A program made the translations under genes and the position numbers. Shown in pieces: positions 1 through 64,000 of a stretch of 64,000 nucleotides of DNA. Origin of the DNA: a phage. The first letter of the stretch is position 1, and the number at the start of each line of letters is the position of its first letter. The stretch lies in NCBI GenBank assembly GCA_025611195.1, contig GCA_025611195.1_4718.2. One strand, given 5' to 3'. The notes beneath the pieces were generated by a model that saw only the letters and a list, made by a program, of their open reading frames with translations, was not told the DNA's origin and searched no databases.

Positions 1-699
1 AAAGAACAAGATGCCGATTTCCAGCAGTACCCCGTTCTTTTCCAGACTGAGATTCTCCACATCCAGGCAAAACGCAGGTTTCTCTACCGCTGAAAAATCA
101 AAATATTCTTCGAGGCGCGGCGTTGGTTCGGCGGCGAAAAACGTCTCATGAATGAACTGGGCGAATGTCTTATTCTCTGCTACTAAGTCAATACCCAATT
201 TACTTAGCAGAGGTATAATTGCACGGTCGTTGTACTCCATTACCACCAACTCTTGGCTTTTGATAGAACGACCAATTGAGTAAAAAAGATGAACGATATC
301 TAACGGTTTGTACGGAGCCTCAAAAGTTGTTCCCTGGAACGACTCAGCCAGCGCCTTATGCGTTTCTTCACGATGATTCATCAGTTGGAAAATAGCACAG
401 CGCAGATAATGCCGTAATGTTATCTCGTGAAGGTGTGATGTATCTTCCTGAAATAACGTCATGAAACCGTGATATGTATAATACTCGCCTCTTTGAATTT
501 CTTCGAGGAGTTCTTTGTCCCCATTTATTTCCTCTGGTGTTATCGGTTCGATTTGATCATGGATAATATTGAGCAGGTCACTGCCGTGTACCTTAAACAG
601 TTTTTCAACGCTAAAATCGGGTAATGTCGCAATTGCTGCGTACATTAATGTTTCTGCGGGATTAAGTTCTTTATTGTCAATTGTGATGGTTAAAGCCAT
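1..699 (-). CDS. hypothetical protein, 3' end truncated at window edge
   Basis: Minus-strand frame open from ATG at 699 to position 1 (hand translation, no stops); GAGGTA RBS-like motif upstream; not in ORF track because no stop in window. Confidence 0.55.
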   Translation of the reverse strand, partial: MALTITIDNKELNPAETLMYAAIATLPDFSVEKLFKVHGSDLLNIIHDQIEPITPEEINGDKELLEEIQRGEYYTYHGFMTLFQEDTSHLHEITLRHYLRCAIFQLMNHREETHKALAESFQGTTFEAPYKPLDIVHLFYSIGRSIKSQELVVMEYNDRAIIPLLSKLGIDLVAENKTFAQFIHETFFAAEPTPRLEEYFDFSAVEKPAFCLDVENLSLEKNGVLLEIGILFF

Positions 700-724
700 T
701 TTATTATACCTCATCGAAATCAAA

Positions 725-1066
725 TTAGTTAAATTCAGGTTTATCAGCAGCCAGACCAAGTCCAGCCAGTATTACGTAATCATACCAAGCTTTTACTTTT
801 GCTTTCGCTTCATCTAAACTATCTGCGTTGATGTGCGGAAACTCATCGTTGACTGGGAAAGGTAAATCGCAGTCGTAGCTTGTATAGTCTTTCCAACCTT
901 TCCATTCGATAGTTAGAGAACCAAAAACGGTCTCAGCAACAACGTGGTTATAGCGACATTCTTCACATGGCGTACGCTCTTCCGACCAAACAAGCTCGTG
1001 CTGTGCTAAAAGTTGTTGTACGACCGATAATGGTTGCTCTTCATTAAGTTCGATACTGTCTATCAC
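725..1066 (-). CDS. hypothetical protein (113 aa)
   Basis: ORF track; 4-nt overlap with upstream gene, operon packing. Confidence 0.6.
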   Translation of the reverse strand: MIDSIELNEEQPLSVVQQLLAQHELVWSEERTPCEECRYNHVVAETVFGSLTIEWKGWKDYTSYDCDLPFPVNDEFPHINADSLDEAKAKVKAWYDYVILAGLGLAADKPEFN

Positions 1067-1659
1067 TGTATACCCTCCTTTTCCTTATCGTAATTACTAC
1101 ACATATTGACAAACGCAGTATTATCAGACAGCATGCTAACCATCTGACGGATTGCGTCCAACGGTTCAAGTTTAGGATTGATTGATTCACCGGTCAACGC
1201 GCTTATTGCTCGTGTGATCTCAGCCAAATCAACGTTCGGGTCTTTATCATCAATGATGAGCAGACTCTTCGCCGGTTTCTGACGACGTTTGATGATTAAC
1301 AAATACGTGACAAGGTTCTCACGCCAAGCGTCAGAATCCAGATTGCGTATCAGGGTTAACGCACGACGTTCTTCCGCCCATGATGGTTTCTCACGGATAA
1401 CGGGCATGTAAGATAATTGCTCAGCAAGCCCTTTCAAACTGACACGGTTGGTGCCACCAGGATGCTCACTAATCCGCAACATCTCGGTTAACAGACGGAC
1501 ATATGCGGTTGTTGTAGAAACACCCCGCAGCGGCAGGAACAAATTATGTCCCGGAACCCCATCATGACTCAGCGGTGCGATATACGCCATGAATTGACGG
1601 ATATCGTCATCGGTCTGTTCTCCAGCAACGAACTTAAACGCTTCACGTAGAACGCTCAC
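1063..1659 (-). CDS. hypothetical protein (198 aa)
   Basis: ORF track; overlapping start/stop with neighbours. Confidence 0.6.
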   Translation of the reverse strand: MSVLREAFKFVAGEQTDDDIRQFMAYIAPLSHDGVPGHNLFLPLRGVSTTTAYVRLLTEMLRISEHPGGTNRVSLKGLAEQLSYMPVIREKPSWAEERRALTLIRNLDSDAWRENLVTYLLIIKRRQKPAKSLLIIDDKDPNVDLAEITRAISALTGESINPKLEPLDAIRQMVSMLSDNTAFVNMCSNYDKEKEGIQ

Positions 1660-1945
1660 TACGAAGTCTCCTTAATGTTTCTTTTATATGCAATCTCTTC
1701 GGCAAGTACAGACGTTTGTACAGATCAACTAACAGATAACGCATAACGGAAGCAACCACCAGGTATTCGCCTTCAGCTTCCGAATAGCGTATCATGTTAA
1801 TCGGGTAATTCAAATAAGAATAAGAAAAGAGATCATCATTGGTGAGGCGATGATCTTCAAGATACTGACGAAACAATTCTGCTAAGGCATCGTACTCCAT
1901 TCCGTAGTAACACAACGATACCTGTCTTACCGACAGTCGTTTCAT
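1643..1945 (-). CDS. hypothetical protein (100 aa)
   Basis: ORF track; operon packing. Confidence 0.5.
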   Translation of the reverse strand: MKRLSVRQVSLCYYGMEYDALAELFRQYLEDHRLTNDDLFSYSYLNYPINMIRYSEAEGEYLVVASVMRYLLVDLYKRLYLPKRLHIKETLRRLRSERST

Positions 1946-2784
1946 GCTGAGTTACCTTTTAGTTTTCCGCGTATCATGTCAACAACGCGTGAGGGATCAG
2001 AAATAACATTAGCGATAAGATGATCGATAGGTAGGTCGAGAACGATTTTCTTCAGCTGGAAAGTCGTATCTTTACGACGCACGCCGTAGAACACACCATC
2101 TTTAAACACAACCTCGTACGAAATTGGTAGCTGACTGATAATCGTGTTAGCGTAATCACCCAACCACATCGACCCCGCCATCAAATGCGCACAAACCGCA
2201 TGACTAATACGCACATCTTTGTTCTTCTGGCTAACGTCTTTGATTTTCGACATGGTGACCAGAAGTTCACCGATCTTACTGAGCATATCGTCGTATACCC
2301 CAAAGAACTTAATCAGTTGTCGGGCACCTAACGATATATATGTTTCTCGCGGTAAGACACAACACACCTGCGGTAACGTCCCAACCCCATAGACACAACT
2401 GTGGGGTGACAATGGGAGCAAATCAGCAACCGCGTTCTTGATGTTGTTATACTCAACGATATCGTTGAACGGCGAAAGCCCTTTCGTAATCGGTTTATCA
2501 ATCGCCACATCAAACTCCGCGAACGTCCATGCTGCTTTACGGGGTTCCCCTTTCTTGTACGGTGGGGCCAGTATCGCAACAACACGAAGTCGATACTCAT
2601 GTGTATCGCGTAGCTTAAGTTGGATACCATCATCATCGCCTTCACGCACAAGTGAGTAGCGGCTCGCGCAACCATCACAGACCACCGTTGGTTCGTGTTG
2701 ACCGTATGCTGCAAGCATCGGTTTACTAAGATCTTTATCACAGTGTTTACAATGATGATCCTGTTCCTGATAACTGATTTTCAC
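1942..2784 (-). CDS. hypothetical protein with N-terminal Cys cluster (CxxC..CxxC)
   Basis: 280-aa ORF; N-terminal HHCKHCDK..VCDGC zinc-ribbon-like motif. Confidence 0.6.
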   Translation of the reverse strand: MKISYQEQDHHCKHCDKDLSKPMLAAYGQHEPTVVCDGCASRYSLVREGDDDGIQLKLRDTHEYRLRVVAILAPPYKKGEPRKAAWTFAEFDVAIDKPITKGLSPFNDIVEYNNIKNAVADLLPLSPHSCVYGVGTLPQVCCVLPRETYISLGARQLIKFFGVYDDMLSKIGELLVTMSKIKDVSQKNKDVRISHAVCAHLMAGSMWLGDYANTIISQLPISYEVVFKDGVFYGVRRKDTTFQLKKIVLDLPIDHLIANVISDPSRVVDMIRGKLKGNSA

Positions 2785-2799
2785 ATCAGGGCTCCTTTG

Positions 2800-3756
2800 T
2801 TAATGTAATACGCGATCTACTGGAATTGTCGACGCGTTGCTGGCGGACAGATTCGTTGCTTTACGATCAGGACTGAATCGACGAGCGTTCTCTTCATGGT
2901 AGTTAACCGGGTTATCCTGTTTCAGCAATTCTATTGCTTCATCAAACGCTAATTCCCTATAACCCTTTGGATATAGGAACAGGGGTTCGTCAATATCCAA
3001 CCCTTTAACAAACTCATGCGACAACCAAACGCTACCATCAGCACTGTAAAGAACAGGCTCAACATCATAATCCAAAACGTATTGATACCAGTAATTAAAC
3101 AGTTGGGCGATCCATCGATTACGTAATAAATAATCGATTACAACCGCACTACGCACGCTATGGCACCAGCCGATCTTACCGTCAACTCTCTGCAACAACG
3201 TACCGTCATTTGCTTGGTGGATGACAGCATTAAATAACCAGGCAAGATCGGTTGCGAAAAGTGCCGCTTCTTGAATATCGCTAATGTAGCGCACAGGTAT
3301 CGTCAGATGAGTGCGGTAATGCGCCATCGCTTCTTCGTAGTTGTCTCCTTCGATACAGAGAATACCATTTGACGACAGATGCCCCTGATTCAATGACTGA
3401 CTGATATAAAGATCAGCGATCGCGTTAATATGTTCGACGGTACCCAAGGTTAATTCAGACATAAAACGATCAACGTCAACGGACATCGATGTACCGGAAA
3501 TGAACGGATTGGCTGGGCGAGCCGTATTAGAGAAAATAATCGACCAGATCGCTTCGTGTTTTTCATCCGATGGGACAAACGAAATATGGCGTTCTGCACT
3601 ATTAGCATCAACAGATACTTCTACTGTTTTCAAGCAGCTAGTACAAACATAACACGTGTTCGGCAACGGCATATCCGAAAACATATCGTAACGAATTGTC
3701 GCAATTGAAATATCATGTCCGCAGTGAGGGCATGTGGTATCAATAAGTGTTCTCAT
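2800..3756 (-). CDS. hypothetical zinc-ribbon protein (318 aa)
   Basis: N-terminal CPHCGH and internal CYVCTSC cysteine pairs. Confidence 0.6.
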   Translation of the reverse strand: MRTLIDTTCPHCGHDISIATIRYDMFSDMPLPNTCYVCTSCLKTVEVSVDANSAERHISFVPSDEKHEAIWSIIFSNTARPANPFISGTSMSVDVDRFMSELTLGTVEHINAIADLYISQSLNQGHLSSNGILCIEGDNYEEAMAHYRTHLTIPVRYISDIQEAALFATDLAWLFNAVIHQANDGTLLQRVDGKIGWCHSVRSAVVIDYLLRNRWIAQLFNYWYQYVLDYDVEPVLYSADGSVWLSHEFVKGLDIDEPLFLYPKGYRELAFDEAIELLKQDNPVNYHEENARRFSPDRKATNLSASNASTIPVDRVLH

Positions 3757-3986
3757 TGTTGAATTCCTTTTGATAAGAATAACTGTATATCGGTAAACTG
3801 TTCTTTAGGAACATCGTCGGCAGCCGTTAGAACCTCAGGACCGTGTTCGTTGAGGTAAGCTTCTCGTTGAAGATGATAAAGTCGATTGGCTTCTTGGAAC
3901 TCAGTGTCCGTCATGTAAACCAACTTAAACTTCGAACGTTTATTCGGATTATATCTCTTATTACGTTTCTTTGGTTTCTTCGCCAT
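3753..3986 (-). CDS. small basic protein (78 aa), possible nucleic-acid binding
   Basis: Track ORF starts at a GTG; internal ATG at 3986 has a GAGG RBS; Lys/Arg-rich N-terminus MAKKPKKRNKRYNPNKRSK. Confidence 0.5.
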   Translation of the reverse strand: MAKKPKKRNKRYNPNKRSKFKLVYMTDTEFQEANRLYHLQREAYLNEHGPEVLTAADDVPKEQFTDIQLFLSKGIQQ

Positions 3987-4033
3987 AATAGCCTCGTGAA
4001 GGTGGATGGTACACCCATCCACCTTCCTCCATG

Positions 4034-4555
4034 TTAAAGTGCGTTCATTTCTTCAGGTGTGCGTACAGTGCGCGTGTTGGGATCGACCATTGCTGGTACG
4101 CCCGCAGGACATTTACGGACATCAATCCGCATCTCAGGCTCGATCGGACGAACGCGATACGTTTTACCGTCGTCGGTTAACACCGAAATGGTCAACGCTT
4201 GGTTCAATTCATTAACGAAGTTCACCAAACGCTGCTGCCCGCCTGCCGACCAGAAGTTGAGATCGGTTTCTCCGCTGAAATAACTGATTCCTTCGGCGGT
4301 CCCAATCGTGATTTTAACGATGCCCGGATAGTCACGAAGAAGGGGTGCCTGATAACCTTCATCTTCCGTATCCAATTTTACCCACGCGCCTCCCGTAGAC
4401 AAGCAGTTAACTTCCAAGGCGGTTGGCGCACTGACTTCTGCCGATGACCAGGTATACATCGTGCCTAGTTTAGCGTGTCCGGTTTCCAGCTCGCTGTAAT
4501 CCCAAGCGTGTGCTGATGCCGTAATAAAGAGGGCTGCAAGAAACAACTTTTTCAT
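4034..4555 (-). CDS. secreted/periplasmic protein with signal peptide
   Basis: N-terminus MKKLFLAALFITASAHA resembles a Sec signal peptide with AxA cleavage site. Confidence 0.55.
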   Translation of the reverse strand: MKKLFLAALFITASAHAWDYSELETGHAKLGTMYTWSSAEVSAPTALEVNCLSTGGAWVKLDTEDEGYQAPLLRDYPGIVKITIGTAEGISYFSGETDLNFWSAGGQQRLVNFVNELNQALTISVLTDDGKTYRVRPIEPEMRIDVRKCPAGVPAMVDPNTRTVRTPEEMNAL

Positions 4556-4610
4556 TCTTTTCGATTCCTATTAAAAGTGACCGATTTCTGTGGTCAGGAT
4601 TGCTAATACA

Positions 4611-5072
4611 TTAAATCTGGTTTTGTTTCCGTATTGCACGGTTACGTTTACGTTCTTGGTCTTTGACAGTACCAAGAAACTTCCTTAATTCTGACGGTTC
4701 GAGCGTACCCTCACGTACCACGCCGTTTTGTTCGATATGGTACGACCAATAACCAACTTCAGCTGTTAAAGATAACGTTGTTGGTTGCGCATCAGGCAAC
4801 GATCGGGGTGAGAAAATAAAGAGTAATTCAAAAGGCGTTTCTCGGCTGATGGTGGGACGGATACTAACGTCAAGCCCCTCCCATCGCTGCGGCTTAAATA
4901 TTCCTCCGGCGGCGACGATTGTCTCCGAGCGTTGGTCTACAAGCTCAGCTAATTCACGATCGTCATTGAAATAAATATCGTGAAGGATATCTGTGTCGAT
5001 AAAAAACCCGCGCTCCAAATCGTGACGAACAATTGAATTCTTCATTCTAACGCCTTTGTTGTTTGTTTTCAT
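4611..5072 (-). CDS. hypothetical protein (153 aa; start may be 5045)
   Basis: ORF track; alternative ATG at 5045 has better RBS spacing. Confidence 0.5.
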   Translation of the reverse strand: MKTNNKGVRMKNSIVRHDLERGFFIDTDILHDIYFNDDRELAELVDQRSETIVAAGGIFKPQRWEGLDVSIRPTISRETPFELLFIFSPRSLPDAQPTTLSLTAEVGYWSYHIEQNGVVREGTLEPSELRKFLGTVKDQERKRNRAIRKQNQI

Positions 5073-5119
5073 GTCCTATACGAACACGAAAAACCGTTAA
5101 TTTTTACCTTGATTGCGTG

Positions 5120-5395
5120 TTAAAATTCCACACCGCGACCGGTCATCGACGAAGGAACCGTGCGATAATAGAAGTAGATGTAATGGTCACGATGGCTAAA
5201 ATAGTTTTTGCAAGCATAGAACTCTCCAGATCCAATGAATGATTTAATACGTGTAACTTGAGGGTGTCGTTCGATTAGCGCTCGTAGGACGATTTCCATT
5301 TGGTGTGCGCTCAAGCCTGGTCGAGCTGCGACATGATAATGAAGCTCCTTAAGAAATCGTTTCCAGGGTTCGGGTTGTGTCGACGATCGAGACAT
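5120..5395 (-). CDS. hypothetical protein (91 aa)
   Basis: ATG at 5395 preceded by GGAG RBS; track start 5407 lies upstream. Confidence 0.45.
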   Translation of the reverse strand: MSRSSTQPEPWKRFLKELHYHVAARPGLSAHQMEIVLRALIERHPQVTRIKSFIGSGEFYACKNYFSHRDHYIYFYYRTVPSSMTGRGVEF

Positions 5396-5433
5396 CGTTA
5401 TCTCCATAGCAGGTACCGGTAACGCGGCATAAA

Positions 5434-5451
5434 CCCTCCCCGAAGGGAGGG
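5434..5451 (-). terminator. GC-rich stem-loop CCCTCCC-CGAA-GGGAGGG
   Basis: Perfect 7-bp inverted repeat between two minus-strand genes; no clear U-tract. Confidence 0.4.
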
Positions 5452-5461
5452 CGGTTAATGA

Positions 5462-6019
5462 TTACTCCATCCATACTTCTTCGTCGTAATGATTTTCTAT
5501 CGCATTACGCCAAAAACGTACGGTGTCCAAACTAATCGGTGCGTAAAAATGTTGGTCAACGCCTACATTAAGTCCGTTGGCCTTCGCTAACATACAGCGA
5601 TGAATATGCCCGAATAGATTGAAGTAGCCCGGGTTTCTTTCGCTGGGTTTATGGCATAGCCAGTAGGATTCGTCATTGCTAATCGGCAATACCAACGGAT
5701 GTTCATAAACAGCAGCAAACCCCATACCGAGCAGTTTATCACGCCACGCGTCGAAGCTTAATCCTGTCGCTTTGTATGCGTCTTCGTCCCAATTCCCCAT
5801 TACCAATTGAACCTGGATATCAGAACGAATGGCTTCCACGAACTCGAACTTACCCCAATCACCTAAATGCCACAACACACTGTTCTTTGGAAGATTGTTG
5901 ATGGCTTTCAGCATATGTTGGTTCATATCGGCGACGCTTGCGAACGGACGGCGTGAATACGTCCATGTACGCTCGCTATCGAAATGGGTATCCGATGTAA
6001 AGAAGATGGGTGGGGTCAT
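5462..6019 (-). CDS. calcineurin-like metallophosphoesterase
   Basis: Motifs FTSDTHFD, LGDWG, GNWDED, GHIHR match the D-x-H / GD / GN(H)D / GHxH metallophosphatase pattern. Confidence 0.6.
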   Translation of the reverse strand: MTPPIFFTSDTHFDSERTWTYSRRPFASVADMNQHMLKAINNLPKNSVLWHLGDWGKFEFVEAIRSDIQVQLVMGNWDEDAYKATGLSFDAWRDKLLGMGFAAVYEHPLVLPISNDESYWLCHKPSERNPGYFNLFGHIHRCMLAKANGLNVGVDQHFYAPISLDTVRFWRNAIENHYDEEVWME

Positions 6020-6498
6020 TGATCTAATTGCTCCAGAAATGCGCGACCCGATTTACTTGCTTTTAAATGCTGTTCTGCGGAAGTAAGCAGAAGATCGGTT
6101 GGTGTGAATGCAGCGCTACCTTTCCACGCCGTTTTCAGTTTACCCTTTTCGATACTGAACTGAATCAGTTGTTGGGTACCGAAGTTAAGCGTGTTCGTCG
6201 CGGCGCTAAATACACCACCCATCATGCTGTAACCAAAGACTTTCACATTTTCCGTGTAGAAGTCATTGTCGATCAATTTGTTCTGGAGCTCGAGTTGATC
6301 GGACGGCAGCAATCCCCCATCAAAGACACTTAAAATACCAGCCAGGCGATACATACTCACCTTCCCTGCAACGCCCACCACGTAATTGCCATACACGGTT
6401 TCTTCCAGTTTAGCAACAACGGTGCGATCGTCGGAGGTTTTCATCGAAACCTCAATACCATCACCAACTTCTGTCAACGTTAAATCAACGATACTCAT
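6016..6498 (-). CDS. hypothetical protein (160 aa)
   Basis: ORF track; 4-nt overlap with upstream gene. Confidence 0.55.
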   Translation of the reverse strand: MSIVDLTLTEVGDGIEVSMKTSDDRTVVAKLEETVYGNYVVGVAGKVSMYRLAGILSVFDGGLLPSDQLELQNKLIDNDFYTENVKVFGYSMMGGVFSAATNTLNFGTQQLIQFSIEKGKLKTAWKGSAAFTPTDLLLTSAEQHLKASKSGRAFLEQLDQ

Positions 6499-6520
6499 TC
6501 ATCATTCTCCGCTTTCATGT

Positions 6521-7207
6521 TTAACACATGATTTCACCATGTTTCTTTTCAACATACGTATAAACATCATCCAAATAAGCAATGAGTTTATCCCGATTTG
6601 CACAAAGCGATTTAATCACCGCAATCTCTTTCATATAAAGCTGCTGACCTAACGCCGGATAAGTAATCCAAGCATAGCCGTCAGGCGCAAATTTAGAAAT
6701 AAGATAATCGGCGGTTTCCTGTAGTGCGAACTCTTTACTCATCTGACCGTAACGATGTTCGATTGCACGGATACCAAAACGTTCGCTATCCAGACGACCC
6801 ATATCCGCCAAACGAAGCACCTGAGAAGCAACCGAGCTACGTGGACCGGAGTATGAGGCGCGGTGTTCAGCAATAAGTACACGTATCTCCTCGATGTCTT
6901 CTGGTGTGAAAATATGTTGCTCGTTACGAAGCAGGATAACCGATGCACGAATACCTCCGATAAGGTGGTGGTACGTTCTGTTTTCGTGGCATGCAATATC
7001 ATGCATAAAAGCGGCAGTTAATAGACGACGACGTTCCGTGGGTCTGATGATGCCAACCACATCGGCAAGTTCATTTGCCAATTCGACAACAGCAAGCACG
7101 TGTTCTTCTTGATGAGCAAGATCATTTTTACGAATATTATCAATTACTTCAGTGCGTGTTTCCTGAGATAAGAAATTTAGACAATCCAACGAATATAAAG
7201 ATTTCAT
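6521..7207 (-). CDS. HD-domain phosphohydrolase candidate
   Basis: AAFMHDIACHE contains an H..HD signature; first gene after promoter motif at 7261-7280. Confidence 0.45.
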   Translation of the reverse strand: MKSLYSLDCLNFLSQETRTEVIDNIRKNDLAHQEEHVLAVVELANELADVVGIIRPTERRRLLTAAFMHDIACHENRTYHHLIGGIRASVILLRNEQHIFTPEDIEEIRVLIAEHRASYSGPRSSVASQVLRLADMGRLDSERFGIRAIEHRYGQMSKEFALQETADYLISKFAPDGYAWITYPALGQQLYMKEIAVIKSLCANRDKLIAYLDDVYTYVEKKHGEIMC

Positions 7208-7260
7208 CGCACGTACCTCTTTGAATCGGTAGATAGATTAATAGATATTGATTACTCACG

Positions 7261-7280
7261 TAAGTAATATAGCCGTGAAA
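7261..7280 (-). promoter_or_regulatory. promoter-like motif, minus-strand TTTCACGGCTATATTACTTA
   Basis: 20-mer identical to 30572-30591; TATATTAC core 57 nt upstream of the HD-domain operon start; hairpin immediately downstream. Confidence 0.5.
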
Positions 7281-7360
7281 GGATTTGTGTTGGTCCGTTT
7301 CGATGCCCATCGTATTTTATGGATTGTCGAATGACGTCATTTTTAAGGGACATCCCCGAC

Positions 7361-7389
7361 CTCCTCCCCACACCTTTCCTGGGGAGGAG
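7361..7389 (+). terminator. stem-loop CTCCTCCCCA/TGGGGAGGAG followed by TTTTAT
   Basis: 10-bp inverted repeat with plus-strand U-rich tail in the helicase leader. Confidence 0.4.
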
Positions 7390-7423
7390 TTTTATCATAC
7401 TTTCTATTAATTCGAGCGCGATT

Positions 7424-9505
7424 ATGTTGGATAGAATCAATCGTTTAATGAACCGAATGACGGTTAAAAATCAGAGTAACAATACCGTGCATATCGGGGG
7501 TATCGATGCGTGGCGTCTTTCAGATGACATTCAGCGTATATGGGGTACCTCCCGATTTATGAAACACATGTTTCGTAATTTCTCTTCTAGTGGACTCAGT
7601 CTCCACAACTTTTACCTTCCCGATTTCGTTTATATTCTCGAAACGATCATCGAAGCAAAGAATACCCGTAGTAACAAACGCATGCTGAAACACCTTATCG
7701 AGATACTACTGCAGGAAACATGGTTGCAAAATACCACCATCGAGCAGCCTGCAATCCTCGATAAAGCACGCATGAACAAAATGCTAACGCTCTCTTTGTT
7801 CGATTATCAAGATGAGTTCATCGACATCTATAACCGTAATGTACCTAAGTATCGACTGAAAGGATACGTGTGTGCGATGGGTGCTGGTGCTGGTAAAACG
7901 ATCACAGCATTGGCATTAAGCGCCGCAATGAACGTCGATGTATTTGTGGTCTGCTGCCCTAAGAACACCATGCGTTCAGCATGGCAATCCGATGTAAACA
8001 AAGCCATCGTTGATCCTGCAACAGAAACCGCGTTCTGGTCGGATACAATGCCACCATCACAGCTGCAGAAAAGCGATAAATACTATTTTTTACATTACGA
8101 ATCGATGGGCTTATTAAACGATGTGATGATCAAGCATAAACGCACAGCGAAGCGCGTTCTTATTGTTGTTGACGAAAGCCATAACTTCAACGACAAGAAC
8201 AGCCAACGTTCCCAGCGACTGGTTGATCTTGTACAGACAATGCGTCAAACCATGAATGCGGATGTGCACGTCTTGTTTATGTCGGGTACGCCTGTTAAAC
8301 AGATGGGTTCTGAGATGATCCCATGTTTAGGTTGTATCGATCCGATGTTCCAAGGACAGGTGGTCGATAGCTTCAAAGCAATTTACGGTTTAACCAGCAG
8401 CCGTGCTAACGATATCCTCAGACATCGTCTTGGGTTCATGATGCATGTCGTACCTAAAGAGGCTTACCGTAAAACCCGTCCGGAAGTTCAGGACGTTTAC
8501 GTGAAGCTCCCTAACGGTAGCGATTATACCATCTCGAGCATTCGTGACGACATGGCGATATTTGTACGCGATCGGGCGAAGTATTACAAGGATAACTGGG
8601 GACATTACCGAAAGATTTTTGATGATGCCTTGGACTACTATCGTAAGACTATTCGTACCGACGGAGAACGTAAAGAGCTATCTCGATACGAATCGATTGT
8701 TGCGCGTTTCCAGAAAGGTTACGATCCCGTCAGAGACAAAGAAGATGCGATGTTCTGCAACGCGTTTGAAAAACGTTCCATCATGCCAGTTCTTCCTTCT
8801 GATTTAAGGGTTGCTTTCAAAGACGCCAAGAGCGTCATCAAGTACGTTGGGTTGAAAATTCAGGGTGAAGCGTTGGCGCGTGTTCTGGGCGCAGCGCGCA
8901 TTCGGTGTCATGTCGACATGGTGGAATACATCGACTTCGAAGAGTACATCAATAACGCCGAAGCCAAAGTGTTGATCTTCACATCGTACGTTCAGGTGGT
9001 TGAACGCGTCGATAACATGCTTCGTGATGCGGGCTTCTTACCGGAACCCATTTACGGGAAGACCAACAAAAACATCAACCAAATACTTGCCCGTCTACGC
9101 GACGATCCTGACAGCGGTCCCGCTATCGCAACATTTGATAGCTTAGCTGAAGGGGTTCCGATGCTGATGTGTAATGTGGGTCTTTTCCTGAACAACCCGT
9201 GGCGCTCATCCGATGAAATCCAAGCCATCAGCCGTCTCGATCGTGTAGGGCAAACGCAACCTGTTCGGATTTATCGTTTCATGTTAGATACAGGAAGCGA
9301 AGGTAACGTTTCTACACGTAGCCACGAAATCATGGAGTTAAGTCGGCAGCTTGTTGAAGAAATCACGGGCGTCAAATACGTGGTGAACAAGCAAGATGAT
9401 GTTAACTTGCAGGAAACGTTAGCGATGGAAGGATACGATCAATACGTTACCGTAAACACCTCGGAATACGATATTAAACCACGACCTGCGTTCTTGGAAT
9501 GGTAA
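7424..9505 (+). CDS. SF2 helicase (Snf2/DExH-like)
   Basis: Walker A GAGAGKT, DExH box VVDESHN, motif III SGTP, motif VI QAISRLDRVGQ; ATG at 7424 lies downstream of hairpin 7361-7389 (track start 7319 would include the hairpin). Confidence 0.7.
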   Translation: MLDRINRLMNRMTVKNQSNNTVHIGGIDAWRLSDDIQRIWGTSRFMKHMFRNFSSSGLSLHNFYLPDFVYILETIIEAKNTRSNKRMLKHLIEILLQETWLQNTTIEQPAILDKARMNKMLTLSLFDYQDEFIDIYNRNVPKYRLKGYVCAMGAGAGKTITALALSAAMNVDVFVVCCPKNTMRSAWQSDVNKAIVDPATETAFWSDTMPPSQLQKSDKYYFLHYESMGLLNDVMIKHKRTAKRVLIVVDESHNFNDKNSQRSQRLVDLVQTMRQTMNADVHVLFMSGTPVKQMGSEMIPCLGCIDPMFQGQVVDSFKAIYGLTSSRANDILRHRLGFMMHVVPKEAYRKTRPEVQDVYVKLPNGSDYTISSIRDDMAIFVRDRAKYYKDNWGHYRKIFDDALDYYRKTIRTDGERKELSRYESIVARFQKGYDPVRDKEDAMFCNAFEKRSIMPVLPSDLRVAFKDAKSVIKYVGLKIQGEALARVLGAARIRCHVDMVEYIDFEEYINNAEAKVLIFTSYVQVVERVDNMLRDAGFLPEPIYGKTNKNINQILARLRDDPDSGPAIATFDSLAEGVPMLMCNVGLFLNNPWRSSDEIQAISRLDRVGQTQPVRIYRFMLDTGSEGNVSTRSHEIMELSRQLVEEITGVKYVVNKQDDVNLQETLAMEGYDQYVTVNTSEYDIKPRPAFLEW

Positions 9506-9511
9506 TTAAGA

Positions 9512-9538
9512 AGCTCTGCCTGATGTCAGGCAGAGCTT
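9512..9538 (+). terminator. intrinsic terminator after helicase gene
   Basis: AGCTCTGCC-TGATGTC-AGGCAGAGCT followed by TTTAT. Confidence 0.55.
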
Positions 9539-9604
9539 TATGCTGCGTTCGCTGCAAAATCGTATGACGTATATGCGTTGTACTTATTAAATAGGACTGA
9601 ATAC

Positions 9605-11056
9605 ATGAAACTCAAACAAAGCTGGAAAGACGAACTTCTTGCGTTAGTAAATAGCAAAAACAGTTTACAGCTGACATTAGACGACGTAAAATTTGAACTA
9701 ACTGAACCGGTAAGCGAAGTGCCCGGAACGGTTACTGTCACGATCAAACCGAACGATGATAGCCGTTACTTTAACGAGCAGTCTCTGACCTACGTTCGTC
9801 GAGACATCGCTAAAAACTTCACCGGGATCCCGTTACGGGTTATCGTTAAAAATGATACCGCCGTAAAGGATATCATCAACACGATCGCTGAACGTTACGG
9901 ATTGGTATTTGACACAACCGTCGACTTCCTCGAATCCGAGCTGAATAAACAAATTACGTTCGCAGACACCGGTATTAAAGACATCACGGTTCCGGTTGCA
10001 AACACGTCTTATGTTTGGGCTGGTAATCTTCAGTTCAACATTGCTAACGATACGTTAAGCTTGATTACGATCATCAAGAAAACCGATCTTACGAATCTGG
10101 TTTATCTGGATGGTGTTGAAGCTGATACAACGGGATCGTTACTATTAGCAACGACCTCGGTTATCGACGAAAACGGAAATACCGAAACAACTGAAGGTGT
10201 CCTTGACGCCGCGCACTTCCAGAATGTCCTGAACGTCATGGTTCGTTATGGTGATATTACCAACGAACAAATGCAACAAGCAATGCAGACAATTAACCAA
10301 AGCGAAGACGTTCGTAGAGTAGAGGTGAGATCATACGGTGACGCCGAATTACTGGTAACCACCAAGAAAGATTGGGCTATCGGTAGCCTTAAGGGTGCTA
10401 TGGCTGTTGGACGCGCTTCACCTAAACCGATCCAATACGTTCTTAAAACAAAAGGCGGCAGCATTATATTATCATTAAATGGTTGGACAAATGTTTCCAT
10501 CGATTGGGGTGATGGGAATAAGACGACGGAGGACTCAGTCGATAATGAATATCGGCACAATTATACGGACACTACAGAACGTACGATCGTCGCTACGGGT
10601 ACCCCTACCAACGTTGAAGATACAGAGGTACAGCAAAGCTTCACCGGTGGTAACATTACAGAAATCGTTGACTGGAACAACGGATTACCTAAGGCCCCAT
10701 CATTACTTGCGGCGAACAGTTTAACTAAGGTTCCTAATTATATCCCGGCATACTGGACATCGTTAGAAGGTATGTTTACGAGATGTAGCGTTATTAACGA
10801 CGTGAACATCACCAAATGGAACACCCGCAACATTACTTCAATGAAGGACCTCTTCTACGGTTGCGCTGCGTTCAACCAACCGATCGGTTCGTGGGATGTT
10901 TCGTCTGTTAAGAATATCGACAATATGTTGTCTGGATGCTTCGCGTTCAATCAGGATCTGAGTGGTTGGACATTCCCGGCAGGCACTTCACACATTAACT
11001 ACGACGCCATGACCGCCGTGTGGAGTACTGAACACAAACCACACTTCACCGAGTAA
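9605..11056 (+). CDS. protein with C-terminal DUF285/BspA-like repeats
   Basis: Track start is TTG at 9578; ATG at 9605 has AGGA RBS; C-terminus carries repeated FxxCxxFNQ(P/D)(I/L)xxW units. Confidence 0.55.
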   Translation: MKLKQSWKDELLALVNSKNSLQLTLDDVKFELTEPVSEVPGTVTVTIKPNDDSRYFNEQSLTYVRRDIAKNFTGIPLRVIVKNDTAVKDIINTIAERYGLVFDTTVDFLESELNKQITFADTGIKDITVPVANTSYVWAGNLQFNIANDTLSLITIIKKTDLTNLVYLDGVEADTTGSLLLATTSVIDENGNTETTEGVLDAAHFQNVLNVMVRYGDITNEQMQQAMQTINQSEDVRRVEVRSYGDAELLVTTKKDWAIGSLKGAMAVGRASPKPIQYVLKTKGGSIILSLNGWTNVSIDWGDGNKTTEDSVDNEYRHNYTDTTERTIVATGTPTNVEDTEVQQSFTGGNITEIVDWNNGLPKAPSLLAANSLTKVPNYIPAYWTSLEGMFTRCSVINDVNITKWNTRNITSMKDLFYGCAAFNQPIGSWDVSSVKNIDNMLSGCFAFNQDLSGWTFPAGTSHINYDAMTAVWSTEHKPHFTE

Positions 11057-11073
11057 AAAAAATAGTTAGCATA

Positions 11074-11106
11074 TCTTCCTCCCTACCCATAACGGGCGGG
11101 GAGGAA
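11074..11106. terminator. stem-loop between convergent genes (CTTCCTCCC/GGGAGGAAG)
   Basis: 9-bp inverted repeat between the ends of 9605-11056 (+) and 11125-11463 (-). Confidence 0.5.
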
Positions 11107-11124
11107 GGTTTATGTGGCTATGAC

Positions 11125-11463
11125 TTAGAACCAGAGTTCTTTCATGAGGTAGGCTTCCATATCGTAGATAAGCCACTCGTCAGGAATTTCTAAAGGATCG
11201 TCTTCGGTTAAGGTCAGCATGTGCAGGGCGAACGCACGCTTAATATCGTTCAGCAGTTTCTCGTCGTCGTAACCTTCAGGTAACTTACGGTCTACCAGTT
11301 GGGTTTGTTTATAGACAGCACAGAACGCTTCTGGGCTGTGTTTGTCCATCGGAAATTGTTCAGCAGCCTGAACCATCGTCAACGTCCAGCTTACAACATT
11401 GTAGCGCTCACCGTTAATTTCACTGAACTGATCATCGATTAAACAGATTTGTTGTACGTTCAT
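11125..11463 (-). CDS. hypothetical protein (112 aa)
   Basis: ORF track; 4-nt overlap with upstream gene. Confidence 0.55.
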   Translation of the reverse strand: MNVQQICLIDDQFSEINGERYNVVSWTLTMVQAAEQFPMDKHSPEAFCAVYKQTQLVDRKLPEGYDDEKLLNDIKRAFALHMLTLTEDDPLEIPDEWLIYDMEAYLMKELWF

Positions 11464-12353
11464 TCATTTTCTCCATTCTTATCTTGGTCGCAATCACACT
11501 CTTCGACGTCTTTCTTACTTAAACGCAAGACACCAAGTGCGGCATGCTTGAGTTCTTGCAACGCGCTTTTCAGCTGACCTTCTTCATCGAAATCAAAATA
11601 CTTCTCGTTGTAGCTTAATGCTGGAATCATATTTACGAGAGGCTCGATGGCAGGCATCAACATTTCAATAACAACCTTAGGATCAACAAAGCGTTCAAAC
11701 CCTTCAGGAAGTTTGCTCGCCACAACCTTATCGTTCTTGATGAAGAATTTGTTCTTGAATAAATCGTCAAGAATAGCGTTCTCTTCATCCGTACGTTTTG
11801 CGTGAGGACGATCGATCATCTGCACAAACACATCACTCAACGCTTCAGGCAGGGTCGGATTTTCACGAAGAGAAGTTCCAGCCGGAATTTCAATATCGAT
11901 CTTTGCCCACTCAACAACCTGGTGATCTCGTGTGTAGATAACATCGACTTCCCACGCCAGGCCGTCCGGACTTTCCACAGTGTAACGTGTTTTCGCTTGA
12001 CCTTCCGGAGCCATACGCTCAATGGCATCAAACATCTCGACTGGGATTTCGACTTCGCTTTCCGTTGCATCGCCTGGACCACGATACACCTTCGTGGTCA
12101 TGATGTATTTCGGTTCTTCGTTATCGATCTGTATCGCACGTGCGCGTACCTGACCTTTCACACCACCAACGGCCGTGTTATCAAACAACCATTGATGTTG
12201 CACCATATGTTCGATTTTTGATGCGACTTGACGAAGACGTTCAACACCGTCCTCAGCCAGTTTACCAAAGAAGACCAGCTCACGTTCCTGCTGTGTCTCA
12301 CCACTTAACATCATTAAATTGGCGATTTGTTTCACGCCTCTTACTTTTGACAT
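11460..12353 (-). CDS. hypothetical protein (297 aa)
   Basis: ORF track. Confidence 0.6.
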   Translation of the reverse strand: MSKVRGVKQIANLMMLSGETQQERELVFFGKLAEDGVERLRQVASKIEHMVQHQWLFDNTAVGGVKGQVRARAIQIDNEEPKYIMTTKVYRGPGDATESEVEIPVEMFDAIERMAPEGQAKTRYTVESPDGLAWEVDVIYTRDHQVVEWAKIDIEIPAGTSLRENPTLPEALSDVFVQMIDRPHAKRTDEENAILDDLFKNKFFIKNDKVVASKLPEGFERFVDPKVVIEMLMPAIEPLVNMIPALSYNEKYFDFDEEGQLKSALQELKHAALGVLRLSKKDVEECDCDQDKNGENE

Positions 12354-12368
12354 ACATGCTCCGGTTAT

Positions 12369-12390
12369 AAGGGCCTGCTTCGAGGCCCTT
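12369..12390. terminator. stem-loop AAGGGCCT/AGGCCCTT with plus-strand TTTTTT tail
   Basis: 8-bp inverted repeat between two minus-strand genes; U-tract on plus strand only. Confidence 0.4.
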
Positions 12391-12422
12391 CATTGATTTT
12401 TTGATTCCACCAAACGCTATCG

Positions 12423-13997
12423 TTACAATTCAAAATCTTCATCGATAACGCGCTGGGTAAGCACTTTGTCGCTGAAGAACTCCACCTTGCGCTGATGGTA
12501 TTTACGATGCGCTTCGATAGAAGTACATACCAGATACCAGAAGGTTGGCGTCATTCCTTCAAACTTCCCTTTCAGCTGACGCAGTCGCCCCAACACCTGA
12601 ATGTTACCGGTTCGTGACCCCATCGCTAACGTCATGAACGCCATCACCAAGTCAGGAAGGTCGATACCCGTACCTGCCGATTTCACCGTCGTAACGCTAA
12701 TATCGTTATCCAACAAGACCATGAAATCTTCTTCAGCCGTATAAGGACCGATCTCTAACTCAGGAATACGTTCACTAAGGTAATGCGACAACGACTTACA
12801 CATATCGACGGTTGCACAATACACCAGCATCTTCATACCTTCCTGATACTGGTTCATGAAACCTTTGATGATAACCGTATAGATGAAGTTAAAATACGCG
12901 AGTTTGAGTTGCTTGTTCTTCATGATAGACTGTTCGAATATCGTGTGAGAATAAGAACCCCCAAACCCTTTATATCTGACTTTATCTGTACTGCGTAGTC
13001 GATACGTCACGGCATTTACCGCAATGTATTTCTTGTATTCGCCTTTCGCATAACGGGCTTCTTTCGGATACATCAAATACAACATCCGCTCGATGAACGG
13101 ATCATCGGACACCGCCGTTGCTGACAGATAGATGATTTCCGGAATACTAGCGTAACACTTGACCTTAAACAAGAAATGCAATGCTTCATGGCACTCGTCA
13201 TGAATCAGAAGGCCTATGCCGGTCTTTTCCCAAAACTCAGCGGGATGGAAGGCATATGGCGCAACGCAGTTATTCTTCTCGTAGTCCGCAATATAACGTT
13301 GGAACATGTTCAAGGAGAACAATGCGATTTTGAAGTCGAGTTCGCCTTGTTCAACCAAGGTTTGAAACTCCAACATACTGTAACGAGGAATGTCAGGATG
13401 CGGTGGATCCTCCTTAGCGTTCCCGCGTATCTCGATAACATCCCCTGGTTCCATCCCGAAGAAGTTCAGTAGTGAGCTTCGCCAACCTGGCATGTATCTC
13501 GGCGACAGAATGATACCCGTCCGCACACCGCGTCGGAAGGTAATCTCCTGCGACATGGCCGTTTTTCCCGACCCCGTTTGAGCGGTGTTTAGGCTCATTC
13601 TGAAGGGGGTATCCTTACCCCCGTCCATGTACTCCAACCATTCTTGCTGATCTTCACGCCATGGGAACTTCCATTTCTTTACGAACTCCACTTCTTTACC
13701 TGGTGCCGGATCGTGGTAAACGATTTCCAACCACTCTTTTCGTATCCCTCGGGAAAAGATAAAATCCAAAAACGATTTCAACTGTTCGCGGAGTAAGTAT
13801 ACCTCACTATAATCGCTTCTTGCCGCGGCATACGTGTTTATGGTATCGGTAACCATTCTCCGTGTACGAGGGTCGCGCCGTTTCCTCAGATGCAAACAAC
13901 GGTCTCGAAGGTAATGGCCGATAAGATGGGCAAATCGAAGTCCGTATCCGCTCAGCCTCATGCCGTGCGAGAAGACATCGATACGAGCTAACTTCAT
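12423..13997 (-). CDS. SF2 DEAH-box helicase
   Basis: Walker A AQTGSGKT, DEAH-like box LIHDECHE, motif V TVKSAGTGIDLP, motif VI QVLGRLRQ. Confidence 0.65.
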   Translation of the reverse strand: MKLARIDVFSHGMRLSGYGLRFAHLIGHYLRDRCLHLRKRRDPRTRRMVTDTINTYAAARSDYSEVYLLREQLKSFLDFIFSRGIRKEWLEIVYHDPAPGKEVEFVKKWKFPWREDQQEWLEYMDGGKDTPFRMSLNTAQTGSGKTAMSQEITFRRGVRTGIILSPRYMPGWRSSLLNFFGMEPGDVIEIRGNAKEDPPHPDIPRYSMLEFQTLVEQGELDFKIALFSLNMFQRYIADYEKNNCVAPYAFHPAEFWEKTGIGLLIHDECHEALHFLFKVKCYASIPEIIYLSATAVSDDPFIERMLYLMYPKEARYAKGEYKKYIAVNAVTYRLRSTDKVRYKGFGGSYSHTIFEQSIMKNKQLKLAYFNFIYTVIIKGFMNQYQEGMKMLVYCATVDMCKSLSHYLSERIPELEIGPYTAEEDFMVLLDNDISVTTVKSAGTGIDLPDLVMAFMTLAMGSRTGNIQVLGRLRQLKGKFEGMTPTFWYLVCTSIEAHRKYHQRKVEFFSDKVLTQRVIDEDFEL

Positions 13998-16000
13998 AAC
14001 GTGAATACATCCTCCGGTTTAGGTTCTTTGCGCGGTAAAAGCATGTAGTCGATCGGATGATCCGGCTTCATGGTTGGGATATAACTGTTCGGGTTTTGGA
14101 ACGCATCCAGTTGCTCTTGGTGAGCGAACTTCATACTCAAGGAGCGCATGTTCATGTTCTTCTTGAAGGTGCTGAAGTATCGTGTTGTTCCCTGTTTCGG
14201 CATGCGATAATCTTTCGTGTGTGGCGAACGAATCATGCTGGCGTAGAGAATAACATCGAGATGCGAAAGGTTCATTCGCAGACGCTGTGCGCACAAGCGA
14301 TGCCAATAGTACAGCACGTTTGCAACTTCTTCCGGTGTTGCTTCGTCTTCCGAGAGGAACCCGGCACTGAAAGAACCTTTCCCGAATTTGAACTCACGTT
14401 CGATTTCTTTTGCGTATTCCATCATGTTTTTGTGGATTAACGGCATCTGGAATAACGTACGTGAATTGTCCCAATGTTTCAAGTCGAAAATCACAATCCC
14501 GTCAGACGTCACTTCCCAGCTATGGCGTTTAAGATAACGGATAAACGCTTTACTCGGTACAACAGGACGTCCGCAGAAATCGAAATTGACTTTGAGCTTA
14601 CGATAGCTTTCATCTTTCCTGTCGTAAATCTCCATATCGCAAAGCGTCATGTTAAACAGACGCTGTGGTATCAGCGAACTGATTTCTTCCGCTTCGGCTA
14701 CATCGTACAACATGTTCGCAAGACCTAACTTCATCTTAATCAGCACGTGTTTACCTTTCAGCTCACGTGCGAGTTTGATGTCGTTCATGTTCTGGCTGTA
14801 ACGAAGGATATGTTGATATTCCGGTGGGATTGGTGCTGTAGAGACCGTTGACGAACCGTCGTGGTGTTTGGTAGAAAGAATGTTCTGCGTTACCTGTTGC
14901 GAGCAGGTACGCGCTGCGCCATCGCCGACATTATCGGTTAATGCGAAGTTATGACTTAATTCACCATAACACGTTGTGCATACCCCAGCAGGATCGGGAT
15001 GATGACAATAGTTAACGGAGCGCATACGCACTGTGGTGCCGATCAATTCTTTCATATGTGGTTGTATCGCTACCAACGAACCGTCATCACGAATAATGAA
15101 TCGGCCGTGGAAGCCACGCAGGTCGGTCTCATCACGGATTGGCATCGGGATGGTCTCTCTACTACCACAATCACCAGGATGTAGTCGTTGCACAACCGCT
15201 GTCGCTATCTGAAGTTCACGACCGAAATATTCAGACTTTTTAATCTGCTCTTTGTTGAACAGCAACGATTTCGCCGCAGAACGACTTTCTTTCAAGCTGT
15301 CGGGAAGAGAGATCAAACCTGACGCGTACGACCGCATTACTGGATCACGGAATATCTCGGAGTTAATATCGGTCAAGAATCCACGCATCCCAATACACTG
15401 CAGCACCTGCCCAATCGAAACGTGTTCGGTTCTTACCGCACGTGCAATAGGGTTTGCATGTAATGTTTTATCGGTGCTCAGTACCTTTGTCAGTTTCTTG
15501 TATGCGCTTTCGATACCTTCGCGGGTGGGTTCCGCTTCAGCGATGATTTTCTTAACTTCGGGGTGTACGGTAATCTGATAAAAATCATCCGCACAAATAG
15601 TTGTTACGTATTCCTCCAACGCATACGTAAAGAAGTTATACACGTTGTTAAACATATCGAACAGTGCTTTCCAGAGAACCTCACGATTCTCTTGTGGGTA
15701 AGCATACATGCATTGACGATACGCTGCGCTTTGCAACGCTACCGATGAACCCGCTGTAAACTTACGTTTATCAACCAGGTTCTCTTTTGTCAATGGTGTC
15801 TCAGGATACATGCGATGTACAGACCAGTGCATGTAACTAAAGAAAATGCGTCGCGCACGTAATTCATGAACGCCATCGTCCATCTCGATATATACACGGT
15901 CATTAGGCTGTGCCCACTCGAATACCTCATCAACCGGCCAGTGCATAAGCTCGCGTGCCCTCACACGACGTTTCGTGGTGGTCGTCTGTGTTGTAGTCAT
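13994..16000 (-). CDS. multisubunit RNA polymerase beta-prime, C-terminal subunit
   Basis: RSVNYCHHPDPAGVCTTCYGELS..AARTCSQQVTQNILSTKHH aligns by eye to E. coli beta-prime VRSVVTCDTDFGVCAHCYG..AAQSIGEPGTQLTMRTFH. Confidence 0.55.
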   Translation of the reverse strand: MTTTQTTTTKRRVRARELMHWPVDEVFEWAQPNDRVYIEMDDGVHELRARRIFFSYMHWSVHRMYPETPLTKENLVDKRKFTAGSSVALQSAAYRQCMYAYPQENREVLWKALFDMFNNVYNFFTYALEEYVTTICADDFYQITVHPEVKKIIAEAEPTREGIESAYKKLTKVLSTDKTLHANPIARAVRTEHVSIGQVLQCIGMRGFLTDINSEIFRDPVMRSYASGLISLPDSLKESRSAAKSLLFNKEQIKKSEYFGRELQIATAVVQRLHPGDCGSRETIPMPIRDETDLRGFHGRFIIRDDGSLVAIQPHMKELIGTTVRMRSVNYCHHPDPAGVCTTCYGELSHNFALTDNVGDGAARTCSQQVTQNILSTKHHDGSSTVSTAPIPPEYQHILRYSQNMNDIKLARELKGKHVLIKMKLGLANMLYDVAEAEEISSLIPQRLFNMTLCDMEIYDRKDESYRKLKVNFDFCGRPVVPSKAFIRYLKRHSWEVTSDGIVIFDLKHWDNSRTLFQMPLIHKNMMEYAKEIEREFKFGKGSFSAGFLSEDEATPEEVANVLYYWHRLCAQRLRMNLSHLDVILYASMIRSPHTKDYRMPKQGTTRYFSTFKKNMNMRSLSMKFAHQEQLDAFQNPNSYIPTMKPDHPIDYMLLPRKEPKPEDVFTL

Positions 16001-16145
16001 TATTGCTTTCCGATTTAAATGGTTTTATCATACGGTTTACCAAATCCGTTGGACTTTACTATCGTTGTGATAGCATCGGGAATCCCTTCCCTTAGGTTAT
16101 GTAGGTGTTAATATATCTCCACTGCTGTCGTAAAGGTCAGCAGCA

Positions 16146-16631
16146 TTATCCAGCTTCCTGTTGTATAGCGTATGGATCCATAGCGTCTGACATATTCGCA
16201 AAAACGGTGAGAATAAACCCCTTTATCTGTCTCACCTCGGTTACACGAAGCCCTTTATCATTACGGTATACGTTTTCTTCACCAACCAACTTCGGCCTGA
16301 TAGCATAAACCCCATCAACAAACGGGAATGTCGGATACGGATAAATACCGATACGAATGATGTTTGGATGATCGCCTAGAAGGTCACGCCCAAATGTATC
16401 TACTCTACCGTAAACCGTTCCATCCACACCCTCCACTTCAATGAGATCATTTCGAATATCCTGAAATAGCTGCTCTAATGTGTCGGCGGGGTACGTATAT
16501 GCGACACCTAACGCTGGGTCCTCAATGGTTTTGACACTGAATCCGTTAAGCCAAACAATCTGTTCATCCGCCCATGTTTCTTCATATACCGTTAATCCAT
16601 CGCCGTATATGTTGGCGCGTGCTATCTCCAT
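16146..16631 (-). CDS. hypothetical protein (161 aa)
   Basis: ORF track. Confidence 0.55.
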   Translation of the reverse strand: MEIARANIYGDGLTVYEETWADEQIVWLNGFSVKTIEDPALGVAYTYPADTLEQLFQDIRNDLIEVEGVDGTVYGRVDTFGRDLLGDHPNIIRIGIYPYPTFPFVDGVYAIRPKLVGEENVYRNDKGLRVTEVRQIKGFILTVFANMSDAMDPYAIQQEAG

Positions 16632-16744
16632 AATCTCATTTCCTCTTATACGTTCGGATAGATGACATGTTGGATATACGTTGCCTTTGCATATATTGCT
16701 TTATTTCCGTCAGAAATAACGGAAAATAAAAACAACGACATAGT

Positions 16745-16775
16745 TCCCTCCCACCTCCACATGGGAGAGGGAGGG
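16745..16775 (-). terminator. GC-rich stem-loop (CCCTCCC/GGGAGGG)
   Basis: Inverted repeat in the 16632-16788 intergenic region. Confidence 0.4.
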
Positions 16776-16788
16776 CTATTCGTGTTTA

Positions 16789-17154
16789 TTACTCTATGCT
16801 GTCTTCTTCAACACAATCCTCTTCGGAACCGTCGAACGTTTTCTGCACCGCAGTGGTATCCCAGTTGGCAGCGTAATCAGCCATCGCTTCGCGCAACGCT
16901 TCTTCACCAGCATCGCCAGCCAGATCAAGCACAACCAAACCTTGCGCGACGTTTTGAGCGACAGTATCAATAACGGTTGCATCTTCTTCAAAACTACGTA
17001 CCGGTTCAATGGTGCCTACATCAACAGCATAGTTCGTGGTCGCTGTAAGCACGGCGACTTGTAGTGCATCGCTATTATCATCATCATGCAGTGCTGCTTC
17101 AATACCGATTGGACGGGCCAGTTCTTGCAGTGTTAATTTGCGAATTAAGTTCAT
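16789..17154 (-). CDS. small acidic protein, paralog family member 1
   Basis: LTLQELAR and VVLDLAGD motifs shared with the two adjacent small genes. Confidence 0.55.
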   Translation of the reverse strand: MNLIRKLTLQELARPIGIEAALHDDDNSDALQVAVLTATTNYAVDVGTIEPVRSFEEDATVIDTVAQNVAQGLVVLDLAGDAGEEALREAMADYAANWDTTAVQKTFDGSEEDCVEEDSIE

Positions 17155-17177
17155 TATGTTTTTTCCTCAGGTGAATG

Positions 17178-17528
17178 TTAGCAATCGTTTAAAACTTTTT
17201 CGATACGATGGTTGACGAGTTCATTGAACGACTCTTCAACTTGTTCGATAATTTCATCAACGTCGATATCTAATTGTTGGGGTTGGATAACATGCTCTTT
17301 CATGGTTTCTAACCAGTATTCGGCTTTAACCATAACGTTAGCTACTTGTTCGACCTGGCTGCGTATGTCGACGATCTGGCAGTCAGGATTTTTAATATCG
17401 ATGATGTGTCCGTGCTGATTGATAAAGCCTAGTTTATTCGACGCCTTTACCGCATCGCGGGCAAGTTCTTGCAAGATTAAATTATTTACGTAGTTCACTG
17501 CTACGGAACGATTTTCTTTATCACTCAT
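17178..17528 (-). CDS. small acidic protein, paralog family member 2
   Basis: ATG at 17528 with GAGGA RBS; the longer track ORF would read through hairpin 17607-17635; LILQELAR motif. Confidence 0.5.
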   Translation of the reverse strand: MSDKENRSVAVNYVNNLILQELARDAVKASNKLGFINQHGHIIDIKNPDCQIVDIRSQVEQVANVMVKAEYWLETMKEHVIQPQQLDIDVDEIIEQVEESFNELVNHRIEKVLNDC

Positions 17529-17606
17529 ACCAGGGATCCTCTTTAAGTCTTCACATTCTAGTGTTAAGCAGTTAAAATAAACCGTCCCTTTAATCAGCAT
17601 AAACAT

Positions 17607-17635
17607 CCTCCTCCTACCATGCGGGCAGGAGGAGG
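17607..17635 (-). terminator. stem-loop CCTCCTCCT/AGGAGGAGG
   Basis: 9-bp inverted repeat after the stop of 17647-18060. Confidence 0.45.
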
Positions 17636-17646
17636 CGTAATATGCA

Positions 17647-18060
17647 TCAGAAAGGTGTGCGATTCTTATATTCGAATAATGTCTGAAGGACACATCGTGT
17701 TAACGAGTTTTGTAATTCGATACGTCCTTGTTCTCCGAACAGATCCAACACCATCATCCCTTTTGCTGTTTTCTCTGCCACTTCTTCACAAATCTGTAAA
17801 TTGTACATGTCGTCATTGCCGAGTTCCTTTCGACCGATCGAACTGACACGCATCAACTCACCTTTACTATCGCGAACATCGGAGAATGCATCATAGACCG
17901 CATCGATGTTCGCAGAACGCGTCAAACCCTCCGCTTCGCGCCACTCTCGATATGTACCATCAAGCGTTTGTTCCTCGCCCGAGGTTGTTGATTCGCTGTT
18001 GGTGGTTGGGCGAATTAAATGGGGTGTTATCATCGCGATCACGCTGTCGTAATGGTCCAT
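17647..18060 (-). CDS. small acidic protein, paralog family member 3
   Basis: MMVLDLFGEQG and NLQICEEVAEK motifs resemble the neighbours. Confidence 0.5.
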   Translation of the reverse strand: MDHYDSVIAMITPHLIRPTTNSESTTSGEEQTLDGTYREWREAEGLTRSANIDAVYDAFSDVRDSKGELMRVSSIGRKELGNDDMYNLQICEEVAEKTAKGMMVLDLFGEQGRIELQNSLTRCVLQTLFEYKNRTPF

Positions 18061-18071
18061 CGTTTACCTCG

Positions 18072-20240
18072 TTAGCTTTCGCAGTCATCTGCGTCGATGA
18101 TTTGTCCGCCAGCAACGTTCAGTTGATGATACAGAATCCTCAACGCACGGTTGCCACCAATGGGATACTTCTCGAAGTTGGTCGCAATAGGAATCGCTGA
18201 CGGCTTATCGGTCGCATAGATGCTTTCAGTGATGCTATCCACCTGTTTTGGATTGTTCGCATAGTCCATAAAGACGCTCGCAAACCATCCGCCAGCGAAG
18301 GCGGTAACTTCGCGATGTTCAGATTCGCCACAGTAACGAGTCGGTTGCTCTTTACCGGGAGAACTGTATTTATCGCTATTACTGAGTTTCGACGGTAATC
18401 CATGCGCTTGCAATTTAGGGATACCCACAGCCGACCAATCGTTCGCCGTCTTCTCCAACATCATGATGTACGTGTCACCGATCGCAATATCGTTCTTGGT
18501 TGTCCGCCACTGTCCAGAACGCCCGCGGTACCGTACAGGACCTTTCTTCAACGGGAACTCACGAATCAGATTCTCCATACGTTCTGAACCTGCTGCGATA
18601 CTGTCCGTCGGGATATAAACTTCCGTACCGTGGCGCTGTACGTACCGTAAATGATCCCATTTATCCTCATTCGTGATACAGTATTTTTCAACAACCTGTT
18701 CCACGAACTCAGGACTGACGATATAGTAATAGCGCATCAGTGTGTTCCAGGCGGTCTCCAGATCGCCTGCATCCATCACTGGTTTCAGTTCACGCATGAT
18801 CTGATCACCAACGCCGTTGATGTATGGCGCATTAACACGACTTAAACTCATCCTTTTAATTACCGTGCTATCGTCAAACATAAAGTCCGCAACGTTACCC
18901 CATTGGTCAACCGGCATTTCATCGTCTTCCATGATGTCGGTTACGACGAATTTATCGCCTGCCATACCGGTGAATTTAAACCCGATGCCTGGAACAACGT
19001 CATACGTGTATGTGATGGTCACACGCCAATCATCAAGATTCTCTTTACGGTAATCGCGGGTCGGTAACACATGGCGTAGCTGTCCGTTAGGATTGCGGAT
19101 ATCAATACCGTGTTCAGCGTCAGCCAGGTTCAACCACCACATCACCGTTTGATGATGACGTATCGGCGTACCAACGCGTTCACGTTCGTACTTACGAACA
19201 GCATCCTGAATTCGGGTGTAAAGCAAACCGATTGCGTTCTCGTATTTCAGGAATTGACGATACGGAGGACGCATCTTCTCTTCCATCATAATCGCGCGCT
19301 CGCGGGCTTGACGTCCAGAACGACGATGTCGATCGCTGACAACATCGATATCCGTTACACGCGCATTCGGTTCAGCGTAAGTGAGATCATCGTAAACATA
19401 ATCCACACGCTGAAGATTACACGTCATCATGTCAACAACGCTGAGGATAGGATCTATTTCGCGTGTTGCTGCAAGTAACCCATCCTTACGAATACGCTCA
19501 CCGTTCTCGGGTATCGCTTGATATACCTCATCATCGCCGTAGAGATTAATTGGATATCGTGATTTACCTGATGTGATCGTTCGCTTCTCAATGCCGGTAC
19601 TGGTGAAATGCTTCAATACACCACGACGGGCAACGCCACCATCTTCAATACACTGGTAGAAGCTACCGAAACACACCTTGCAATCGCGACCGTAACCCCA
19701 CTCACGTGTTTCTTGATTGATCGCTGGGCTTTCCATCAAACGAGAATATCGCGGTACGATCTGGCCTCGACGAAGGGAATGGAACAAGTTGGTTGGTCGA
19801 AAACGGAAACCGTACTGCTGATGCATGATGTGATGCTCAGGCACTTCAAGCAAGCGTAGCTCGTGACGGTTACCATCCTCTTGGTTTTCGTACAGCACGT
19901 AATGCATCGTGTTTGTTTTGATGCTGTTTGCTGTATGTCCTGGTTGAAACCGTGGAATGATATCTATGATGCGAGATTCAACTGGAAACTCTACTGACCA
20001 AGTGTTCTGTCCGTACTGGTATTCAATCCCCGTCGTTAGTCGGGACGGCTTCGCATCTTTGATAACCAACGCTTGGCTAAGATGTCCACCAAACATCGCA
20101 GCGCGCTGTGCTGAGTTATAATGCAATAGCCCGTTAAGTCCAGTCCCTACGCCAGTATACTCCTGTTTAATGGGAATGATTTTACCTTCAGCGATTGCCT
20201 GCTTCACAGATTCATAAAGAGGTTTTTCTTTATAATGCAT
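18072..20240 (-). CDS. multisubunit RNA polymerase beta, C-terminal portion
   Basis: TGMAGDKF..EMPVDQWGNVADFMFDD..IKRMSLSRV resembles beta GRHGNKGV..DMPYDENGTPVDIVLNP..PSRMNIGQ; YIMMLEK resembles YMYMLKL; ATG at 20240 has AGGAAG RBS. Confidence 0.6.
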   Translation of the reverse strand: MHYKEKPLYESVKQAIAEGKIIPIKQEYTGVGTGLNGLLHYNSAQRAAMFGGHLSQALVIKDAKPSRLTTGIEYQYGQNTWSVEFPVESRIIDIIPRFQPGHTANSIKTNTMHYVLYENQEDGNRHELRLLEVPEHHIMHQQYGFRFRPTNLFHSLRRGQIVPRYSRLMESPAINQETREWGYGRDCKVCFGSFYQCIEDGGVARRGVLKHFTSTGIEKRTITSGKSRYPINLYGDDEVYQAIPENGERIRKDGLLAATREIDPILSVVDMMTCNLQRVDYVYDDLTYAEPNARVTDIDVVSDRHRRSGRQARERAIMMEEKMRPPYRQFLKYENAIGLLYTRIQDAVRKYERERVGTPIRHHQTVMWWLNLADAEHGIDIRNPNGQLRHVLPTRDYRKENLDDWRVTITYTYDVVPGIGFKFTGMAGDKFVVTDIMEDDEMPVDQWGNVADFMFDDSTVIKRMSLSRVNAPYINGVGDQIMRELKPVMDAGDLETAWNTLMRYYYIVSPEFVEQVVEKYCITNEDKWDHLRYVQRHGTEVYIPTDSIAAGSERMENLIREFPLKKGPVRYRGRSGQWRTTKNDIAIGDTYIMMLEKTANDWSAVGIPKLQAHGLPSKLSNSDKYSSPGKEQPTRYCGESEHREVTAFAGGWFASVFMDYANNPKQVDSITESIYATDKPSAIPIATNFEKYPIGGNRALRILYHQLNVAGGQIIDADDCES

Positions 20241-20271
20241 AGGACTTCCTATTATCGAATTGAGGTACGTC

Positions 20272-20625
20272 ATGTCTAACACGCCCCTGAACGACTTTCT
20301 TAAGACAAACCCCGATGACCTCATCCACGATCTTGATTTCAGGAACGTTGTTGAGATGCATCTGGAATATTTCAAAAATGCCGGACTGGTCTCTACGATA
20401 GACATACCACCCGAACGCGCCTACGAATTCGATGGTAACTTTTATGGATTGTGTCGTGTTCTGCTCGGCGAGGGCAGTGAATCAATGCACTGGATCACCA
20501 TGAGACTCAATGGTTATCGCGACCCTACGGAATACACGGCCGATGTTCTAACCATGAAGATTGTCGATACAAGCGCAATCAACACATTAAAACAGCAGTA
20601 CCGCACAATCCACTACAGCGCTTAA
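20272..20625 (+). CDS. hypothetical protein (117 aa)
   Basis: Track start is TTG at 20260; ATG at 20272 has GAGGTA RBS; diverges head-to-head from the beta gene. Confidence 0.5.
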   Translation: MSNTPLNDFLKTNPDDLIHDLDFRNVVEMHLEYFKNAGLVSTIDIPPERAYEFDGNFYGLCRVLLGEGSESMHWITMRLNGYRDPTEYTADVLTMKIVDTSAINTLKQQYRTIHYSA

Positions 20626-20630
20626 GATAA

Positions 20631-20659
20631 CCCTCCCACAGCGTAAAGCGTAGGGAGGG
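20631..20659. terminator. stem-loop between convergent genes (CCCTCCC/GGGAGGG)
   Basis: Between the ends of 20272-20625 (+) and 20691-21971 (-). Confidence 0.5.
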
Positions 20660-20690
20660 CATTTATGCCGTCGTTCGTTGGCTTAGCACA

Positions 20691-21971
20691 TCAGAAACGA
20701 TTTACAGTACGTCCTGTCCACGCACTCAGGATGTTGTTACGTTCCATCTCAGCCCGACGACGTAAACCGTTTGGCGACTGCGGTGCTGGCGGCATCCCCC
20801 ACCCAGCAGGCTGCATACCCATACCAGGCCAAGCGGTATTATTGAACATCGTGCCGTTACGTTCCGCGACACGATTCATCAACGCATCAAACGTGCTATT
20901 ACCTGCCGGTTGGTTACCACCACTTTCCCACTGATTAGGTTGAACAGGTGCGGTTTTACCTAACAGGTTATCAATCACGTTACTTGTTGCAGCAGGACGC
21001 GGTTGCATACCTTCATGTGCAGCTGCTGATGGATTTGGCTTAACCGTCGGCTGCGGACGACTGTTCAGCGTTACACCCATGTTGTATTTCGCTGGTGGAA
21101 TCTGACCACGATGTTGGGTAATCGGCTCAAAATCCTCGACCCAGGTAACATCGCAATAACCGTTCTCTTTACCGTCGTACTTATCACCAAACAGTTTGAT
21201 GAGATTGTTCAGCGGTTCCATCAGCTTCGCGAAGCTGTGGATAAGACAATCGAAATAGGGAGCATGAGGATCGCTTGACCCAGCATTATACGTTTCACTT
21301 ACTTCACCGGAGTGAGGGATAACGTACTCAACCAGGTTTCTCAGCATGTTAAGATCTTTCTTGGAAATCTCAACACCACACCAGTACGTTTTCTTATCTT
21401 TCGTGCTGATGTGTTCCTCTTCCATGAACGGGAAAGTAACTACCGCAACACGGGTCATCTTCTTACCCATGTAGGTTGCGCCGGTACGACGAAGATAAAT
21501 TTTAGACAGCGTATACGGTGTGTCGCGTTTCAACCAAACGGTAACCAGTTTGCCCAGGGTCGTTAATGTTTTATCGCTGGCGTCCGCAAGGATGTTGAAG
21601 AACTCTTTTTGCTTCGGTCCGAAACGTTTTGCTTCTTTAGGGTTGATTGCGGTTTCAACCATCCAAATCAGCATAGAACACAGCGTGGCGTTAAAACGAA
21701 CAACCATCGCGCGACGCAGGAACTGAAGTACTTCCGATTCGCCGTTCATCACGTCTTCACTTAACGGATGGAACAACACGCGTTCAGCTAACTGGTTTCC
21801 GGTACGAACTTCGGGAACCGGCATCAGCAACGGCATGCTTTCCACGGTAGCGGCAACTGCAACAACTTTACCATCCCCATCCGTAAAACGATATTCTAAT
21901 TCGTGGGCATCATTCTCAAAATAGTTAACGCTTTGCAGCGCTTTGCGATAAGCTTCAATAAGCTTCGACAT
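20691..21971 (-). CDS. hypothetical protein with G/P/Q/N-rich C-terminal tail (426 aa)
   Basis: ORF track; low-complexity C-terminus. Confidence 0.6.
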   Translation of the reverse strand: MSKLIEAYRKALQSVNYFENDAHELEYRFTDGDGKVVAVAATVESMPLLMPVPEVRTGNQLAERVLFHPLSEDVMNGESEVLQFLRRAMVVRFNATLCSMLIWMVETAINPKEAKRFGPKQKEFFNILADASDKTLTTLGKLVTVWLKRDTPYTLSKIYLRRTGATYMGKKMTRVAVVTFPFMEEEHISTKDKKTYWCGVEISKKDLNMLRNLVEYVIPHSGEVSETYNAGSSDPHAPYFDCLIHSFAKLMEPLNNLIKLFGDKYDGKENGYCDVTWVEDFEPITQHRGQIPPAKYNMGVTLNSRPQPTVKPNPSAAAHEGMQPRPAATSNVIDNLLGKTAPVQPNQWESGGNQPAGNSTFDALMNRVAERNGTMFNNTAWPGMGMQPAGWGMPPAPQSPNGLRRRAEMERNNILSAWTGRTVNRF

Positions 21972-21999
21972 ATTACGTTTCCTTTTCTTTTACGTCAAC

Positions 22000-22020
22000 G
22001 GTCCCCCACAACAGGGGACC
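22000..22020 (-). terminator. stem-loop GGTCCCC/GGGGACC
   Basis: 7-bp inverted repeat between two minus-strand genes. Confidence 0.4.
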
Positions 22021-22026
22021 TATGGA

Positions 22027-23613
22027 TTAGAAGTTGCCTTTGGTAGTTACCGCATCCACCAGGTTAAACAAATCAACACTCAGCTTGTAAACCTCCTGCT
22101 GGCTACGGTTGAGCAGTGGGCTGTACGCGGACGGGTTGATGTTCGGCATGGTGTACGGAATCGGTGAAGAGCCGTCAACGCTGATCTTGAACTGGCTGTC
22201 CAGGAACAGGTTGATTGCGCCACTCACCATAACCGCGTTCGGGTTGTTACCCAACATGGAGGGCAGGATATTGGTAATCATGTCAGAGCGCATCTGTTCA
22301 GCAGCGCGGTTACAATCATACCCTTTAATGAACGGTACAGCGTCAGTAACCGCAACCGCCCATTGCCCAGGCATGATACCTAGTTCTGGATGGCCGTGGT
22401 TATCAGCAATGAAACGGAACGATTCCAACATGCGATACGTCATCGCAGCAGGCATCATCGCAGCAAGCGACGAACAGTACAATGTTGGGTAATCGATAAC
22501 GTCCCAGCTCTGGCTATCGGTCGGCATCCAGCCAAACTCAGTGGTTGCTGATGTACCGCGACGAGCTTCCACATACGGGAATAACGTTAATACGTCACGG
22601 ATATGTTCGCCGAACATCCGTTTCATGTCTACCCAACTCATGCTACCGCTGAAGGCGAATCCCTCATCACGCATGATCGCACCGAATACCGGATGTGCAA
22701 CCAACGGTTCTTCACGAACAGCTTGAGCTGCTTCTACGTAAATATCCTCATTCTCTGCGCTACCTGGATGAGACCCGCTTTCGTACGTCTGACGAATAGC
22801 CCCGACGTTATCGAAGGCTTTTCTTAGATAGATGGTTGGGATGTTCGTATCAGCACTCGCTGGTTTGATTTTCTCCGTTGCGAAACACATTGCTGCTTCC
22901 ACACCACGAAAAACCGGTTCCGGTTGCGATTGATAGGAAGAGCGATGGACCACATCAGCGTAGGCTGGATCGAACTGCTGCATCACGTTCTGCATGGCTG
23001 GGTCCATGAACTGGTTATCAAAACCACCATTGCCTACCCAACGTGCTGTCGACGCATAAGTCAGCGTATCCTGAACACGAGTACTGAACTGAACATCACG
23101 ATTAACAGGGTCGTATGCGCCAGTCAAAAGGTTCGTTGCGTCCATCGGGGTCGCGCGAACGATTTGCTTACCGAACATATCCGTTGTGGTTGTTTCGGTT
23201 ACCTGGATTACATTCGTGAAGAAGAACACCAGTTCGTTCGGTAGATCGATAGAACGCGTTGTAAACGCATCGAGGCTTACCGAATGGTCGGTGTATCCAG
23301 AAATGTAATGGACGCGCTTGGTTCCTGGTGCAAGGGCCAAGGATTCTTCCACAGCCATCATGAAATGGAAACGACGTGTGCCCCAACCATTCGCAATCTC
23401 CGAAACCCCCTCAGGTTCTGCAGACTGCTGTAACAAACCGGTTGCAAGCTTATTGATTGCTGATGGGGTTGTTGCCGTACCGAACTTCGTCGTGTTAATA
23501 AAGTCTTCGATGCTACGCATGCTATCTGCATGGAATCGTAGTGGACGACGTTGTACGTTGTTGTACGGTGCGGTTTCAACCATCAGTATTTCACGAACAT
23601 TCATCGGGATCAT
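22027..23613 (-). CDS. hypothetical protein (528 aa)
   Basis: Long ORF, 2-nt gap to upstream gene. Confidence 0.6.
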   Translation of the reverse strand: MIPMNVREILMVETAPYNNVQRRPLRFHADSMRSIEDFINTTKFGTATTPSAINKLATGLLQQSAEPEGVSEIANGWGTRRFHFMMAVEESLALAPGTKRVHYISGYTDHSVSLDAFTTRSIDLPNELVFFFTNVIQVTETTTTDMFGKQIVRATPMDATNLLTGAYDPVNRDVQFSTRVQDTLTYASTARWVGNGGFDNQFMDPAMQNVMQQFDPAYADVVHRSSYQSQPEPVFRGVEAAMCFATEKIKPASADTNIPTIYLRKAFDNVGAIRQTYESGSHPGSAENEDIYVEAAQAVREEPLVAHPVFGAIMRDEGFAFSGSMSWVDMKRMFGEHIRDVLTLFPYVEARRGTSATTEFGWMPTDSQSWDVIDYPTLYCSSLAAMMPAAMTYRMLESFRFIADNHGHPELGIMPGQWAVAVTDAVPFIKGYDCNRAAEQMRSDMITNILPSMLGNNPNAVMVSGAINLFLDSQFKISVDGSSPIPYTMPNINPSAYSPLLNRSQQEVYKLSVDLFNLVDAVTTKGNF

Positions 23614-23614
23614 T

Positions 23615-25201
23615 TTATTTTTTTCCTCTTAAATTTACTACATGTTCATTTAATCGAACAACTAATTGCACAAGCTGCTGACGGATATCTGCTGGACAAA
23701 GCATCAATCCTTTACGATCAGCTGGGACTTTCTCAAGGATTTCCGGACCTGCTGCGGAAACATCCCAATCCCATTCACAAAACGCATCAGCCACCATGTT
23801 AATACCGACAACCGGTAAAGTTGTACGTTCATCTTCATACATGGCATGCGGATACAATTTATTGACGGTAATGACCTCCTGTGGTTTTAACTGATGGATA
23901 ATCTGGTAAACGTCGTCGCGTTTAACCTGGATACCTACGGTCAGCGCAGCCAGTTGAGGAAAACCCCAATGGTCTAATAAACACGCTGCGATCGCTAACG
24001 CTTTTGCCTGATGTACGGCTTCAATCGGTGATAGACTTCTCGCTGGAAGATGGCTATCAAGCAACCATTGTGCCAATGCTCGGCATCCACGGTTGATTGG
24101 TTTTAACTCAACGCTGTCATCATGTTTAGCGTAGGTGTATCCGTCGTAACGTTTTGCGATACGCGCATACATGTCTTCAACTTTACCGTAAGGTGCCGTT
24201 TCATCGATGTCGTGCAGCACCCGTTCCATCTGGGTAAGATACGCGATGTCGAGAATGAGTACGCGCGGTGAACGTTTATCTTTCACCATCAACGCATCGA
24301 TCACGCCTTGGCTATCTTCGTCTTGCGCGTTCCCTCGCGGGGTTTTCTCGCGAATCGGTCCGCTGAAACGTCGTTCCGTACAAAGGTTATTCACATAGCT
24401 AAAGATCAACGTTACCAGGTGCGTACAACTTACCAACACCCCATCTTTAACGACAGGCTGTACGGCTTGGTCCAAATCGCGTACTGCGAGACGGCGAACG
24501 ATGGCTTGTGAACGCAACCAACCGGGTACTTTCTCCGTCGACATGTAATCCACTGTCATCGACAGCGTGATCTTTTTATCACCTGTCTGCGCACGGATAT
24601 AATCTTCCAGTCGGTCGTAAGCAGCGATATCATGAATGCGTGTTTTATACATTAACGACATAGCTACTTCTTCTTTACGTACCGTCCCGTACGTTTTCCC
24701 TGCGTCAATCAGAAACTCCGCCCAAATCGGCACCATCAGACGGACGTAGATCGCTAACGCCGTTAACTCAACGTAATCATTTCGTAAATAGGTTTTCTCG
24801 GGTATATCATCCTCACCTAATGTTGTTTTCATGTCCGGCGGTAATTTTACCCAACCTGGGGTATTACACAACGCCAGAATCTCTTCATACACAACCGGTT
24901 TGTAAATTTCACCAACAGCGCGGCTCAACTCCTCCATTTGTTGTTGTGGAGCAATGTAGTTATCCATCGCTTCACGTGCTTTAACGAACCCTTCGAAGAT
25001 GTCGTCGATTCGACGTGGGTTCTTTTGTTCTATCCAGGCGAGATACTTGTTAATCTCCCGCATCTGATTGCTAGCCATATCCCCATCAATCTTGATGTAA
25101 CCCTGGCCTGAAAATTCCACGGTACGTCCGTCACGATGTTTGATGAGATAGTGATCCAGCTTTTCTTTGCCTTGCGTCGTAATGACGGGCACTATGTGCA
25201 T
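23615..25201 (-). CDS. hypothetical protein (528 aa)
   Basis: Long ORF preceded by promoter-like motif at 25294-25313. Confidence 0.6.
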   Translation of the reverse strand: MHIVPVITTQGKEKLDHYLIKHRDGRTVEFSGQGYIKIDGDMASNQMREINKYLAWIEQKNPRRIDDIFEGFVKAREAMDNYIAPQQQMEELSRAVGEIYKPVVYEEILALCNTPGWVKLPPDMKTTLGEDDIPEKTYLRNDYVELTALAIYVRLMVPIWAEFLIDAGKTYGTVRKEEVAMSLMYKTRIHDIAAYDRLEDYIRAQTGDKKITLSMTVDYMSTEKVPGWLRSQAIVRRLAVRDLDQAVQPVVKDGVLVSCTHLVTLIFSYVNNLCTERRFSGPIREKTPRGNAQDEDSQGVIDALMVKDKRSPRVLILDIAYLTQMERVLHDIDETAPYGKVEDMYARIAKRYDGYTYAKHDDSVELKPINRGCRALAQWLLDSHLPARSLSPIEAVHQAKALAIAACLLDHWGFPQLAALTVGIQVKRDDVYQIIHQLKPQEVITVNKLYPHAMYEDERTTLPVVGINMVADAFCEWDWDVSAAGPEILEKVPADRKGLMLCPADIRQQLVQLVVRLNEHVVNLRGKK

Positions 25202-25293
25202 AACAACCTCTTTTCGCGGTTCCCTGTTAAAACGTCTTCGGCGACGTCTACCACAAAGGTAACATTTATGTCGCCTCTATGACTTTGTTCATA

Positions 25294-25313
25294 GAGGTAA
25301 TATAAGCGTGAAT
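25294..25313 (-). promoter_or_regulatory. promoter-like motif, minus-strand ATTCACGCTTATATTACCTC
   Basis: Same consensus; about 95 nt upstream of gene start 25201; abuts hairpin 25274-25297. Confidence 0.45.
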
Positions 25314-25443
25314 AATTTTGGATTCCGGCTGAGTTATCGCTCAGCATGCAAGGCATCCCGCCGAAGCGAGACACCTTGCACTAACGGAAGATATTCGCGT
25401 TACCTTCTGAGTCTTCGATTCAGAATGCGAAGCTGAAGCATTA

Positions 25444-26232
25444 TTAGAACGCTAAGCCATCAAAGGCTACCGACGGATCATCGTCGTCATTTGCGCTTGG
25501 TGCATCCCAACGGGTATCTGGGGCTGCTGGAGCCGAACGCGATGCGTTAGAGTTACCGTTGTACTGGCCGTTACCAGCATTACGGTTACCGCCGCCGTTA
25601 TTGTTGTTACGATTATAGCTATTATTGCCATTGCTTACGCTACGGCTTTCACCATCGAAATTGGTCGCGAGGATGCTTGGCAACACCGCACGATGAATAC
25701 GTACGAATTCCAGCGCGCAAAGCGGTGAAACAACCCCGATCTGTAAAGGTTGTCCAGACTCATCAACCAAAGAGTGGAAACGTGGCGGCTTGAATACGAA
25801 CTGGATGTTCGGTTTTTGGTACGCAGTTACGGCGATATATACCGAACCATCATCATTCTTACCAACCCATGTTGTACTTTCGGTAATCTGTTTCTTCTTA
25901 CCTGGGTTATTGCGATCATCAATAACCTTTTCGTTCTTCATCGCAAAGCGTTGACCTGGTTTACCCTTAGCAACCTGCTCGAGGATCGCAAGCAGGTTAT
26001 AGAACGCATATGAACTCATGCGTGCCCAAATGCTTTCAGCGCGACCCTGCTGGTCCTTACGACCTGTATAAACCGTGATACGCGGTTGATTCTTAGCAAC
26101 GCTAATTTTCAATGAGGGGACTGAATTGCCGCCCTCAACTTTTTCGTCCGCCCACAGTTTCCAGTTGTTGTCGTCGTAAGCCGTAGGAATAATGTTTCCT
26201 TGTGGTTTACTGCCCGAATTCCAATTGCTCAT
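25444..26232 (-). CDS. SSB-like protein candidate
   Basis: C-terminal N/G-rich low-complexity linker followed by acidic tip DDDDPSVAFDGLAF, the architecture of SSB tails. Confidence 0.3.
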   Translation of the reverse strand: MSNWNSGSKPQGNIIPTAYDDNNWKLWADEKVEGGNSVPSLKISVAKNQPRITVYTGRKDQQGRAESIWARMSSYAFYNLLAILEQVAKGKPGQRFAMKNEKVIDDRNNPGKKKQITESTTWVGKNDDGSVYIAVTAYQKPNIQFVFKPPRFHSLVDESGQPLQIGVVSPLCALEFVRIHRAVLPSILATNFDGESRSVSNGNNSYNRNNNNGGGNRNAGNGQYNGNSNASRSAPAAPDTRWDAPSANDDDDPSVAFDGLAF

Positions 26233-26305
26233 TTTCAGCCTCGTTACGTAGTGTGAATCAATTTCTGGTTCAGATGATAGTTAATATTAGTTAAAAATTA
26301 CAGCC

Positions 26306-27103
26306 TCAGCGGAACATGTCCAACAGAAAACGTTTTGCGAAGGGGTCGCGTAACTGGTTGACGCCAAAGCGTGTACGGTCTTCCGTTGTTAACGGATTCC
26401 ACTGACTCTGTTTCGCAAGATCTAACAGCATCCTTTTTATTTTCACCGGCCCGCTGTTAAACTGTACGGCTTGGTCGCCGAACGTTCCCAATGTCATCTT
26501 TGTAAATGGGAGGTTCGCAACCTCTGGACGATCTCCACCAGTAAGTTTGGTCGACCACTGATGTTTTCGTTTCAAAGTTCCGGTATGACTCTCTACCAAA
26601 ATAAGTTCACCAAAACCGGTTCTTGCCAACAAGTCAGAAACATAGTGCGTAGTGATATACGACGTTTTGGTTATCGTGGGTAATTTACAATCCATCGATT
26701 CGATATTGGGGAGTCGATCTACAGACGCCATCAACCCACGATAAAGTGTGGCGAGTCCTTTTTGTTTTTCGGTGTGTGGCTCCTTGTGTATAGCGTGCGG
26801 ATAAACACGCTTTATTGACGCATAGGTTGGCGCATATATCCGCAAACGAATATGGGGAACGAGTTCATTCACCAACTGCCTTAGCTGCAGCAACTCGTTT
26901 TGAAAATCCCCCGTTATCATCGATAATGGTAATTTATGCTGTTCGACGTCTTCAAAGCTTTCAACAAAATTGCGCGCTAAAGTACGCAGGTTGAACAACC
27001 AATCCATCGGCGTTTCTGGCTGTTGCTGCACGGCTGATAATGTTGCTGACGTCCCCACCGATAAAGGATAATCACCTAACGTGCGGGCGTACATATCGCT
27101 CAT
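26306..27103 (-). CDS. hypothetical protein (265 aa)
   Basis: ATG at 27103 with AAGGAG RBS; track start 27139 would overlap the upstream gene. Confidence 0.55.
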   Translation of the reverse strand: MSDMYARTLGDYPLSVGTSATLSAVQQQPETPMDWLFNLRTLARNFVESFEDVEQHKLPLSMITGDFQNELLQLRQLVNELVPHIRLRIYAPTYASIKRVYPHAIHKEPHTEKQKGLATLYRGLMASVDRLPNIESMDCKLPTITKTSYITTHYVSDLLARTGFGELILVESHTGTLKRKHQWSTKLTGGDRPEVANLPFTKMTLGTFGDQAVQFNSGPVKIKRMLLDLAKQSQWNPLTTEDRTRFGVNQLRDPFAKRFLLDMFR

Positions 27104-27122
27104 ACCCCACAACTCCTTCTTA

Positions 27123-28265
27123 TCATGGCAACGTATCAAGCCAAGCAGAAACCTTTAAGGCATCAACGTTCGGGTATTTATTACGGATGCGTTCGACCAG
27201 CAAACGCTTAACGTTGTCCTTTGTCAAGTCCCCGCCTTTCTCGATAACGTTATTGACAAAACTGTTCTTTAATAACGACTGGTTGTTCTTGGCGTCCGTT
27301 TTAATTGTCCAGATAAAACCTGGATACAAAGAAGGGATAGAACGAAACGTTTTCGCTGCGTCGTCTTCCTTATCACAACGTATTCGGATGTGATCGCCCT
27401 TCTTCAATGAAGCCAATTCCCGTTCCAATACACGAATGATTTCATCTCCAACAAGACCGTGCAGTTTTATCGTCTTGTAGACATCTGCTTTCTTGTTCTC
27501 AACAAATTCCCATTGGTCGTTAAACGATTCTGTTAACGTATAACGGAGGTACCCCTTTGGACCTTCTTCGCCATGCGACAAGCGACCGAACGAACCGCCA
27601 ACCATGATACGTCCTTTCTGGGATTGTAAGTGGATATGCCCACTCACGACCCACCCTTGGGTCTTCTCTACCATTGCGTTATACGCATCGCTGCTATGAA
27701 CACATGTCGCTTTTAACGCTTCTGGTGGAAGCTGATATTCAAACGCGCCGTGCATCAGAATGAAGTCCGGCGATCCCTTCTCATCAATAAGTCGGTTCAC
27801 AGCCGACAACGTCACATCCGGATCGTGGCTGTAGTTATCTGGAAGATAGAGCACTTTTAAACCAAAGTCTTCATCAACCATGCAGAGATCATCGTAATAA
27901 CGAACTTTCGCTCCTATCTCCATGACCTCGTTCTGTTCAACGAACCACTGGCTTTGCTTCTGGTCATGTAAATTGGTACCTTCAAGAAAGATCAACGTAA
28001 TATCGTGTTTTCTCGCATACCGTAACAACCAGGTACCCCAGGCACGAACAGCAACCACGTCACTCGTTACAAATGTCGTAATACGATCGAAGACATCACC
28101 ACTGAATGTAATCACGTCAAGCAGCGCAGGATCTTCTTTTGTGATATAATAACGTAGCTGGCTAATCAGATTCACTGTCGGTGTTTGACGATGGATAAAG
28201 TGAATATCCGACAAGTTGATTCCTCGTAATACCCCAGGCGTTTTATTTCGACTGAAGTCTCGCAT
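27123..28265 (-). CDS. Mre11/SbcD-like nuclease (calcineurin-like phosphoesterase)
   Basis: Ordered motifs NLSDIHF, SGDVFD, EGTNLHD, MHGAFE, SGHIH match metallophosphoesterase motifs I-V. Confidence 0.55.
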   Translation of the reverse strand: MRDFSRNKTPGVLRGINLSDIHFIHRQTPTVNLISQLRYYITKEDPALLDVITFSGDVFDRITTFVTSDVVAVRAWGTWLLRYARKHDITLIFLEGTNLHDQKQSQWFVEQNEVMEIGAKVRYYDDLCMVDEDFGLKVLYLPDNYSHDPDVTLSAVNRLIDEKGSPDFILMHGAFEYQLPPEALKATCVHSSDAYNAMVEKTQGWVVSGHIHLQSQKGRIMVGGSFGRLSHGEEGPKGYLRYTLTESFNDQWEFVENKKADVYKTIKLHGLVGDEIIRVLERELASLKKGDHIRIRCDKEDDAAKTFRSIPSLYPGFIWTIKTDAKNNQSLLKNSFVNNVIEKGGDLTKDNVKRLLVERIRNKYPNVDALKVSAWLDTLP

Positions 28266-29047
28266 CAGAATTCCTCTAAGTTACTGCTGCTAATAGCCCC
28301 CGTCGTAGACGACACGTTTTTACTGCTCGCCGACGCTGTTGTTGAAGAAGTTCTGGCTAGATTCAATCCGTTTAATAACCCACGCTCTTTTACCGTACGA
28401 CGCGAACCATCACGAACGTCGTAAAGGGGTACGTTATAATGGTCAAAAATCCGAAGCCATTGCACGTAATCAGCAACAACATGGTCTTTGCTTTCATTCG
28501 GAGCAAAGCGATCAAGCTGATGGTCAACGTAAGCTTTAGCGCTTTCAGGATTGAAGTTATACTGTCGACGTGCTTTATCCACCATCGCGAGGAAACACGT
28601 GTTGGGGTCACGATTGATGTATGAACGCGTCCGGATAAAGATAGCCGGTACCGTAAACAGAACCTTGTTGTTATTCCCGTCAGTGACAATATTAACGGCA
28701 CGATGTGGTTGACCTGCTATCTTACACCAATCGTGAACAATGGTACTGTTACTCAGCATCTCCGCGTATTCAGGATCCTGAGAAAACATACCCGCGAACG
28801 GATACAAGAAATGTTTAACAAACAGCGATTCGGGCAGGATGTTGGGACGCGTCATCTCCTGTAAACCTTTTCGTAGAAGCTCGCTGTTGTCTACCAGCTC
28901 CTGCCACATGTCCGGTCGTGTTTTCGGGATGGACGGATCCTGAGCGCGACGAATGCGTTCTTCCTCATTTACAACCACTACCCCAGCCGGATACCCCAAT
29001 AAATCCGTTCCTTCGCTAACGTTGCTGTTAGTTTGGCGCGCCTTCAT
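28265..29047 (-). CDS. hypothetical protein with Ser/Thr-rich C-terminus (260 aa)
   Basis: ORF track. Confidence 0.55.
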   Translation of the reverse strand: MKARQTNSNVSEGTDLLGYPAGVVVVNEEERIRRAQDPSIPKTRPDMWQELVDNSELLRKGLQEMTRPNILPESLFVKHFLYPFAGMFSQDPEYAEMLSNSTIVHDWCKIAGQPHRAVNIVTDGNNNKVLFTVPAIFIRTRSYINRDPNTCFLAMVDKARRQYNFNPESAKAYVDHQLDRFAPNESKDHVVADYVQWLRIFDHYNVPLYDVRDGSRRTVKERGLLNGLNLARTSSTTASASSKNVSSTTGAISSSNLEEF

Positions 29048-29435
29048 TTACTTCCTCCTGCCACTTGACAAAATTACCACGCTCGGATCGCAGAACACCA
29101 CCCAGATCGTACGATATACCTTTCTCTGTGACAATCCCACCAATCTGGAGATCGACACGTTCCGTCGTCGGATCGATATACTTGACACGGACTTTCAATT
29201 CCACACGATCGTAATAACGCATTAAATAATCATACAACATCCGGTATGTCGCATCTTCCAATTTGGGTGCGCTATACTGCGATGTTGCAATGAGGTACGG
29301 TAGTGAAACGATGGAACCTTGATAGCAATACGACTGGGAATAATTCGATATTGCGAAATTGGTCATTAACCCATCCAGCTTTTTTCCCGACGCGGTTAAA
29401 AAGCTCGACAGCCCAGGTAACGGATTCGATGCCAT
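29028..29435 (-). CDS. hypothetical protein (135 aa)
   Basis: ORF track. Confidence 0.55.
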   Translation of the reverse strand: MASNPLPGLSSFLTASGKKLDGLMTNFAISNYSQSYCYQGSIVSLPYLIATSQYSAPKLEDATYRMLYDYLMRYYDRVELKVRVKYIDPTTERVDLQIGGIVTEKGISYDLGGVLRSERGNFVKWQEEVNEGAPN

Positions 29436-29448
29436 GAGGAACTCCTCT

Positions 29449-29898
29449 TTAAGCGTAATTCATTCCAACCAATCTATCGTAGTTAGGCATATGCCCTAAC
29501 TTCAGTTCGACAGGCACGGATACATTGGTACGCGGTGCGTAAAATGTTCGCGTATGCATATCGATATACCCACAGTCCAAATAAACAATATCAGACAACT
29601 CTGCCGGATGTTTAGGTGTGGGAATCTTTAGTCGATTATAACACTCAAGCTGCCACCAGGCATGAAAAAAGTTATTGTAGGCGTACGATTTACTGTTGGC
29701 AACTTTAAGTCCGTAGACAACCCATAACGTCGCCATGAAGTTGGTTGCGTTAATTCGCATCGGTTGTTCATTATTGAGCATGTGCGTGTAGGTAAACAGC
29801 GGTGTGTTACCATCGCCGAAACGTCCGACCAGGGTATTGTTCGTACGTTCGACCTCAAAGGAAAAATGCTGGCTGCTATTGCCATCAAAATGGATCAT
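29449..29898 (-). CDS. hypothetical protein (149 aa)
   Basis: ORF track. Confidence 0.55.
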   Translation of the reverse strand: MIHFDGNSSQHFSFEVERTNNTLVGRFGDGNTPLFTYTHMLNNEQPMRINATNFMATLWVVYGLKVANSKSYAYNNFFHAWWQLECYNRLKIPTPKHPAELSDIVYLDCGYIDMHTRTFYAPRTNVSVPVELKLGHMPNYDRLVGMNYA

Positions 29899-29973
29899 TC
29901 TGTTCTCCTCAAGCTTTTCATTTCATAGAGTGGTGGAAATTCGTAGAAAGTTACAAAAATAAAAAGAATGGGT

Positions 29974-30004
29974 AGTCCCTCCCCACCCGAAGGTAGGGAG
30001 GGAC
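29974..30004 (-). terminator. stem-loop GTCCCTCCC/GGGAGGGAC
   Basis: 9-bp inverted repeat after the stop of 30016-30480. Confidence 0.45.
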
Positions 30005-30015
30005 CACAGATGTAT

Positions 30016-30480
30016 TTAAACCAATGCCGCGATAACGTCGTTAACATTACGACCGCGCAACTCTGCCGCCAAACGAATAACTTCATCCAGGGAACGGTTT
30101 GTACGAATCTTAGCTACTTTCCAATTTTCAGGATACTGTTCGAAGTTAAGTAACCAAGTCATTACCTTTGCTTGTTCCACACCGTTGAGTTTGATTGTCG
30201 TGCGCGGATTGGCTTTGAACCACTTCTTGCTCAGCTGTGCCATACGGCGAACAGGGTAAGCGTAAGCGCGAGTCCAATCTTTGGACAGATTGTCGAGTAA
30301 CTCACGGTAGCTGCTATCGTAGTCTTTGTTGATACGACGTAATAACCAGTTGGCGGTCATCTGATAGAGTTTATCATCTTCACGTAACCGCATCCCTGCT
30401 ACTGCTAAATAAACGATAAGACCTGCACCCATGATGAGAGACAGGATAAACAGAACTTGGGTTTCTTGTGCTAAAGTCAT
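30016..30480 (-). CDS. membrane protein with one N-terminal transmembrane helix
   Basis: Hydrophobic stretch VLFILSLIMGAGLIVYLAVAG; first gene after promoter motif 30572-30591. Confidence 0.55.
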   Translation of the reverse strand: MTLAQETQVLFILSLIMGAGLIVYLAVAGMRLREDDKLYQMTANWLLRRINKDYDSSYRELLDNLSKDWTRAYAYPVRRMAQLSKKWFKANPRTTIKLNGVEQAKVMTWLLNFEQYPENWKVAKIRTNRSLDEVIRLAAELRGRNVNDVIAALV

Positions 30481-30571
30481 TTTTACTATCCTCGGATTTC
30501 GTTAGGATTTGATTTCCAATATAAGGACAATGTGATATGCCTTATACAGTCGATTGATGTTGTACATCACT

Positions 30572-30591
30572 TAAGTAATATAGCCGTGAAA
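30572..30591 (-). promoter_or_regulatory. promoter-like motif, minus-strand TTTCACGGCTATATTACTTA
   Basis: Identical 20-mer; 92 nt upstream of membrane-protein gene start 30480. Confidence 0.5.
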
Positions 30592-30600
30592 AATGTTGGA

Positions 30601-31416
30601 TTAACGTGTTCTCCTATCACGATGCGTATACGACTGAAGACCGATGTCCATATGCGGTAACGTCAGCGTCTGCCAGATCTGTCGTGCGTAGCGATCGAGT
30701 GTATGGTCGTCAGTAACACAATCGACTGGTTCGATGAGGTGAGTCGTATACTGGCTTTTCTCGGAGAAAGGTTCGATGTTAGCGGTGTCCCCTAATCCGC
30801 TTTTCACCGTGAAGACGAGACGGGTAATTATCATCGCCTTATGCTGCTGTTCATTATAGCGAAGGCTACGATATACAGCATAGCTCCCCCCTTTTAGGCT
30901 TCGGGTATAACGAAGGTCGGAGGTCGTCTCGGAAATCTGATACAACATCCAATCCAACGTATCACGCCAGTACGCATCATCCACATCAGGAACCGTGATG
31001 CCATAACGCGTAGGCAGCAGTTCTAAAAGCAGTTTATAAAGTCCACGACGCAGACCATGCTCTTCTGTTTCAGACAAACCGTTTCCAACGTAACGTGAGA
31101 TACGCGTACGTAAATACGTACGGATGAACATATTTGTCATCAGTGATTTCGCGCTACTACTGTTATCCTCAAAGCGATCAACACTGAAACTCGTTTCAAT
31201 CAGCTGCCCATTAAAGTACAATGCGGCAACATACATCGCATTACTGCTATCTCGTTCAATGTTTAAACGCCCGCAGATATTGGCTGCGTCGTTCATGGTA
31301 AATTCTAACTTATCGTGTTCGATACGGTAAATAATATCCTCTTGGGTTGCTAAGCTCGCAATGCGACGATAACCCGGAGAAGTGCGTTTTACACCCATGA
31401 TTGTCCTCGTTTTCAA
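30601..31416 (-). CDS. hypothetical protein (271 aa)
   Basis: ORF track. Confidence 0.55.
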   Translation of the reverse strand: MKTRTIMGVKRTSPGYRRIASLATQEDIIYRIEHDKLEFTMNDAANICGRLNIERDSSNAMYVAALYFNGQLIETSFSVDRFEDNSSSAKSLMTNMFIRTYLRTRISRYVGNGLSETEEHGLRRGLYKLLLELLPTRYGITVPDVDDAYWRDTLDWMLYQISETTSDLRYTRSLKGGSYAVYRSLRYNEQQHKAMIITRLVFTVKSGLGDTANIEPFSEKSQYTTHLIEPVDCVTDDHTLDRYARQIWQTLTLPHMDIGLQSYTHRDRRTR

Positions 31417-31438
31417 TTTAAGATTGCGTGCGGCATAG

Positions 31439-31465
31439 ACCCTCCCCGCCTTATGCAGGGAGGGT
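31439..31465 (-). terminator. stem-loop ACCCTCCCC/GGGAGGGT
   Basis: Inverted repeat between 31480-32118 and 30601-31416. Confidence 0.4.
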
Positions 31466-31479
31466 AGCCATTAAATGGA

Positions 31480-32118
31480 TTAACCTAATTTACCACCGGC
31501 GATATTGGTGAAATCTTCGCCATCAGGAACTTGCAGTAGAATACGTGCCATGTCCCAGTTGGTTAATGTGATTGCTTTATCATCGATACTCAGTTCTGGT
31601 AGGTCGAGTTCATGATCATCAAACTCGTAGGAAATACTCCACGTTTCATCTGTTTTAGGATCTGTCATCAATACACCGTCTGTCACACGCATGTAGTCCG
31701 GATGCAGTTCATTACTGAACGTACTGAACGGATCGGTGTAACATTCAGCATACCCTTCGATCTGCTGACGCTGTGCCTTCGTACGTAATTCAGGGCATGC
31801 CATAATCAGTTGTCGAGATATGCCGTTTGCAGCACGGAAGTCTTCCACGGTGTTACATGGCATAACCACATCGTCATGGAAGATGTTCTCCGATTGTCTC
31901 AACAGCGTCTTACGGAGTTCAGCATAGTTTATCTGATTGAACGCATCGAACGTTGCTAACGATTCAGCGTAAAAATGCTTTACGTGTTCGCTTGCGCCGC
32001 CGAGGCTATTCATCAACTTGTGACCATACTCCATGAAGCTTTTATCGAGACCGGAGGACATTTCTCCGAACCTCAGTGCACGATAACTGTCTCGTCCACC
32101 TGTAAATATTTGCGCCAT
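31480..32118 (-). CDS. hypothetical protein (212 aa)
   Basis: ATG preceded by AAAGGAGGA RBS. Confidence 0.6.
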   Translation of the reverse strand: MAQIFTGGRDSYRALRFGEMSSGLDKSFMEYGHKLMNSLGGASEHVKHFYAESLATFDAFNQINYAELRKTLLRQSENIFHDDVVMPCNTVEDFRAANGISRQLIMACPELRTKAQRQQIEGYAECYTDPFSTFSNELHPDYMRVTDGVLMTDPKTDETWSISYEFDDHELDLPELSIDDKAITLTNWDMARILLQVPDGEDFTNIAGGKLG

Positions 32119-32133
32119 TACAGGCGTCCTCCT

Positions 32134-34723
32134 TTAGCAATGGTTGTTAGTTGCTTCTATTTCATCAAGATACGGTTCTACGTCATCGCCCTCCACGAAT
32201 TCGTTGAACCAACAGTCAATGGTAGAAATAACCGGTGACTGGTGTTCACATTTCTTAGATACCTTAAAAGGTACGTTATTATCCATCATACCGAGTTCGG
32301 GTCGAAAACGCCCGAAATGTTTCGCAGTCCAAATGTCTGGGACGATATGGTTGTTCATCGTGGTGTTCAGCATGAGTCGCTACCTCATACCCGCAGCTTT
32401 ACCTGCAGCTTCCGGTGTTACCGGAATGTCCAGAATACATCTTATCCATATTCCAAATGGAACGTAGGACTTCCGCGCTGGATCTCGCTTGAGACCACGT
32501 ATTCGTTGAACGTTCTCCTGAACGGAGCTTCGCTGCTGATCGAACATTGTCGTGTACGGTAGGCATCCCCGAAGGGATTGTCATTGAAGCCGCGTACATC
32601 CGCTACCTTGTTTCTACCTTATCGGTTCCTCTTACGAGGCGTAGCGGCCTTAGCCCTTCCCAGCAATTCACGGAATCCAAGCTCTTCCTTTCGGAAGGCA
32701 GGGCCTATGATTAAGCATCCCCGTCGCTGTTATCGACTATATCTTCATCCTCGTTGCGAGGAGTCTCCCGTTTGGGTCTGTGTTTAACAGAGCCTACTCT
32801 ACTCAACATCGCGTCTTTCGATAGTCTGTGAGCACACATCTTAACGAACATTCGTGGATTCCTAAACAGGTGAACGTTCTTGTTGAGATGCTTCGCTGCG
32901 GATTATTCCCGTCCTACCTCTTTTACCGTACCCAGTTCATTACGCTGGCCCTCATCTATGTCACCATGATGAGTTGGTGTGTAGTCCGATTACAGAAACT
33001 TCCCGTCAATTAGAGAGTTTTAACTACGTTCCTGTTACCAGAAACCAGATCCCGACGGTATCAATAAATCAACGTAAGTTATTGATTTAATTGAAAAACT
33101 GAAATCTGCATTATCTAAATCTTCAGTATGGTTCGCTACTCCATACCCGTACCTCATGTACTGCTTACGTCTTTCACGTAAGGATAGACTATATCTTTCA
33201 CCCTCAGCATTATCTGGTCGGGGCTCCCATTTCGGCGGTCAGATGACCGGTGGTTTCCCACGCCGCTTGGCCCTAACGCCCGTAAGCGATAGTCGTTGAG
33301 CACATCTCCGTTCTGGAGACTTCGCTGCGGATTCCCCAATCCTTGCCGCTTTTACCGTACCTGAATGATTAGTTCAGCCCCACGCTCTGTTCCCAGGCAT
33401 GGTTGGTGGACGAGGCTCTAAGTAGGTTCCCGCATTAGAGAGTTCCTCGTAACAACATTTCTGCGTTACTGGGCCTAACGACCCTTTCAAGATCATCACG
33501 CTTAACCCGATGGTGTTATCCTGCGGATCGCGTTTAACCTTGGTGATTTCAAGACATTGGTTACTGCTTCGGTCAAGTGATGGGTTTCGAACAAAGCCGC
33601 ACACAATCCCATCGAACGGTGTATCAGCAATAAGCTCATCATGCAGCTCGCTCATCATCGGATGATAATTACGGACATGTTCCGCAACGAACGCACGTGC
33701 TGCTCTCGGTGAATAACCGCGATGGAATAACTTGGATTGGATATGTTCTTTATTGGTTAAAGTAAATGGTGCGTATGGGAAATGCAGATGATAATAACGA
33801 TGGTTCGCTGTTATCGAACTGATTACGGTACGCGTGGTGAATGGATGTAATGTACCTAATATGTTTTTACGCGTGATACCTTTCTTCTTACCGATGAACT
33901 CATCGAAAATCGCCGCGTGGTATTGCAGCAGCTTCAATTGCACTTTCGCCATCCAGTTTTCTTTCTTTCTGGCGCTCAAAGGTGTTGTTGGATGATAGAT
34001 ACTATTCAGTGTACCAATAGCATCGATCGCACCTTCCATTTTGCTATCTGCATAACGGCCGGTCGGTGTATTTTCGATAACGAACATCATGGCCGCAGGA
34101 AAGCTGATATACTGACTGAAGAACTTATCACGATGGATACGGATGAATTCTCGTAGCGTGTCAACTTTCTCTGTGTTCTTCGGTCCACGTAATGTGGGTC
34201 CTTTATACAAGATCTCCATGATGCGATCGAAGTTCTGTATAAAGCTATTTACACCACGCCGTATCCCGAATACATCAAATTGCTGCTCCAGATAGTTCTT
34301 GAGTTCAATGGGTCGTTTTACATTTGGACGGTAACTGGCATCAATGAGCCACGTCATCGTTTCGAAGCTTTTGATATTCAACTCGCTTGCCAGCACGAGA
34401 TGGACCAACGGGTTAATGAACGCATCGATTCCTTCAGGGACACGCGCCCAGACCGTCGAACGAATCTCCTGTTCTGCTGGGTAGGTTACAACCGTTTTAC
34501 AGTTTGGACACACCGTGCCGAGCAACTCACCGCGATTGTAGAAACCACAACCACATTGTGGCGTGATATCCAACGTATCGCTGGAGTAAACACGGGTGAT
34601 AAAACTGTTTAATTTCTTCTTCTCTTCGACGACTTTTGTATCGTAATCGTTCAACAAAATCGGCGTAAAGGGAAGTTCTGCGAGCTGTCTATCGAAACTC
34701 ACGATATCGAGCATGATGGCCAT
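32134..34723 (-). CDS. multisubunit RNA polymerase beta-prime, N-terminal subunit; proposed 4 exons (34723-33490, 33120-33102, 32726-32714, 32367-32134) split by three group I introns
   Basis: Exon 1 has the Zn-finger (CGCG..CPNC) and RNPSLDRSSNQCLEI (cf NRAPTLHRLGIQAFEP); micro-exons encode LDNADF and DGDA; last exon NTTMNNHIVP (cf QMAVHVP); exon lengths 1234+19+13+234 = 1500 nt keep frame; unspliced ORF ends in intron read-through. Confidence 0.5.
32368..32713 (-). other. group I intron C (ORF-less, about 346 nt)
   Basis: P AATTGCTGGGAAGGG with Q ATCAGCAGCGAAG (compensatory GCTG/CAGC), R CAACGAATACG with S AAGATGTATTC (compensatory P7 change); 3' tail homologous to intron A. Confidence 0.45.
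32727..33101 (-). other. group I intron B (ORF-less, about 375 nt; 3' domain unusually short)
   Basis: P AATTGACGGGAAG, Q AATCCGCAGCGAAG, R GTGCTCACAGACTATCG, S GAAGATATAGTCGATAAC; only about 8 nt between S and the proposed 3' splice G. Confidence 0.4.
33121..33489 (-). other. group I intron A (ORF-less, about 369 nt)
   Basis: Minus-strand elements P AATGCGGGAACC, Q GAATCCGCAGCGAAGTC, R GTGCTCAACGACTATCGC, S AAAGATATAGTCTATCC in correct order; possible P1 pairing exon GAUCU with GGGUC; boundaries approximate. Confidence 0.5.
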
Positions 34724-34765
34724 GGGACATCTCCTACAAATGAAAAAGAACGTTAGGACGTATAA

Positions 34766-34789
34766 GGGAGGGAGGTTGCCCTCCCTCCC
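34766..34789 (-). terminator. stem-loop GGGAGGGAGG/CCTCCCTCCC between chimallin candidate and beta-prime N gene
   Basis: 10-bp perfect inverted repeat; may set expression ratio between the two genes. Confidence 0.45.
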
Positions 34790-34815
34790 GTCAGATTACA
34801 TCGAACGTTCTTCCA

Positions 34816-36711
34816 TTAGAACAGGTTGAATGCTCCACCCATGTTGTTACCACCAACATTCGGACGATCGCTACGTGCATAGATGTTGCCGGAGATGTTA
34901 CCCAGACCACGAGCACGTGCTGCTGTGTTACCACGAACGGCGGTACCTGCCAGATGCTGGATGTTCTCAGGACGGATGGTGAAGCCAGCTTCGGCAGCCG
35001 CTTCAATCAATGCCGCAAGCGCATTCGGTTCGAAATCGTAACGCATTGCCCAACCGGTTTGTTCCCAGCTACCAGACAGAACGCGATCGATGATTTCGTG
35101 ACGAGCAACAACACGCTGAGACATCGACATATCGGTACGGTCGAAGCTGTCTTCCCAAGCTTCTACGGTATCCGGGTTAGTGATGTTCATCATGTACAGA
35201 TCGTCCATATCACGAATATCGTGACGGTTACCGTCCTGGTGGTTGTAGTGACCCAGCGGGATACGGTTACCAGTAGCGTAGACTAACGGTTGGCCGTATT
35301 GATATTTCTTGCTGAAGCAACCCAGGGTGGTATCATCGAATGCACGATAGAGTGCTTTATAGCCTTCGGAGATTTCTTGAACTTTACCGTCAACGTTGCC
35401 CGTAAAGATCTTCTCAGCTGCAGGGATCATACGCAGCAACCAGCTATATTCGCCTTCTTCCGGTACGTCGATAGAAATCAGCAGAGACGGATACAGTACC
35501 TGTTGCAGGAACTTGTAAATCTGCTCGTTGGTTTGAGTAGACAGATCCAGCGGTGCAGTAACTTCCGGATCCAGTACCATCGCCAGAGCACCCGGGTTAT
35601 GCGGACCAATACCACGAGCAGCGTTGCTGATTAAAGACTGCGCCCACGCCATACCGCTGTTCAGCGTAGCGATGGTACCAATCAGACCCAGCACAAACGT
35701 GTTCGGAGTGAACGCATCCAGCTCCAGCGGGTAGGCGCTGGTCATCACGTAACGCGGTTGGTACTGTACAGTCGGCGGTACCGGATAACCGTTAACCAGA
35801 ACAGGACCTTGGTTGAAGGTCGGGTTCTGCGGGCTGTAGGTCAGGTCAATGTAACCAGTGGTTGCGACCAGGCGCTGTTGACTATCGTAATCGCTCATCG
35901 CTTGACGGATACGGTTAGAGATAGTTACAGTGATGTCAGAACGCACTGGGTTACCGACGATATCGCTGTCCTGCATACCGCTGGTGTTGTACTGAACGCT
36001 GCTGATCGGCTGATCGCTTGCCATCATGCCCAGGTTGAACTGCGGCAGACCCAGTTTATCGCCGAGACGGATTTCGATCGCGGTTTGGATTGCGTTATCT
36101 GCAGCAGACAGCAGGGTGGTTGCCAGATGCGCAGATTCAGCAGTGATTTCATTGGTCACCACAGCCAGACCGGCGATACGAACAGTACCGTTAGCCTTAC
36201 CGCCAATAGCCGCATACATTGCCGCCATGACTTCGTTGATGAACGTGCCGTTCAGGTTATCAACCCAGGTACGCGGTACCAGAATGTTACCATGCGGACC
36301 TTGTTCTTCACGACGCGGCAGCGGAGCCAAACCGGCAACCAGCGGAAGCACATAACCGAAGAAGTGGTTATGGTCACCAACTTTTGCACCGCTCATAACA
36401 ACCAGGGTCGGATACGGTACACTGTACTGGTTAGGATCGACGGTCACCATGATGAAGTCGTCTTTGAACCCTTTATCTTCCAGTTCTTTCTCCATCAGAC
36501 GACGGAGATTCAGTACCTGCTCGGAGCCAGTATTACGGCTAATACGACGGCTCAGTGTACGGTTGATCGTACGCATCGTATGAGTTACTTTAGGCTGGCC
36601 AGCAAAATCTGCAGCGGTTTCCAGCGCCTCATCAGCACGTTGTGCGGTGCGGGTTTCAGCTGCACGAATTTCTACATTATCGTTACCGTTATTACGTACG
36701 TCTAAGCCCAT
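34816..36711 (-). CDS. chimallin (phage nucleus shell protein) candidate
   Basis: 631 aa, the size recalled for known chimallins; directly upstream of the beta-prime N gene as recalled for phiKZ gp54-gp55; strong preferred-codon bias; first gene after promoter motif 36781-36800; no sequence comparison possible. Confidence 0.4.
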   Translation of the reverse strand: MGLDVRNNGNDNVEIRAAETRTAQRADEALETAADFAGQPKVTHTMRTINRTLSRRISRNTGSEQVLNLRRLMEKELEDKGFKDDFIMVTVDPNQYSVPYPTLVVMSGAKVGDHNHFFGYVLPLVAGLAPLPRREEQGPHGNILVPRTWVDNLNGTFINEVMAAMYAAIGGKANGTVRIAGLAVVTNEITAESAHLATTLLSAADNAIQTAIEIRLGDKLGLPQFNLGMMASDQPISSVQYNTSGMQDSDIVGNPVRSDITVTISNRIRQAMSDYDSQQRLVATTGYIDLTYSPQNPTFNQGPVLVNGYPVPPTVQYQPRYVMTSAYPLELDAFTPNTFVLGLIGTIATLNSGMAWAQSLISNAARGIGPHNPGALAMVLDPEVTAPLDLSTQTNEQIYKFLQQVLYPSLLISIDVPEEGEYSWLLRMIPAAEKIFTGNVDGKVQEISEGYKALYRAFDDTTLGCFSKKYQYGQPLVYATGNRIPLGHYNHQDGNRHDIRDMDDLYMMNITNPDTVEAWEDSFDRTDMSMSQRVVARHEIIDRVLSGSWEQTGWAMRYDFEPNALAALIEAAAEAGFTIRPENIQHLAGTAVRGNTAARARGLGNISGNIYARSDRPNVGGNNMGGAFNLF

Positions 36712-36780
36712 TTGGGATTCCTCTTTTCTTAAACTTTATTAAATGACGTCATTGAATCAGCTTCTACTCGCTCATTCACC

Positions 36781-36800
36781 TAGGTAATATAACCCTGAAA
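36781..36800 (-). promoter_or_regulatory. promoter-like motif, minus-strand TTTCAGGGTTATATTACCTA
   Basis: Same consensus; 70 nt upstream of the chimallin candidate start. Confidence 0.5.
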
Positions 36801-36965
36801 TTTTTTTCAATATTGGTGTAACCACATTGAACGATATAAACCCCTAGGCGAACGCTGCCGAGAAGCAACATTCTTTCTACATATAATCAGGATATGTCTG
36901 TAAACTTTTACTTCTCTTATTGAGAGTAATGTCATATCCGTTTACCATCTTCTTACGGAGTTCGT

Positions 36966-38060
36966 ATGTTTCGTGTTTTAAATAACCTCCCGCGAACATC
37001 ATCGGGTGTGCAACCCGTCCCTCAGAAAGACTATCTAATACGCGAAGTTCAAAGAAACCTACAGACAATCCAGAACCACTATCAGGGTTTTACCTTCGCG
37101 GTTCAGAGCGATCACATCCTTGCGTTGCTGCTCGCACAGCTCCCTATGAGATACGACATCTCAGTACAAACTTACTACGACATGATTCTCGATCTCACTC
37201 CAGAATTGGGTAATCGTGTTAAGTTGACAACATCAAGATACGCGGGTAAGTTATTCGACGGTGCTTTCTATCCAGGATTGCATGAAGCTATTATCGCAAC
37301 CGGTGAAAGTCGTCTTATTTCACGTGACGTTCTTGACAACTGGCGTAATTGGTCACCAGTTAGAATCGTGACGCACCCATACGCAAATCTTCGTTACATT
37401 CCTCTTCACCAAAAGCAGGTTGAGGAAGGACGAGGTTTTGCGGTCATTATGGTTGATGTACCATTATTAGCACTACAGTATCGAATGTGGTCTTTGGTCA
37501 TGGGTCATAACGTCGACGGTAAATGGGTGGTTAAAGAGCCGGTTACAAGCTTCCTTGCGAGTTTTCCGTTGGTTAACGCATTATACTCACACAACGATAT
37601 TGTTATACGTAACCGTTGTTTGTGGGTGTCTCCGGCTAAGAATCCACTCAAATCACCAATTTACGTTAACGACCTTGATAACGTATTCGACCAAGTCGTT
37701 CTGTCCGTACAGCATCATTTATTACGAAGAAGACGAAGCTACACCGACATGCTTAAACAGATACCGAGTTTATACGGAGATCAGTACCAAGCGACCCGAA
37801 TGGGCTACACTGTCGATCTTCGACAAACGCGATGGGCAAGAGATCTGGGTTGTCTGTCATTATGGCAACAACTCGTCACATTGCAAAACGTATCCGAAAG
37901 CGTCGGGTTCAGCAGCCAAATCGATAACGACCTGTACCGTGCTGCCGACCGGAGTCTAAAAGAAGGTAACTGGGAATCTTCTCCGTTACCTGGCGATTTA
38001 AGACGTGAAGTTATTGCACAGGTTGCCGACCTCTTAAAAATTCTTCCTGCTGGTGCATAA
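36966..38060 (+). CDS. hypothetical protein (364 aa)
   Basis: ORF track, ATG start; convergent hairpin 38080-38111 downstream. Confidence 0.6.
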   Translation: MFRVLNNLPRTSSGVQPVPQKDYLIREVQRNLQTIQNHYQGFTFAVQSDHILALLLAQLPMRYDISVQTYYDMILDLTPELGNRVKLTTSRYAGKLFDGAFYPGLHEAIIATGESRLISRDVLDNWRNWSPVRIVTHPYANLRYIPLHQKQVEEGRGFAVIMVDVPLLALQYRMWSLVMGHNVDGKWVVKEPVTSFLASFPLVNALYSHNDIVIRNRCLWVSPAKNPLKSPIYVNDLDNVFDQVVLSVQHHLLRRRRSYTDMLKQIPSLYGDQYQATRMGYTVDLRQTRWARDLGCLSLWQQLVTLQNVSESVGFSSQIDNDLYRAADRSLKEGNWESSPLPGDLRREVIAQVADLLKILPAGA

Positions 38061-38079
38061 CCACCTCCTTCTTTCCACG

Positions 38080-38111
38080 CATCCTCCCAACCCGTAAGGG
38101 AAGGGAGGATG
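38080..38111. terminator. stem-loop between convergent genes (CATCCTCCC/GGGAGGATG)
   Basis: 9-bp inverted repeat between 36966-38060 (+) and 38127-40280 (-). Confidence 0.5.
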
Positions 38112-38126
38112 GGGTGGTGGGTTATG

Positions 38127-40280
38127 TTATTCTGCAGTTTCTTGCTTCGGTAAATAACTTGCTGCGATGTCTTGGGCCAACAATGTATTGTTTTTATTCG
38201 AGATGAAAATACCGTAACTTTCCATTAACGCATAATACGAACGAACGAGCGTAGAGATCAGTCGACGAATATCCATACCTTGAATAAAGATATCAGGAAG
38301 CCCGGAGGCTTCGATCACTGGTAATGGTATCGTTAAGTTGCTTATCGTTTTCTTATCGTTACGTACAATCCAATCACGGAAACGTTGTTGTAACCCTTTA
38401 TCCTCCCAGGAATCAATCCAATCATTAAGAAGCGTTTTGTTCTTCGTCGCCAACGGTACACGAACCCCAACATAAGGTGGTTCGGGGCAATGGCCGTACG
38501 ATTGAGCAAACACTTCTTCCCACATATCGTAAGACTGTTTCGTTACCGCAACATGTGGTTTCACTTTAACACGTGTTAAGAAATCCGGATCGCCACGTTT
38601 CATTGATTCAACGATTTCGTTCTCTAGTGAGATAATATCGTCAAGAACCAATCGAATGCTGATCTTCTCATTACGTAACAGCTTATCCATTATACCACAC
38701 ATCATGCGTTCAACACGTTGGACGATTATTTTTGGTGCTGACGCATCACGCATAACAGGACCTTTCAACTCCAGCTTCGGTGGGTTGATGGGAACCCCTT
38801 CACGCATGGTCATGTATCCGTAATAGTTTTTACCCATCGAGGTTAACGACAGAATTAAGAACATATATTCGTTCTTCATTTCCATTACGTACATATGCTC
38901 TTTCGCTACACCGATATTACCAGAACACATCGCCATCAGATGAACCGTAATCTGCGTAACCAGATAGATAAGCGTGTTTGCTAAGCGCGTCGAAATCGGA
39001 TTGATCTCCATATTTCCAAATCGCCACTGAACCCACTCCTGGCAGGTAAACACCGTCGAGTCGGTATCAGACAACACACCCACTTCACGGATTGCTGACG
39101 GAAAAGCATAAACACCAGCCGGTTGGTTCTCGGTACGCCAGAACGCCTTAATTAAATCAGCGTAGCTTTGGATGCGTTGCAACATTAATTTTGTCGTTGC
39201 TGCAGTAAGACGATAACCAAGTTCATTTCCTTTTTCTAGCGCTACGTAAATCGCTTCCCCGTTCAAGAACTCCGTGCATTGTGCTGTAATCCAAGCGACC
39301 GTGTTGTTATCCATGGAAGCAATAATGGCTTTAGCCTCTTCCATCGTTTCAACAGGCTCGGATGCCAGTTCACATAACGAGTCAAGAAAATCTCGAACAA
39401 ATTCAGGATTAAGCTCACGTAACGAGTACAGGTTATTGCTGTACATGTAGCAGGCGCGTTCCAACGGCGTTAAACCGGTAATTAGCTCCCGGATGGTCAG
39501 TTCTTTCTCTGGGTCGAAAATATATCGATGCAAGCATTTCGATACGTTAGCCCAAACCTCTTCCGGTGTAGGGTAATGCAGTTTGTATTTTACCATTACC
39601 TGCTCAATGGCTTTACGATCGCTGTTACGGACAATGCTCACAATGTTTTCAATTGCGATATCGCAATCGTAATAATGGAAATTACCCGCAAGGAAGCGTT
39701 CGTTGTTCGCATTGGCTGAACCTGAAGCACAGCGACATGTTGTCGTTAAACTTGGATGCGCGATCGGATTATAAAAAGGGTTAAACTTGGATGCCTGTGT
39801 TCCTGATAAACTGTTGTTGTCTAACTTGGTGTTGGTTTGTCGTTTATCGTGTAACTCAGCTTCGTCTTTACGTCCATGGGCTTGCGCTATCGACATTTGT
39901 TTCTTTTGTTTCTTACGCAACTTACCGTTTTCAACCGCAAAGTCGCTTAGCACACTGGAACGTGTTTCACGCGGATAACAGTTAGCCCATACCGGCGTGA
40001 TAATTAAATTATTTTCTTTAATATCATTGAAGTATTGGCTGAACTTGATGACTTCTTTTTCTCGGTTTCCTTCAGTACGCTGTGTTAGTACAAGGCAGTC
40101 GGGATCAACCATCCCGTATTTTCCACCAGGACTAACCGTATCAAGAACAAACTGCAACGCTTCCCGCTGAGAAATCCCACGCATGCGCATTAAGAACAGG
40201 GTATAATCCTGTACCGCTTCTTTGGTCATATCCAACGTACGACCATATCCGTTTTCATCGTAAAAGAACGGATTTTCCAT
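38127..40280 (-). CDS. large hypothetical protein (717 aa); weak candidate RNAP beta N-terminal portion
   Basis: YGHCPEPPYVG loosely resembles beta YGRVCPIETPEGPNIG; also contains SDTDS; assignment speculative. Confidence 0.6.
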   Translation of the reverse strand: MENPFFYDENGYGRTLDMTKEAVQDYTLFLMRMRGISQREALQFVLDTVSPGGKYGMVDPDCLVLTQRTEGNREKEVIKFSQYFNDIKENNLIITPVWANCYPRETRSSVLSDFAVENGKLRKKQKKQMSIAQAHGRKDEAELHDKRQTNTKLDNNSLSGTQASKFNPFYNPIAHPSLTTTCRCASGSANANNERFLAGNFHYYDCDIAIENIVSIVRNSDRKAIEQVMVKYKLHYPTPEEVWANVSKCLHRYIFDPEKELTIRELITGLTPLERACYMYSNNLYSLRELNPEFVRDFLDSLCELASEPVETMEEAKAIIASMDNNTVAWITAQCTEFLNGEAIYVALEKGNELGYRLTAATTKLMLQRIQSYADLIKAFWRTENQPAGVYAFPSAIREVGVLSDTDSTVFTCQEWVQWRFGNMEINPISTRLANTLIYLVTQITVHLMAMCSGNIGVAKEHMYVMEMKNEYMFLILSLTSMGKNYYGYMTMREGVPINPPKLELKGPVMRDASAPKIIVQRVERMMCGIMDKLLRNEKISIRLVLDDIISLENEIVESMKRGDPDFLTRVKVKPHVAVTKQSYDMWEEVFAQSYGHCPEPPYVGVRVPLATKNKTLLNDWIDSWEDKGLQQRFRDWIVRNDKKTISNLTIPLPVIEASGLPDIFIQGMDIRRLISTLVRSYYALMESYGIFISNKNNTLLAQDIAASYLPKQETAE

Positions 40281-40347
40281 AAATCCTCCAAAAGTTATTT
40301 AGTCTGTCTACATCATCTCGTATATCTGTTAAAAAAGAAGGACGGCA

Positions 40348-40371
40348 TAAAAAGAACCGATCCAGCCGAAG
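40348..40371 (-). terminator. intrinsic terminator-like hairpin with minus-strand U-tract
   Basis: Minus strand CCGATCTGGCTTCGGCTGGATCGG followed by TTCTTTTTAT, downstream of 40577-40990. Confidence 0.5.
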
Positions 40372-40576
40372 CCAGATCGGTTTAAAGGATAATAACTGAC
40401 AGAAAGATATCGATGATGTTCGTGAAACAAGATCTTCTCTCGTGTACAATGATGCCAGATCAGAGGGAGGTTGTAACACGAGAGGTGGTTCGCCAAAGAA
40501 GGAATAAAAACACGAACCTATCTTATTTCACTGATGGCACTAACCACTCAAAATATATAGTACTGTATGTAAAAGT

Positions 40577-40990
40577 TTACTGATTAATCAAGTCGTTAGC
40601 AACAATCTTGGTGTAACCTGCCTGATTAAGAATTTGATTAATTTTTGTCATGTCGGTTGCATCCTCGATAACGATGCTGGGTTTATAGATCAGCGTCTTG
40701 GTAACAACGATTGTACTCTCCTTAATCCAAGGAATCCCTAAAATTACATACTCGCCATCAGCTGTGATGACCTCGACGTAATTGTACTTCGTCGGATCGT
40801 TCGGTACACTCGACGGGAGCCGGGAATAAATCTGTTGGTGAATGGCGTCCACATCACGGCCGTTACGTACAGCGGTACGATAATTGTACACCGCGCTAAT
40901 TTCTACTCCGTTGAAGTTAACCCCAAGTTCTGGGGCGTACACATCAAAACTCACAACAGAGCCAATCTTTTCTAAATCAGAAGCTGGCAT
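40577..40990 (-). CDS. hypothetical protein (137 aa)
   Basis: ORF track; followed by terminator hairpin 40348-40371. Confidence 0.55.
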   Translation of the reverse strand: MPASDLEKIGSVVSFDVYAPELGVNFNGVEISAVYNYRTAVRNGRDVDAIHQQIYSRLPSSVPNDPTKYNYVEVITADGEYVILGIPWIKESTIVVTKTLIYKPSIVIEDATDMTKINQILNQAGYTKIVANDLINQ

Positions 40991-41001
40991 AATAGCATCC
41001 T

Positions 41002-41523
41002 TTATTTAAAAATGTATTCATACCCGAAAGTCGTCGCCGACCAGACCCGGATAGATGATAGTGTTCCACCACGATAAAACGTTTTTGTGAACTCCATATC
41101 CTGGACAACACGATAATAAACACGTCCGATAATACGCACGATAAGATATCGTGATAACGATCTCTCCTCGCAGTACTCATCGATAAAGTCATCGTCGATA
41201 TCTGATAAGACAACGTCTGCGATTTCTTGCAGTAGATTCCTCATCAGCATCTGCCTTCCTTCGGTACCCCACCCAGACAAACAGTAGTCGTCTTCTGCTT
41301 GACTATAGATGTCGTTAACCGCCTGTTCGAGCAGTTGCTCAAGATAGTAGTCATCGCGCTTTATAACGTGGCGACGGCGCTCAGAGGCGTATTTTTCCAT
41401 CCTGTGTTTCTCTTGTTCGGCGTATGTATTAACGACGCCACAGTCTTTTCTGGATCGTCCCACAATGCGCGACGAAAACTGGATACTACCATAACGGTAG
41501 GATAGATTTGTACGACCTCCCAC
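41002..41523 (-). CDS. hypothetical protein (start uncertain, possibly 41400)
   Basis: ORF track; overlaps upstream ORF by about 160 nt unless an internal start is used. Confidence 0.4.
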   Translation of the reverse strand: MGGRTNLSYRYGSIQFSSRIVGRSRKDCGVVNTYAEQEKHRMEKYASERRRHVIKRDDYYLEQLLEQAVNDIYSQAEDDYCLSGWGTEGRQMLMRNLLQEIADVVLSDIDDDFIDEYCEERSLSRYLIVRIIGRVYYRVVQDMEFTKTFYRGGTLSSIRVWSATTFGYEYIFK

Positions 41524-41849
41524 CCGTAACGATGTGTGTTAGTCGTACGTCCGACATTGAACAGACATAACTGATTTAAGAAACAGAGCTGTATCTTTGT
41601 AAACAACACTGTGTCTTCACGTTTAACGTATCCGAGGATATAGGCATTCTCGAACGCCTCGCGTGACAAGACGGGGCGATTAAGGTACCGCAACGCTAAT
41701 ACCAGCAACGTTGTTATACGCAACGGATCTTCTGGGTCATTCATGGTGCTCAGCTCTGCTTGTAACCAGTCGGGGATAGTAACCGTCAGACGATAGGTAT
41801 CTGTTCCACGATCAACCACATTCAACGTTGAAAAAGGCAACATATCCAT
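41361..41849 (-). CDS. hypothetical protein (162 aa)
   Basis: ORF track; part of a chain of overlapping minus-strand ORFs. Confidence 0.45.
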   Translation of the reverse strand: MDMLPFSTLNVVDRGTDTYRLTVTIPDWLQAELSTMNDPEDPLRITTLLVLALRYLNRPVLSREAFENAYILGYVKREDTVLFTKIQLCFLNQLCLFNVGRTTNTHRYGWEVVQIYPTVMVVSSFRRALWDDPEKTVASLIHTPNKRNTGWKNTPLSAVATL

Positions 41850-42387
41850 GAATTCCTTCTATCTCGAGGTTGTTCTCGCAGGTCTTGGGTAATAACCCAC
41901 TGGCCGTTAACATCTGTGTCATCGAGTAATCAAAGCACGGAAATATAAGGTTAACGGTTTCCTGGATCGCGTCAACATAACTATAAATGGCTTCATAATA
42001 CTCACCATCATGATCTACGCTAACCAGTTCCTGACACAGTTCTTCGCTTATCATTTCATATACCGGCGGATACCACGATTGAAATGGTCGCTGCATACGT
42101 AACGACCAGTACTCGTACGTCGTATACTGAAGCACGTCATAAGCCGATACGTTAATGCGGTCGAAGAAAGCATACTTGTCCATATGCTGATACAACATCG
42201 CCAGTACGGTTTCCAAGCACACCGATATCCGCACGCCACCATCTTTCCCGTTAAGAAAATTAGGTTTCTGCCGATAACGCACAAATGCCGACGGCTTTGA
42301 TTGTATTATTCCACCACCAACCATAACGTCATACTCGTATCTAACGTAAAATTGAAATGCCACCAATCTTCTACACGTGGGATCCAC
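41812..42387 (-). CDS. hypothetical protein (start possibly 42324)
   Basis: ORF track; part of overlapping chain. Confidence 0.45.
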   Translation of the reverse strand: MDPTCRRLVAFQFYVRYEYDVMVGGGIIQSKPSAFVRYRQKPNFLNGKDGGVRISVCLETVLAMLYQHMDKYAFFDRINVSAYDVLQYTTYEYWSLRMQRPFQSWYPPVYEMISEELCQELVSVDHDGEYYEAIYSYVDAIQETVNLIFPCFDYSMTQMLTASGLLPKTCENNLEIEGIHGYVAFFNVECG

Positions 42388-42791
42388 GTACGAAGAATCT
42401 GGTTAACTTCGCTTCGCATCACCGATAAACGACAACGAAAGTCGAACTTCTCATCATGACCGTAGTCTTCATGCATGAAAACTTCGTCCAAAACGAACTC
42501 AAGTTGCGTGTCTACATCACGACCGGAGATATTTCGTTTGTACAGATACAGTTCAATCGTGTCATAAAGCAACGTATGAATATCATAATTTCCGTTCGGC
42601 GAGAAATAAGGTAATCGCTCATCGAACATCGAAAACAGATATTCACTGTAGTTTAATAACGGGATGATGTACCGACGTCCGGTCTGTGGTGTGCGAATAT
42701 GTATCGAAACCTGACTTGGACGCGGAATAGCCGACGGCTTAGAATCGTCTCTCTGAAATTGCTCTAAAGATCGCAACAAAGGTGGCCGCAT
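42306..42791 (-). CDS. hypothetical protein (161 aa)
   Basis: ATG start confirmed at 42791; overlaps upstream ORF by 53 nt. Confidence 0.45.
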   Translation of the reverse strand: MRPPLLRSLEQFQRDDSKPSAIPRPSQVSIHIRTPQTGRRYIIPLLNYSEYLFSMFDERLPYFSPNGNYDIHTLLYDTIELYLYKRNISGRDVDTQLEFVLDEVFMHEDYGHDEKFDFRCRLSVMRSEVNQILRTWIPRVEDWWHFNFTLDTSMTLWLVVE

Positions 42792-43368
42792 TGTAACTCT
42801 CCAACGCCCAATTGTAAGGCCCTTCTAACATGTGTTCCCATACGTGAATAAACTCACTACCGAAGACAGGCTCCAGCGCCATGGTGAGATTCGTAAGTTC
42901 TGACGCGGCCGCATGGTAAGCATCAACGTGTCTTTCCATTGACGGATCGTCTTCATTGAAAATACGTTCTGTGTCGCCAGCCCGTTCAATAAGTTCGGTA
43001 ATGAGATCTGTCCATGTTTCGTGGCACGTCATCATTTCCTGTTCTCGACTTAGTATTCCGATGTCTGCGTGTACGCTGGACTCGAACCGGTCGAAAAGGA
43101 CCCGAAGAACATGCACCTTGTCGATGTATCTCACCGTTATCCAAGAAAGCGGTTGCCATCGACTCAGCGTCCATCCGGTACTCGGGAACCCCAAACTCAT
43201 ATAGTACGGGTTGCACGGGACCGAAGACGGAGCGACGCTGTTTAAATCGTTCCTTAATGGCAATGCCCTGTTTAATGTAAATGGGTTCATTGGCGAGTCG
43301 TTTCGCTTTTTGTTTTGCGTGAGCCAATCGAAGTTCTTCCAATTGCCCAAGCCATTCAAATTGTTCAT
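42739..43368 (-). CDS. hypothetical protein (start uncertain)
   Basis: ORF track; N-terminal 126 codons overlap the preceding ORF in another frame. Confidence 0.4.
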   Translation of the reverse strand: MNNLNGLGNWKNFDWLTQNKKRNDSPMNPFTLNRALPLRNDLNSVAPSSVPCNPYYMSLGFPSTGWTLSRWQPLSWITVRYIDKVHVLRVLFDRFESSVHADIGILSREQEMMTCHETWTDLITELIERAGDTERIFNEDDPSMERHVDAYHAAASELTNLTMALEPVFGSEFIHVWEHMLEGPYNWALESYNAATFVAIFRAISERRF

Positions 43369-43963
43369 CTGTTAGCTCCTGGGGACGTTCAACAATCGCG
43401 CCAGACGGGCAGACATTGATCGTGATGTTAATTGATGGCATCGCCATCACTTGAGGGTTGCTATTACGTACGCGGACAACATGTTCGGTTGCTGATTTAC
43501 GATCAACGCAATACTCTGTTTCTTGGAACTCAAATGCTTTTAACGGCGTTGGTTTTGTTTGACGTTTCTTAACACGACCAAGATCAACAATATAGGCATA
43601 ATCACAAACACGTTCTATTCCGTAAATACGGTTATCCGACCAGTTCTTACCAAACAGCTTGTTGTGATGATAAGACAAATATTCGGTTACCATACCCTGA
43701 ACAACATCGAAGTCTTCTCGAAAATCAGGTTGATACCAAATCGGACCGAGAATATCTGCGAACGATTCATGACGATATCGAGGATCATGTCGAGTCCAGG
43801 GCATTCTCTGATTAAGATCGAAATCCACCAACAATTCCGTTAATTGCAGTTTTTCCTTCGGAGAAAGCTGGCGTTGATGATGCAAACTCAAGCAATCGAT
43901 AAGTGGTAATGAAACCCACGATGCTAATGTGTACAAATCGATCCTGGCTAGTCTCTTGGTCAT
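42986..43963 (-). CDS. hypothetical protein (325 aa)
   Basis: ORF track; Arg-rich C-terminal 40 aa looks atypical, possible frameshift into next ORF. Confidence 0.45.
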   Translation of the reverse strand: MTKRLARIDLYTLASWVSLPLIDCLSLHHQRQLSPKEKLQLTELLVDFDLNQRMPWTRHDPRYRHESFADILGPIWYQPDFREDFDVVQGMVTEYLSYHHNKLFGKNWSDNRIYGIERVCDYAYIVDLGRVKKRQTKPTPLKAFEFQETEYCVDRKSATEHVVRVRNSNPQVMAMPSINITINVCPSGAIVERPQELTDEQFEWLGQLEELRLAHAKQKAKRLANEPIYIKQGIAIKERFKQRRSVFGPVQPVLYEFGVPEYRMDAESMATAFLDNGEIHRQGACSSGPFRPVRVQRTRRHRNTKSRTGNDDVPRNMDRSHYRTY

Positions 43964-44054
43964 ACTCTTTTCCTAAGTCCCCATTGTTTATACACACGAT
44001 ATCTGGGAATAGTTAAAATATACGGCGTAAAACGAAATAGGAGAGTTTCTGGCA

Positions 44055-44375
44055 TCATTTTCTCCCTCTTCGAATACCACCGATACCTCTTCGATCCAAG
44101 ACGTCCCAAGCACGCTTTATTTCCTCCTCCGTCGCTCTGGTATCTGGAGGAACAACCATAACACAATCGTGCAACGGCCAATGCGCGGGTCTGGGGTCAG
44201 CGAACAGATTATCCCATTCAAGCGTCCATTCTTTCTTTGAACGATTATAGTAGAGCGTAAGATACGTGTTGGTATATGCTGGGTAACCACGCATAACTTC
44301 AATATTCTTACGATCCTGGCGTTCCTGATTCCAGTCGTTAAATCGTTTTCTTATTTTATCCCACCACTCTCCCAT
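44055..44375 (-). CDS. hypothetical protein (106 aa)
   Basis: ATG at 44375 with AGGAGAAA RBS; the longer track ORF would read across hairpin 44398-44419. Confidence 0.5.
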   Translation of the reverse strand: MGEWWDKIRKRFNDWNQERQDRKNIEVMRGYPAYTNTYLTLYYNRSKKEWTLEWDNLFADPRPAHWPLHDCVMVVPPDTRATEEEIKRAWDVLDRRGIGGIRRGRK

Positions 44376-44397
44376 GCTTTCTCCTACGCGGCATAAA

Positions 44398-44419
44398 AGC
44401 CTGCCCCGAAGGACAGGCT
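44398..44419 (-). terminator. stem-loop AGCCTG/CAGGCT
   Basis: Inverted repeat between the zinc-ribbon gene and 44055-44375. Confidence 0.4.
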
Positions 44420-44428
44420 CGATAGAAC

Positions 44429-44629
44429 TTAATAACCATCCAATTTCAATGAAGGATGGTTGACGATATGTGCGTGTTTTGCTGGGTCGTATGGCTGATA
44501 TGGAAAATAGCCATGCCACTGACGACCTTGGCATTTCGTACACAAGAACCGACCATCGCCACGCTGATTCTCGTAAGCGAGTTCAGTACTATCAACATGA
44601 CCGCAACGTTCGCAGATAAACAGCGACAT
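44429..44629 (-). CDS. small zinc-ribbon protein (66 aa)
   Basis: CERCGH..CTKCQG two CxxC pairs. Confidence 0.5.
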   Translation of the reverse strand: MSLFICERCGHVDSTELAYENQRGDGRFLCTKCQGRQWHGYFPYQPYDPAKHAHIVNHPSLKLDGY

Positions 44630-44666
44630 AGCGCATCTCCATTCACTTGAACTTTTTGGTTCGGTG

Positions 44667-45647
44667 TTAGAAAAGCAAGAAACCGCTGTTCTTCGCTTCC
44701 GCTACAGTTTCGTCACCAACTTTCGGTGCCTGTTGACGCGCGTTACGATGTTCGATGTAACGTTTCGCTTCGTCAGCGATTTGTTTGATAATACCCCCTA
44801 AACGATCGGTACTTAAAACAAACGACGTCGCTTCACGAATCGGGCTGCTTTCAGGCACAAAACCATCACAGCTGTAAATAGCGTTAACACCCATGACTTT
44901 AGTCGCGTCTTTCGGATAAAGCGTACAGAAAGCAATAGGACTATCGTTCTCTTTCGTCCAATCGTATCCCATGAACGTATTCAGTTCGGTGATCGTTGGT
45001 TCCAAACCGGTAACACGCGGATGGTTTAAGAAGTTTTCCAGGTCGGCGCTGTCAAGACGACGGTTCTCGCCAGAAAACAGAACACAAAGCTGGCTAATAA
45101 CAACCTGCACGTCCAGGTTGACATCCTGCTCCGATTTCCCATTTTCGCCATTCATGTGATAGCTAACAATCACCGGACGTTTCAATCCTTCTGCAGCTGC
45201 CATCAGTCCTTTAAAGGTACGATCGGCGTTGATCGTTTGACGCTCATCATCGAACGAGGCAACGATGCAACACACCACACGTTCACCGCGTTCCAGCAGG
45301 TTAGCAACCAGCGCAGGACCTGCAACAGAACCTGAACCACCGCTCAGACTAAAGACCACGATATTAAATTTACCTGGTGTATGCTTATTCAGAATACCTG
45401 GGATTTGTGAACAGATCAGTTCAGCGTTCTCATCACGCTTCTTACCAGAACCGTCTAACTCACGACCCGCCGCATCTTTAAAGATGTAGATATGATCGTC
45501 GTCCAGTGCGCTATCGCGTAGGTTAGCCCGGCTGGTATCAACATACGTCATGCTGTGTAATCCTTTCGCGACTTCGCCTTCAAACGCTGAGCCGATTTCG
45601 CCACCACAACCACCAACAGCCCAAATATGTACTTGGTTCTCTTGCAT
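44667..45647 (-). CDS. phuZ: tubulin/FtsZ-like GTPase (PhuZ-like)
   Basis: N-terminal IWAVGGCGGEIG glycine loop and SLSGGSGSVAGP (cf tubulin/FtsZ GGGTGSG signature); AGGAG RBS. Confidence 0.55.
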   Translation of the reverse strand: MQENQVHIWAVGGCGGEIGSAFEGEVAKGLHSMTYVDTSRANLRDSALDDDHIYIFKDAAGRELDGSGKKRDENAELICSQIPGILNKHTPGKFNIVVFSLSGGSGSVAGPALVANLLERGERVVCCIVASFDDERQTINADRTFKGLMAAAEGLKRPVIVSYHMNGENGKSEQDVNLDVQVVISQLCVLFSGENRRLDSADLENFLNHPRVTGLEPTITELNTFMGYDWTKENDSPIAFCTLYPKDATKVMGVNAIYSCDGFVPESSPIREATSFVLSTDRLGGIIKQIADEAKRYIEHRNARQQAPKVGDETVAEAKNSGFLLF

Positions 45648-45711
45648 GTGAACTCCTAATTTAATATGTATTTAACGTACAATGAATCTTTCTTTGCTAA
45701 AGGGGTGACCC

Positions 45712-46554
45712 ATGGGTGCTATTGACCACAGTGTAGATCGTATCTGTCGTACAATACCGGCAGATATCCTACAGTATTGCTATATCGATCGTTACGACTG
45801 GCGTAATCGCTATCCTCGTTCCGTAGAAGACATCATTACCGATTGGGTAATCCGTAAACGGGTTATCGGCGACATCGATATCTACGGGGGACTACAAACC
45901 GTTATTCCCCTTGATGATGCAGGTGTCACTATCGAAGAAGTCACCATTAACTGTTATGTTTTCCACATTCCGTTGGAAGCCACGCAGGGGCGTTATATCA
46001 CGTCCGCATTATCCATTATTTCAGGGAGCGTGAACAACTACGGAATAAACTATAACGGGCAATGGGGTGCTTTCAACCAAACCCAGTTTCAACGTCAGCT
46101 TTGTGGATGGAACCCCGCAAGCAACGCGTTACAGCAAGGGATGAACGCTTTCGGTCCTATGAACGTTCTTAGTACAGCTAACGTTGATATCATCGCCCCT
46201 AACACCATCATGGTGAACAACGTCACGCCTGTACAATTTCCCCTGAGTCTACGTTGTTTCCTTGCCCACGATCCGGAACTTACTAACCTCAGCATGGAGG
46301 TTTGGAACGACTTCTACAAACTCTGTTTATATGCCACGCAAAGTGACATCTACAACAGAACCGTTATCCGTCTCGATAGAGGTGTTACAGCACAAGGACA
46401 AGAAGTCGGTGCATTCAAGGAATACATCGATCGCTTTGCTGATGCTGAAAACACATATCAGGAATTCCTGAACGAAACGTGGGCAGGCGTTGCTGCGTGG
46501 AACGATCCGCAAACTAAACGTCGCGCCATTCGACTACAAACCGGCTACTTCTGA
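45712..46554 (+). CDS. hypothetical protein (280 aa)
   Basis: ATG with AAAGGGG RBS; hairpin 46566-46592 downstream. Confidence 0.6.
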   Translation: MGAIDHSVDRICRTIPADILQYCYIDRYDWRNRYPRSVEDIITDWVIRKRVIGDIDIYGGLQTVIPLDDAGVTIEEVTINCYVFHIPLEATQGRYITSALSIISGSVNNYGINYNGQWGAFNQTQFQRQLCGWNPASNALQQGMNAFGPMNVLSTANVDIIAPNTIMVNNVTPVQFPLSLRCFLAHDPELTNLSMEVWNDFYKLCLYATQSDIYNRTVIRLDRGVTAQGQEVGAFKEYIDRFADAENTYQEFLNETWAGVAAWNDPQTKRRAIRLQTGYF

Positions 46555-47081
46555 TTAACGACAGCTTCCTCCCTCGGTGTTTTCGAGGGAGGTATTTGCC
46601 GTTTGAACACTTTCAACACGTTCGCAAAATCAGCGGCAATAATACAGGCCGAGGTTGATAGCTTATTGCTGAAAATGAGATCGTCCGGTAAACAATCGAA
46701 CTGAATACCATATTGCGTCTTTGTCTCATCAACGATCAGTGACGGTGTCGATCCTGTCTTCGCAATATCGGTGATGTACAAACGTAAAAATAATTCACCA
46801 TCTTCGCTATCGATAAAACGATAAGCGTTACCGGAAAACGCAGCATACGGCGTAACGATAAATTGAACACGATCGTCGGTCGGGTGGATTTGTAACCAAC
46901 GTGCGATATCACCGTTACTCACATTTTGCATACGTAACACCGTGAATGCGAACAGTGTATCGTGATGCTTGGAATAATGCAGCACATACGCCGCATCTTT
47001 CTTTCTGTGAATCCCTTCAATGTATTCTATTGTCGTGTAGCCTGATTTATATAGCTTTACTTGCGGTTTATCACTCATCAT
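46545..47081 (-). CDS. hypothetical protein (178 aa)
   Basis: ATGATGA start/stop overlap with upstream gene at 47078-47081. Confidence 0.5.
   Translation of the reverse strand: MMSDKPQVKLYKSGYTTIEYIEGIHRKKDAAYVLHYSKHHDTLFAFTVLRMQNVSNGDIARWLQIHPTDDRVQFIVTPYAAFSGNAYRFIDSEDGELFLRLYITDIAKTGSTPSLIVDETKTQYGIQFDCLPDDLIFSNKLSTSACIIAADFANVLKVFKRQIPPSKTPREEAVVNQK
46566..46592. terminator. stem-loop CCTCCCTCG/CGAGGGAGG
   Basis: 9-bp inverted repeat at the convergent junction of 45712-46554 (+) and 46545-47081 (-). Confidence 0.45.
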
Positions 47082-47377
47082 AACAACCCTTCCCGTTTCA
47101 TCGCGGCACGCATGCTTGCGTAAAGCGCATTCTTCATTGCCCCTGGACGCAACGGATAACAAATCTCATACCGACGTCCTTGTTTTACAGCAATTTTCCT
47201 TCCGTTCAAAAACAGTGTACCATTATCCAGCAGCAACTCACCTTGTAGTACCATGAGTCCTGCTTTAACATGACATCCTTCTTCTTTAGTTAAGACCTTA
47301 TAGCCGTGTTTATCCAATAACCACAATTCGTAGATACCATGCGCAGCCTTCGGCATTACTTTCTTCTTCGTCGTCAT
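47078..47377 (-). CDS. hypothetical protein (99 aa)
   Basis: ORF track. Confidence 0.5.
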   Translation of the reverse strand: MTTKKKVMPKAAHGIYELWLLDKHGYKVLTKEEGCHVKAGLMVLQGELLLDNGTLFLNGRKIAVKQGRRYEICYPLRPGAMKNALYASMRAAMKREGLL

Positions 47378-47389
47378 GGAAGATCCTCC

Positions 47390-47764
47390 TTAAACTCCTT
47401 GTCGGATCATCACCAACCGGAGCATGTTGTATTCCAATGTAGCGCTTTCTAATTCGAATTCATATCGATACCAGAAATTCGGCTCTAATTGACCTACAAC
47501 ACATTTACGAACGTCTGTCTGCACCTTCCTCGACAATCCCTGTAATAGTTGCGTTATCTCCGGCTTGAAGTAATACGCCAAACCTAACTGGTCAGAGTAA
47601 AACAGGCCACAATCAAAGATGGCCTGTAAAATAACATATTCAACCATCAGGTGACGCGCATCAGGTTCAGGGAATGGCGAACGTAACGCGAGGTCTAACA
47701 CATCGACGATTGGGCCGACATAAATGGCGGCACGGTACTCACGAATAACGCTGATGTTATCCAT
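47390..47764 (-). CDS. hypothetical protein (124 aa)
   Basis: ORF track. Confidence 0.55.
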   Translation of the reverse strand: MDNISVIREYRAAIYVGPIVDVLDLALRSPFPEPDARHLMVEYVILQAIFDCGLFYSDQLGLAYYFKPEITQLLQGLSRKVQTDVRKCVVGQLEPNFWYRYEFELESATLEYNMLRLVMIRQGV

Positions 47765-47777
47765 GATAACCTATTCG

Positions 47778-48602
47778 TTAACTATCGCTTTCTGATGTAT
47801 CAACGTAGTTGAAAATACGATCCCGTAAACACTCGTAACGAGGCAATGCGCTAAGAATGATCATCTTCAGCTGCATCGCGATCGATACACGTTCTTCATC
47901 CGACGCGTCGTCTCCCCATTTACCTGGCTTAACCTGAATAGGTTCATGCGGATCCTGCGGAAATATGAAACTTAACAGCAGATAATCCGTACGGAACTCC
48001 CACACTTCTCGACCGTCGTTATCGGTTTCTTTACGCAGCGTGAAGAGTTGACGTTCGGTGGTTGGATCCAACATCAGCGGTCGACCACGAACAATCTCCA
48101 GTTTACGTGGGCTGACGAACGTCGTACGTTCAGGAAGGTATTTTTCAACATCATCTGTATCCAACAAGAACAAAATGATATCGTCGAAATACTTCGGTGC
48201 GTACGTGTGTATCGGTTCGCCATCGCTATACGAAGAGATCTCTTGGAGTATTGGCGTCTTAGACGAAAAGTTCTGGCATGAACCACGGGTGATCGGTAAT
48301 GTGTCCCACTGATGTTCTGTAGACAATTCGACAGGCACCAACGGATAATCATCGATGAAAACCACGCACGTTGTGTTGACGGGTATTCTTCCGTCATTGC
48401 CGGGTTCAAAAACCAAACGTATTTTACCGGTAATCAGCGCCATCTCATCCGGCATTAAATGGCCTGCTGACCGAGCGAGTCTGAAACCGCTCGCCTGTTT
48501 ATAAGGTTCGGGTTTATAGCCACGGACAATAAGAGAGATATCCGCAAGTTCAACGCTCACGAATGCATCTTTGGTGTCTTCATTGTTCGTCGTTAACGTC
48601 AT
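47778..48602 (-). CDS. hypothetical protein (274 aa)
   Basis: ORF track. Confidence 0.55.
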   Translation of the reverse strand: MTLTTNNEDTKDAFVSVELADISLIVRGYKPEPYKQASGFRLARSAGHLMPDEMALITGKIRLVFEPGNDGRIPVNTTCVVFIDDYPLVPVELSTEHQWDTLPITRGSCQNFSSKTPILQEISSYSDGEPIHTYAPKYFDDIILFLLDTDDVEKYLPERTTFVSPRKLEIVRGRPLMLDPTTERQLFTLRKETDNDGREVWEFRTDYLLLSFIFPQDPHEPIQVKPGKWGDDASDEERVSIAMQLKMIILSALPRYECLRDRIFNYVDTSESDS

Positions 48603-49617
48603 TGTTCATTTTCTCCGTTACAACAAATCGTTCAAGTTCACGTAATAAACGCTCTTTTAAAGCAGGATCAACTTCCGGAGCATGTTTATCGCGATACCAT
48701 TCTGTCCCGTTGTATTGCAGGCTAACATGCCATGTTCCTAACGGGCTTTCCTCCGCAGCGGCGATGAAATTCTTAACGCCGGTTTTGGTAGGATACTCCA
48801 TGATAGGAACAGCCTGCTTCGGATCCATTACGGTAAGATCCTGGAAGTTATAGTCCAGGAGCGTTAACGCGCGTTTGTCGCGTAGCAGTAATCCGCAATC
48901 CAAGATAGTGAAATCGATACCCCAAAATTGTAGCTTACCGCCTGTACTGATAGGAATATGACCACGATAAACCGCGAGATAGATCTCCCCCTTATCGGTT
49001 TCTTTATTGTACCCGGCAATGAATGCTGCGGTAATTAACGGCTGATCGCCTTTCGCAAAGAAAACAGGATGTGTACGATAAAGCCAATCATTACGGATTA
49101 AATCCGATACCTGGCCTAAACGTGCCGTGGGCACCATTGTCGATCCTAAGTCACTATTACTAACTTCGAATTGGTAATATTCAAACAGAACACCGTCGAC
49201 TTCTTCTTTAGCGTATGGCTCACGAGCCGGATTAGCGAGTAAGTAACGTAACTTGCTATCGATTTCGGCTACGCGTTCCTCATGGGTATCCATACGACTA
49301 GCGACGACGAAAGCAGCCAGATTACGTACGCTAAGGAACACGTCGTCTTTCTCTTGGTCACTTAGTCCTTCTTCATCCGCTAACGTTGTCCAATGCAGTG
49401 GTCCCTCCACCATCTTTAACCATTTGTCTTCACGCTCTGGGTAAACAAAGGGCTTGTGTACAGGAACGCTGGTATGCTGTACACGCAATAGTAACGAACA
49501 AGGGGATTGCGTTATCAACTCCCGCGGTACTATACCACTCGTGACAGCGATGACGTGACGATTAAGAACAAGAGAAGCTGAATAAGTGATATTATCTAAT
49601 CCTGGTAATTGATCCAT
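48580..49617 (-). CDS. hypothetical protein (345 aa)
   Basis: ORF track; AAGGA RBS; 300-bp AT-rich leader upstream. Confidence 0.6.
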   Translation of the reverse strand: MDQLPGLDNITYSASLVLNRHVIAVTSGIVPRELITQSPCSLLLRVQHTSVPVHKPFVYPEREDKWLKMVEGPLHWTTLADEEGLSDQEKDDVFLSVRNLAAFVVASRMDTHEERVAEIDSKLRYLLANPAREPYAKEEVDGVLFEYYQFEVSNSDLGSTMVPTARLGQVSDLIRNDWLYRTHPVFFAKGDQPLITAAFIAGYNKETDKGEIYLAVYRGHIPISTGGKLQFWGIDFTILDCGLLLRDKRALTLLDYNFQDLTVMDPKQAVPIMEYPTKTGVKNFIAAAEESPLGTWHVSLQYNGTEWYRDKHAPEVDPALKERLLRELERFVVTEKMNNDVNDEQ

Positions 49618-49872
49618 GATAGAAATCCTTAGTATGTTTGATATGTTGTTTAATTGACATATTAAGTTTAAAAGAGGTTATGTTTTACGTATTGTTAATA
49701 ACGTATTCTTATCTCTATTAAGCTATGTTCTATCTAAAGATAGTAAACAGATATAATGCTCCCCACCTCCCCATTCTCCCAAGTAATACTGGCCTACCGG
49801 CCCTCTCCTTTTTAAGGGAGAGAGTAAGCATTCAGTATTGCTCAAATGAATAAGCAAAACAGTATAAACTTA

Positions 49873-49896
49873 CCGTCTCGAGACAACTCGAGACGG
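49873..49896 (-). terminator. intrinsic terminator-like hairpin CCGTCTCGAG/CTCGAGACGG
   Basis: 10-bp perfect inverted repeat; minus strand followed by TAAGTTTATACTGTTTTG. Confidence 0.5.
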
Positions 49897-49922
49897 CGTA
49901 GTGTCTGTTTATCTCTTTTATG

Positions 49923-50276
49923 CTAACAACCTATTTCTGCATAAACCTTTAACGATTCGAATACATCTCCCTTCTTTATCATCGTCTTGTACAAACGTGA
50001 TTGAGCAATGATCTTTATCCATTGTTGCGGATCGTGTAAATTCACATTTTCAAAACGGGGTGGGGTATTATCTCCGTCGAGTCGGATATACCCTAAGAGC
50101 AATCCTTCATGGTGTCCTCGACGGATTTCGATATGTGGTTTGAGGGAGGTATGATTGTCTGGTGGATACCAGCTTACGGTGTAATAATGGTTTCCTGAAA
50201 CAACGATTTCGTGAACGGTTTTTGTTTCATCGTCAATGATCGCGTTTACGCTGGGGATCATTAATTTTTGAAGCAT
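49923..50276 (-). CDS. hypothetical protein (117 aa)
   Basis: ATG at 50276 with GGAGGT RBS; track start 50360 would overlap upstream gene by 100 nt. Confidence 0.5.
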   Translation of the reverse strand: MLQKLMIPSVNAIIDDETKTVHEIVVSGNHYYTVSWYPPDNHTSLKPHIEIRRGHHEGLLLGYIRLDGDNTPPRFENVNLHDPQQWIKIIAQSRLYKTMIKKGDVFESLKVYAEIGC

Positions 50277-50860
50277 GGGACATAAACCTCCATCAACATC
50301 GCATAAAGCGCACCAAGCCCATGCAGGACTCGGTCGGGTGCAAAGGTTGGTGTGTAACATACTTGTTCGGTTGGTGCTTGTTGACGTAAGTCTAACGGAT
50401 CTCCGTTGATAAGCATCTGCAGGAGATCAACATCATCTTGCAATGTATCCTCATCGATGTATGCATCAACAAAAAGCAATCGGTGTAACTGTTCCGGTTT
50501 AATCGAAATACCTACAACCATGCAGTTGTTGTAGGTGGCGTTGTCCAGAAAGAAGTGAATGACGCCCGCTTGTGGATCGCCGTTGTAATGCAGCCATCGC
50601 GTAAAGCCAGCCGACATCATCCACAGTGGATTGTGTTGTAGCGCACTGACGACACGGGTCTCGAATTCCAAACCAAACTTCTGGAAGATTGCGCCCATCT
50701 GGAAACGATCTTCATCGAGACGGTAACGGAATATACAAGCATCCGATCCCGTTGAGTTGTCGTACACCGAAAGATACCCGCGATGGATTTCCACGGTAAC
50801 ATTGTTGTCGTCAAGCGTGGCGCTCGCAACGCCGTTAGAAAAGGTTGGAACAAAGCTCAT
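50261..50860 (-). CDS. hypothetical protein (199 aa)
   Basis: ORF track. Confidence 0.55.
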   Translation of the reverse strand: MSFVPTFSNGVASATLDDNNVTVEIHRGYLSVYDNSTGSDACIFRYRLDEDRFQMGAIFQKFGLEFETRVVSALQHNPLWMMSAGFTRWLHYNGDPQAGVIHFFLDNATYNNCMVVGISIKPEQLHRLLFVDAYIDEDTLQDDVDLLQMLINGDPLDLRQQAPTEQVCYTPTFAPDRVLHGLGALYAMLMEVYVPCFKN

Positions 50861-51381
50861 CTTGTAATCCTTAATTTACCTGAATGAATTATCGTTGATG
50901 GGTCCACGACGCGACCGTATTTCGCATTACGTAGTACACGATGCCCAAAGAAGTCAGCGGTTTCCAAAACAACTGTATAACAACCAAGCTGATGTTGGTG
51001 TCCCCAAAACCGTTCAATGGGAATCCAGCATGGCGTCATGCCTTTGTGTCGCCAATCCGTAACACAGCCGAATTCAGCAAACTGTTCAGTAAACCACTCA
51101 TCAATGTCGGTATCCGTAAAGAGAAACACGTGGTTTTTAACCAGATAAGCGAACCCTGGATAAAAAAGCTGAGGGTCATCTGGGTCACGTAGATAAACAC
51201 GAAGTTTGTCTAGTGTGCCCTCGATAACGATTGTATCGGGTAATCCTGGTGGTGTGAACCGAAGTTGGAAGTTATCCTCGTTTGCCGAGGCGTTAACCAA
51301 ATACCCCAATTGAAGGGGTCGATGCAATTCGAAAAGGTTGAACGTTAATGCATATTCGATATACTCTAATCCTATATTCAT
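50857..51381 (-). CDS. hypothetical protein (174 aa)
   Basis: Track start is TTG at 51408; ATG at 51381 chosen. Confidence 0.5.
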   Translation of the reverse strand: MNIGLEYIEYALTFNLFELHRPLQLGYLVNASANEDNFQLRFTPPGLPDTIVIEGTLDKLRVYLRDPDDPQLFYPGFAYLVKNHVFLFTDTDIDEWFTEQFAEFGCVTDWRHKGMTPCWIPIERFWGHQHQLGCYTVVLETADFFGHRVLRNAKYGRVVDPSTIIHSGKLRITR

Positions 51382-51513
51382 GTCTGACCTATGTGGTATG
51401 GATGACAACGCTTTGCCTTCCGCGAGTGTAATCAGGAAGGTAATGTAGGTTTATTTTAATCTCCATTTCGCGATGATATGACAGTCTTTATTACGTTTAC
51501 CATCTGAGGGAGC

Positions 51514-52758
51514 ATGCTCATGTCTTCTATTTTACAGGTGTTTAATGCGCATGCGGAAGGCATTGACATCGACGAGTATTTTGTTAATCAGGTTATCCGT
51601 TACGCGACACGCTTCCGCACGCAAGACCAAGAACACATGCGTTTTTTCGGTGGGGTTCTGTTAGGCGTGCAGAAAATCCGATTCACAACAAGACATAACG
51701 ATATGTGGTTTTCCGACGTCTTGATGATGGATGAAGAAAGCTTACGACGCGATTTGAGTAAACTGCCCTTTTACAATACGCAGACCAACCGTGTTGCCTC
51801 AAACGCATTTAACCTAAGTTGCTGCTGGTTGCTTTATGCGATTTTCCATAGCAAACAAATCAAAAAAGAAAAGGTTCGTGAGGCCGGGATGCTTGCTGCA
51901 ATGCAAGTCCTTCATTATAAATTCATTTGCGGTCTGGTAGCGCGGCGTTATCCTTATAACGCCGATCCGGCTATCGCCATTAAGGCGTACGATGAGTTAA
52001 CGCTCAAATCAGGTATCAAACGCATGAATAGCTGGAATGAGTACATTGACGAACGCTGTAATGCCATCATTGCGCGTAATAGTACACATTTCAGTCGTTG
52101 GTCAACCCTGGAACCAGATAGTGTCGCCGAACGTTTTGTACGTGATGTGAATACCGGAATTCGTAAAGTTATCAACCGTATCACCGATACGTACTACGCG
52201 ATGTACGAAGAAGGTAAGAAGATCGGCACGTCCTCTCAAACTGTAGAATTAGACGACGGCCTCGCTGTCCGCGATATTAAACGCAACGAAACCACGTATC
52301 GTCAATATCTGTTCGAAATCGCTTATGACCGAACAAGTTTCGTTAAACGTGAACTCATGGTCGTCATCCTCGACGTGCATCATACTACCAATCTCCTATC
52401 CCTTGAGCGAGCGTTAAGTTATATCAGCGCTAACGTAGAGCGGCCAACAAAAGACGGAAAGCAGGTCTCTCAGATGTTGCGGCTTGTAATGGAACATGCT
52501 ATCGAGTATATCATCTTGAATAAGGTCGATATGCGCGATCTTACGTTCTTATTCTACATGCGTAACGTGTATACGTCTAACCGTACCAGCAACCCGAAAC
52601 TGTTAGAACTGCGTAAACTTGGCTCTGAAGTCATTAAGAAAGCAACCAACGCGAGAAACGACGCTGAAGCTGCAGCGACACGCACAGGTGTCTTTCTGTA
52701 TATCCTGCTTCGGGTGTTTAGTCGCAACTATTACGTTCGTCGCGCGATGTCTCGCTAA
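51514..52758 (+). CDS. hypothetical protein (414 aa)
   Basis: ATG with GAGGGAG RBS. Confidence 0.6.
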   Translation: MLMSSILQVFNAHAEGIDIDEYFVNQVIRYATRFRTQDQEHMRFFGGVLLGVQKIRFTTRHNDMWFSDVLMMDEESLRRDLSKLPFYNTQTNRVASNAFNLSCCWLLYAIFHSKQIKKEKVREAGMLAAMQVLHYKFICGLVARRYPYNADPAIAIKAYDELTLKSGIKRMNSWNEYIDERCNAIIARNSTHFSRWSTLEPDSVAERFVRDVNTGIRKVINRITDTYYAMYEEGKKIGTSSQTVELDDGLAVRDIKRNETTYRQYLFEIAYDRTSFVKRELMVVILDVHHTTNLLSLERALSYISANVERPTKDGKQVSQMLRLVMEHAIEYIILNKVDMRDLTFLFYMRNVYTSNRTSNPKLLELRKLGSEVIKKATNARNDAEAAATRTGVFLYILLRVFSRNYYVRRAMSR

Positions 52759-52910
52759 CAATGTAACAGTAAAACTTTACTGATGTTGGTTATTATTTGA
52801 AGCATAGGGCTTCACCCAGGAGTACCATCCCTGTAAGTCGTTTGTCCTCTCCTGGTTAACTGTCGTTCTCTCACAGTGCTCGACAGACCAAAAATGCTCA
52901 AGCCTCATAG

Positions 52911-52939
52911 CCTCCTCTGGGAATGGAACCCAGAGGAGG
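52911..52939. terminator. stem-loop CCTCCTCTGGG/CCCAGAGGAGG
   Basis: 11-bp perfect inverted repeat between 51514-52758 (+) and 52952-53260 (-); plus strand followed by a T-rich run. Confidence 0.5.
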
Positions 52940-52951
52940 ACTATGTTTGCT

Positions 52952-53260
52952 TTAAAATTCAATGCGACCCTTAGTTGTAAACAATACACCTCTTTGCCAA
53001 CAGAAAAGATCCTCCGATTGAGCGCAAACACGAATACCCGCATCGAATAGATGTTTTGTTCTGGCGCTTAAACAATCTGGATCTTCTACATACAACAGAA
53101 GACGTTGGCATTTATTTTGAATGCGCTCGACAAGGATGTTCTTATCGCTTAAAATAAAATGCGCGTTATCTGTTAAGTTATCGTCGGTTTCCAGCTGCCC
53201 GACAAGTTTGATTAAAATACGTAATTGCTCAAGTGTGTCATGATCAAATGAATCGCCCAT
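52952..53260 (-). CDS. hypothetical protein (102 aa)
   Basis: ATG at 53260 with GAGGTA RBS. Confidence 0.45.
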   Translation of the reverse strand: MGDSFDHDTLEQLRILIKLVGQLETDDNLTDNAHFILSDKNILVERIQNKCQRLLLYVEDPDCLSARTKHLFDAGIRVCAQSEDLFCWQRGVLFTTKGRIEF

Positions 53261-53304
53261 GGCGTACCTCAACGTTATACGTCGTTAGTATTATAATACG
53301 TTAT

Positions 53305-53334
53305 AGTCTCCCCGCCGGTATTAACGGGGAGTCT
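53305..53334 (-). terminator. stem-loop after terminase gene (CTCCCCG/CGGGGAG)
   Basis: Inverted repeat just after the terminase stop at 53346. Confidence 0.45.
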
Positions 53335-53345
53335 GCGGACTACTC

Positions 53346-55577
53346 TTAGAAAAAACCCCCTGGTCTGTATTGGCCCATCGTCATCCACGCGTTACGAGAA
53401 ATATTCCGTTCGTTCGAAGAGCGACTTATTTGACGATACGTATTCGCTCGTTCCTCCCTTGCTTTCGTAATCATTGCGTCGATAGAGACAGACGCTGAAT
53501 CCTCCCCACGTATTTTTCCTTTATAGGTAAGAAGCTCCGCCTCCAACCGATCCAAGATAAGGCCATTGGTTTCGGTCTTAAGCAGCTCATAGATTTCAGC
53601 AACGCGTTGACGTAGCTTCGCCTGCTGTTGGTTAAGATAAGCTTCATACGGATCTATTTCACCCGTCACAGATGCCGGTAAACGACTCATGACTTTAAGC
53701 GGATCGATACCGTAATGAATCTGTTTCTTAGCGCGCTTGATAAACCACATCGCTAACATCCATGCGAACGTCATGTCATCGTGCATTCCATCCTGGTGGT
53801 CGACACGCCCATCTTTGATAACCAACCCAAGAATCTCGGAACACAGCATCTTATCGCGTAACTGCCCGCGGGTTTCTACGATACCTTCCATCAAGATGTC
53901 GGAATACAACTCCATGCGTTTGCGTGCATCCGTCGTGAAGCCCAAATGCCGTTTACGCTGAGCGTACCAACTTTCATCACGCATGCTCAACGGCAGTTTC
54001 AGGTCTTCGAACATTGCTGGATTATCGGCATGTCTGTCCACAATCGTGTTGTATACACGTTTGAATACGTCGATGCCTGCTTGCCGCAAGAACTCTTCAA
54101 TTGCGTCTAACAACATGATCGCACTGCTCTTACGTTCGGGAATCAACGTAACGTTCTTATAACGCATCATGAAGTTGGCCATCCAACGAGCAAAAGAAAG
54201 CAGACTCAGTTTATTAAAACGTCCTGTCGCAACAACTTCTGCTGTTTCCACATCCACCATCACCAAACCGATCGCGTCACGACCAATCGCGTCACTGGTA
54301 TCTAAACCAGCAACCACCTTATTGTTCTGCATGTATGTCTCGATTTGACCTCGAGGTATATACCAGTTAATGCAGTAGCCTTCAGGTGAGATCTCGATAT
54401 GGTCGATTTCACGTTGTCCTGCCATGATCATCTCAACCATCTCAGCGGTTAACGGGCTTTCTGCTGAACCGTTGGTCCAAATGTTCATGTAGTCACGGTC
54501 TTTCTGAAGTTTATCACCTTCCGTTTCGTTCATGGTTTTTGCTAACCATTCGTCACTGAATCCCAATTGAGCATGGTTCCATTGTGCCCCGATCCTGACG
54601 GTCGCTTTGCTGAGCTCGCATGGTACGTTGTTCAATACCGTCTGATGCAGATGCTTTTCGTTACGGCAGTCAAAGAAACTTTCAGAAAACGGCGCGGAAC
54701 GCATGAAAACTTCATAAGCCCATTTACCCTCGCGTTTATCCAATTCACCTGCTGTTGTCGTATAGATGATACTTGTCAGGTCGCCGTTGCTTAATGCTTC
54801 ATCGCGTGCTGCACCCATCGCACCGATACCAGCAGGGACAATGATTTCGATGTATTTCGTAAACGCGGTTTCGTCGCTATGGAATATCGGGGTTGTTAGA
54901 CCACGACCGATGTTTGTTGCTTGTTTCTTATCCGAACGTGGAATCTTTACCGATAACTTGTTCTTGAAACGCGTGTAGGTTACGTTCTCTTTGTTCGATG
55001 AATCACGGCTATCCAGCGTCCAGAGATACGCAGGCAGTAGATCGCGTATACTACGCACATCTTCTACTGTTTTCGTACGGGCGTCACCGTCTTTTGTTAA
55101 CTGAATAACCTCGGTGTTTCGACTACGAACATAGGTTAGATAGCAGAACAATCCTAACATGGTCATGGATTTACCCGTCTGACGTATCTGTATCTGATAC
55201 CAGTTCGTTCGGGTAAATATTCCCCAGAGCATCGGAATGTTACCGCGGTTAGCACGGAACGAGATCTTGTTATCACCCGCTTTAGCCGGAACACGCATCA
55301 CTTCACGGAAGAAGTACCACGGATTAAGATAGCATTCCGCACTGATCATCTGAATCTGTTCTGACGTCAAATTCGGTGCGTGGGGGTCAACACCGATTAA
55401 TCTTGGGTTTAATAACGCCATGAAAAACGCAGAGTTTCGGACACCGAATTCACGACGATACAAGATCGCTAAATCACGCCAACTTGTGTTTGTTGTTTCC
55501 CAGTGTGGAACAGCTTGAGGAAAATAATCCCAATCTTCCTCAAACAAGATGATTTTCTTCGGATCGACAATCGACAT
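53346..55577 (-). CDS. terL: terminase large subunit
   Basis: Walker A-like QIRQTGKSMTM; nuclease-domain motifs VVAGLDTSDAIGRDAIGLVMVDVE and DGMHDDMTFAWMLAMW. Confidence 0.65.
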   Translation of the reverse strand: MSIVDPKKIILFEEDWDYFPQAVPHWETTNTSWRDLAILYRREFGVRNSAFFMALLNPRLIGVDPHAPNLTSEQIQMISAECYLNPWYFFREVMRVPAKAGDNKISFRANRGNIPMLWGIFTRTNWYQIQIRQTGKSMTMLGLFCYLTYVRSRNTEVIQLTKDGDARTKTVEDVRSIRDLLPAYLWTLDSRDSSNKENVTYTRFKNKLSVKIPRSDKKQATNIGRGLTTPIFHSDETAFTKYIEIIVPAGIGAMGAARDEALSNGDLTSIIYTTTAGELDKREGKWAYEVFMRSAPFSESFFDCRNEKHLHQTVLNNVPCELSKATVRIGAQWNHAQLGFSDEWLAKTMNETEGDKLQKDRDYMNIWTNGSAESPLTAEMVEMIMAGQREIDHIEISPEGYCINWYIPRGQIETYMQNNKVVAGLDTSDAIGRDAIGLVMVDVETAEVVATGRFNKLSLLSFARWMANFMMRYKNVTLIPERKSSAIMLLDAIEEFLRQAGIDVFKRVYNTIVDRHADNPAMFEDLKLPLSMRDESWYAQRKRHLGFTTDARKRMELYSDILMEGIVETRGQLRDKMLCSEILGLVIKDGRVDHQDGMHDDMTFAWMLAMWFIKRAKKQIHYGIDPLKVMSRLPASVTGEIDPYEAYLNQQQAKLRQRVAEIYELLKTETNGLILDRLEAELLTYKGKIRGEDSASVSIDAMITKAREERANTYRQISRSSNERNISRNAWMTMGQYRPGGFF

Positions 55578-55589
55578 ATAAACTCCTCC

Positions 55590-55616
55590 GATGGAGGGTG
55601 CCGAGCACCCTCCATC
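55590..55616 (-). terminator. stem-loop GATGGAGGGTG/CCCTCCATC
   Basis: Inverted repeat between 55628-57367 and the terminase start. Confidence 0.4.
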
Positions 55617-55627
55617 GTTGTATTACC

Positions 55628-57367
55628 TTATGCGACTTTACTAATAACGACTGCGGTGATACCAAGATGTAGGTCAACGCCATTCTGTACTTTAATCCAG
55701 CGGATATACAGGTTAGCGTTATCCTGTCCCGTACCACCTGGGACGTTATTGTTCTTATTCCATTGTGAGATTTCGAAACGTTTCTGCACGTTAGGACCAA
55801 CCATGATTTCAAAATGGGTCGGTTCTGGCGCTTTCGATTCCGTCTTCTCAAGATAGAGTGGATGCGTCGCGTAGTAAAGCTGGTTCAACCATTCACCCAG
55901 ATCTGAGTGTTTGTTCGTCAAGTCAACATACGCGTTACCAGCAACATCATAAGTAAACAACGCTTTCGTGTTACGGCCATACACGTCCGTTGTCGTCGGC
56001 GTTGTTTGCGAGCTGAACGTTACTGTCCAGTAATCACCGGATGTTGCCGAACCTGCTTGCAGCAACGTCATTCGAATAGTCTGCGTATGACGTACGCGCT
56101 TGTAAACGGTAGGATCGACTTCATCTAACCAGATGTTGTACGCAAATTCCTGAGGTTGTCCGTATTTCTTCGGATTAAACTCGGGACTGTTCAGTGCCAA
56201 TTGTACTTTATCGGTTACGTTGTAGTATCGCTCACGGTCAACGTTGTACAACCAGAATACCAGCTCATACCCCACCGCATCAGATACCCATTGCGGATAG
56301 CAGAACAGTTTAACACTGTATGCCCCTTTCGCTTCTTTAGAAACAACGGTATAAGGGACACTAATATGTTTCACTGCACCAGGTAACGCGTAGGATGTGT
56401 CCTCATCGTCGTCCAGGTAGTAGTGTAACGCCAGCGGATGTTTGCTGTTGATGACCTGGGACGTGAAGACGTTAAGACCATCCAATACAACCTTGTTACC
56501 AGTAACCGGCCAGTGTTTAATGGAGCCGTCACTGTAGGTGACTTCAGCCTGAAGGTCAACGGAGTCCAGGTTGACGTTGATCGGCAACTCAAGCAGTTTG
56601 GTATCGCTGCTGCTCAGCCACGTTGACTTCAGTCGTACCCCGTCTTCCAGAATATATTTAATACCCTGGTCTGGAGTGCGTACGTAGTCAGTGATACGAA
56701 CGATCATGCGCTTCATGGATAGCGGCTGCGGACCGTCACCATAACCTACTACCATCACCTGCTCAAAATCTTCGACGGGCTTAATGCAGTAACCTTCGCG
56801 GGGTGCCCAGATGGCTTTGTTCGTTCCGTCTTTGTAAGCGATAAGCTGACACGGAATGAAGTCACTGATCTTATTTCCGCTGTTGTCATACATCGCACTG
56901 ATGATTTCGCCTTTGGCGCTAATATCAGAACCACGGAACACCGCGATACGTCGAATATCCGAACCATGTAGATGGAAACGACGATCGATATTCATCGTAG
57001 CTGGGATCGTGTTCGTATTAATCAATACACGCCACGTGTCGTACGACCACGTCGGATCGATACCTTCAAAGGTTGTCGTCCCATCGCCCTGACCGTCGAA
57101 CGGAGCAGATAATTGACCAATGAGTTTAAGGGTACTTAGTTTAGTGCGATCATCTACAGCGATAACACGGTATACCGCATTCGTATCCCAGTCTTCAACC
57201 TTATCATCCACGTTGGGAACATAAAGTTTCCAGTCTTCTTCAACGCCATTATAGATCTCTTTATACGCATAGGTGGTATAGCGTCTGTCGAGATCCTGAA
57301 TAGCGAGTTTATCCGGATGCTGTTGTGCGTAAAGCACCGGATTGGTAATTTCTCTTCCCATTATCAC
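55628..57367 (-). CDS. hypothetical protein, possible virion/morphogenesis protein (579 aa)
   Basis: Large ORF in the same operon as the terminase. Confidence 0.55.
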   Translation of the reverse strand: MIMGREITNPVLYAQQHPDKLAIQDLDRRYTTYAYKEIYNGVEEDWKLYVPNVDDKVEDWDTNAVYRVIAVDDRTKLSTLKLIGQLSAPFDGQGDGTTTFEGIDPTWSYDTWRVLINTNTIPATMNIDRRFHLHGSDIRRIAVFRGSDISAKGEIISAMYDNSGNKISDFIPCQLIAYKDGTNKAIWAPREGYCIKPVEDFEQVMVVGYGDGPQPLSMKRMIVRITDYVRTPDQGIKYILEDGVRLKSTWLSSSDTKLLELPINVNLDSVDLQAEVTYSDGSIKHWPVTGNKVVLDGLNVFTSQVINSKHPLALHYYLDDDEDTSYALPGAVKHISVPYTVVSKEAKGAYSVKLFCYPQWVSDAVGYELVFWLYNVDRERYYNVTDKVQLALNSPEFNPKKYGQPQEFAYNIWLDEVDPTVYKRVRHTQTIRMTLLQAGSATSGDYWTVTFSSQTTPTTTDVYGRNTKALFTYDVAGNAYVDLTNKHSDLGEWLNQLYYATHPLYLEKTESKAPEPTHFEIMVGPNVQKRFEISQWNKNNNVPGGTGQDNANLYIRWIKVQNGVDLHLGITAVVISKVA

Positions 57368-59958
57368 TCACCTTTGATTGTGTAAAACTTCGTGAAGTCC
57401 ACGCGATCTTTCAAGAACTCACGACTGACACGTTCTAAGAACCGCAGTTGTTTAACCGTAACTTCGAGCGGCGTCCAACTGTCGTGTGGATGAATAGAAA
57501 CCATCCGCCAATCGTATTTACGTAACGCAGGATCATAGTCATAGAACCATTTATACGGCTCCATGAAATCCATCAGTTTAACGTCCTGCATATCAGGATC
57601 GGGATCGATAACACCGTTGATGAGATCGTACGTTACAGCCATCAGCGTTGGACTGATAAGCTGGTATTTGTTCTCAATCGTTACCGGCGTATCATACTTC
57701 ACACGAGGGAAATACAAGGACATATAGTCTTCAACGCGCTTATCGGTTTCAAGACTTTTGTCGCGTAGATAATACGTGTCTGTGTTCACGAGACCACGGA
57801 TAGGGGCAATAACACGGTAAATCGCGTAAGGCACCCCGTCGTTGACTTTGATGTCGGTCGGGTATTGCGTGTCCTCTGCGGTAACCACTTCACTACGATC
57901 GTAAATACGTCCACCAACCACAACACGAACAACATGGTCATCACGAACATTGAACACGTCGTCGTAAGAAAGCTGTCCATGCATCGTCCAACCAGTATCG
58001 TAAACAGCTTCACCGGTTAAGTCCGCGCGCGGAAAACCGGTGCATCTCACGGTAACCGTGTGTGTGTTCCCTTCACTGAAATAACGTTTCGCGTTGATCA
58101 CGATCGTTGGCCATTTTACGATATAATCGATATCACGCACCAAGCTGTAGCTTTTGGTTGCTCGCTCGTCACCTAACCACACTTCGATTTGACCAGGTTC
58201 GAAAGGCAGCGGGTATTCAACATCGATACCTGTGGTAACATCCAACCATACGGTGTGGTTACGATGTTGTATTGTGGTCTTATACGCTAAGAAGTAGGTG
58301 TCGAACAACACTAAACCGGTTTGCTTTCTTCCATCCAACGACCATTTTATTACCCCGTTCTCTTCCGTTACCACAGAAGCATCGTCGGTAACATCCTTCC
58401 ATGTGTTCGCAACAGGTTGTCCGTTACGAAGGTTTACGCTATAGCAACGGTAACTCGCCCATTCGCGGATTGGGACGTCGGCAACACCCATCACGTAATC
58501 GAGCGTTCTTCCACCAACACCCGATCGACCCTCAACATAGGACGTGGTTTCATATTGCGGATAAAAAAGTCGACCAGCGGGATGTTGCGTGATACCCAAT
58601 AACAGGCCGTTACTGTCGTACTCGAAGAACGTCGCGTTTGCACGCAATCCCCATGGTACTTCAGCCGCAGGTGTGCCCATTTTGTCAGTAACGCGTTGGG
58701 GGCTGTCTGCAACCAGTTTCGCCATCGCGTTATACCCGTAAGCAGAGGTCACCATGTCGATCGTGATATTGCTTTCCTTATTACGCATGATACGCGTATA
58801 GTCACTGGCTTCAAGCGTACGTGCAAAGAACTCAGGTATATTGGCGTTCTGTTCCAACATCGCACCGACGATAACGTCGTCTGGAAGTTTATACAATTCG
58901 TGGATGCGGTTATGTTCAAAGGTTAAACACGTTTTCAAACCGCTATCACGGACAACCACTTCCAGGGTTAAATCACGAAGCGAATCCGCACCATCAATTC
59001 GTTCAACGAAGTAGCTGACATAATCGACAGGAATCCCATAATCACGATGTGTGAGCATGCGGATACTGTTTTCCTGGTTGGTGTGGTAATAACGTCCTTT
59101 TCCGTTAGGGCCTTTCACGTAGATATCAACGTCATCGCGATATTGGATTTTAGTATCCACTTCATCTTTCGGTGGATGAATAAGATACTTCACTTTTTTA
59201 TCCAGATCGCTGTTGTACGTTTTAAGATCTTCTACACGGAAGCTATATCGATGTACAACCGTACCGTCATAGACGACTTGAATGCTATCACCGATCTTAA
59301 AACTTGACGGTGGGATGTCATCAACCGCTTCACCATTGATGCTGCAATGCGTCCAACCGATTCCGGTTTCCTGGATCTTTTTACGCCATGCGTATAGCTG
59401 ACGTTGCCACTGCAGAACCTGTGTTGAGCTGGTTACAATCCCCCCAAGGACATGCACTTCGCGTCCCGTCGGTTTCGTGTATGATGGATAACCTTCCGCG
59501 AAGTCAGCATTGAGATAGGTGCGCCAGTAATAATCACCAACGCCAAGGTCAGCGATATTCGGTTGGTCGAGCACACAGACCAGCATCGTTTCGTTTTCCA
59601 GATTACCCGTCCACGTTAATGTCAACGGGAATTCTTTACCGTCCTCGGTATAGATATTGTAATACGATCCCTTCACTTCGCAGAACTTGCTGAGTTCTCG
59701 CCACCACAACCGCCCAGCCCCGACATTAAAATCCTCGCCCATATGTCGTCCGATAACAAACACATGGAACGTATTCGTGTCGTCAGGAAGATTGAATGTA
59801 CGATGCCAAGCTGTAAAGTTTTTTACGGCACCGGTCTTTCCGGTAATACGACGCATCTTGATACGATGCTGGTTGTCCATTAATGGACGACAGTTCACAT
59901 TCAGCGCAGCATGATTTATCAAGTATTGCGCTGTAGGATTAGAAGCGTTCAACACCAC
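57364..59958 (-). CDS. hypothetical large protein, possible virion structural protein (864 aa)
   Basis: Large ORF upstream of the terminase in the same operon. Confidence 0.55.
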   Translation of the reverse strand: MVLNASNPTAQYLINHAALNVNCRPLMDNQHRIKMRRITGKTGAVKNFTAWHRTFNLPDDTNTFHVFVIGRHMGEDFNVGAGRLWWRELSKFCEVKGSYYNIYTEDGKEFPLTLTWTGNLENETMLVCVLDQPNIADLGVGDYYWRTYLNADFAEGYPSYTKPTGREVHVLGGIVTSSTQVLQWQRQLYAWRKKIQETGIGWTHCSINGEAVDDIPPSSFKIGDSIQVVYDGTVVHRYSFRVEDLKTYNSDLDKKVKYLIHPPKDEVDTKIQYRDDVDIYVKGPNGKGRYYHTNQENSIRMLTHRDYGIPVDYVSYFVERIDGADSLRDLTLEVVVRDSGLKTCLTFEHNRIHELYKLPDDVIVGAMLEQNANIPEFFARTLEASDYTRIMRNKESNITIDMVTSAYGYNAMAKLVADSPQRVTDKMGTPAAEVPWGLRANATFFEYDSNGLLLGITQHPAGRLFYPQYETTSYVEGRSGVGGRTLDYVMGVADVPIREWASYRCYSVNLRNGQPVANTWKDVTDDASVVTEENGVIKWSLDGRKQTGLVLFDTYFLAYKTTIQHRNHTVWLDVTTGIDVEYPLPFEPGQIEVWLGDERATKSYSLVRDIDYIVKWPTIVINAKRYFSEGNTHTVTVRCTGFPRADLTGEAVYDTGWTMHGQLSYDDVFNVRDDHVVRVVVGGRIYDRSEVVTAEDTQYPTDIKVNDGVPYAIYRVIAPIRGLVNTDTYYLRDKSLETDKRVEDYMSLYFPRVKYDTPVTIENKYQLISPTLMAVTYDLINGVIDPDPDMQDVKLMDFMEPYKWFYDYDPALRKYDWRMVSIHPHDSWTPLEVTVKQLRFLERVSREFLKDRVDFTKFYTIKGE

Positions 59959-60886
59959 GGCATGCCTCCAGGAGGTATTTCATGTTGGCTTGGAAATCAT
60001 TGACGTCACGCGCCATACGACGCTGATCCGCCATGAGACGAGCCAACACGGTATCACGGTAACCACGGTCGTGGTCGGCAGCGGAGCATAAAAGAATAAA
60101 TGTTGGCGGATGCTCTAAAGCAATCCCAGCAACTTCTTTACTATAACCCCCAACCCAGCTGTAAGCGGTGATTTCAAATAACAACGCTTGGGTTAACGTG
60201 TTCAAACGGGGACTAATATTACTTTCTTTTAATGCTGTTACGAAAGCTGCCATGTTAGGGATATAACCCAGGTTTTCGGTTGCGATACCGATGCTCGCAA
60301 AATCGTAACGAAGCGTTGTCTGGATGGTGCGCACCATAGTTAGTCTTTCATTATTTGTAAGGCTATCTTTAAACAAGCAAAGATAATACCATGCGGTTAT
60401 GATGGCAACATCGCGACGTTGTTGAAGATCCAGCCCTAAACGTTGTGTGATTTGTCCGCTAATCCAATCACAAAAGACACGCATCGGGATAGGGCCAAGA
60501 CGTTCAAAAGGACGTGTGCCCAAGGATTCCCATCCTACCTGAAGATACGCACGTGATTGAAGAAAGTTATATTCACGTTCGTTAACAACGGTAGTACGCG
60601 ATCCTGGGCGTGAGGTGTCTGTTGGGGTGCGTGCGTAAGCGCGCTGGTCGACAACAACGCGTCGTCCATCCATCACCGTTTTAATGACCAACGGATGACC
60701 GAAAGAAGGGATATCGTCCAACGTATTTTTGTTGCCGATGACTTCGAGAACGGGAGTGTTTACACCACTTTCTTCACCGGGTGCACTTAACAATCCGCCG
60801 ACGTAAGCAACTTCGATAGCGGTTCGGATACGGTCAATGCCTTTCAGTTTTGTTCCAACGGTTGTGTCGTAAGGAGAGATGAACAT
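59939..60886 (-). CDS. hypothetical protein (315 aa)
   Basis: ORF track; first gene of the terminase-containing operon. Confidence 0.55.
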   Translation of the reverse strand: MFISPYDTTVGTKLKGIDRIRTAIEVAYVGGLLSAPGEESGVNTPVLEVIGNKNTLDDIPSFGHPLVIKTVMDGRRVVVDQRAYARTPTDTSRPGSRTTVVNEREYNFLQSRAYLQVGWESLGTRPFERLGPIPMRVFCDWISGQITQRLGLDLQQRRDVAIITAWYYLCLFKDSLTNNERLTMVRTIQTTLRYDFASIGIATENLGYIPNMAAFVTALKESNISPRLNTLTQALLFEITAYSWVGGYSKEVAGIALEHPPTFILLCSAADHDRGYRDTVLARLMADQRRMARDVNDFQANMKYLLEACRGVERF

Positions 60887-61029
60887 ATGTAATTCCTTTA
60901 TTACGGCATATAAGAAAACGGGTTAAGCACACAGATTTACGCATAATTGTAATATTTTACGTTATGCCTATGACATTGTGTCACGTGTGCAATTATGTCA
61001 TACAATTTCCTTAAATTAAGGAGAGTTCC

Positions 61030-63102
61030 ATGAGGCTTAAGAATAGCACGCCTCGCGCGATTTTTACGGGCTTTAAAGAGGGTCTTACCACGGATCCGGT
61101 TACAGCCCCAGAGATCACGCCCATTCACCTCCCGTATGTATTCATTCAGGGTGGTCGTGGTAAAGAGGACACCTTGCTGTTAACAGGGGACGCCCTGTCT
61201 ACAGTTTACGGTGAAGATATGCTGAACTACCGCAGTAAGTACGCTTCTCCAGCAACATTGATTGCTCGTCAAGCTGCTTCTACGGGTAGCGCAATCTTCA
61301 CAAAACGTTTGGTTGCGCCGGATGCAACGGCAGCACGCCTCCGTATCGGTGTTGAAGTGGTCGCCGATAAACTGGTCGTTTACCAGCGTAATGCTGACGG
61401 GTCTTTCAAAAAGGACACTGACGGCAACAGAATCCCTGACGGCGATAAAACCGTTGATGGGTTGAAAATGCGTTGGGTTGTTAACCACGACAAAGATGCC
61501 GAAACGCCTAACGCTTTCGGTAAAGATGAAGTGGTTATCGGACAACTGACCGCAGCAGATGGTACCCAGAGCAACTACTATCCTGTTCTGGATGGATTGG
61601 TGAGCTGGCGTGGTGCTGACGGGGACAACATCGGCGTACGTCTGGAAGCACCGACCGCGCTGAGCAGCAACCCTACCCGTACCGATATCATCGAACGTAT
61701 CGGTGCTTTCCTGTACCGCATTCAGTTCGTGGAACGTAAGTCTTCACGTACTGCGCCGACGGTCATTCGTACGATCAGCGGTATGGAACAAGAAACCTTC
61801 GCGTTGCAGGAAGGTGTTATCCAGCCTGATGACGAAACCGATCTGTCCTTCGGTAAAGTAGTCGTTGATGCCTACGAGTATAATGAAACGGGCAACACCC
61901 CGATCTTTGCTCCGATGGATCAGATGCATCTTTATCAGAAGAACATCGACGAAATCGTCAAGAAGCTGTACGAATCTGAAAGCAAAGTTAACAACGATCT
62001 GTTAACCGACGTTGAATTCGTCGAAGGTCAGATGAACATCTTCACCGGTGTTGATTACAACGGTATTCCGTATCAAACCATCGAAGTTCTCGATGCAGAT
62101 CAGGGCGGCGCTATCTTCGACGGTACCAGCACCTTCTACGCGATTGAAGGTAGCGACGGCGACGTCAGCTGGGATACCTTCGATGCGTTAGCGAAGCAGC
62201 AGTTCGAATCGTTCGGCAACATGGGCGAAGATCTGGAAGACATGGCTTTCTATCCGTTCTCTATTGTGTATGACATTGGTTACAAAGTCGACACGAAGAA
62301 AGCGATGGCAAACGTCTTGTCTCTGCGTCCGGATGTCATGATCATTGCGTCAACCCATACCTGGAAGGGTGTGGAACTGAATGTCGATGAAGAAAGCTCC
62401 ATGGGCGCGATGCTGCGTAACTACTACCGCCTGCATCCAGAAAGCGTGCTTTACAATACCCCGGCCTGCCGTGCTGCGGTGTTCATGCAATACGGTGAAA
62501 GCATCGAAGCACCAAGCCTGGGTAAAGTTCCGTTGACGCTGGAAGTTGCTAATAAACTCGCAACTTACATGGGCGCTTCGGATGGTGTTATCCGTGGTAC
62601 CCGCATCGATAACAACCCTGGTAACGTTGTCACAACGATGCGTAAAATCAACAAGACGTATCGTAACGCAACGGTCCGCGATCGTGATTGGGAAAACGGC
62701 TTGAACTATGTTCAGACCTACAACCGTAATTCCAACTTCTTCCCGGCTTGGGGCACGATCTACAATAACGACCGTTCGGTATGGCGTTCGTTGATCAACG
62801 TGATCATCGGCTGCGATCTGACCCGTGTGTGCTATCGTCTCTGGGCAGAAACCACCGGTACTACAGGAATGGATGAAGCGCTGTTCCTGAAGCTGATGGG
62901 TGAACGCTTCCTGGAATACACCACGGGTCGTTACAACGATCACGTGACTGTTAAAGGACGTTTCTACCTGGATAAAGAAGACGGTTACAACGGCTTCAGC
63001 TATCACGGCGATATCAGCTTGATCGGCGATCCAGGTATGACCGTGGGTACGTTTACCATCACCGGGCTGCGTCGTAACACCGAAGCAGCAGAAGCGGCGT
63101 AA
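61030..63102 (+). CDS. candidate tail sheath protein (690 aa)
   Basis: Strong AAGGAGAG RBS; heavily biased preferred codons; size close to the 695 aa recalled for phiKZ sheath; abundant-protein gene directly downstream; no motif-level confirmation. Confidence 0.35.
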   Translation: MRLKNSTPRAIFTGFKEGLTTDPVTAPEITPIHLPYVFIQGGRGKEDTLLLTGDALSTVYGEDMLNYRSKYASPATLIARQAASTGSAIFTKRLVAPDATAARLRIGVEVVADKLVVYQRNADGSFKKDTDGNRIPDGDKTVDGLKMRWVVNHDKDAETPNAFGKDEVVIGQLTAADGTQSNYYPVLDGLVSWRGADGDNIGVRLEAPTALSSNPTRTDIIERIGAFLYRIQFVERKSSRTAPTVIRTISGMEQETFALQEGVIQPDDETDLSFGKVVVDAYEYNETGNTPIFAPMDQMHLYQKNIDEIVKKLYESESKVNNDLLTDVEFVEGQMNIFTGVDYNGIPYQTIEVLDADQGGAIFDGTSTFYAIEGSDGDVSWDTFDALAKQQFESFGNMGEDLEDMAFYPFSIVYDIGYKVDTKKAMANVLSLRPDVMIIASTHTWKGVELNVDEESSMGAMLRNYYRLHPESVLYNTPACRAAVFMQYGESIEAPSLGKVPLTLEVANKLATYMGASDGVIRGTRIDNNPGNVVTTMRKINKTYRNATVRDRDWENGLNYVQTYNRNSNFFPAWGTIYNNDRSVWRSLINVIIGCDLTRVCYRLWAETTGTTGMDEALFLKLMGERFLEYTTGRYNDHVTVKGRFYLDKEDGYNGFSYHGDISLIGDPGMTVGTFTITGLRRNTEAAEAA

Positions 63103-63117
63103 TGAGAGGAGTCCATA

Positions 63118-64000
63118 ATGCGTCCTGATAATACCCTACTCGGTGAACAGGGTGTTGGTGCTCTTAGCAACGCGGCTATGGTCGATATTCGTGCGGGTGC
63201 CCAAAACGGGTACATCAGCAATATCGGTACGTACGTTGCTAACGCCAACTACATTCCGAACCAAATGTTCTGTCTCCTGCTGGAGGCACCACGTGGTTTC
63301 AACTATCTACCTAACCCGGATGTACAGATTGGTTATCTGAAGGCGTTGGTAGAAGAGGTTGCGCATTCGATTACCGGTCTGCAACGTGGATTGGAAGTTG
63401 AATTCGTTAGCGTCCCGGTTTCTGGTTCCGGTGAAATCCAGGAAGAAGTCTCTGACGTTAAACGTCCTCGCTCTAACCCGACTTTCGGGATCTATGAGAA
63501 AGAAGGTCGTTCCGTTAGTTACTTCCTGGAACAATGGATCACGTATCTGTTGATGGATCCGGATGCCAAATATCCGATGTTGTCGTCTATCGTATCCACC
63601 GGTGGTCCAACCGACCTGCTGGCGGATTATCGTAGCGCAACAATGCTGTTCGTTGAGCCAGACCGTCAACACAAAAAAGTGGTTAACGCCTGGCTGTGCA
63701 CGAACATGATGCCTCACGGTACCGGTGACTGGACATCACGTCGTAACAAGAACGATGCGCCAAACGTGGTAGAATTGAGCATTCAGTTCACTGCGTTAAC
63801 ACAGACCAACTACGGCGTGCGTGCTTTTGCACAACGTCTGCTGGATAAGATGAACCTGCTTAAAGTGAACCCGGATTTCCGTCCGGCTTACCTGAGCGAC
63901 ATCGATCCAGCTGTGGCAGCGCAGAAGGTTGGCTACACCTTCGACTTTGATAACAGCGATACCTTTGAGGTACCGAATGCTTATCAAAACGTAACACCTC
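63118..64000 (+). CDS. abundant structural protein, 3'-truncated at window edge (possible tail tube)
   Basis: ATG at 63118 with GAGGAG RBS; open frame to window end (294 codons, hand-translated); strong codon bias. Confidence 0.45.
   Translation, partial: MRPDNTLLGEQGVGALSNAAMVDIRAGAQNGYISNIGTYVANANYIPNQMFCLLLEAPRGFNYLPNPDVQIGYLKALVEEVAHSITGLQRGLEVEFVSVPVSGSGEIQEEVSDVKRPRSNPTFGIYEKEGRSVSYFLEQWITYLLMDPDAKYPMLSSIVSTGGPTDLLADYRSATMLFVEPDRQHKKVVNAWLCTNMMPHGTGDWTSRRNKNDAPNVVELSIQFTALTQTNYGVRAFAQRLLDKMNLLKVNPDFRPAYLSDIDPAVAAQKVGYTFDFDNSDTFEVPNAYQNVTP

Follow-up and report, generated by a model that had tools for sequence, protein, structure and literature searches.

The non-virion RNA polymerase (nvRNAP) of phage phiKZ is a five-subunit enzyme (gp55/56.1, gp68, gp71-73, gp74 and gp123; PDB 7OGP, 7OGR, 8QUE and 9RJS), and the subunit roles used here are taken from its descriptions (PMC4666361, PMC8287921). 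Its β′ is split after the double-psi β-barrel (DPBB) domain (PMC7598289), its β is divided into N and C halves, with gp71-73 as the C-terminal one (PMC4666361), and its fifth subunit is σ-like. phiKZ gp55 is spliced, giving a native protein of 56 kDa (PMC4666361), a precedent also recorded in the PDB chain name "PHIKZ055,PHIKZ056.1". Group I introns bearing endonuclease genes (HEGs) are known from chimallivirus RNA polymerase genes, namely the gp56 intron in phiKZ gp55 and the gp65-66 intron of PhiPA3, and the PhiPA3 gp210 intron serves interference competition (PMC11620839). Several similar introns within one essential gene are known from the three-intron ORF of Staphylococcus phage Twort (PMC3073962) and from the DNA polymerase and terminase genes of Bastillevirinae, with two or three introns each. 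In such multi-intron phage genes, as in the locus presented here, paralogous introns occupy different sites.

Here, we analysed a stretch of 64,000 nucleotides (the window), which showed 96.4% nucleotide identity to Escherichia phage Goslar (NC_048170). Its source is a Goslar-like nucleus-forming jumbo phage of the Chimalliviridae, a close relative of that E. coli phage. Very probably, judging from sequence comparisons, the window holds four of the five nvRNAP genes, and the pre-mRNA for the N-terminal part of β′ (β′N) has three group I introns to remove. The nvRNAP gene set itself is an ordinary one and was known before; the cluster of introns in β′N is a variant, so far unannotated, of a type that is also known.

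Polymerase Genes of the Window

Apart from β′N, whose parts are given in the next section, the relevant genes were the following:

13994..16000, minus strand: nvRNAP β′ C-terminal subunit (β′C; orthologue of phiKZ gp74 and Goslar gp165), 668 aa, uninterrupted
18072..20240, minus strand: nvRNAP β C-terminal half (βC; orthologue of phiKZ gp71-73 and Goslar gp171), 722 aa, uninterrupted
23615..25201, minus strand: fifth nvRNAP subunit of 528 aa, σ-like and orthologous to phiKZ gp68, from PDB, blastp and PHROG matches
34816..36711, minus strand: chimallin (nuclear shell protein), PF25677 E 4.8e-28, phrog_4795 E 1e-54
38127..40280, minus strand: divergent family-B DNA polymerase (Goslar gp244), 717 aa, PF20286 and phrog_2927

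The β′ homologue is split into two genes, at 32134-34723 (β′N) and 13994-16000 (β′C), which match 7ogp_A and 7ogp_D, respectively, and the β′N product ends shortly past the motif NADFDGD. The β′C product matched phrog_3015 (E 9e-170), PDB 7ogp_D PHIKZ074 (E 6.5e-87, residues 11-654) and bacterial β′ chains in the PDB (E down to 4e-5); blastp gave 1e-95 against phiKZ gp74 and no match to virion gp80. The βC gene lies in an ORF spanning 18072-20405, in which the ATG at 20240 yields 722 aa, the length of Goslar gp171. Its product matched phrog_3295 (E 3.5e-180) and PDB 7ogp_C PHIKZ071 (E 4.3e-86), with a weak match to Pfam RNA_pol_Rpb2_6 under the threshold (E 0.0056), and phiKZ gp71 and gp73 aligned one after the other to this single ORF (blastp 2e-42 and 6e-40). 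The fifth subunit matched PHIKZ068 over its full length (PDB 7ogp_B/9rjs_B, E 1.6e-28, residues 23-518), as well as phiKZ gp68 (blastp 1e-33) and phrog_3209 (E 4e-68), and its gene is placed as in phiKZ, ahead of gp69- and gp70-like genes. This gene was absent from the list in the initial annotation, which had recognised β′C and βC at these positions, rightly according to the above matches, and had described the polymerase genes as dispersed over the window, as they are.

All four nvRNAP genes of the window lie on the minus strand and are fully collinear with phiKZ gp54-gp75, in the order chimallin, β′N (gp55-like), σ-like subunit (gp68-like), βC (gp71-73-like), β′C (gp74-like) and then a helicase. 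The chimallin gene, whose Goslar counterpart gp246 is annotated as "nuclear shell protein", is directly upstream of β′N, like gp54 and gp55 in phiKZ, and represents genomic context rather than a part of the polymerase. The five-subunit design and the gene order beside chimallin are thus those of phiKZ, with full-length pairwise homology at 25-33% identity; the corresponding polymerase genes of Goslar are gp165, gp171, gp175, gp247 plus gp185, and gp039. In contrast to phiKZ, where gp71 and gp73 are parted by an intron with gp72, and to PhiPA3, which also has an intron in its βC gene, βC of the window has none, and five small ORFs separate it from β′C.

Non-Virion Assignment and the β N-Terminal Half

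Split β and β′ homologues make up both the virion and the non-virion polymerase of phiKZ and are indistinguishable by eye, and PHROG calls all of them "RNA polymerase beta subunit", so that the genes of the window might have belonged to the virion-packaged enzyme (vRNAP). We regard this as very improbable. In a blastp comparison of the window products with the subunits of both phiKZ enzymes, significant matches were limited to gp55, gp68, gp71, gp73 and gp74 (E 1e-95 to 1e-33; β′N against spliced gp55, 4e-81), each product matching its nvRNAP paralogue alone, whereas no polymerase product of the window matched the virion subunits gp80, gp149, gp178 and gp180 better than E~1. The synteny described above and the presence in the same block of the gp68-like subunit, whose phiKZ homologue is found in purified nvRNAP (PMC4666361), also argue against the virion enzyme. 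By orthology to phiKZ, the set is assigned to the non-virion polymerase, which the initial annotation had suspected from its proximity to chimallin, and its proteins would accordingly be expected to be missing from virions. The same annotation had put forward the 717-aa ORF as a possible β N-terminal half (βN), since it contains the sequence YGHCPEPPYVG, which is indeed present at residue 595; in addition, no other βN gene exists within the window. The likelihood of this reading is practically negligible, as the product matched the divDNApol family PF20286 from end to end (E 4.5e-204, profile positions 3-704 of 705) and phrog_2927, a DNA polymerase family (E 1.9e-206), its Goslar counterpart is annotated as a DNA polymerase, and its best match among phiKZ RNA polymerase subunits reached E 0.19, with no match to gp123. 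Profile matches of 38127-40280 were to family-B DNA polymerase families only, and we rejected it as βN. In Goslar, the true counterpart of gp123 is gp039 (PDB 7ogp_E, phiKZ gp123, E 1.2e-40), which lies ~95 kb away next to the major capsid gene, outside the stretch corresponding to the window. A tblastn search with gp123 found no match in the window, and PHROG comparisons of its other ORFs of at least 300 aa found no RNA polymerase family, so the βN gene of this phage presumably sits outside the window.

Exons and Introns of the β′N Gene

The initial annotation had presented 32134-34723 as one gene for β′N. Its identity, start (34723) and stop (32134) were right, and its continuity was not: the region consists of a 449-aa ORF (33374-34723), ~1 kb without a long ORF and a 79-aa ORF (32134-32373). 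Our gene model comprises four exons and three HEG-less group I introns:

33481..34723, minus strand: exon 1, ending after codons 1-414 with a U, the first base of Tyr415; phrog_2987, 7ogp_A
33115..33480, minus strand: group I intron 1 of 366 nt, HEG-less; RF00028, empty site in Goslar
33102..33114, minus strand: exon 2, 13-nt micro-exon AUAAUGCAGAUUU (…Y-N-A-D-F); spliced reading
32727..33101, minus strand: group I intron 2 of 375 nt, lacking both HEG and P9; RF00028, Goslar Intron_gpI
32714..32726, minus strand: exon 3, 13-nt micro-exon CGACGGGGAUGCU (…D-G-D-A); spliced reading
32359..32713, minus strand: group I intron 3 of 355 nt, HEG-less; family fold covariation, weak RF00028 match
32134..32358, minus strand: exon 4, 74 codons plus stop, beginning AUG AAC AAC (M-N-N-H-I-V-P…); phrog_2987, tblastn

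The introns are packed within nine codons of the active-site loop, G-YNADFDGDA-M, with the two micro-exons between them; in the sister genome L017, these nine codons follow one another without interruption. Exon 1 covers positions 1-414 of the 478 of the β′N family phrog_2987 (E 2e-113) and matched PDB 7ogp_A (E 1.5e-59) in an alignment that stops at residue 414, and the blastn alignment to Goslar breaks at 33482/33483. Like those of β′C and βC, these similarities lie well outside the range of chance. The last 35 codons of the 449-aa ORF are intron read-through. Exon 3 provides the last two catalytic aspartates, and exon 4 covers positions 424-475 of phrog_2987 and matched phiKZ gp56.1 by tblastn.

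Splicing was scripted in silico, with each junction after a U and each intron ending in G. The resulting product of 497 aa aligned without gaps to spliced phiKZ gp55 over all junctions, and the catalytic NADFDGD loop appeared only once the four exons were joined (…KGYNADFDGDAMNNH…). The spliced product matched PF00623 with 36.9 bits (Pfam cut-off 25.3; residues 371-428), whereas the unspliced ORF had no RNA polymerase match in Pfam; it also matched 63 PDB sequences, including E. coli β′, and the match to phiKZ gp55 in the PDB improved to E 1.1e-74. A predicted peptide of the spliced protein that is absent from the truncated 449-aa product is GYNADFDGDAMNNHIVPDIWTAK.

Intron Structures, Empty Sites and Mobility

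A search with RF00028 over the 1.7-kb stretch gave three matches that fit exactly between the β′N exons. Their scores (46.9, 29.6 and 16.7 bits for introns 2, 1 and 3) were all under the Rfam gathering threshold of 50 bits, and a default scan of the whole window at that threshold gave no matches; by comparison, the intron in the phiKZ counterpart of this gene reaches 75.6 bits. Introns 1 and 2 aligned over the full length of the consensus, including P7 (GACUA/UAGUC).

Intron 1 (E 3.3e-5) is inserted at GGGU|AUAAU, with U before it and G at its end, and the empty site in Goslar reads ...AAA GGT TAT AAT.... Its P1 has only 4 bp (GGGU/GCCC) and its P10 5 bp (CGUUA/UAAUG); the seven variants of its family showed a few compensatory changes, and its MFE z-score (-1.46) was unremarkable. 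Fragments of this intron are similar to those from phages of Bacillus, Enterococcus, Vibrio and E. coli.

Intron 2 (E 2.3e-10, model positions 1-253, ending exactly at G 32727) interrupts UU|CGAC, between the F and D codons, and shares 97% identity with the intron that the Goslar record labels Intron_gpI; part of it shows 77% similarity to the gp65 intron of PhiPA3. Through its contiguous guide, CCGUCG|GGAUCUG, it forms 6 bp with exon 3 (P10) and 7 bp with exon 2 (P1), with a U·G pair at the splice site. This P1 is supported by two changes in Goslar in which exon and guide fully compensate each other. P9 is missing from intron 2 of the window, whereas in Goslar it comes together with the HEG, and the MFE z-score of -1.75 was again unremarkable.

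Intron 3, inserted at GCU|AUG with a boundary uncertain by 1 nt that leaves the protein unaffected, matched only the core of RF00028 (E 0.25) and is 99.4% identical in Goslar. It folds into a canonical P2-P9.2 structure with a P3/P7 pseudoknot, in which 98.5% of cells were paired in a family alignment of five sequences, representing only three really distinct lineages, with part of the tested structure derived by RNAalifold from the same sequences. Double changes affected 31 of the 93 pairs, including three of the six in P7, whereas slid controls gave 37-43% paired cells and one or two pairs with double changes. Such compensatory substitutions point to selection on RNA structure. The MFE z-score was -2.8; P1 has only 3 bp (GCU/GGC) and P10 4 bp, and no P5 could be assigned.

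Among 14 Goslar-like genomes, we found five intron configurations involving four sites, all within 26 nt. Intron 1 is absent from Goslar, L007 and L011-13, intron 2 from L007, L011-13 and L017, and intron 3 from L011-13 and L017, and the empty-site alleles for every intron keep the reading frame intact. These alleles, together with the exon–guide and helix covariation, support the three introns. In Goslar, which shares introns 2 and 3 (97% and 99%) and is devoid of intron 1, the F|D-site intron has a 1065-bp extra segment with the HNH endonuclease gene gp186, located in a 3′ stem-loop, and the L017 version of intron 1 carries an HNH endonuclease gene of its own (323-aa ORF); both are HNH_3/NUMOD ORFs. 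The introns of the window contain no ORF longer than 66 aa, and tblastn found no trace of either sister HEG in them. They are relics of mobile elements without endonuclease genes.

As in phiKZ and PhiPA3, the introns interrupt an essential polymerase subunit where its codons are most conserved, and have HNH/NUMOD endonucleases in sister alleles. In contrast to those phages, here three are in tandem within 26 nt, all without endonuclease genes; phiKZ gp55 has a single, HEG-containing intron, at AAU|GCU, a site unoccupied in the window. In the Goslar record, a single Intron_gpI feature accompanies two CDSs that are not joined, and neither the second intron nor the micro-exon is shown. In the literature searched (the original Twort paper excepted), neither phage group I exons as short as 13 nt nor such an intron cluster in the catalytic loop of an RNA polymerase have been described.

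Proposed Splicing and Expression of the nvRNAP Genes

The region could also be taken at face value, with β′N truly broken, its 449-aa and 79-aa ORFs translated separately or left as a pseudogene, and the 1.1 kb between them being decayed debris of introns and HEGs. The GenBank record of Goslar, with two separate CDSs (gp247, gp185) and one ncRNA, the sub-threshold Rfam scores and the lack of any HEG remnant would fit this improbable scenario. However, neither ORF encodes NADFDGD, and without splicing an essential polymerase would be left with no metal-binding loop, whereas the two 13-nt segments supply exactly those codons and are conserved in frame, flanked as U|…G|, in seven independent genomes. 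Moreover, guides co-vary with synonymous exon changes, helices show compensatory substitutions, and exon 1 and its Goslar counterpart encode the same protein sequence (100% identity) amid surrounding DNA of ~96% identity, which is consistent with purifying selection. Another alternative, with a low but appreciable probability in our opinion, accepts the introns as real and questions the autonomy of some of them (especially introns 3 and 2), which may need a protein cofactor or an obligatory order of removal, or may give rise to exon-skipped by-products. The shortness of P1 in introns 1 and 3, the missing P9 of intron 2 and the micro-exons, wholly shared by neighbouring guide sequences, lend some weight to it, and the three-intron Twort gene is reported to show exon skipping (PMC3073962). 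Against it, the guides of adjacent introns pair with separate parts of the micro-exons (in exon 2, nt 2-6 pair with the guide of intron 1 as P10, and nt 7-13 with that of intron 2 as P1), making their simultaneous recognition sterically conceivable.

Self-splicing of all three introns is the reading that we favour. By analogy with phiKZ, the injected virion polymerase would transcribe the nvRNAP genes early, and their five products would then assemble into an enzyme that transcribes later genes within the chimallin nucleus. In sister genomes, the same introns contain HNH endonuclease genes of the I-HmuI-like type, or the sites are empty. In the phage studied here, the unspliced RNA would give a 449-aa product without the aspartate triad, and three group I introns would have to splice themselves out of the β′N pre-mRNA before it could encode an active enzyme, in which the joined micro-exons would spell the Mg2+-binding catalytic loop G-YNADFDGDA-M.

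Split RNA polymerase genes of the window

By megablast, positions 31400-36800 were 96.4% identical to Escherichia phage Goslar (NC_048170), and by blastn the whole window was collinear with Goslar positions 146887-192987 at 94-97% identity, with a break only at ~32.7-33.5 kb (the Goslar coordinate being approximately the window coordinate plus ~135.5 kb). On these grounds, the window was assigned to a Goslar-like chimallivirus. The initial annotation had placed pieces of a split multisubunit RNA polymerase at four stretches, and minus-strand ORFs were found in all of them.

RNA polymerase genes and landmarks (window positions)
7319-9505, second helicase
13994-16000, minus strand, C-terminal polypeptide of β′ (β′C), 668-aa ORF; phrog_3015, E 9e-170
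18072-20240, minus strand, C-terminal polypeptide of β (βC), inside an ORF reaching 20405; phrog_3295, E 3.5e-180 (18072-20405)
23615-25201, gp68-like subunit, 528 aa
27123-28265, SbcD-like nuclease
32134-32373, minus strand, 79-aa ORF of the N-terminal polypeptide of β′ (β′N)
33374-34723, minus strand, 449-aa ORF of β′N
38127-40280, minus strand, 717-aa ORF
44667-45647, PhuZ tubulin
53346-55577, terminase large subunit
61030-63102, tail sheath

The labels β′C, βC and β′N proposed for three of the stretches were borne out by the PHROGs families, by PDB matches to chains of the phiKZ non-virion polymerase, nvRNAP (gp74, E 6.5e-87; gp71-73, 4.3e-86; gp55/56.1, 1.5e-59), and by the published roles of these chains: in phiKZ, β′ consists of gp55 and gp74, the C-terminal half of β is gp71-73, the N-terminal half is gp123, and gp68 is a fifth subunit (Yakunina et al. 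2015, PMC4666361; PMC8287921). Cellular β′ chains were also reached by window β′C in the PDB search. Read from the ATG at 20240, βC has 722 aa, the same length as Goslar gp171, and both pieces of β′N matched phrog_2987 (positions 1-414 for the 449-aa ORF and 424-475, of 478, for the 79-aa ORF). In addition, 23615-25201 gave a full-length match to phiKZ gp68 (E 1.6e-28) and is predicted to be the σ-like fifth subunit, overlooked in the initial annotation; added to β′N, βC and β′C, it brings the window to four of the five nvRNAP genes. No RNA polymerase family was found among the remaining window ORFs of at least 300 aa. The gp69- and gp70-like ORFs (22027-23613 and 20691-21971) were rejected as polymerase pieces, with no PDB or Pfam RNA polymerase match.

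The set had also been called a non-virion polymerase from its adjacency to chimallin. This outcome was right, but the real evidence comes from a paralogue test by direct comparison with the phiKZ genes, not from adjacency. By blastp, the window proteins matched the nvRNAP paralogues gp74 (E 1e-95), gp71 (2e-42) and gp73 (6e-40), and spliced gp55 (4e-82 to 4e-81), and the virion subunits gp80, gp149, gp178 and gp180 gave nothing better than E~1. With each protein matching its non-virion paralogue only, the set is assigned by sequence to the non-virion polymerase. By analogy with phiKZ, the four window products and βN, the N-terminal polypeptide of β, would form a polymerase transcribing later genes in the phage nucleus.

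The remaining stretch, 38127-40280, had been suggested as βN, and the motif YGHCPEPPYVG is indeed present in its product, at residue 595. This suggestion was refuted, as the ORF matched Pfam PF20286 (divergent family B DNA polymerase) end-to-end (E 4.5e-204) and phrog_2927 (E 1.9e-206); its Goslar counterpart is annotated as a DNA polymerase, and no significant similarity to any phiKZ RNA polymerase subunit was detected. This DNA polymerase gene lies two genes away from chimallin, and a tblastn search of the window with phiKZ gp82 (annotated as DNA polymerase) gave no match to it. In Goslar, the true βN orthologue is gp039 (39.8-41.6 kb; match to PDB 7ogp_E, gp123, E 1.2e-40). As in phiKZ, it lies two genes away from the gene for the major capsid protein; its distance from the region equivalent to the window is about 95 kb.

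The proposed synteny comparison showed the window block to be collinear with phiKZ gp54→gp75 (chimallin, β′N, …, SbcD-like, …, gp68-/gp69-/gp70-like, βC, β′C, helicase). The β′C stop and the start of the downstream SF2 helicase overlap by 4 nt (ATGA, 13994-13997), and phiKZ gp74 and gp75 overlap too. The βC and β′C genes are adjacent in phiKZ, whereas in the window they are separated by five small ORFs (16146-18060, Goslar gp166-gp170); the homologue of Goslar gp168 (~16789-17154) has been reported as a virion protein with >200 copies (bioRxiv 10.64898/2026.04.21.720040). Window βC is uninterrupted, whereas an intron occupies the corresponding place in phiKZ (gp71/gp72/gp73) and PhiPA3 (gp65-66), so intron occupancy of nvRNAP genes varies by lineage.

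The split polymerase itself is already known from Goslar and phiKZ, with the nvRNAP structure solved, and adds nothing new. The initial annotation, itself ordinary, was mostly right; it contained one mistaken guess (βN) and two omissions, the gp68-like subunit and the β′N introns.

Intron structure of the β′N gene

The β′N identity of 32134-34723 held, but not its reading as a single ORF: about 1 kb, with no ORF >66 codons, lies between the 449-aa and 79-aa ORFs. Compared with Goslar, the window has a segment of its own of 368 nt (33115-33482), and Goslar has one of 1065 nt, made up of the HNH endonuclease gene gp186 and its stem. Direct sequence reading and a scripted splice model gave four exons and three group I introns, at sites G|Y, F|D and A|M.

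Predicted structure of β′N (minus strand)
34723→33481, exon 1, 1243 nt
33480→33115, intron 1, 366 nt
33114→33102, exon 2, 13 nt, AUAAUGCAGAUUU
33101→32727, intron 2, 375 nt
32726→32714, exon 3, 13 nt, CGACGGGGAUGCU
32713→32359, intron 3, 355 nt
32358→32134, exon 4, 225 nt

Each intron is preceded by U and ends in G. In the splice model, the joined mRNA encodes 497 aa (…SVMILKG-YNADFDGDA-MNNHIVPDIW…), with the predicted ligated sequence …AAAGGGTATAATGCAGATTTCGACGGGGATGCTATGAAC… and the predicted tryptic peptide GYNADFDGDAMNNHIVPDIWTAK. Unspliced RNA would terminate 35 codons into intron 1, and production of the catalytic subunit in this phage would depend on three self-splicing events. Two other registers were weighed for the DGD→MNN junction, one placing the end of intron 3 after …CACC and one opening exon 4 at the annotated ATG of the 79-aa ORF; they were discarded, since they violate the ωG rule (a terminal G in the intron) or introduce residues found in neither phiKZ nor phrog_2987. 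The intron 3 boundary may be shifted by 1 nt (GC|…|G ATG), the protein being identical either way.

The spliced product aligned by blastp with spliced phiKZ gp55+gp56.1 without gaps across the junctions (…SVLCLKAPNADFDGDQLNLTLMPDVY…). The unspliced β′N ORF had no Pfam RNA polymerase match; after splicing, the protein passed PF00623 (36.9 bits vs a cut-off of 25.3, residues 371-428) and matched 63 PDB sequences, E. coli β′ (330-471) among them; its PDB match to phiKZ gp55 improved to E 1.1e-74. An Rfam scan of the whole window at the gathering threshold returned 0 matches, because all three introns score under the 50-bit gathering score of RF00028; they were found only by an E-value scan of the 1.7-kb region, with 46.9 bits (E 2.3e-10) for intron 2, whose match ends exactly at G 32727, 29.6 bits (E 3.3e-5) for intron 1 and 16.7 bits (E 0.25) for intron 3.

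The guide of intron 2 is contiguous (CCGUCG|GGAUCUG): it forms P1 with the 7 nt at the end of exon 2, including U·G at the splice site, and P10 with the 6 nt that open exon 3. The Goslar exon CCGACUU and guide GAGUCGG amount to two fully compensatory changes with respect to the window. For intron 3, five family members (those of the window, Goslar and L008, plus two L007 paralogues) were tested on a hand-built canonical structure, P2-P9.2 with the P3/P7 pseudoknot and P5 excepted, in which 98.5% of cells were paired and 31 of 93 pairs showed double changes; slid-partner controls gave 37-43% paired cells and double changes in 1-2 pairs. This structure replaced the RNAalifold drawing, rejected for its P3 and P4, mis-drawn because RNAalifold cannot draw the pseudoknot; an RNAalifold helix pairing columns 9-14 with 57-62 was also discarded, as no place for it was found in a canonical group I scheme. 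The intron 1 family showed a few compensatory changes, and fragments of it are similar to introns of Bacillus, Enterococcus, Vibrio and E. coli phages. P1 is short in introns 1 and 3, and MFE z-scores were modest (-1.46, -1.75 and -2.80 for introns 1, 2 and 3), such single-sequence scores being uninformative for introns 1 and 2. We regard the predicted β′N intron array as well supported, and the corrected model for Goslar-like phages makes β′N a putative three- or four-exon gene.

Within intron 1, 33246-33333 showed 83-84% identity to bases 65-152 of Escherichia phage Av-05, at the unannotated start of that record, possibly an intron fragment lacking annotation.

Intron configurations in related phages

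Thirteen further Goslar-like β′N loci (99-100% protein identity) were collected from IMG/VR, JGI/ENA metagenomes and Logan, the related loci being designated L005-L008 and L011-L018. Among the fourteen genomes or contigs, introns occurred in five configurations, using four sites that all fall inside a 26-nt stretch of the β′ catalytic-loop codons.

Intron configurations of β′N (HEG, homing-endonuclease gene)
A, sites G|Y, F|D and A|M, all without HEG: window, L005, L008, L014, L015, L016, L018
B, F|D (with HNH gene) and A|M: Goslar
C, A|D and A|M: L007
D, A|D only: L011-L013
E, G|Y only, 1381-nt version of intron 1: L017

The three-intron form was present in 7 of the 14 genomes and an intron-free form in none (0/14); an exact degenerate-pattern search of IMG/VR likewise found no fully intron-less Goslar-like allele. 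A natural empty-site allele nevertheless exists for every window intron, which fixes the boundaries. In most other chimalliviruses the gene is uninterrupted here: of 245 records, 116 contain one match that takes in 80% or more of the junction-spanning query. The phiKZ gene has its own intron (with gp56) at yet another site, N|A.

The L017 version of intron 1 (NFYZ01000026.1), inserted after exon 1, carries in its 5′ part a 323-aa HNH_3/I-HmuI-NUMOD endonuclease ORF, 27% identical to Goslar gp186 (E 2e-26); window intron 1 is the endonuclease-less form of this insert, and a search of the window's introns for HEG remnants gave none. Outside the array, 48158-48391 showed weak similarity to the HNH region of the L017 endonuclease (tblastn E 0.053, 25% over 81 aa), which may reflect a free-standing HNH gene or a chance match.

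In L007 (IMGVR_UViG_3300011560_000001), the introns occupy 5252-5601 and 5620-5976, the A|M intron being preceded by C, not U. The A|D intron is paralogous to intron 3 (72% identity) and shares its 3′ end with window intron 1 (31 nt, 100% identity) and with the L008 copy of intron 1 (48 nt, 94%). With a body like intron 3 and a 3′ end like intron 1, it looks chimeric.

Possible intron competition at the catalytic loop

Introns in chimallivirus RNA polymerase genes were already known (phiKZ gp55/56/56.1, PhiPA3 gp65-66), as were multi-intron phage genes (Twort, Bastillevirinae). The Goslar record has one Intron_gpI feature and β′N as two unjoined CDSs, and we found no prior description of the Goslar intron cluster in the literature searched. 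The same literature yielded no account of tandem introns clustered in the catalytic loop around 13-nt micro-exons, or of the polymorphism of such a cluster, which is not proof of novelty.

Four insertion sites, or five counting that of phiKZ, fall within 26 nt, and the window represents the maximal load, with three HEG-less introns and 13-nt exons that are almost wholly guide-sequence targets. A tentative reading, which we place somewhat short of probable, is that mobile group I introns of Goslar-like phages compete for the nine β′ catalytic-loop codons of the nvRNAP as a contested landing site. If the introns do compete in this way, HEG-less copies would persist by destroying the target sites of HNH endonucleases of the Goslar gp186 and L017 types, which would give immunity during co-infection. 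One intron family would also have moved between A|D and A|M: both sites come after GCU in the 5′ exon, the triplet that the guide GGC recognises, which suggests guide-directed ectopic integration, e.g., by reverse splicing. Separation of neighbouring guide pairings on the micro-exons may let such a dense array fold and splice.

Since public records list β′N as two unrelated CDSs, the predicted 497-aa protein, with its active-site peptide, is missing from automatic annotation and from proteomics databases. The array offers a stringent ribozyme substrate, in which three group I introns each recognise 13-nt exons shared with a neighbour. The allele series comprises five configurations, some with endonuclease genes and others without, at a single 26-nt target of an essential gene; it constitutes a natural test system, suited to the questions on intron competition, homing immunity and ectopic movement recently opened by the work on PhiPA3 gp210.

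Follow-up and report, generated by a model that had tools for sequence, protein, structure and literature searches.

In the phage phiKZ, the nvRNAP gene for gp71/73 carries gp72, a homing-endonuclease insertion. The stretch of DNA analyzed here (64,000 nucleotides, in the following termed the window) stems from a close relative of the E. coli jumbo phage Goslar (Chimalliviridae) and likewise bears a lineage-specific insertion at this polymerase locus. Unlike the phiKZ insertion, it lies between genes rather than inside one and is devoid of a nuclease domain: family-library searches revealed no HNH, GIY-YIG or other nuclease domain in any gene of the inserted island. Three of these genes, which we designate A, B and C, are direct orthologs of Goslar gp168, gp169 and gp170 (YP_009820853-55), which are annotated as hypothetical proteins and are found in the same order and position. 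One of them, gp168, is mentioned as an abundant virion-associated protein in a 2026 preprint (bioRxiv 10.64898/2026.04.21.720040). The genes of the locus are:

13994..16000, minus strand: nvRNAP beta-prime C-terminal-half gene, ortholog of phiKZ gp74 and Goslar gp165 (context)
16146..16631, minus strand: fourth island gene, 161 aa, acidic, Goslar gp166
16789..17154, minus strand: gene A, 121 aa, Goslar gp168
17178..17528, minus strand: gene B, 116 aa, pI 4.68, Goslar gp169
17647..18060, minus strand: gene C, 137 aa, pI 4.68, Goslar gp170
18072..20240, minus strand: nvRNAP beta-like subunit gene, ortholog of phiKZ gp71/73 and Goslar gp171 (context)

A first-pass annotation of this DNA had described three adjacent small acidic genes of 116-137 aa at 16789-18060, situated between genes for the RNAP beta subunit and the C-terminal part of beta-prime. 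Coordinates and sizes proved correct, and the pI values range from 4.05 to 4.68, with A as the most acidic of the three proteins (pI 4.05) and its C-terminal tail being acidic. The flanking genes were also rightly recognized as RNAP genes and belong to the nvRNAP. The beta-like gene matched PHROG 3295 (3.5e-180) and PDB chain 7ogp_C (phiKZ gp71/73; 6.9e-86, with the match beginning at residue 88 of the 777-aa ORF) and has 99.9% identity with Goslar; Goslar annotation and homology place its start near 20240, and the mechanical ORF extends to 20405. The beta-prime C-terminal-half gene matched 7ogp_D (phiKZ gp74; 6.5e-87) and also aligns with residues 733-976 of full-length bacterial beta-prime. 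What the annotation had missed is that the gap holds the 161-aa gp166 gene as well, the product of which has no relation to A, B or C (p 0.06-0.75).

The segment 16001-18071 is a Goslar-lineage-specific accessory island inserted between the two nvRNAP genes. It comprises ~2 kb and contains C, B, A and gp166, four real genes whose order is retained in 10 Goslar-like genomes. The insertion becomes apparent by comparison with six other chimallivirus genera that possess both RNAP genes: RAY, Proteus phage 10, Eowyn, Xoo-sp14, PhiEaH1 and Psa21 have them 2-22 nt apart and lack the island. Conservation of the triplet in related phages, which had been suggested as a check, is thus seen among the Goslar-like genomes but does not extend to the other six genera. 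In L006, a divergent relative represented by a single 3.9-kb contig, C and A lie side by side and B is missing. Searches for A, B and C by tblastn against 50,697 phage records gave no match beyond Goslar, word-indexed searches matched close relatives alone, and an exhaustive profile search over 1.84 billion proteins recovered just two 50%-identity clusters of A, both from Goslar-like phages. No homolog of gene B was found outside Goslar-like contigs.

A, B and C evolve faster than their flanks. All three are under purifying selection, and we regard them as real genes because of dN/dS values of 0.03-0.18 (A, 0.03-0.09; B, 0.08-0.14; C within an allele class, 0.05-0.18). Identity with the Goslar orthologs is 97.5% for A and 93% for B. 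Longer versions of B with an upstream extension to 140 aa or 171 aa were rejected as non-coding owing to a frame-breaking 1-nt indel polymorphism inside the putative extension.

Gene C, with a Shine-Dalgarno sequence of its own and a start 11 nt past the stop codon of beta, shares 54% amino acid identity with Goslar gp170, compared with 94-99% for the flanks, and a sharp trough in identity is apparent at 17550-18050. C exists as two deeply diverged alleles of ~55% identity, and the window carries the other one than Goslar. In the genomes L009 and L010, the A and B proteins are identical and the C alleles are opposite. C alleles have been moved by recombination between otherwise near-identical genomes, and allele type is uncoupled from the genomic backbone. 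The dimorphic gene provides a small, clean case of allele exchange among near-identical jumbo phage genomes.

The terminator scan and published expression data for Goslar bear on how these genes are transcribed. Two hairpins are found in the region:

16746..16775, minus strand: GC-rich hairpin after A, followed by a T-run at 16722-16735; dG -32.9, z -5.0
17607..17635, minus strand: GC-rich hairpin right after C, found by terminator scan; dG -31.3, z -6.0

Both have an invariant stem and a variable loop, as seen across 10 genomes for the hairpin after C. The latter resembles a terminator, yet the published read density does not drop there (gp170, 1.44 and gp169, 1.39 reads per nt; bioRxiv 10.1101/2023.09.20.558163). 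Downstream of the hairpin after A, the same data show a decrease from 1.59 to 0.40 reads per nt (bioRxiv 10.1101/2023.09.20.558163), and this hairpin is probably the 3' end of a beta-C-B-A transcript. Read density over gp168-170 equals that of the upstream nvRNAP beta gene (bioRxiv 10.1101/2023.09.20.558163). A, B and C are indeed co-transcribed with the nvRNAP beta gene, in the form of early-class mRNA. Upon knock-down of ChmA (chimallin), gp168-170 showed log2 fold changes of +0.6 to +1.1, and gp168 and gp169 class with ChmA, PhuZ and ChmC; values of -3 to -7 were reported for the major capsid protein, tail, inner-body proteins, vRNAP and validated packaged proteins (bioRxiv 10.1101/2023.09.20.558163, Sup. 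Table 2). We assign gp168-170 to the early, nucleus-independent class because their expression is unaffected by chimallin knock-down. The phiKZ-like early promoter TATATTAAC, with up to one mismatch allowed, was not enriched (19 matches versus 17.9 expected).

CsCl-purified Goslar virion preparations contain ~219 copies of gp168 (A) and ~92 copies of gp169 (B) per virion-equivalent, along with ~3 copies of gp170 (C), 0.25 of gp165 and none of gp171 (bioRxiv 10.64898/2026.04.21.720040, Table S4). Early-class non-virion proteins are present in the same preparation, namely ChmA with 126, PhuZ with 171 and ChmC with 78 copies (Table S4), and the authors state that such non-virion assemblies co-purify (bioRxiv 10.64898/2026.04.21.720040). 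The explanation that best accommodates the whole of these observations, and to which we give an even chance of being correct, is that A, B and C are lineage-specific accessory proteins and not polymerase subunits. A and B would be made early and in large amounts and would attach to a large phage-built assembly. Nuclear shell or PhuZ material, which is not part of the virion but purifies along with it, is a more probable candidate for this assembly than the inside of the capsid. Transcript class is the one ground for this preference over packaging, and since transcripts of the early class last throughout infection, their products might nonetheless end up in the capsid.

It is a real, albeit doubtful, possibility that A and B are genuine packaged virion proteins, internal or ejected, which are loaded into the capsid, reach the early infection vesicle together with the DNA and act before any phage gene expression. 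Besides the copy numbers of A and B in the CsCl-purified material, this is favored by the ranking of gp168 among the 12 most abundant unmodelled virion-associated proteins (bioRxiv 10.64898/2026.04.21.720040). Expression level alone does not explain the enrichment of A and B because C and the nvRNAP subunits are ~100-fold lower in the preparation at the same mRNA density. However, every validated virion or injected component that was checked, i.e. the major capsid protein, tail sheath and tube, gp58, gp60, gp208, gp209, gp22/23 and four vRNAP subunits, is late and nucleus-dependent (log2 fold change -3 to -7), whereas gp168 and gp169 respond like ChmA, PhuZ and ChmC, which are non-virion proteins present at similar copy numbers. 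Neither A nor B contains a PF12699 or DUF7941 domain. The mismatch is shared by gp158 and gp214, which also have early-class transcripts, yet are among the most abundant proteins in virion preparations (bioRxiv 10.1101/2023.09.20.558163; bioRxiv 10.64898/2026.04.21.720040). We flag this disagreement within the published data for all four proteins; deciding between packaging and carriage on nuclear-shell or PhuZ material would help to sort virion cargo from contaminants in chimallivirus proteomics.

Diverged, recombination-exchanged alleles are common at host-interaction loci. With this in mind, A, B and C could be early host-takeover or anti-defence factors. They would be acidic proteins that inhibit stoichiometrically, for instance by mimicking nucleic acids in the manner of Ocr, Arn or ArdA, and C would be the member engaged in an arms race. 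Their strong acidity (pI 4.05-4.68), small size, early class, restriction to one lineage and evolution at a faster pace than the flanks would all agree with such a role, as would the deep divergence of the C alleles and their exchange by recombination. We nevertheless consider it unlikely: searches of Pfam, NCBIfam, PDB and BFVD revealed no similarity in sequence or structure to any known inhibitor (the structure models being too poor to assess a charge geometry like that of B-DNA), the low dN/dS gives no hint of positive selection, and the passage of A and B through the CsCl gradient together with virions is left unexplained.

A bolder proposal sees A and B as a novel pair of proteins, highly acidic and produced early, that would nonetheless be incorporated into the capsid or attached to the virion. 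Entering the host along with the genome, they would act within minutes of the onset of infection and might, for instance, neutralise a host factor in the surroundings of the early infection vesicle; specificity would be tuned by C as a diverged paralog with exchangeable alleles. We judge this to be improbable. If true, it would be the first case in a nucleus-forming phage of a packaged component that derives from the early, vesicle-stage programme, here encoded inside the nvRNAP operon.

The first-pass annotation had hinted at a transcription-associated role on the basis of position, and position is all that speaks for the hint. An RNAP role for A, B and C is not supported, and it is very unlikely that they are three diverged tandem paralogs acting on transcription as nvRNAP accessory factors or host RNAP inhibitors. 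Such a function could be read from the location between nvRNAP genes, from shared transcription with the beta gene, whose read density is the same, and from the segment shared by A and C and the hexapeptide common to A and B that are described below. On the other hand, the island is missing in six genera that possess the same polymerase, profiles of A, B and C run against all PDB chains matched no phiKZ or AR9 nvRNAP chain, A and B are abundant in a virion preparation from which nvRNAP subunits are essentially absent, and B lacks significant similarity to A or C.

The three genes had also been interpreted as products of an old tandem duplication, for which pairwise hhalign was the proposed check. 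The motifs on which this view was built are indeed present, LQELAR in A and B, VLDLAGDAG in A (residues 75-83) and VLDLFGEQG in C (residues 104-112). The segments concerned are:

16879..16983, minus strand: shared module in A, residues 58-92 (hhalign and HMM alignments)
17113..17130, minus strand: LQELAR in A, residues 9-14 (read from the sequence)
17457..17474, minus strand: LQELAR in B, residues 19-24 (read from the sequence and BLASTP alignment)
17698..17802, minus strand: shared module in C, residues 87-121 (hhalign and HMM alignments)

The duplication stood up for A and C only, within a module of ~35 residues; for B, hhalign was not significant against either neighbor. A and C aligned by BLASTP (2e-5 over 31 aa), in a Smith-Waterman shuffle test (p = 1/3000) and by hhalign (E 4.6e-4 to 9e-5 over 35-37 columns), where the probability was only moderate (33-59%) because the available homologs are shallow (Neff about 1.5-2). 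Among 2907 ORFs from the window and the rest of Goslar, A was the best non-self match of the C-family HMM (E 1.3e-4) and C ranked first with the A-family HMM (E 0.024), making them reciprocal best HMM hits across a whole genome-equivalent. Five further pairs of A and C from three lineages were all significant over the same segment (p <2e-4 to 6e-3), so that 6/6 cross-lineage pairs agree in register, with conserved glycines. The module follows the pattern VA...G-h-h-h-L-(D/E)-h-(A/F)-G-(D/E)-x-G-x-x-x-L. In the low-confidence AF2 models its secondary structure is helix, break, helix in both proteins, with the break at Gly80 in A (pLDDT 44) and at Gly109 in C (pLDDT 50). Homology over the full length was rejected, as some pairwise alignments reach upstream, but the N-terminal parts alone are dissimilar (p 0.2-0.9). 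Judged from the sequences, A and C are in all likelihood partial paralogs that share this one module and nothing else. That the resemblance is instead chance or a convergent amphipathic helix pattern without any paralogy is most improbable, for although just ~35 residues align at an hhalign probability of no more than 59%, the N-terminal parts are unrelated and the AF2 models are too poor for comparison, the two families are reciprocal best hits, all cross-lineage pairs keep the register and the glycines, and the A and C genes are neighbors in L006.

For A and B the similarity is borderline: 14 residues around LQELAR align, with p = 0.03 in the full-length shuffle test and an hhalign probability of 6-16%. 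An exact 6-mer common to both has a chance of 6.5e-4; with the A ortholog of L006, which is divergent and reads LLEVLR at the LQELAR position, there was no such match (p = 0.35). B and C showed no similarity (BLASTP E 5.8, hhalign probability 0.1-0.2%, no HMM hit). As far as these alignments go, B is not demonstrably related to A or C. A motif HMM built from A and C scored neither B nor the A N-terminus above background as a third copy of the module, and the ORF at 41002-41523 was not significant as a further paralog (C HMM E 0.24 and B HMM E 1.8, genome-wide). Because C and A are adjacent and B is absent in L006, a scheme that fits is duplication of C/A first, with B added later in the Goslar clade or lost in the L006 lineage; the contig in question is a single one of 3.9 kb.

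AF2 models of A (pLDDT 44) and C (pLDDT 50.5) are too poor to compare folds, and Foldseek with these models against BFVD gave no match at E <= 0.001. Profile searches of PHROGs, Pfam, NCBIfam, PADLOC and PDB yielded only sub-threshold noise that we take as chance, and matches to DUF6428 (14.7 bits, cut-off 28.7), RraA (13.5, cut-off 123.8) and carbamoyltransferase (17.4, cut-off 288) were discarded. Motif I of class I SAM methyltransferases resembles VLDLGxGxG. VLDLxGxxG was rejected as such a motif: its glycine spacing is (A/F)-G-x-x-G and not G-x-G-x-G, a full Rossmann-type domain is lacking, ~40 residues remain past the motif, and no Pfam methyltransferase matched even at E <= 1. A helix-hairpin-helix was ruled out by glycine spacing, protein size and lack of Pfam matches. 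If A, B and C are accessory proteins, as we prefer to think, the module shared by A and C would likely be a protein-protein contact, and C, as the low-abundance, allele-swapping relative, may face a variable partner.

Comparison with known systems places the island as follows. The small acidic early phage inhibitors T7 Ocr, T4 Arn, T7 Gp2 and PBS2 Ugi agree with A, B and C in size, strong negative charge, early expression, restriction to a lineage and fast evolution, but not in sequence or fold; none of the four is known to co-purify with virions. The PF12699 inner-body proteins (Goslar gp53-58, phiKZ gp92-97) and the DUF7941 proteins (gp22/gp23) resemble the island in consisting of adjacent diverged paralogs with members that are abundant in virion preparations. 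Late-class, conserved across the whole virus family and with recognisable domains, they differ from A, B and C, which are early-class, match nothing in Pfam and are restricted to the Goslar lineage. The value of our analysis is modest and lies in correcting the reading as three paralogs and removing the implied link to RNA polymerase: the island is an ordinary lineage-specific cluster of orphan accessory genes, already annotated in Goslar.

All three adjacent reading frames that the first-pass annotation had placed between the RNA polymerase genes were recovered by an ORF check with the positions and sizes it gave, and they are as acidic as it had claimed:

16789-17154, minus strand: gene A, 121 aa, pI 4.05, Goslar gp168
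17178-17528, minus strand: gene B, 116 aa, pI 4.68, Goslar gp169
[quoted passage not shown] The flanking non-virion RNA polymerase (nvRNAP) genes, beta and beta-prime, and gp166 lie on the same strand. Pairwise dN/dS values of 0.03-0.09 for A and 0.08-0.14 for B (four related genomes) and of 0.05-0.18 for C (related genomes, inside one allele class) indicate that all three are real, constrained genes. Upstream start codons giving B 140 or 171 aa were rejected: Goslar and three other genomes show a 1-nt indel polymorphism within the extension, which leaves 116 aa as the coding reading.

Both motifs reported for these proteins are present:

LQELAR: A residues 9-14; B residues 19-24
VLDL(A/F)G(D/E)xG: A residues 75-83; C residues 104-112

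The observation is real and partly above chance. An old tandem duplication of three paralogs had been proposed on this basis; it holds for A and C, over a module of about 35 residues, and not for B. Residues 58-92 of A align with residues 87-121 of C (BLASTP 2e-5; Smith-Waterman shuffle test 1/3000; hhalign E 4.6e-4 with the tool's alignments, and 9e-5 at a probability of 59% once divergent homologs from L006, a contig of a related phage, were added). The strongest test was an HMM search against an empirical null of 2907 stop-to-stop ORFs from the window and the remaining Goslar genome, in which the top non-self match of the C-family HMM was A (E 1.3e-4), that of the A-family HMM was C (E 0.024), and no other of these ORFs came near such scores. 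Five more A x C pairs from three lineages were all significant in identical register (p <2e-4 to 6e-3), and upstream of the module no similarity between A and C was found (p 0.2-0.9). A and C are therefore partial paralogs. In the AF2 models the module of both proteins consists of two helices separated by a break at a conserved glycine; at pLDDT 44 and 50, this common arrangement is only suggestive. Genome-wide, a 173-aa ORF (41002-41523, minus strand) gave weak, non-significant matches to the C-family (E 0.24) and B-family (E 1.8) HMMs.

B has no demonstrable kinship to either neighbor. Its alignment with A covers 14 residues around LQELAR (full-length shuffle p = 0.03; hhalign probability 6-16%). 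An exact hexapeptide common to A and B is expected in 6.5e-4 of shuffles, which makes the match curious, and it is lost when B is compared with the divergent A ortholog, which has LLEVLR at this place. The module HMM built from A and C gave B no score, and pairwise comparisons including hhalign found no similarity between B and C. Comparison of the three proteins by hhalign, chosen beforehand as the test that could refute the array, was accordingly non-significant for two of the three pairs, A-B and B-C.

The labels given to the flanking genes were correct. The gene upstream of the island, i.e. the DNA between beta and beta-prime, matches phiKZ gp71/73 of the solved nvRNAP structure (7ogp_C, 6.9e-86), and the downstream 668-aa gene matches phiKZ gp74 (7ogp_D, 6.5e-87) and the C-terminal half of bacterial beta-prime; the polymerase is the non-virion enzyme. 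A helicase gene follows beta-prime. The mechanical beta-like ORF (18072-20405, 777 aa) overlaps a divergent gene at 20260-20625; homology to phiKZ gp71/73 from residue 88 and the Goslar annotation of 722 aa place the beta start probably at 20240 (18072-20240). The divergent gene (plus strand, about 117-121 aa) lies upstream of beta on the opposite strand, and small opposite-strand genes of 96-122 aa, likened by position alone, occupy the equivalent place in L006 and in six other phages: Erwinia RAY and PhiEaH1, Proteus phage 10, Klebsiella Eowyn, Xanthomonas Xoo-sp14 and Pseudomonas Psa21.

In these six phages beta and beta-prime are separated by just 2-22 nt, with the helicase and the upstream gene order kept, showing that the 2.07 kb at 16001-18071 are an insertion peculiar to the Goslar lineage. 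Within the island lie C, B and A, a 31-codon ORF of doubtful status and gp166, a gene of 161 aa. Conservation of the triplet in related phages was borne out in the Goslar-like genomes retrieved, the order C-B-A-gp166 being constant in 10/10; the six other phages have no island, and in the more distant L006 (beta identity 65%) C (31% identical) is followed directly by A (48%), with B absent from the 125-nt gap. By tblastn, A, B and C were found only in Goslar among phage records. Word-indexed searches of 5.8 billion proteins returned, besides the L006 homolog of A, nothing but close relatives on roughly 240-kb contigs, and an exhaustive HMMER profile search with A of 1.84 billion cluster representatives returned exactly two clusters. 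PHROGs, Pfam, NCBIfam, PADLOC, PDB sequences and BFVD folds gave no usable match. NCBI assemblies under the labels Shigella flexneri, Shigella sonnei, Salmonella enterica and E. coli O157 include Goslar-like contigs (238-249 kb); the phage or close relatives thus surface in bacterial-isolate sequencing.

C diverges sharply from its surroundings. Protein identity to Goslar is 99.4-99.9% for beta and beta-prime, 98% for A, 93% for B, 92% for gp166 and 54% for C, and DNA identity of 94-98% gives way to 58-70% only at 17550-18050, a trough with sharp edges that corresponds in essence to the coding sequence of C. C comes in two allele classes (about 55% amino acid identity) carried by genomes that are otherwise almost the same. 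The A and B proteins of contigs L009 and L010 are identical and their C alleles opposite, indicating that recombination shifts C alleles between backbones; C is under purifying selection within a class, so the divergence reflects replacement of one allele by another and not runaway positive selection.

Two GC-rich hairpins with invariant stems and variable loops in ten genomes punctuate the island:

17607-17635, minus strand: hairpin after C, dG -31, z -6
16746-16775, minus strand: hairpin after A, dG -33, z -5

Near-invariant in the ten genomes is also GAGATATATTAACACCTACATAACCTAAGGGAAGGGATTCCC (about 16060-16115, minus strand), a candidate promoter or regulatory element in an otherwise indel-rich spacer upstream of beta-prime. 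The 9-mer TATATTAAC, which resembles the phiKZ early-promoter core, is not enriched in the window. The mini-ORF annotated as Goslar gp167 (16646-16741, 31 codons) is probably no gene: it overlaps the T-run belonging to the hairpin behind A, 1- and 2-nt indels shift its frame in L017 and L020, and published RNA-seq gives it only about 0.4 reads/nt. The spacer that holds it is better conserved than the coding sequence on either side. Published raw reads/nt are flat over gp171 (1.47), gp170 (1.44), gp169 (1.39) and gp168 (1.59), drop to 0.40 past the hairpin behind A and then reach 0.99 in gp166 and 1.25 in gp165 (bioRxiv 10.1101/2023.09.20.558163). From this profile we infer a single beta-C-B-A transcript ending at the second hairpin; the first would be an inefficient terminator.

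Gene numbers in both Goslar papers are those of RefSeq (gp161 is the leucine-rich-repeat protein in record and paper). RNA-seq at 30 min, compared with and without knock-down of chimallin, gave log2 changes of +0.84 to +1.12 for gp168, +0.60 to +0.94 for gp169 and +0.76 to +1.12 for gp170, with gp171 and chimallin responding alike; the major capsid protein, tail sheath and tube, gp58, gp60, gp22/23, gp7, gp88, gp208/209 and four vRNAP subunits fell by 3 to 7 log2 units (bioRxiv 10.1101/2023.09.20.558163, Sup. Table 2). The rise places A, B and C in the early class, transcribed without the phage nucleus. Label-free MS of CsCl-purified virions estimated copies per virion of about 219 for gp168, 92 for gp169, 2.8 for gp170 and 1 for gp166, 0.25 for gp165 and 0 for gp171; the authors count gp168 among ten abundant virion-associated proteins without predicted function, and report that nucleus fragments and PhuZ filaments co-purified (chimallin 126, ChmC 78, PhuZ 171 copies) (bioRxiv 10.64898/2026.04.21.720040, Table S4). 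The same mismatch between early transcript and abundance in the preparation is seen for gp158 (6019-6498), gp162 (11128-11463) and gp214 (outside the window), at about 926, 127 and 865 copies per virion-equivalent (bioRxiv 10.64898/2026.04.21.720040) and log2FC +0.3 to +1.3 on ChmA knock-down (bioRxiv 10.1101/2023.09.20.558163).

Because C and the polymerase subunits have equal mRNA density yet are about 100-fold scarcer in the preparation, A and B may attach specifically to some large assembly. A role of A, B and C in anti-defence or host takeover is compatible with their charge, timing and narrow distribution and with the C allele pattern. True packaging of A and B in the virion would fit their copy numbers and is a serious, if less likely, rival, since all validated virion components checked are late-class and gp168 and gp169 belong to the class of chimallin, PhuZ and ChmC; the assembly bound by A and B would more likely be co-purifying non-virion material than the capsid interior. 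The transcription-associated role suggested by position is unsupported, and the three are apparently not polymerase subunits, as they are absent from all other genera checked that have the enzyme, match no nvRNAP chain and are abundant in a preparation nearly devoid of the flanking nvRNAP subunits. All three are orphan genes already listed in the annotation of a well-studied phage, and their interest, low to moderate, lies mainly in the dimorphic C gene and in the mismatch of early transcription with co-purification with virions.

Follow-up and report, generated by a model that had tools for sequence, protein, structure and literature searches.

The 242 bp between positions 25202 and 25443 of the window (i.e. 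the whole 64,000-nucleotide stretch of phage DNA that was analysed) probably constitute a composite control region between two genes of a nucleus-forming, Goslar-like jumbo phage, and not a single leader. It would consist of three parts that together make up an ordinary gap between genes: the hairpins with which the chmC operon ends, a virion-RNA-polymerase early promoter and, after it, a short 5' UTR. What appears modestly novel about this otherwise ordinary control region is a polymorphic hairpin cassette within the promoter region.

The window closely resembles the E. coli jumbo phage Goslar (Chimalliviridae), with 95.5% nucleotide identity for a query spanning Goslar_00176/00175, and both genes that flank the region lie on the minus strand. 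Upstream is chmC (25444-26232), the Goslar gp176 homologue, assigned through its nucleotide identity to Goslar and through PHROG 3284; its nucleus-associated product binds RNA and has an acidic tail at the C-terminus, and Goslar gp176 has been named ChmC (bioRxiv 10.1101/2023.09.22.559000). Since the nearest upstream early promoter within the window is found at 30575-30582, chmC appears to be the final gene of an upstream early operon. Downstream lies the gene at 23615-25201, a homologue of phiKZ gp68, the fifth subunit of the non-virion RNA polymerase (phmmer against PDB 7ogp_B / 9rjs_B (PHIKZ068), E = 2e-28, residues 23-518 against 20-517; PHROG 3209). A Pfam search with the flanking proteins returned nothing; KTN4_090, from the phiKZ-type phage KTN4, is annotated as a non-virion RNAP subunit. 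The role of phiKZ gp68 and of its AR9 homologue gp226 has been described (PMC7598289), the AR9 protein being a sigma-like initiation factor. The gene starts with an ATG at 25199-25201 (minus strand) that is preceded by the Shine-Dalgarno sequence GAGG at 25207-25210 (minus strand), and this stretch is identical in the Goslar-like relatives except for L024, which has a 1-nt deletion just upstream.

In the preliminary description, the region was presented as a structured, AT-rich leader of 240 bp. Structured it certainly is, with a fold of -90.5 kcal/mol compared to -64.9 +/- 4.4 kcal/mol for shuffles (z = -5.76), and the opposite strand folds equally well (z = -5.90), as is expected for inverted repeats. 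A single leader, on the other hand, it is not, because the early promoter core lies at 25297-25304, which places ~140 bp (25305-25443) upstream of the promoter, as part of the 3' end of the chmC operon. Counted from the predicted start sites, the leader would measure ~89 nt in the window and ~51 nt in Goslar instead of 240. Nor is it AT-rich, its GC content being 45.5% versus 46.3% for the window. Two stretches that had been named as similar leaders, 40281-40576 and 49618-49922, are highly structured as well (z = -4.0 and -5.8, respectively), but they are not of the same kind: they are richer in AT (38% and 35% GC), an early promoter is scored in neither of them, and the first contains a canonical hairpin followed by the terminator/late-promoter-type motif TTTTTATGCCGT. 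The absence of a credible ORF was correctly recognised, as the 60-aa GTG ORF at 25192-25374 is frameshifted in relatives by a 38-bp indel. Rfam gave zero matches at gathering thresholds for the whole window (the sole match in the region being a sub-threshold istR, at 19.6 bits versus a cut-off of 45, E = 0.086), a tRNA/tmRNA search found none, and a consensus scan detected no sigma-70-like site on the minus strand of the region.

The early promoter occupies 25285-25334 on the minus strand, where consensus and position weight matrix identify (A/T-rich)-TTCACGCT-TATATTAC-CTCTATGA around an exact TATATTAC core (25297-25304). The extended consensus ATTATTCACGCT-TATATTAC-CTCTATGA is present too, with T-rich/TTTCA ~10 nt upstream and TG 6-7 nt downstream. 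The window has four exact TATATTAC sites, all intergenic, on the sense strand and with the extended consensus in common, and these share a 40-nt consensus with the 13 strong matches in Goslar. Altogether, early-promoter sites number 5 in the window and 13 in Goslar, all of them on the minus (sense) strand upstream of genes and mostly intergenic, with a few just inside the upstream ORF (according to crude ORF calls). One of those in the window precedes the 631-aa ORF at 34816-36711 (the Goslar_00189 homologue), which presumably encodes the major nuclear-shell protein. When scored leave-one-out with a matrix derived from the 12 other Goslar promoters, the promoter under study reached 30.9 bits in the window and 36.0 bits in Goslar (training set 30.7-55 bits).

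By its consensus, the promoter falls into one family with the early promoters published for phiKZ, 201phi2-1, OBP and N1M2 (PMC7058600). The core is the same as that of the phiKZ-like early promoters (phiKZ TATATTAC; 201phi2-1 TTTRARRBTATATTACDWHDGTG), and so are the T-rich/TTTCA stretch ~10 nt upstream, the (G)TG 5-7 nt downstream and the location on the sense strand before early genes. The Goslar-type consensus differs by CACGGC before the core and TGA after it, and in the window there is the further difference that a 38-bp cassette splits the core from the ancestral start region. The position upstream of the gp68 orthologue is shared with both KTN4 and 201phi2-1: in KTN4 the layout is alike (hairpin, TATATTAC, 33 nt, gp68 start codon), and in 201phi2-1 an early promoter was mapped upstream of gp124, the orthologue of gene 23615-25201 (PMC11512511).

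A TG at nucleotides 6-7 past TATATTAC/TACATTAC occurs in 13/13 Goslar early promoters, in seven early-promoter-like TATATTAC sites of KTN4 and in the KTN4 gp68 promoter, and the motif has been placed around -10 (PMC7598289; PMC8244752). For cassette carriers, the start is predicted 7 nt past TTAC, at the G of the conserved TGA (25290, minus strand); with the upstream half of the promoter intact and the cassette providing its own TGA, transcription would thus start at ~25290 and yield an 89-nt UTR. The ancestral (Goslar-type) start is predicted at the G of TTAC-CTTTGTGG (25252, minus strand). In the window, the second TTAC copy (CTTTGTGGTAGAC) is homologous to TACATTAC-CTATGTGTTAGAC of the outgroup L008. 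This second copy was considered as a second early promoter and rejected, as it scores -15.9 bits on the position weight matrix; it does match what we take to be the phiKZ middle-promoter consensus, AAanntTAC.

Goslar lacks the 38-bp cassette (TTACCTCTATGAACAAAGTCATAGAGGCGACATAAATG; 25263-25300, minus strand), and apart from the intron region no other indel of more than 13 bp separates the window from Goslar. The direct repeat TTACCT lies on either side of the cassette (25295-25300 and 25257-25262), which makes its placement ambiguous over 25257-25300. Of 19 Goslar-like sequences, 7 have the cassette and 12 (including Goslar) do not, independent of the flanking SNP haplotype, as it occurs in both. 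Genomes that differ in its presence are ~95-99% identical, and only the cassette is affected, with no gene moved. Since most Goslar-like genomes lack it at this locus, the cassette is dispensable. There are three alleles at the locus (38 and 39 bp), and a paralogue with the same TTACCT flanks is present at the Goslar_00236 early promoter in every genome examined; the 39-bp alleles and the paralogue have an identical right half. Gain and loss could easily occur via slippage or recombination between the TTACCT repeats, or alternatively via gene conversion with the promoter paralogue at Goslar_00236.

Further copies were not found in the window at up to 3 mismatches, nor was there cassette-like sequence beyond chance in 50,697 phage records; a loose pattern scan of IMG/VR gave 92 matches, mostly chance, and viral, metagenome and genome collections yielded no copies beyond the Goslar-like phages. 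The L072/L100 family of unrelated large contigs, in which the identical 9-nt stem serves as a repeated terminator, was set aside as probably coincidental (rough P ~0.1, corrected for multiple testing). An origin as a tandem duplication of the next 38 bp is unsupported here, with identity past the first 12 nt being near random; it is only at the gp236 locus that such an origin is suggestive.

The most prominent structure of the cassette is the hairpin S1 (CCUCUAUGA-ACAAAG-UCAUAGAGG; 25274-25297, minus strand), found by folding and pair conservation. It corresponds to the hairpin CCTCTATGA-ACAAAG-TCATAGAGG that had been reported to abut the motif, which it does by overlapping the last C of TATATTAC, and it is part of the indel that is missing from Goslar and most relatives. 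With -12.8 kcal/mol it is more stable than any of its shuffles (z = -5.9; 0/200 as good). S1 begins at the last C of the core and spans the predicted start from about -7 to +17, which limits its formation to DNA and to read-through RNA coming from chmC. Over 12 distinct cassette sequences 9/9 of its pairs are kept in 100% of cells, with a variable loop; between the paralogues two of the pairs differ by compensatory double changes, and a U.G wobble occurs in two sequences. A second, smaller element is the mini-hairpin GACA-UAAA-UGUU (25261-25272, minus strand; from pair conservation), which reads GACGU-AAA-ACGUU in the 39-bp alleles and the paralogue. Its four pairs are kept in 12/12 sequences, one of them having changed from G-C to A-U on both sides.

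In transcripts starting from G25290 an alternative RNA structure is predicted. The minimum-free-energy fold of the predicted 5' UTR (-25.1 kcal/mol, z = -2.6) is S2 (25251-25282, minus strand), in which the second copy CCUUUGUGG (25251-25259) is the pairing partner of the 3' arm UCAUAGAGG (25274-25282), with the mini-hairpin enclosed between them. The gp236 paralogue has the same S2 shape, and 9/9 common pairs are kept, two of them with double changes. Slid controls were 22-67% paired, compared to 100% for S1 and S2. Over the cassette plus paralogue every stem pair is kept, with three compensatory pairs in total. Judging from the aligned sequences, this pair conservation seems compatible with S1 and S2 alike, and the covariation of the cassette probably represents some three independent events among close relatives. 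The arms of a DNA palindrome can, moreover, co-evolve through intrastrand gene conversion without selection.

It is possible, albeit not the favoured reading, that the cassette is simply a neutral indel, i.e. a slightly unstable palindromic duplication or insertion at the promoter, maintained by drift and by recombination between Goslar-like phages that circulate together, with arms that are kept complementary by intrastrand gene conversion in the absence of selection. Its occurrence in only 7/19 near-identical sequences, uncoupled from the flanking haplotypes, fits such an origin, as does the failure to find its source sequence elsewhere. Short direct repeats flanking a palindrome are a classic substrate for precise deletion, and this is the arrangement seen here. 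The promoter score, too, is somewhat lower with the cassette (30.9 vs 36.0 bits). Neutrality is, however, more difficult to reconcile with the Goslar_00236 paralogue, which is retained in every genome examined with its changes confined to the loop or to wobble, and with the compensatory change from G-C to A-U in the mini-hairpin, which lies outside the large palindrome and is harder to obtain via arm conversion. The three alleles at the locus likewise point to a long persistence.

Further downstream, the hairpin Hc (AGACGUC-GCCGAA-GACGUUU, with core ACGUC/GACGU; 25230-25249, minus strand, from its fold, and with a fourth U at 25229) lies downstream of the predicted starts (25290 / 25252) and ahead of the ATG at 25201. 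The preliminary description had noted this 5'-UTR hairpin with its T run, which is indeed found at 25230-25249, although the loop was misread: the hairpin is ACGTC-GCCGAA-GACGT with a 6-nt loop, and not GCCGAAG. Hc folds with -8.0 kcal/mol (z = -3.7; 0/200 shuffles as good) and starts ~4 nt past the ancestral start site (about +4 to +23). The preliminary description likened it to an attenuator, which is not sustained by its 5-bp core stem (3 G-C), its tail TTTAACAG with 3-4 U, or the lack of a counterpart in distant relatives. Taking a canonical terminator to be a stable GC-rich stem followed by at least 5 U in 8 nt, Hc is not one, and the terminator scan did not report it.

It is accordingly unlikely that transcription from the early promoter stops at Hc and its U run so as to limit expression of the polymerase subunit until factor-aided read-through, by which short leader RNAs of ~25 nt (Goslar-type) or ~62 nt (cassette carriers) would be produced. 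There is a precedent, as premature 5'-UTR termination with abundant short RNAs is known in phiKZ and 201phi2-1 (PMC10914365, PMC11512511): 42 termination sites were located in 5' UTRs across the phages studied, with >90% of PHIKZ221 transcription aborted (PMC10914365), and in 201phi2-1 eight sRNAs derive from 5' UTRs (PMC11512511). Like those terminators (PMC10914365, PMC11512511), Hc combines a hairpin and a U run between the start and the ribosome-binding site, but its stem and U tract are much weaker, it is far closer to the start, and it is conserved only within the Goslar group. The mapped phiKZ 5'-UTR terminators, moreover, mostly follow CCYCCCC..GGGRRGG+TTAT (PMC10914365), a motif that is absent here. 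Hc is more stable than shuffles (z = -3.7) and UUUU comes next, yet its core stem has no more than 5 bp and its tail 3-4 U, the extended stem consumes part of the U run, and the consensus scan does not call it terminator-like. Similarly, the stem is kept in all but one of the Goslar-like sequences examined whereas the loop varies (2/6 positions polymorphic), but the exception, L029, has an A.C mismatch that breaks the stem, and UViG_3300011560 has TTTC instead of TTTT past it. No significant hairpin is present at the locus in L007, L008 and KTN4, whose UTRs fold no better than shuffles (z = -0.1, +0.3 and +0.1, respectively), and no significant counterpart was found in KTN4 or in relatives with gp68-homologue proteins that are 51-53% identical to that of the window. 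A stop ~25 nt past the ancestral start would also be unusually early, and the Goslar-type 51-nt UTR contains no conserved anti-terminator pairing. In cassette carriers GGCGAC (25270-25275) is complementary to GUCGCC of Hc (I4), a 6-nt match that is within chance at such a distance.

A stem-loop near the 5' end protects E. coli mRNAs from 5'-end-dependent decay, and 5'-terminal stabilising stem-loops of the ompA type were reportedly described for E. coli and phage mRNAs by Emory, Bouvet and Belasco in 1992. Goslar-type Hc is like these in starting ~4 nt from the predicted 5' end, as the ancestral ~51-nt UTR would begin with three free nucleotides followed by the Hc stem-loop. Cassette carriers differ from the ompA type: 41 nt separate Hc from the predicted 5' end, and the first stem is preceded by 8-9 free nucleotides. 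Hc seems to be a structure close to the 5' end that serves to protect or tune the mRNA, with at most a weak role as a pause or termination signal; it is probably not a dedicated attenuator.

The remaining part of the region, between chmC and the promoter, contains three hairpins on the minus strand, of which the first two had been missed earlier. H1 (25405-25425; inverted repeat I3) is an imperfect 9-bp hairpin just past the chmC stop codon, UUCUGA-A-UC-GAA-GA-C-UCAGAA, with a fold of -5.3 kcal/mol that is not significant by itself (z = -0.9); it has two haplotypes among relatives, with GAA/UUC differences in the loop and an A.C mismatch that becomes a G.U pair. H2 (25347-25380; TGCAAGGTGTCTCGC-TTCG-GCGGGATGCCTTGCA), with a 15-bp stem and a UUCG tetraloop, is the strongest structure of the region when compared to shuffles (-25.1 kcal/mol, z = -6.3). 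On the sense strand it has three G.U pairs, at which the antisense strand has internal loops, so that the sense strand pairs better, and the SNPs all keep pairing (U.G to C-G and G.U to G-C in L032, A-U to G.U in L024). H3 (25328-25345; inverted repeat I7) directly follows H2 and is the 6-bp hairpin GCUGAG-CGAUAA-CUCAGC, which had been described before as GCTGAG-CGATAA-CTCAGC and is present as such. Although part of the minimum-free-energy fold, its 6-bp arm at such a spacing is within chance expectation, and being invariant in all Goslar-like sequences it offers no covariation evidence.

The distance from the end of H2 to the promoter core is 33 nt. In Goslar, the other early promoters that follow a co-directional gene across a sizeable gap number three, and they are preceded by hairpins of -26 to -31 kcal/mol that end 35-45 nt ahead of the core; L007, L008 and KTN4 have one strong hairpin each at the place equivalent to that of H2. 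The terminator of phiKZ and 201phi2-1 is a GC-rich CCYCCCC..GGGRRGG hairpin followed by TTATKYYGT, and H2 is found where such terminators lie at other Goslar early promoters; canonical copies of this type occur elsewhere in the window at 5425, 17595, 40343 and 44389 (minus strand), and the KTN4 chmC homologue has a hairpin plus TATGCC downstream. H2 deviates from it in its stem sequence, its UUCG tetraloop and the small hairpin H3 that comes next, in having no U-rich tail (the consensus scan does not find it terminator-like), and in having GCATGCTG at the place of the TTATGC(C/T)G motif that trails the standard terminators of the phage. H2 is nevertheless probably the terminator or 3'-end hairpin of the chmC operon. 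Located where the standard terminator hairpins of the phage precede other early promoters, and aided by H1 and H3, it would most likely terminate and/or stabilise the chmC-operon transcript (25305-25443).

A different view of these hairpins is that gene 23615-25201 is expressed mainly from the chmC operon transcript, with the 240 nt serving as an inter-cistronic spacer in which H1-H3 and the cassette hairpin are sites of RNase III/E processing or stabilisation. None of the hairpins has a canonical U tract, which makes read-through plausible, and the full S1 is possible only in read-through RNA. H2, with 15 bp, is also long, but still below the length of typical RNase III substrates, and it is found at the terminator position of other early promoters. 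Given the high-scoring early promoter inside the spacer, at a position that is conserved in phiKZ-type phages and mapped experimentally in 201phi2-1 (PMC11512511), a long processed leader appears quite unlikely.

Hairpins adjacent to the start site are an enriched, recurrent feature of the Goslar early promoters. When, for all 13 promoters, the next 40 nt downstream were shuffled and the promoter itself was kept fixed, the mean best hairpin with a 5' arm starting upstream of the start site was -8.03 kcal/mol versus -4.13 +/- 0.65 kcal/mol for the shuffles (P < 5e-5), and that of hairpins starting at +1 to +5 was -4.55 versus -2.29 +/- 0.58 kcal/mol (P = 4.5e-4). A hairpin of -6 kcal/mol or lower starts 1 nt past TTAC in 7/13 promoters, compared to 15% of random positions (binomial P = 0.0014). 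The enrichment depends on the control: a comparison to random genomic TGA positions, in which the start was fixed at G7, gave no significant difference (P = 0.37). The offsets were picked after seeing the data. The early promoters of KTN4 (first 50 kb) have no obvious equivalent hairpins, their start regions being AT-rich and unstructured.

That the 24-bp palindrome works as a DNA-level element, i.e. as an operator for a dimeric phage repressor or as a cruciform/hairpin signal for the virion polymerase that controls only the two promoters bearing it, is very unlikely: its span of about -7 to +17 around the predicted start is typical of operators, no class of hairpin is more strongly enriched at Goslar early promoters than stems beginning upstream of the start site, and the virion polymerase of phage N4 uses DNA hairpin promoters, but the half-sites differ between the paralogues with complementarity kept (which points to base-pairing and not to protein read-out), two sequences have a G.T/U.G wobble, half-sites at 15 bp centre to centre are atypical for helix-turn-helix dimers, 11 other Goslar early promoters work without the palindrome, and the virion polymerase of jumbo phages is multisubunit and unrelated to the N4 enzyme.

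Returning to the composite control region, the cassette would lie between the promoter core and the ancestral start region, thereby duplicating TTACCT. In the 89-nt UTR its right arm would pair with the duplicated CCUUUGUGG, whereas in chmC read-through RNA S1 would act like the stem-loop of a T4-type PeSL, insulating the promoter. PeSLs are promoter-early stem-loop cassettes (Arbiol et al. 2010, PMC2839356; Comeau et al. 2014, PMC4122927), of which the stem-loop is proposed to halt upstream transcription while the promoter restarts it (PMC2839356; PMC4122927). Both they and the cassette are composites of an early promoter and a stem-loop, in which the stem-loop can overlap the area just before the start, and both are tied to indel differences between close phages. 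T4 PeSLs, however, contain host sigma-70 promoters, are numerous and flank whole shuffled ORFs, whereas the cassette is associated with a virion-polymerase-type promoter, is limited to two promoters, has 38 bp without a gene, and has a terminator activity that is only putative.

The cassette might also be compared to a miniature mobile element (MITE-like), given the 6-bp TTACCT repeat at both loci and an internal 9-bp inverted repeat, but there are only two loci per genome; the two loci share the promoter position, which could equally reflect recombination between promoters. A broader interpretation would be that it is a small regulatory element for virion-polymerase early promoters, spread by itself or by recombination, which inserts at or converts TTACCT past the core, and that start-site-spanning hairpins constitute a general code for insulation or mRNA fate at Goslar-type early promoters. 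As it stands, this is rather unlikely.

For annotation, the region is best split up into terminator-type hairpins, followed by an early promoter and its short 5' UTR. This places an early promoter directly before the gene of the fifth, probably sigma-like, non-virion polymerase subunit in an E. coli jumbo phage. The promoter would restart transcription for this subunit, and the non-virion polymerase would be needed early for the switch to middle and late transcription. The Goslar-type early-promoter consensus can be used for annotating such genomes, which are found in hundreds of public enterobacterial assemblies; P0007, the most common variant of the product of gene 23615-25201, by itself accounts for 618 indexed blocks of the collection. 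The cassette, in turn, is a natural and clean with/without variant in the 5' region of an early-to-late switch gene, and thus a ready-made test of the effect of 5'-proximal structure on early expression in nucleus-forming phages. If the cassette turned out to be without effect, the finding would be an ordinary one; if it were a regulatory element, its presence or absence before the gene of the sigma-like subunit would represent natural variation in the speed at which these phages switch from early to middle and late transcription.

The region at 25202-25443 is a 242-bp gap between two minus-strand genes, and a 1.1-kb query across it shares 95.5% identity with Escherichia phage vB_EcoM_Goslar, a nucleus-forming jumbo phage of 237 kb, of which 135.5-199.5 kb is collinear with the window. 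The upstream gene (25444-26232, minus) is a homologue of Goslar_00176, i.e. ChmC, an RNA-binding, nucleus-associated and abundant early protein. The downstream gene (23615-25201, minus) gives a full-length match to PHIKZ068 (PDB 7ogp_B, E = 2e-28), the fifth non-virion RNA polymerase subunit, which has a sigma-like initiation factor as its AR9 homologue (PMC7598289). The gene at 22027-23613, 1 nt away, also has 528 codons; it belongs to a different PHROG (3141, against 3209) and does not match PHIKZ068, and the equal length appears coincidental. Goslar-like genomes are common in public data (contigs of 235-248 kb; loci L019-L032, gp68-homologue protein cluster P0001/P0007), with one gp68-homologue variant being found on 361 contigs, drawn among others from gut metagenomes and from NCBI assemblies filed as E. 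coli, Salmonella enterica and Shigella.

The preliminary description presented the region as a structured, AT-rich leader of 240 nt without a credible ORF. Folding supports the structure (-90.5 kcal/mol vs -64.9 +/- 4.4 for dinucleotide shuffles, z = -5.8), and the opposite strand is equally structured (z = -5.9), as expected of inverted repeats. Nor is any ORF credible, since the only one of 60 codons loses its frame in relatives through a 38-bp indel. On the other hand, AT content is not raised (45.5% GC vs 46.3% for the window), nor is this a single leader, since ~140 bp (25305-25443) lies upstream of the promoter. The three minus-strand hairpins described are all present, albeit with one loop mis-transcribed (GCCGAA, not GCCGAAG): S1, abutting the promoter motif (25274-25297, -12.8 kcal/mol, z = -5.9), Hc in the UTR (25230-25249, -8.0 kcal/mol, z = -3.7), and H3 (25328-25345, GCTGAG/CTCAGC), whose 6-bp arms are within chance expectation. 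H2 (25347-25380; -25.1 kcal/mol, z = -6.3), a 15-bp stem capped by a UUCG loop, had been missed.

H2 ends 33 nt before the promoter core, pairs better on the sense strand owing to its three G.U pairs, and keeps its pairing with all three SNPs seen in relatives. At the three other Goslar early promoters that follow a co-directional gene across a sizeable gap, hairpins of -26 to -31 kcal/mol end 35-45 nt before the core; these are the standard terminators of the phage (CCTCCC..GGGAGG followed by TTATGC(C/T)G), the same as the terminator motif described for phiKZ. H2 is their positional equivalent, although it has neither the TTATGC(C/T)G tail nor a U tract, and we read H1 (25405-25425), H2 and H3 as the 3' boundary of the operon ending with chmC. 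Elsewhere in the window, intergenic GC-rich hairpins immediately followed by TTATGC(C/T)G occur on the minus strand (5425, 17595, 40343 and 44389) and the plus strand (9538 and 20663), one of them inside a supposedly similar leader at 40281-40576. This recurrent element matches the phiKZ motif (..GGGRRGG..TTATKYYGT) and includes the TATG late-promoter core. Two more TTATGCTG matches (plus strand, 26934 and 30839) are within genes and have no such hairpin before them.

The promoter motif TATATTAC has four copies in the window, each in an intergenic gap ahead of a gene and in the sense orientation, which share a consensus of ~40 nt, while 13 sites in the full Goslar genome fit the position weight matrix AAT..AA.A..TTTCACG.C TATATTAC CTA..TGA. 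Published early promoters of the same family are TATATTAC in phiKZ, TTTRARRBTATATTACDWHDGTG in 201phi2-1, and variants in OBP and N1M2 (PMC7058600). With this locus left out of training, it scores 36.0 bits in Goslar and 30.9 bits in the window (core 25297-25304). Upstream of the orthologous gp124 of 201phi2-1 an early promoter has been mapped experimentally (PMC11512511), and in the phiKZ-type phage KTN4 the order is likewise chmC homologue, a single strong hairpin, TATATTAC, 33 nt and gp68. Since the motif is centred near -10 in the literature and a TG at nt 6-7 past the core is invariant at the early promoters of Goslar and KTN4, the start is predicted at the G of this TG, i.e. G25290 here. 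A second TTAC copy was rejected as promoter (-15.9 bits). The consensus also contains an inverted repeat, TT(T)CAC ... GTGA(A), on either side of the TATATTAC core (about -20 vs +1), at 7264, 25297, 30575 and 36784 in the window and in the Goslar promoters, and the N1M2 consensus from the literature (TTTCARR..GTGWA) shows it too. The promoter with its core at 7264-7271 has, ~28 nt downstream in its 5' UTR, an 8-bp indel relative to Goslar (7229-7236), where CTATCTAC (minus strand) is present in the window.

Goslar lacks exactly 38 bp at this locus, a segment that contains the whole S1 hairpin and is bordered by the direct repeat TTACCT. Leaving aside the intron region of the RNA polymerase beta'-like gene, no other indel separating the window from Goslar exceeds 13 bp. 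That intron region itself differs (32730-33482 vs Goslar 168217-169670): the window lacks ~1,065 bp including the NUMOD1/HNH endonuclease ORF Goslar_00186, 368 bp (33115-33482) do not align to Goslar, and the adjoining ORF has 449 aa vs 423 aa. In Goslar the corresponding 385 bp are annotated as a group I intron; Rfam at gathering thresholds gave no intron in the window. Among 19 Goslar-like sequences, from metagenomes and isolate assemblies, the cassette is present in seven and absent from 12, both states occurring in both flanking SNP haplotypes, and its three alleles are 38 or 39 bp long. A paralogue with TTACCT flanks occupies the same position at a second early promoter, upstream of Goslar_00236, in every genome examined; its right half is identical to that of the 39-bp alleles. 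In an unrelated family of large viral contigs (IMG/VR, 202 kb and 153 kb), ATTACCTCTATGA-CCGAAG-TCATAGAGGTAAT recurs as a bidirectional terminator (L100 724-751 and 1847-1874; L072 511-538); its loop is of the UUCG type when read on the opposite strand, and T runs follow. The same 9-nt stem and a similar loop are found in the window cassette, which is probably coincidence (rough P about 0.1), though this family might conceivably be the source.

The main rival to a functional cassette is that it is a neutral, unstable palindromic indel. Across 12 distinct cassette sequences, pairing is kept in 100% of alignment cells for the 9-bp hairpin and a 4-bp mini-hairpin (22-58% for slid controls), with three pairs changed on both sides, a U.G wobble in two sequences, and variable loops; this covariation amounts to about three independent substitution events, and palindrome arms can also co-evolve by gene conversion. 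An alternative pairing, of the right arm with the duplicated CCUUUGUGG, is kept equally well, and the predicted 89-nt UTR adopts it in its minimum-free-energy fold. Relative to the predicted start, the full hairpin reaches from about -7 to +17 and can therefore only form in DNA or read-through RNA, so that, if G25290 is correct, transcripts from this promoter itself could take up only the alternative.

Start-proximal hairpins also occur at other promoters. When the 13 Goslar early promoters were held fixed and the next 40 nt shuffled, hairpins with their 5' arm in the promoter-proximal/start region reached -8.0 vs an expected -4.1 kcal/mol (P < 5e-5), and those beginning at +1 to +5 reached -4.6 vs -2.3 kcal/mol (P = 4.5e-4), with individually extreme hairpins at 8 of the 13. 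A coarser control was not significant and KTN4 early promoters have no obvious start-proximal hairpins, for which reason we treat these as a Goslar-group feature with moderate support. The stems beginning upstream of the start recall the T4-type PeSL cassettes, in which a stem-loop within an early promoter is proposed to stop transcription arriving from upstream, with the promoter starting it anew, and which drive indels between close relatives (PMC2839356).

In Goslar-type genomes, with their ancestral start predicted at G25252, Hc begins 4 nt past the start, and its 6-nt loop is polymorphic at two positions. That it is an attenuator, as had been proposed, is unlikely: premature termination in 5' UTRs is real in phiKZ and 201phi2-1, but Hc fails the terminator consensus, its stem, otherwise intact in all Goslar-like sequences examined, is broken in one (L029, G to A giving A.C), one Goslar-like genome has TTTC instead of TTTT after it, and it has no significant counterpart in KTN4 or in the relatives L007 and L008 (with 51% and 53% protein identity to the window in their gp68 homologues), the orthologous UTRs of all three folding no better than shuffles.

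The region is thus an ordinary intergenic control region of this phage family, made up of hairpins of terminator type, an early promoter for the virion polymerase and a short UTR. The exception is the cassette of 38/39 bp, polymorphic and conserved in structure, which lies between the early-promoter core and the start region, before a key polymerase gene; our best guess is a role at the RNA level, in modulating or insulating early expression.
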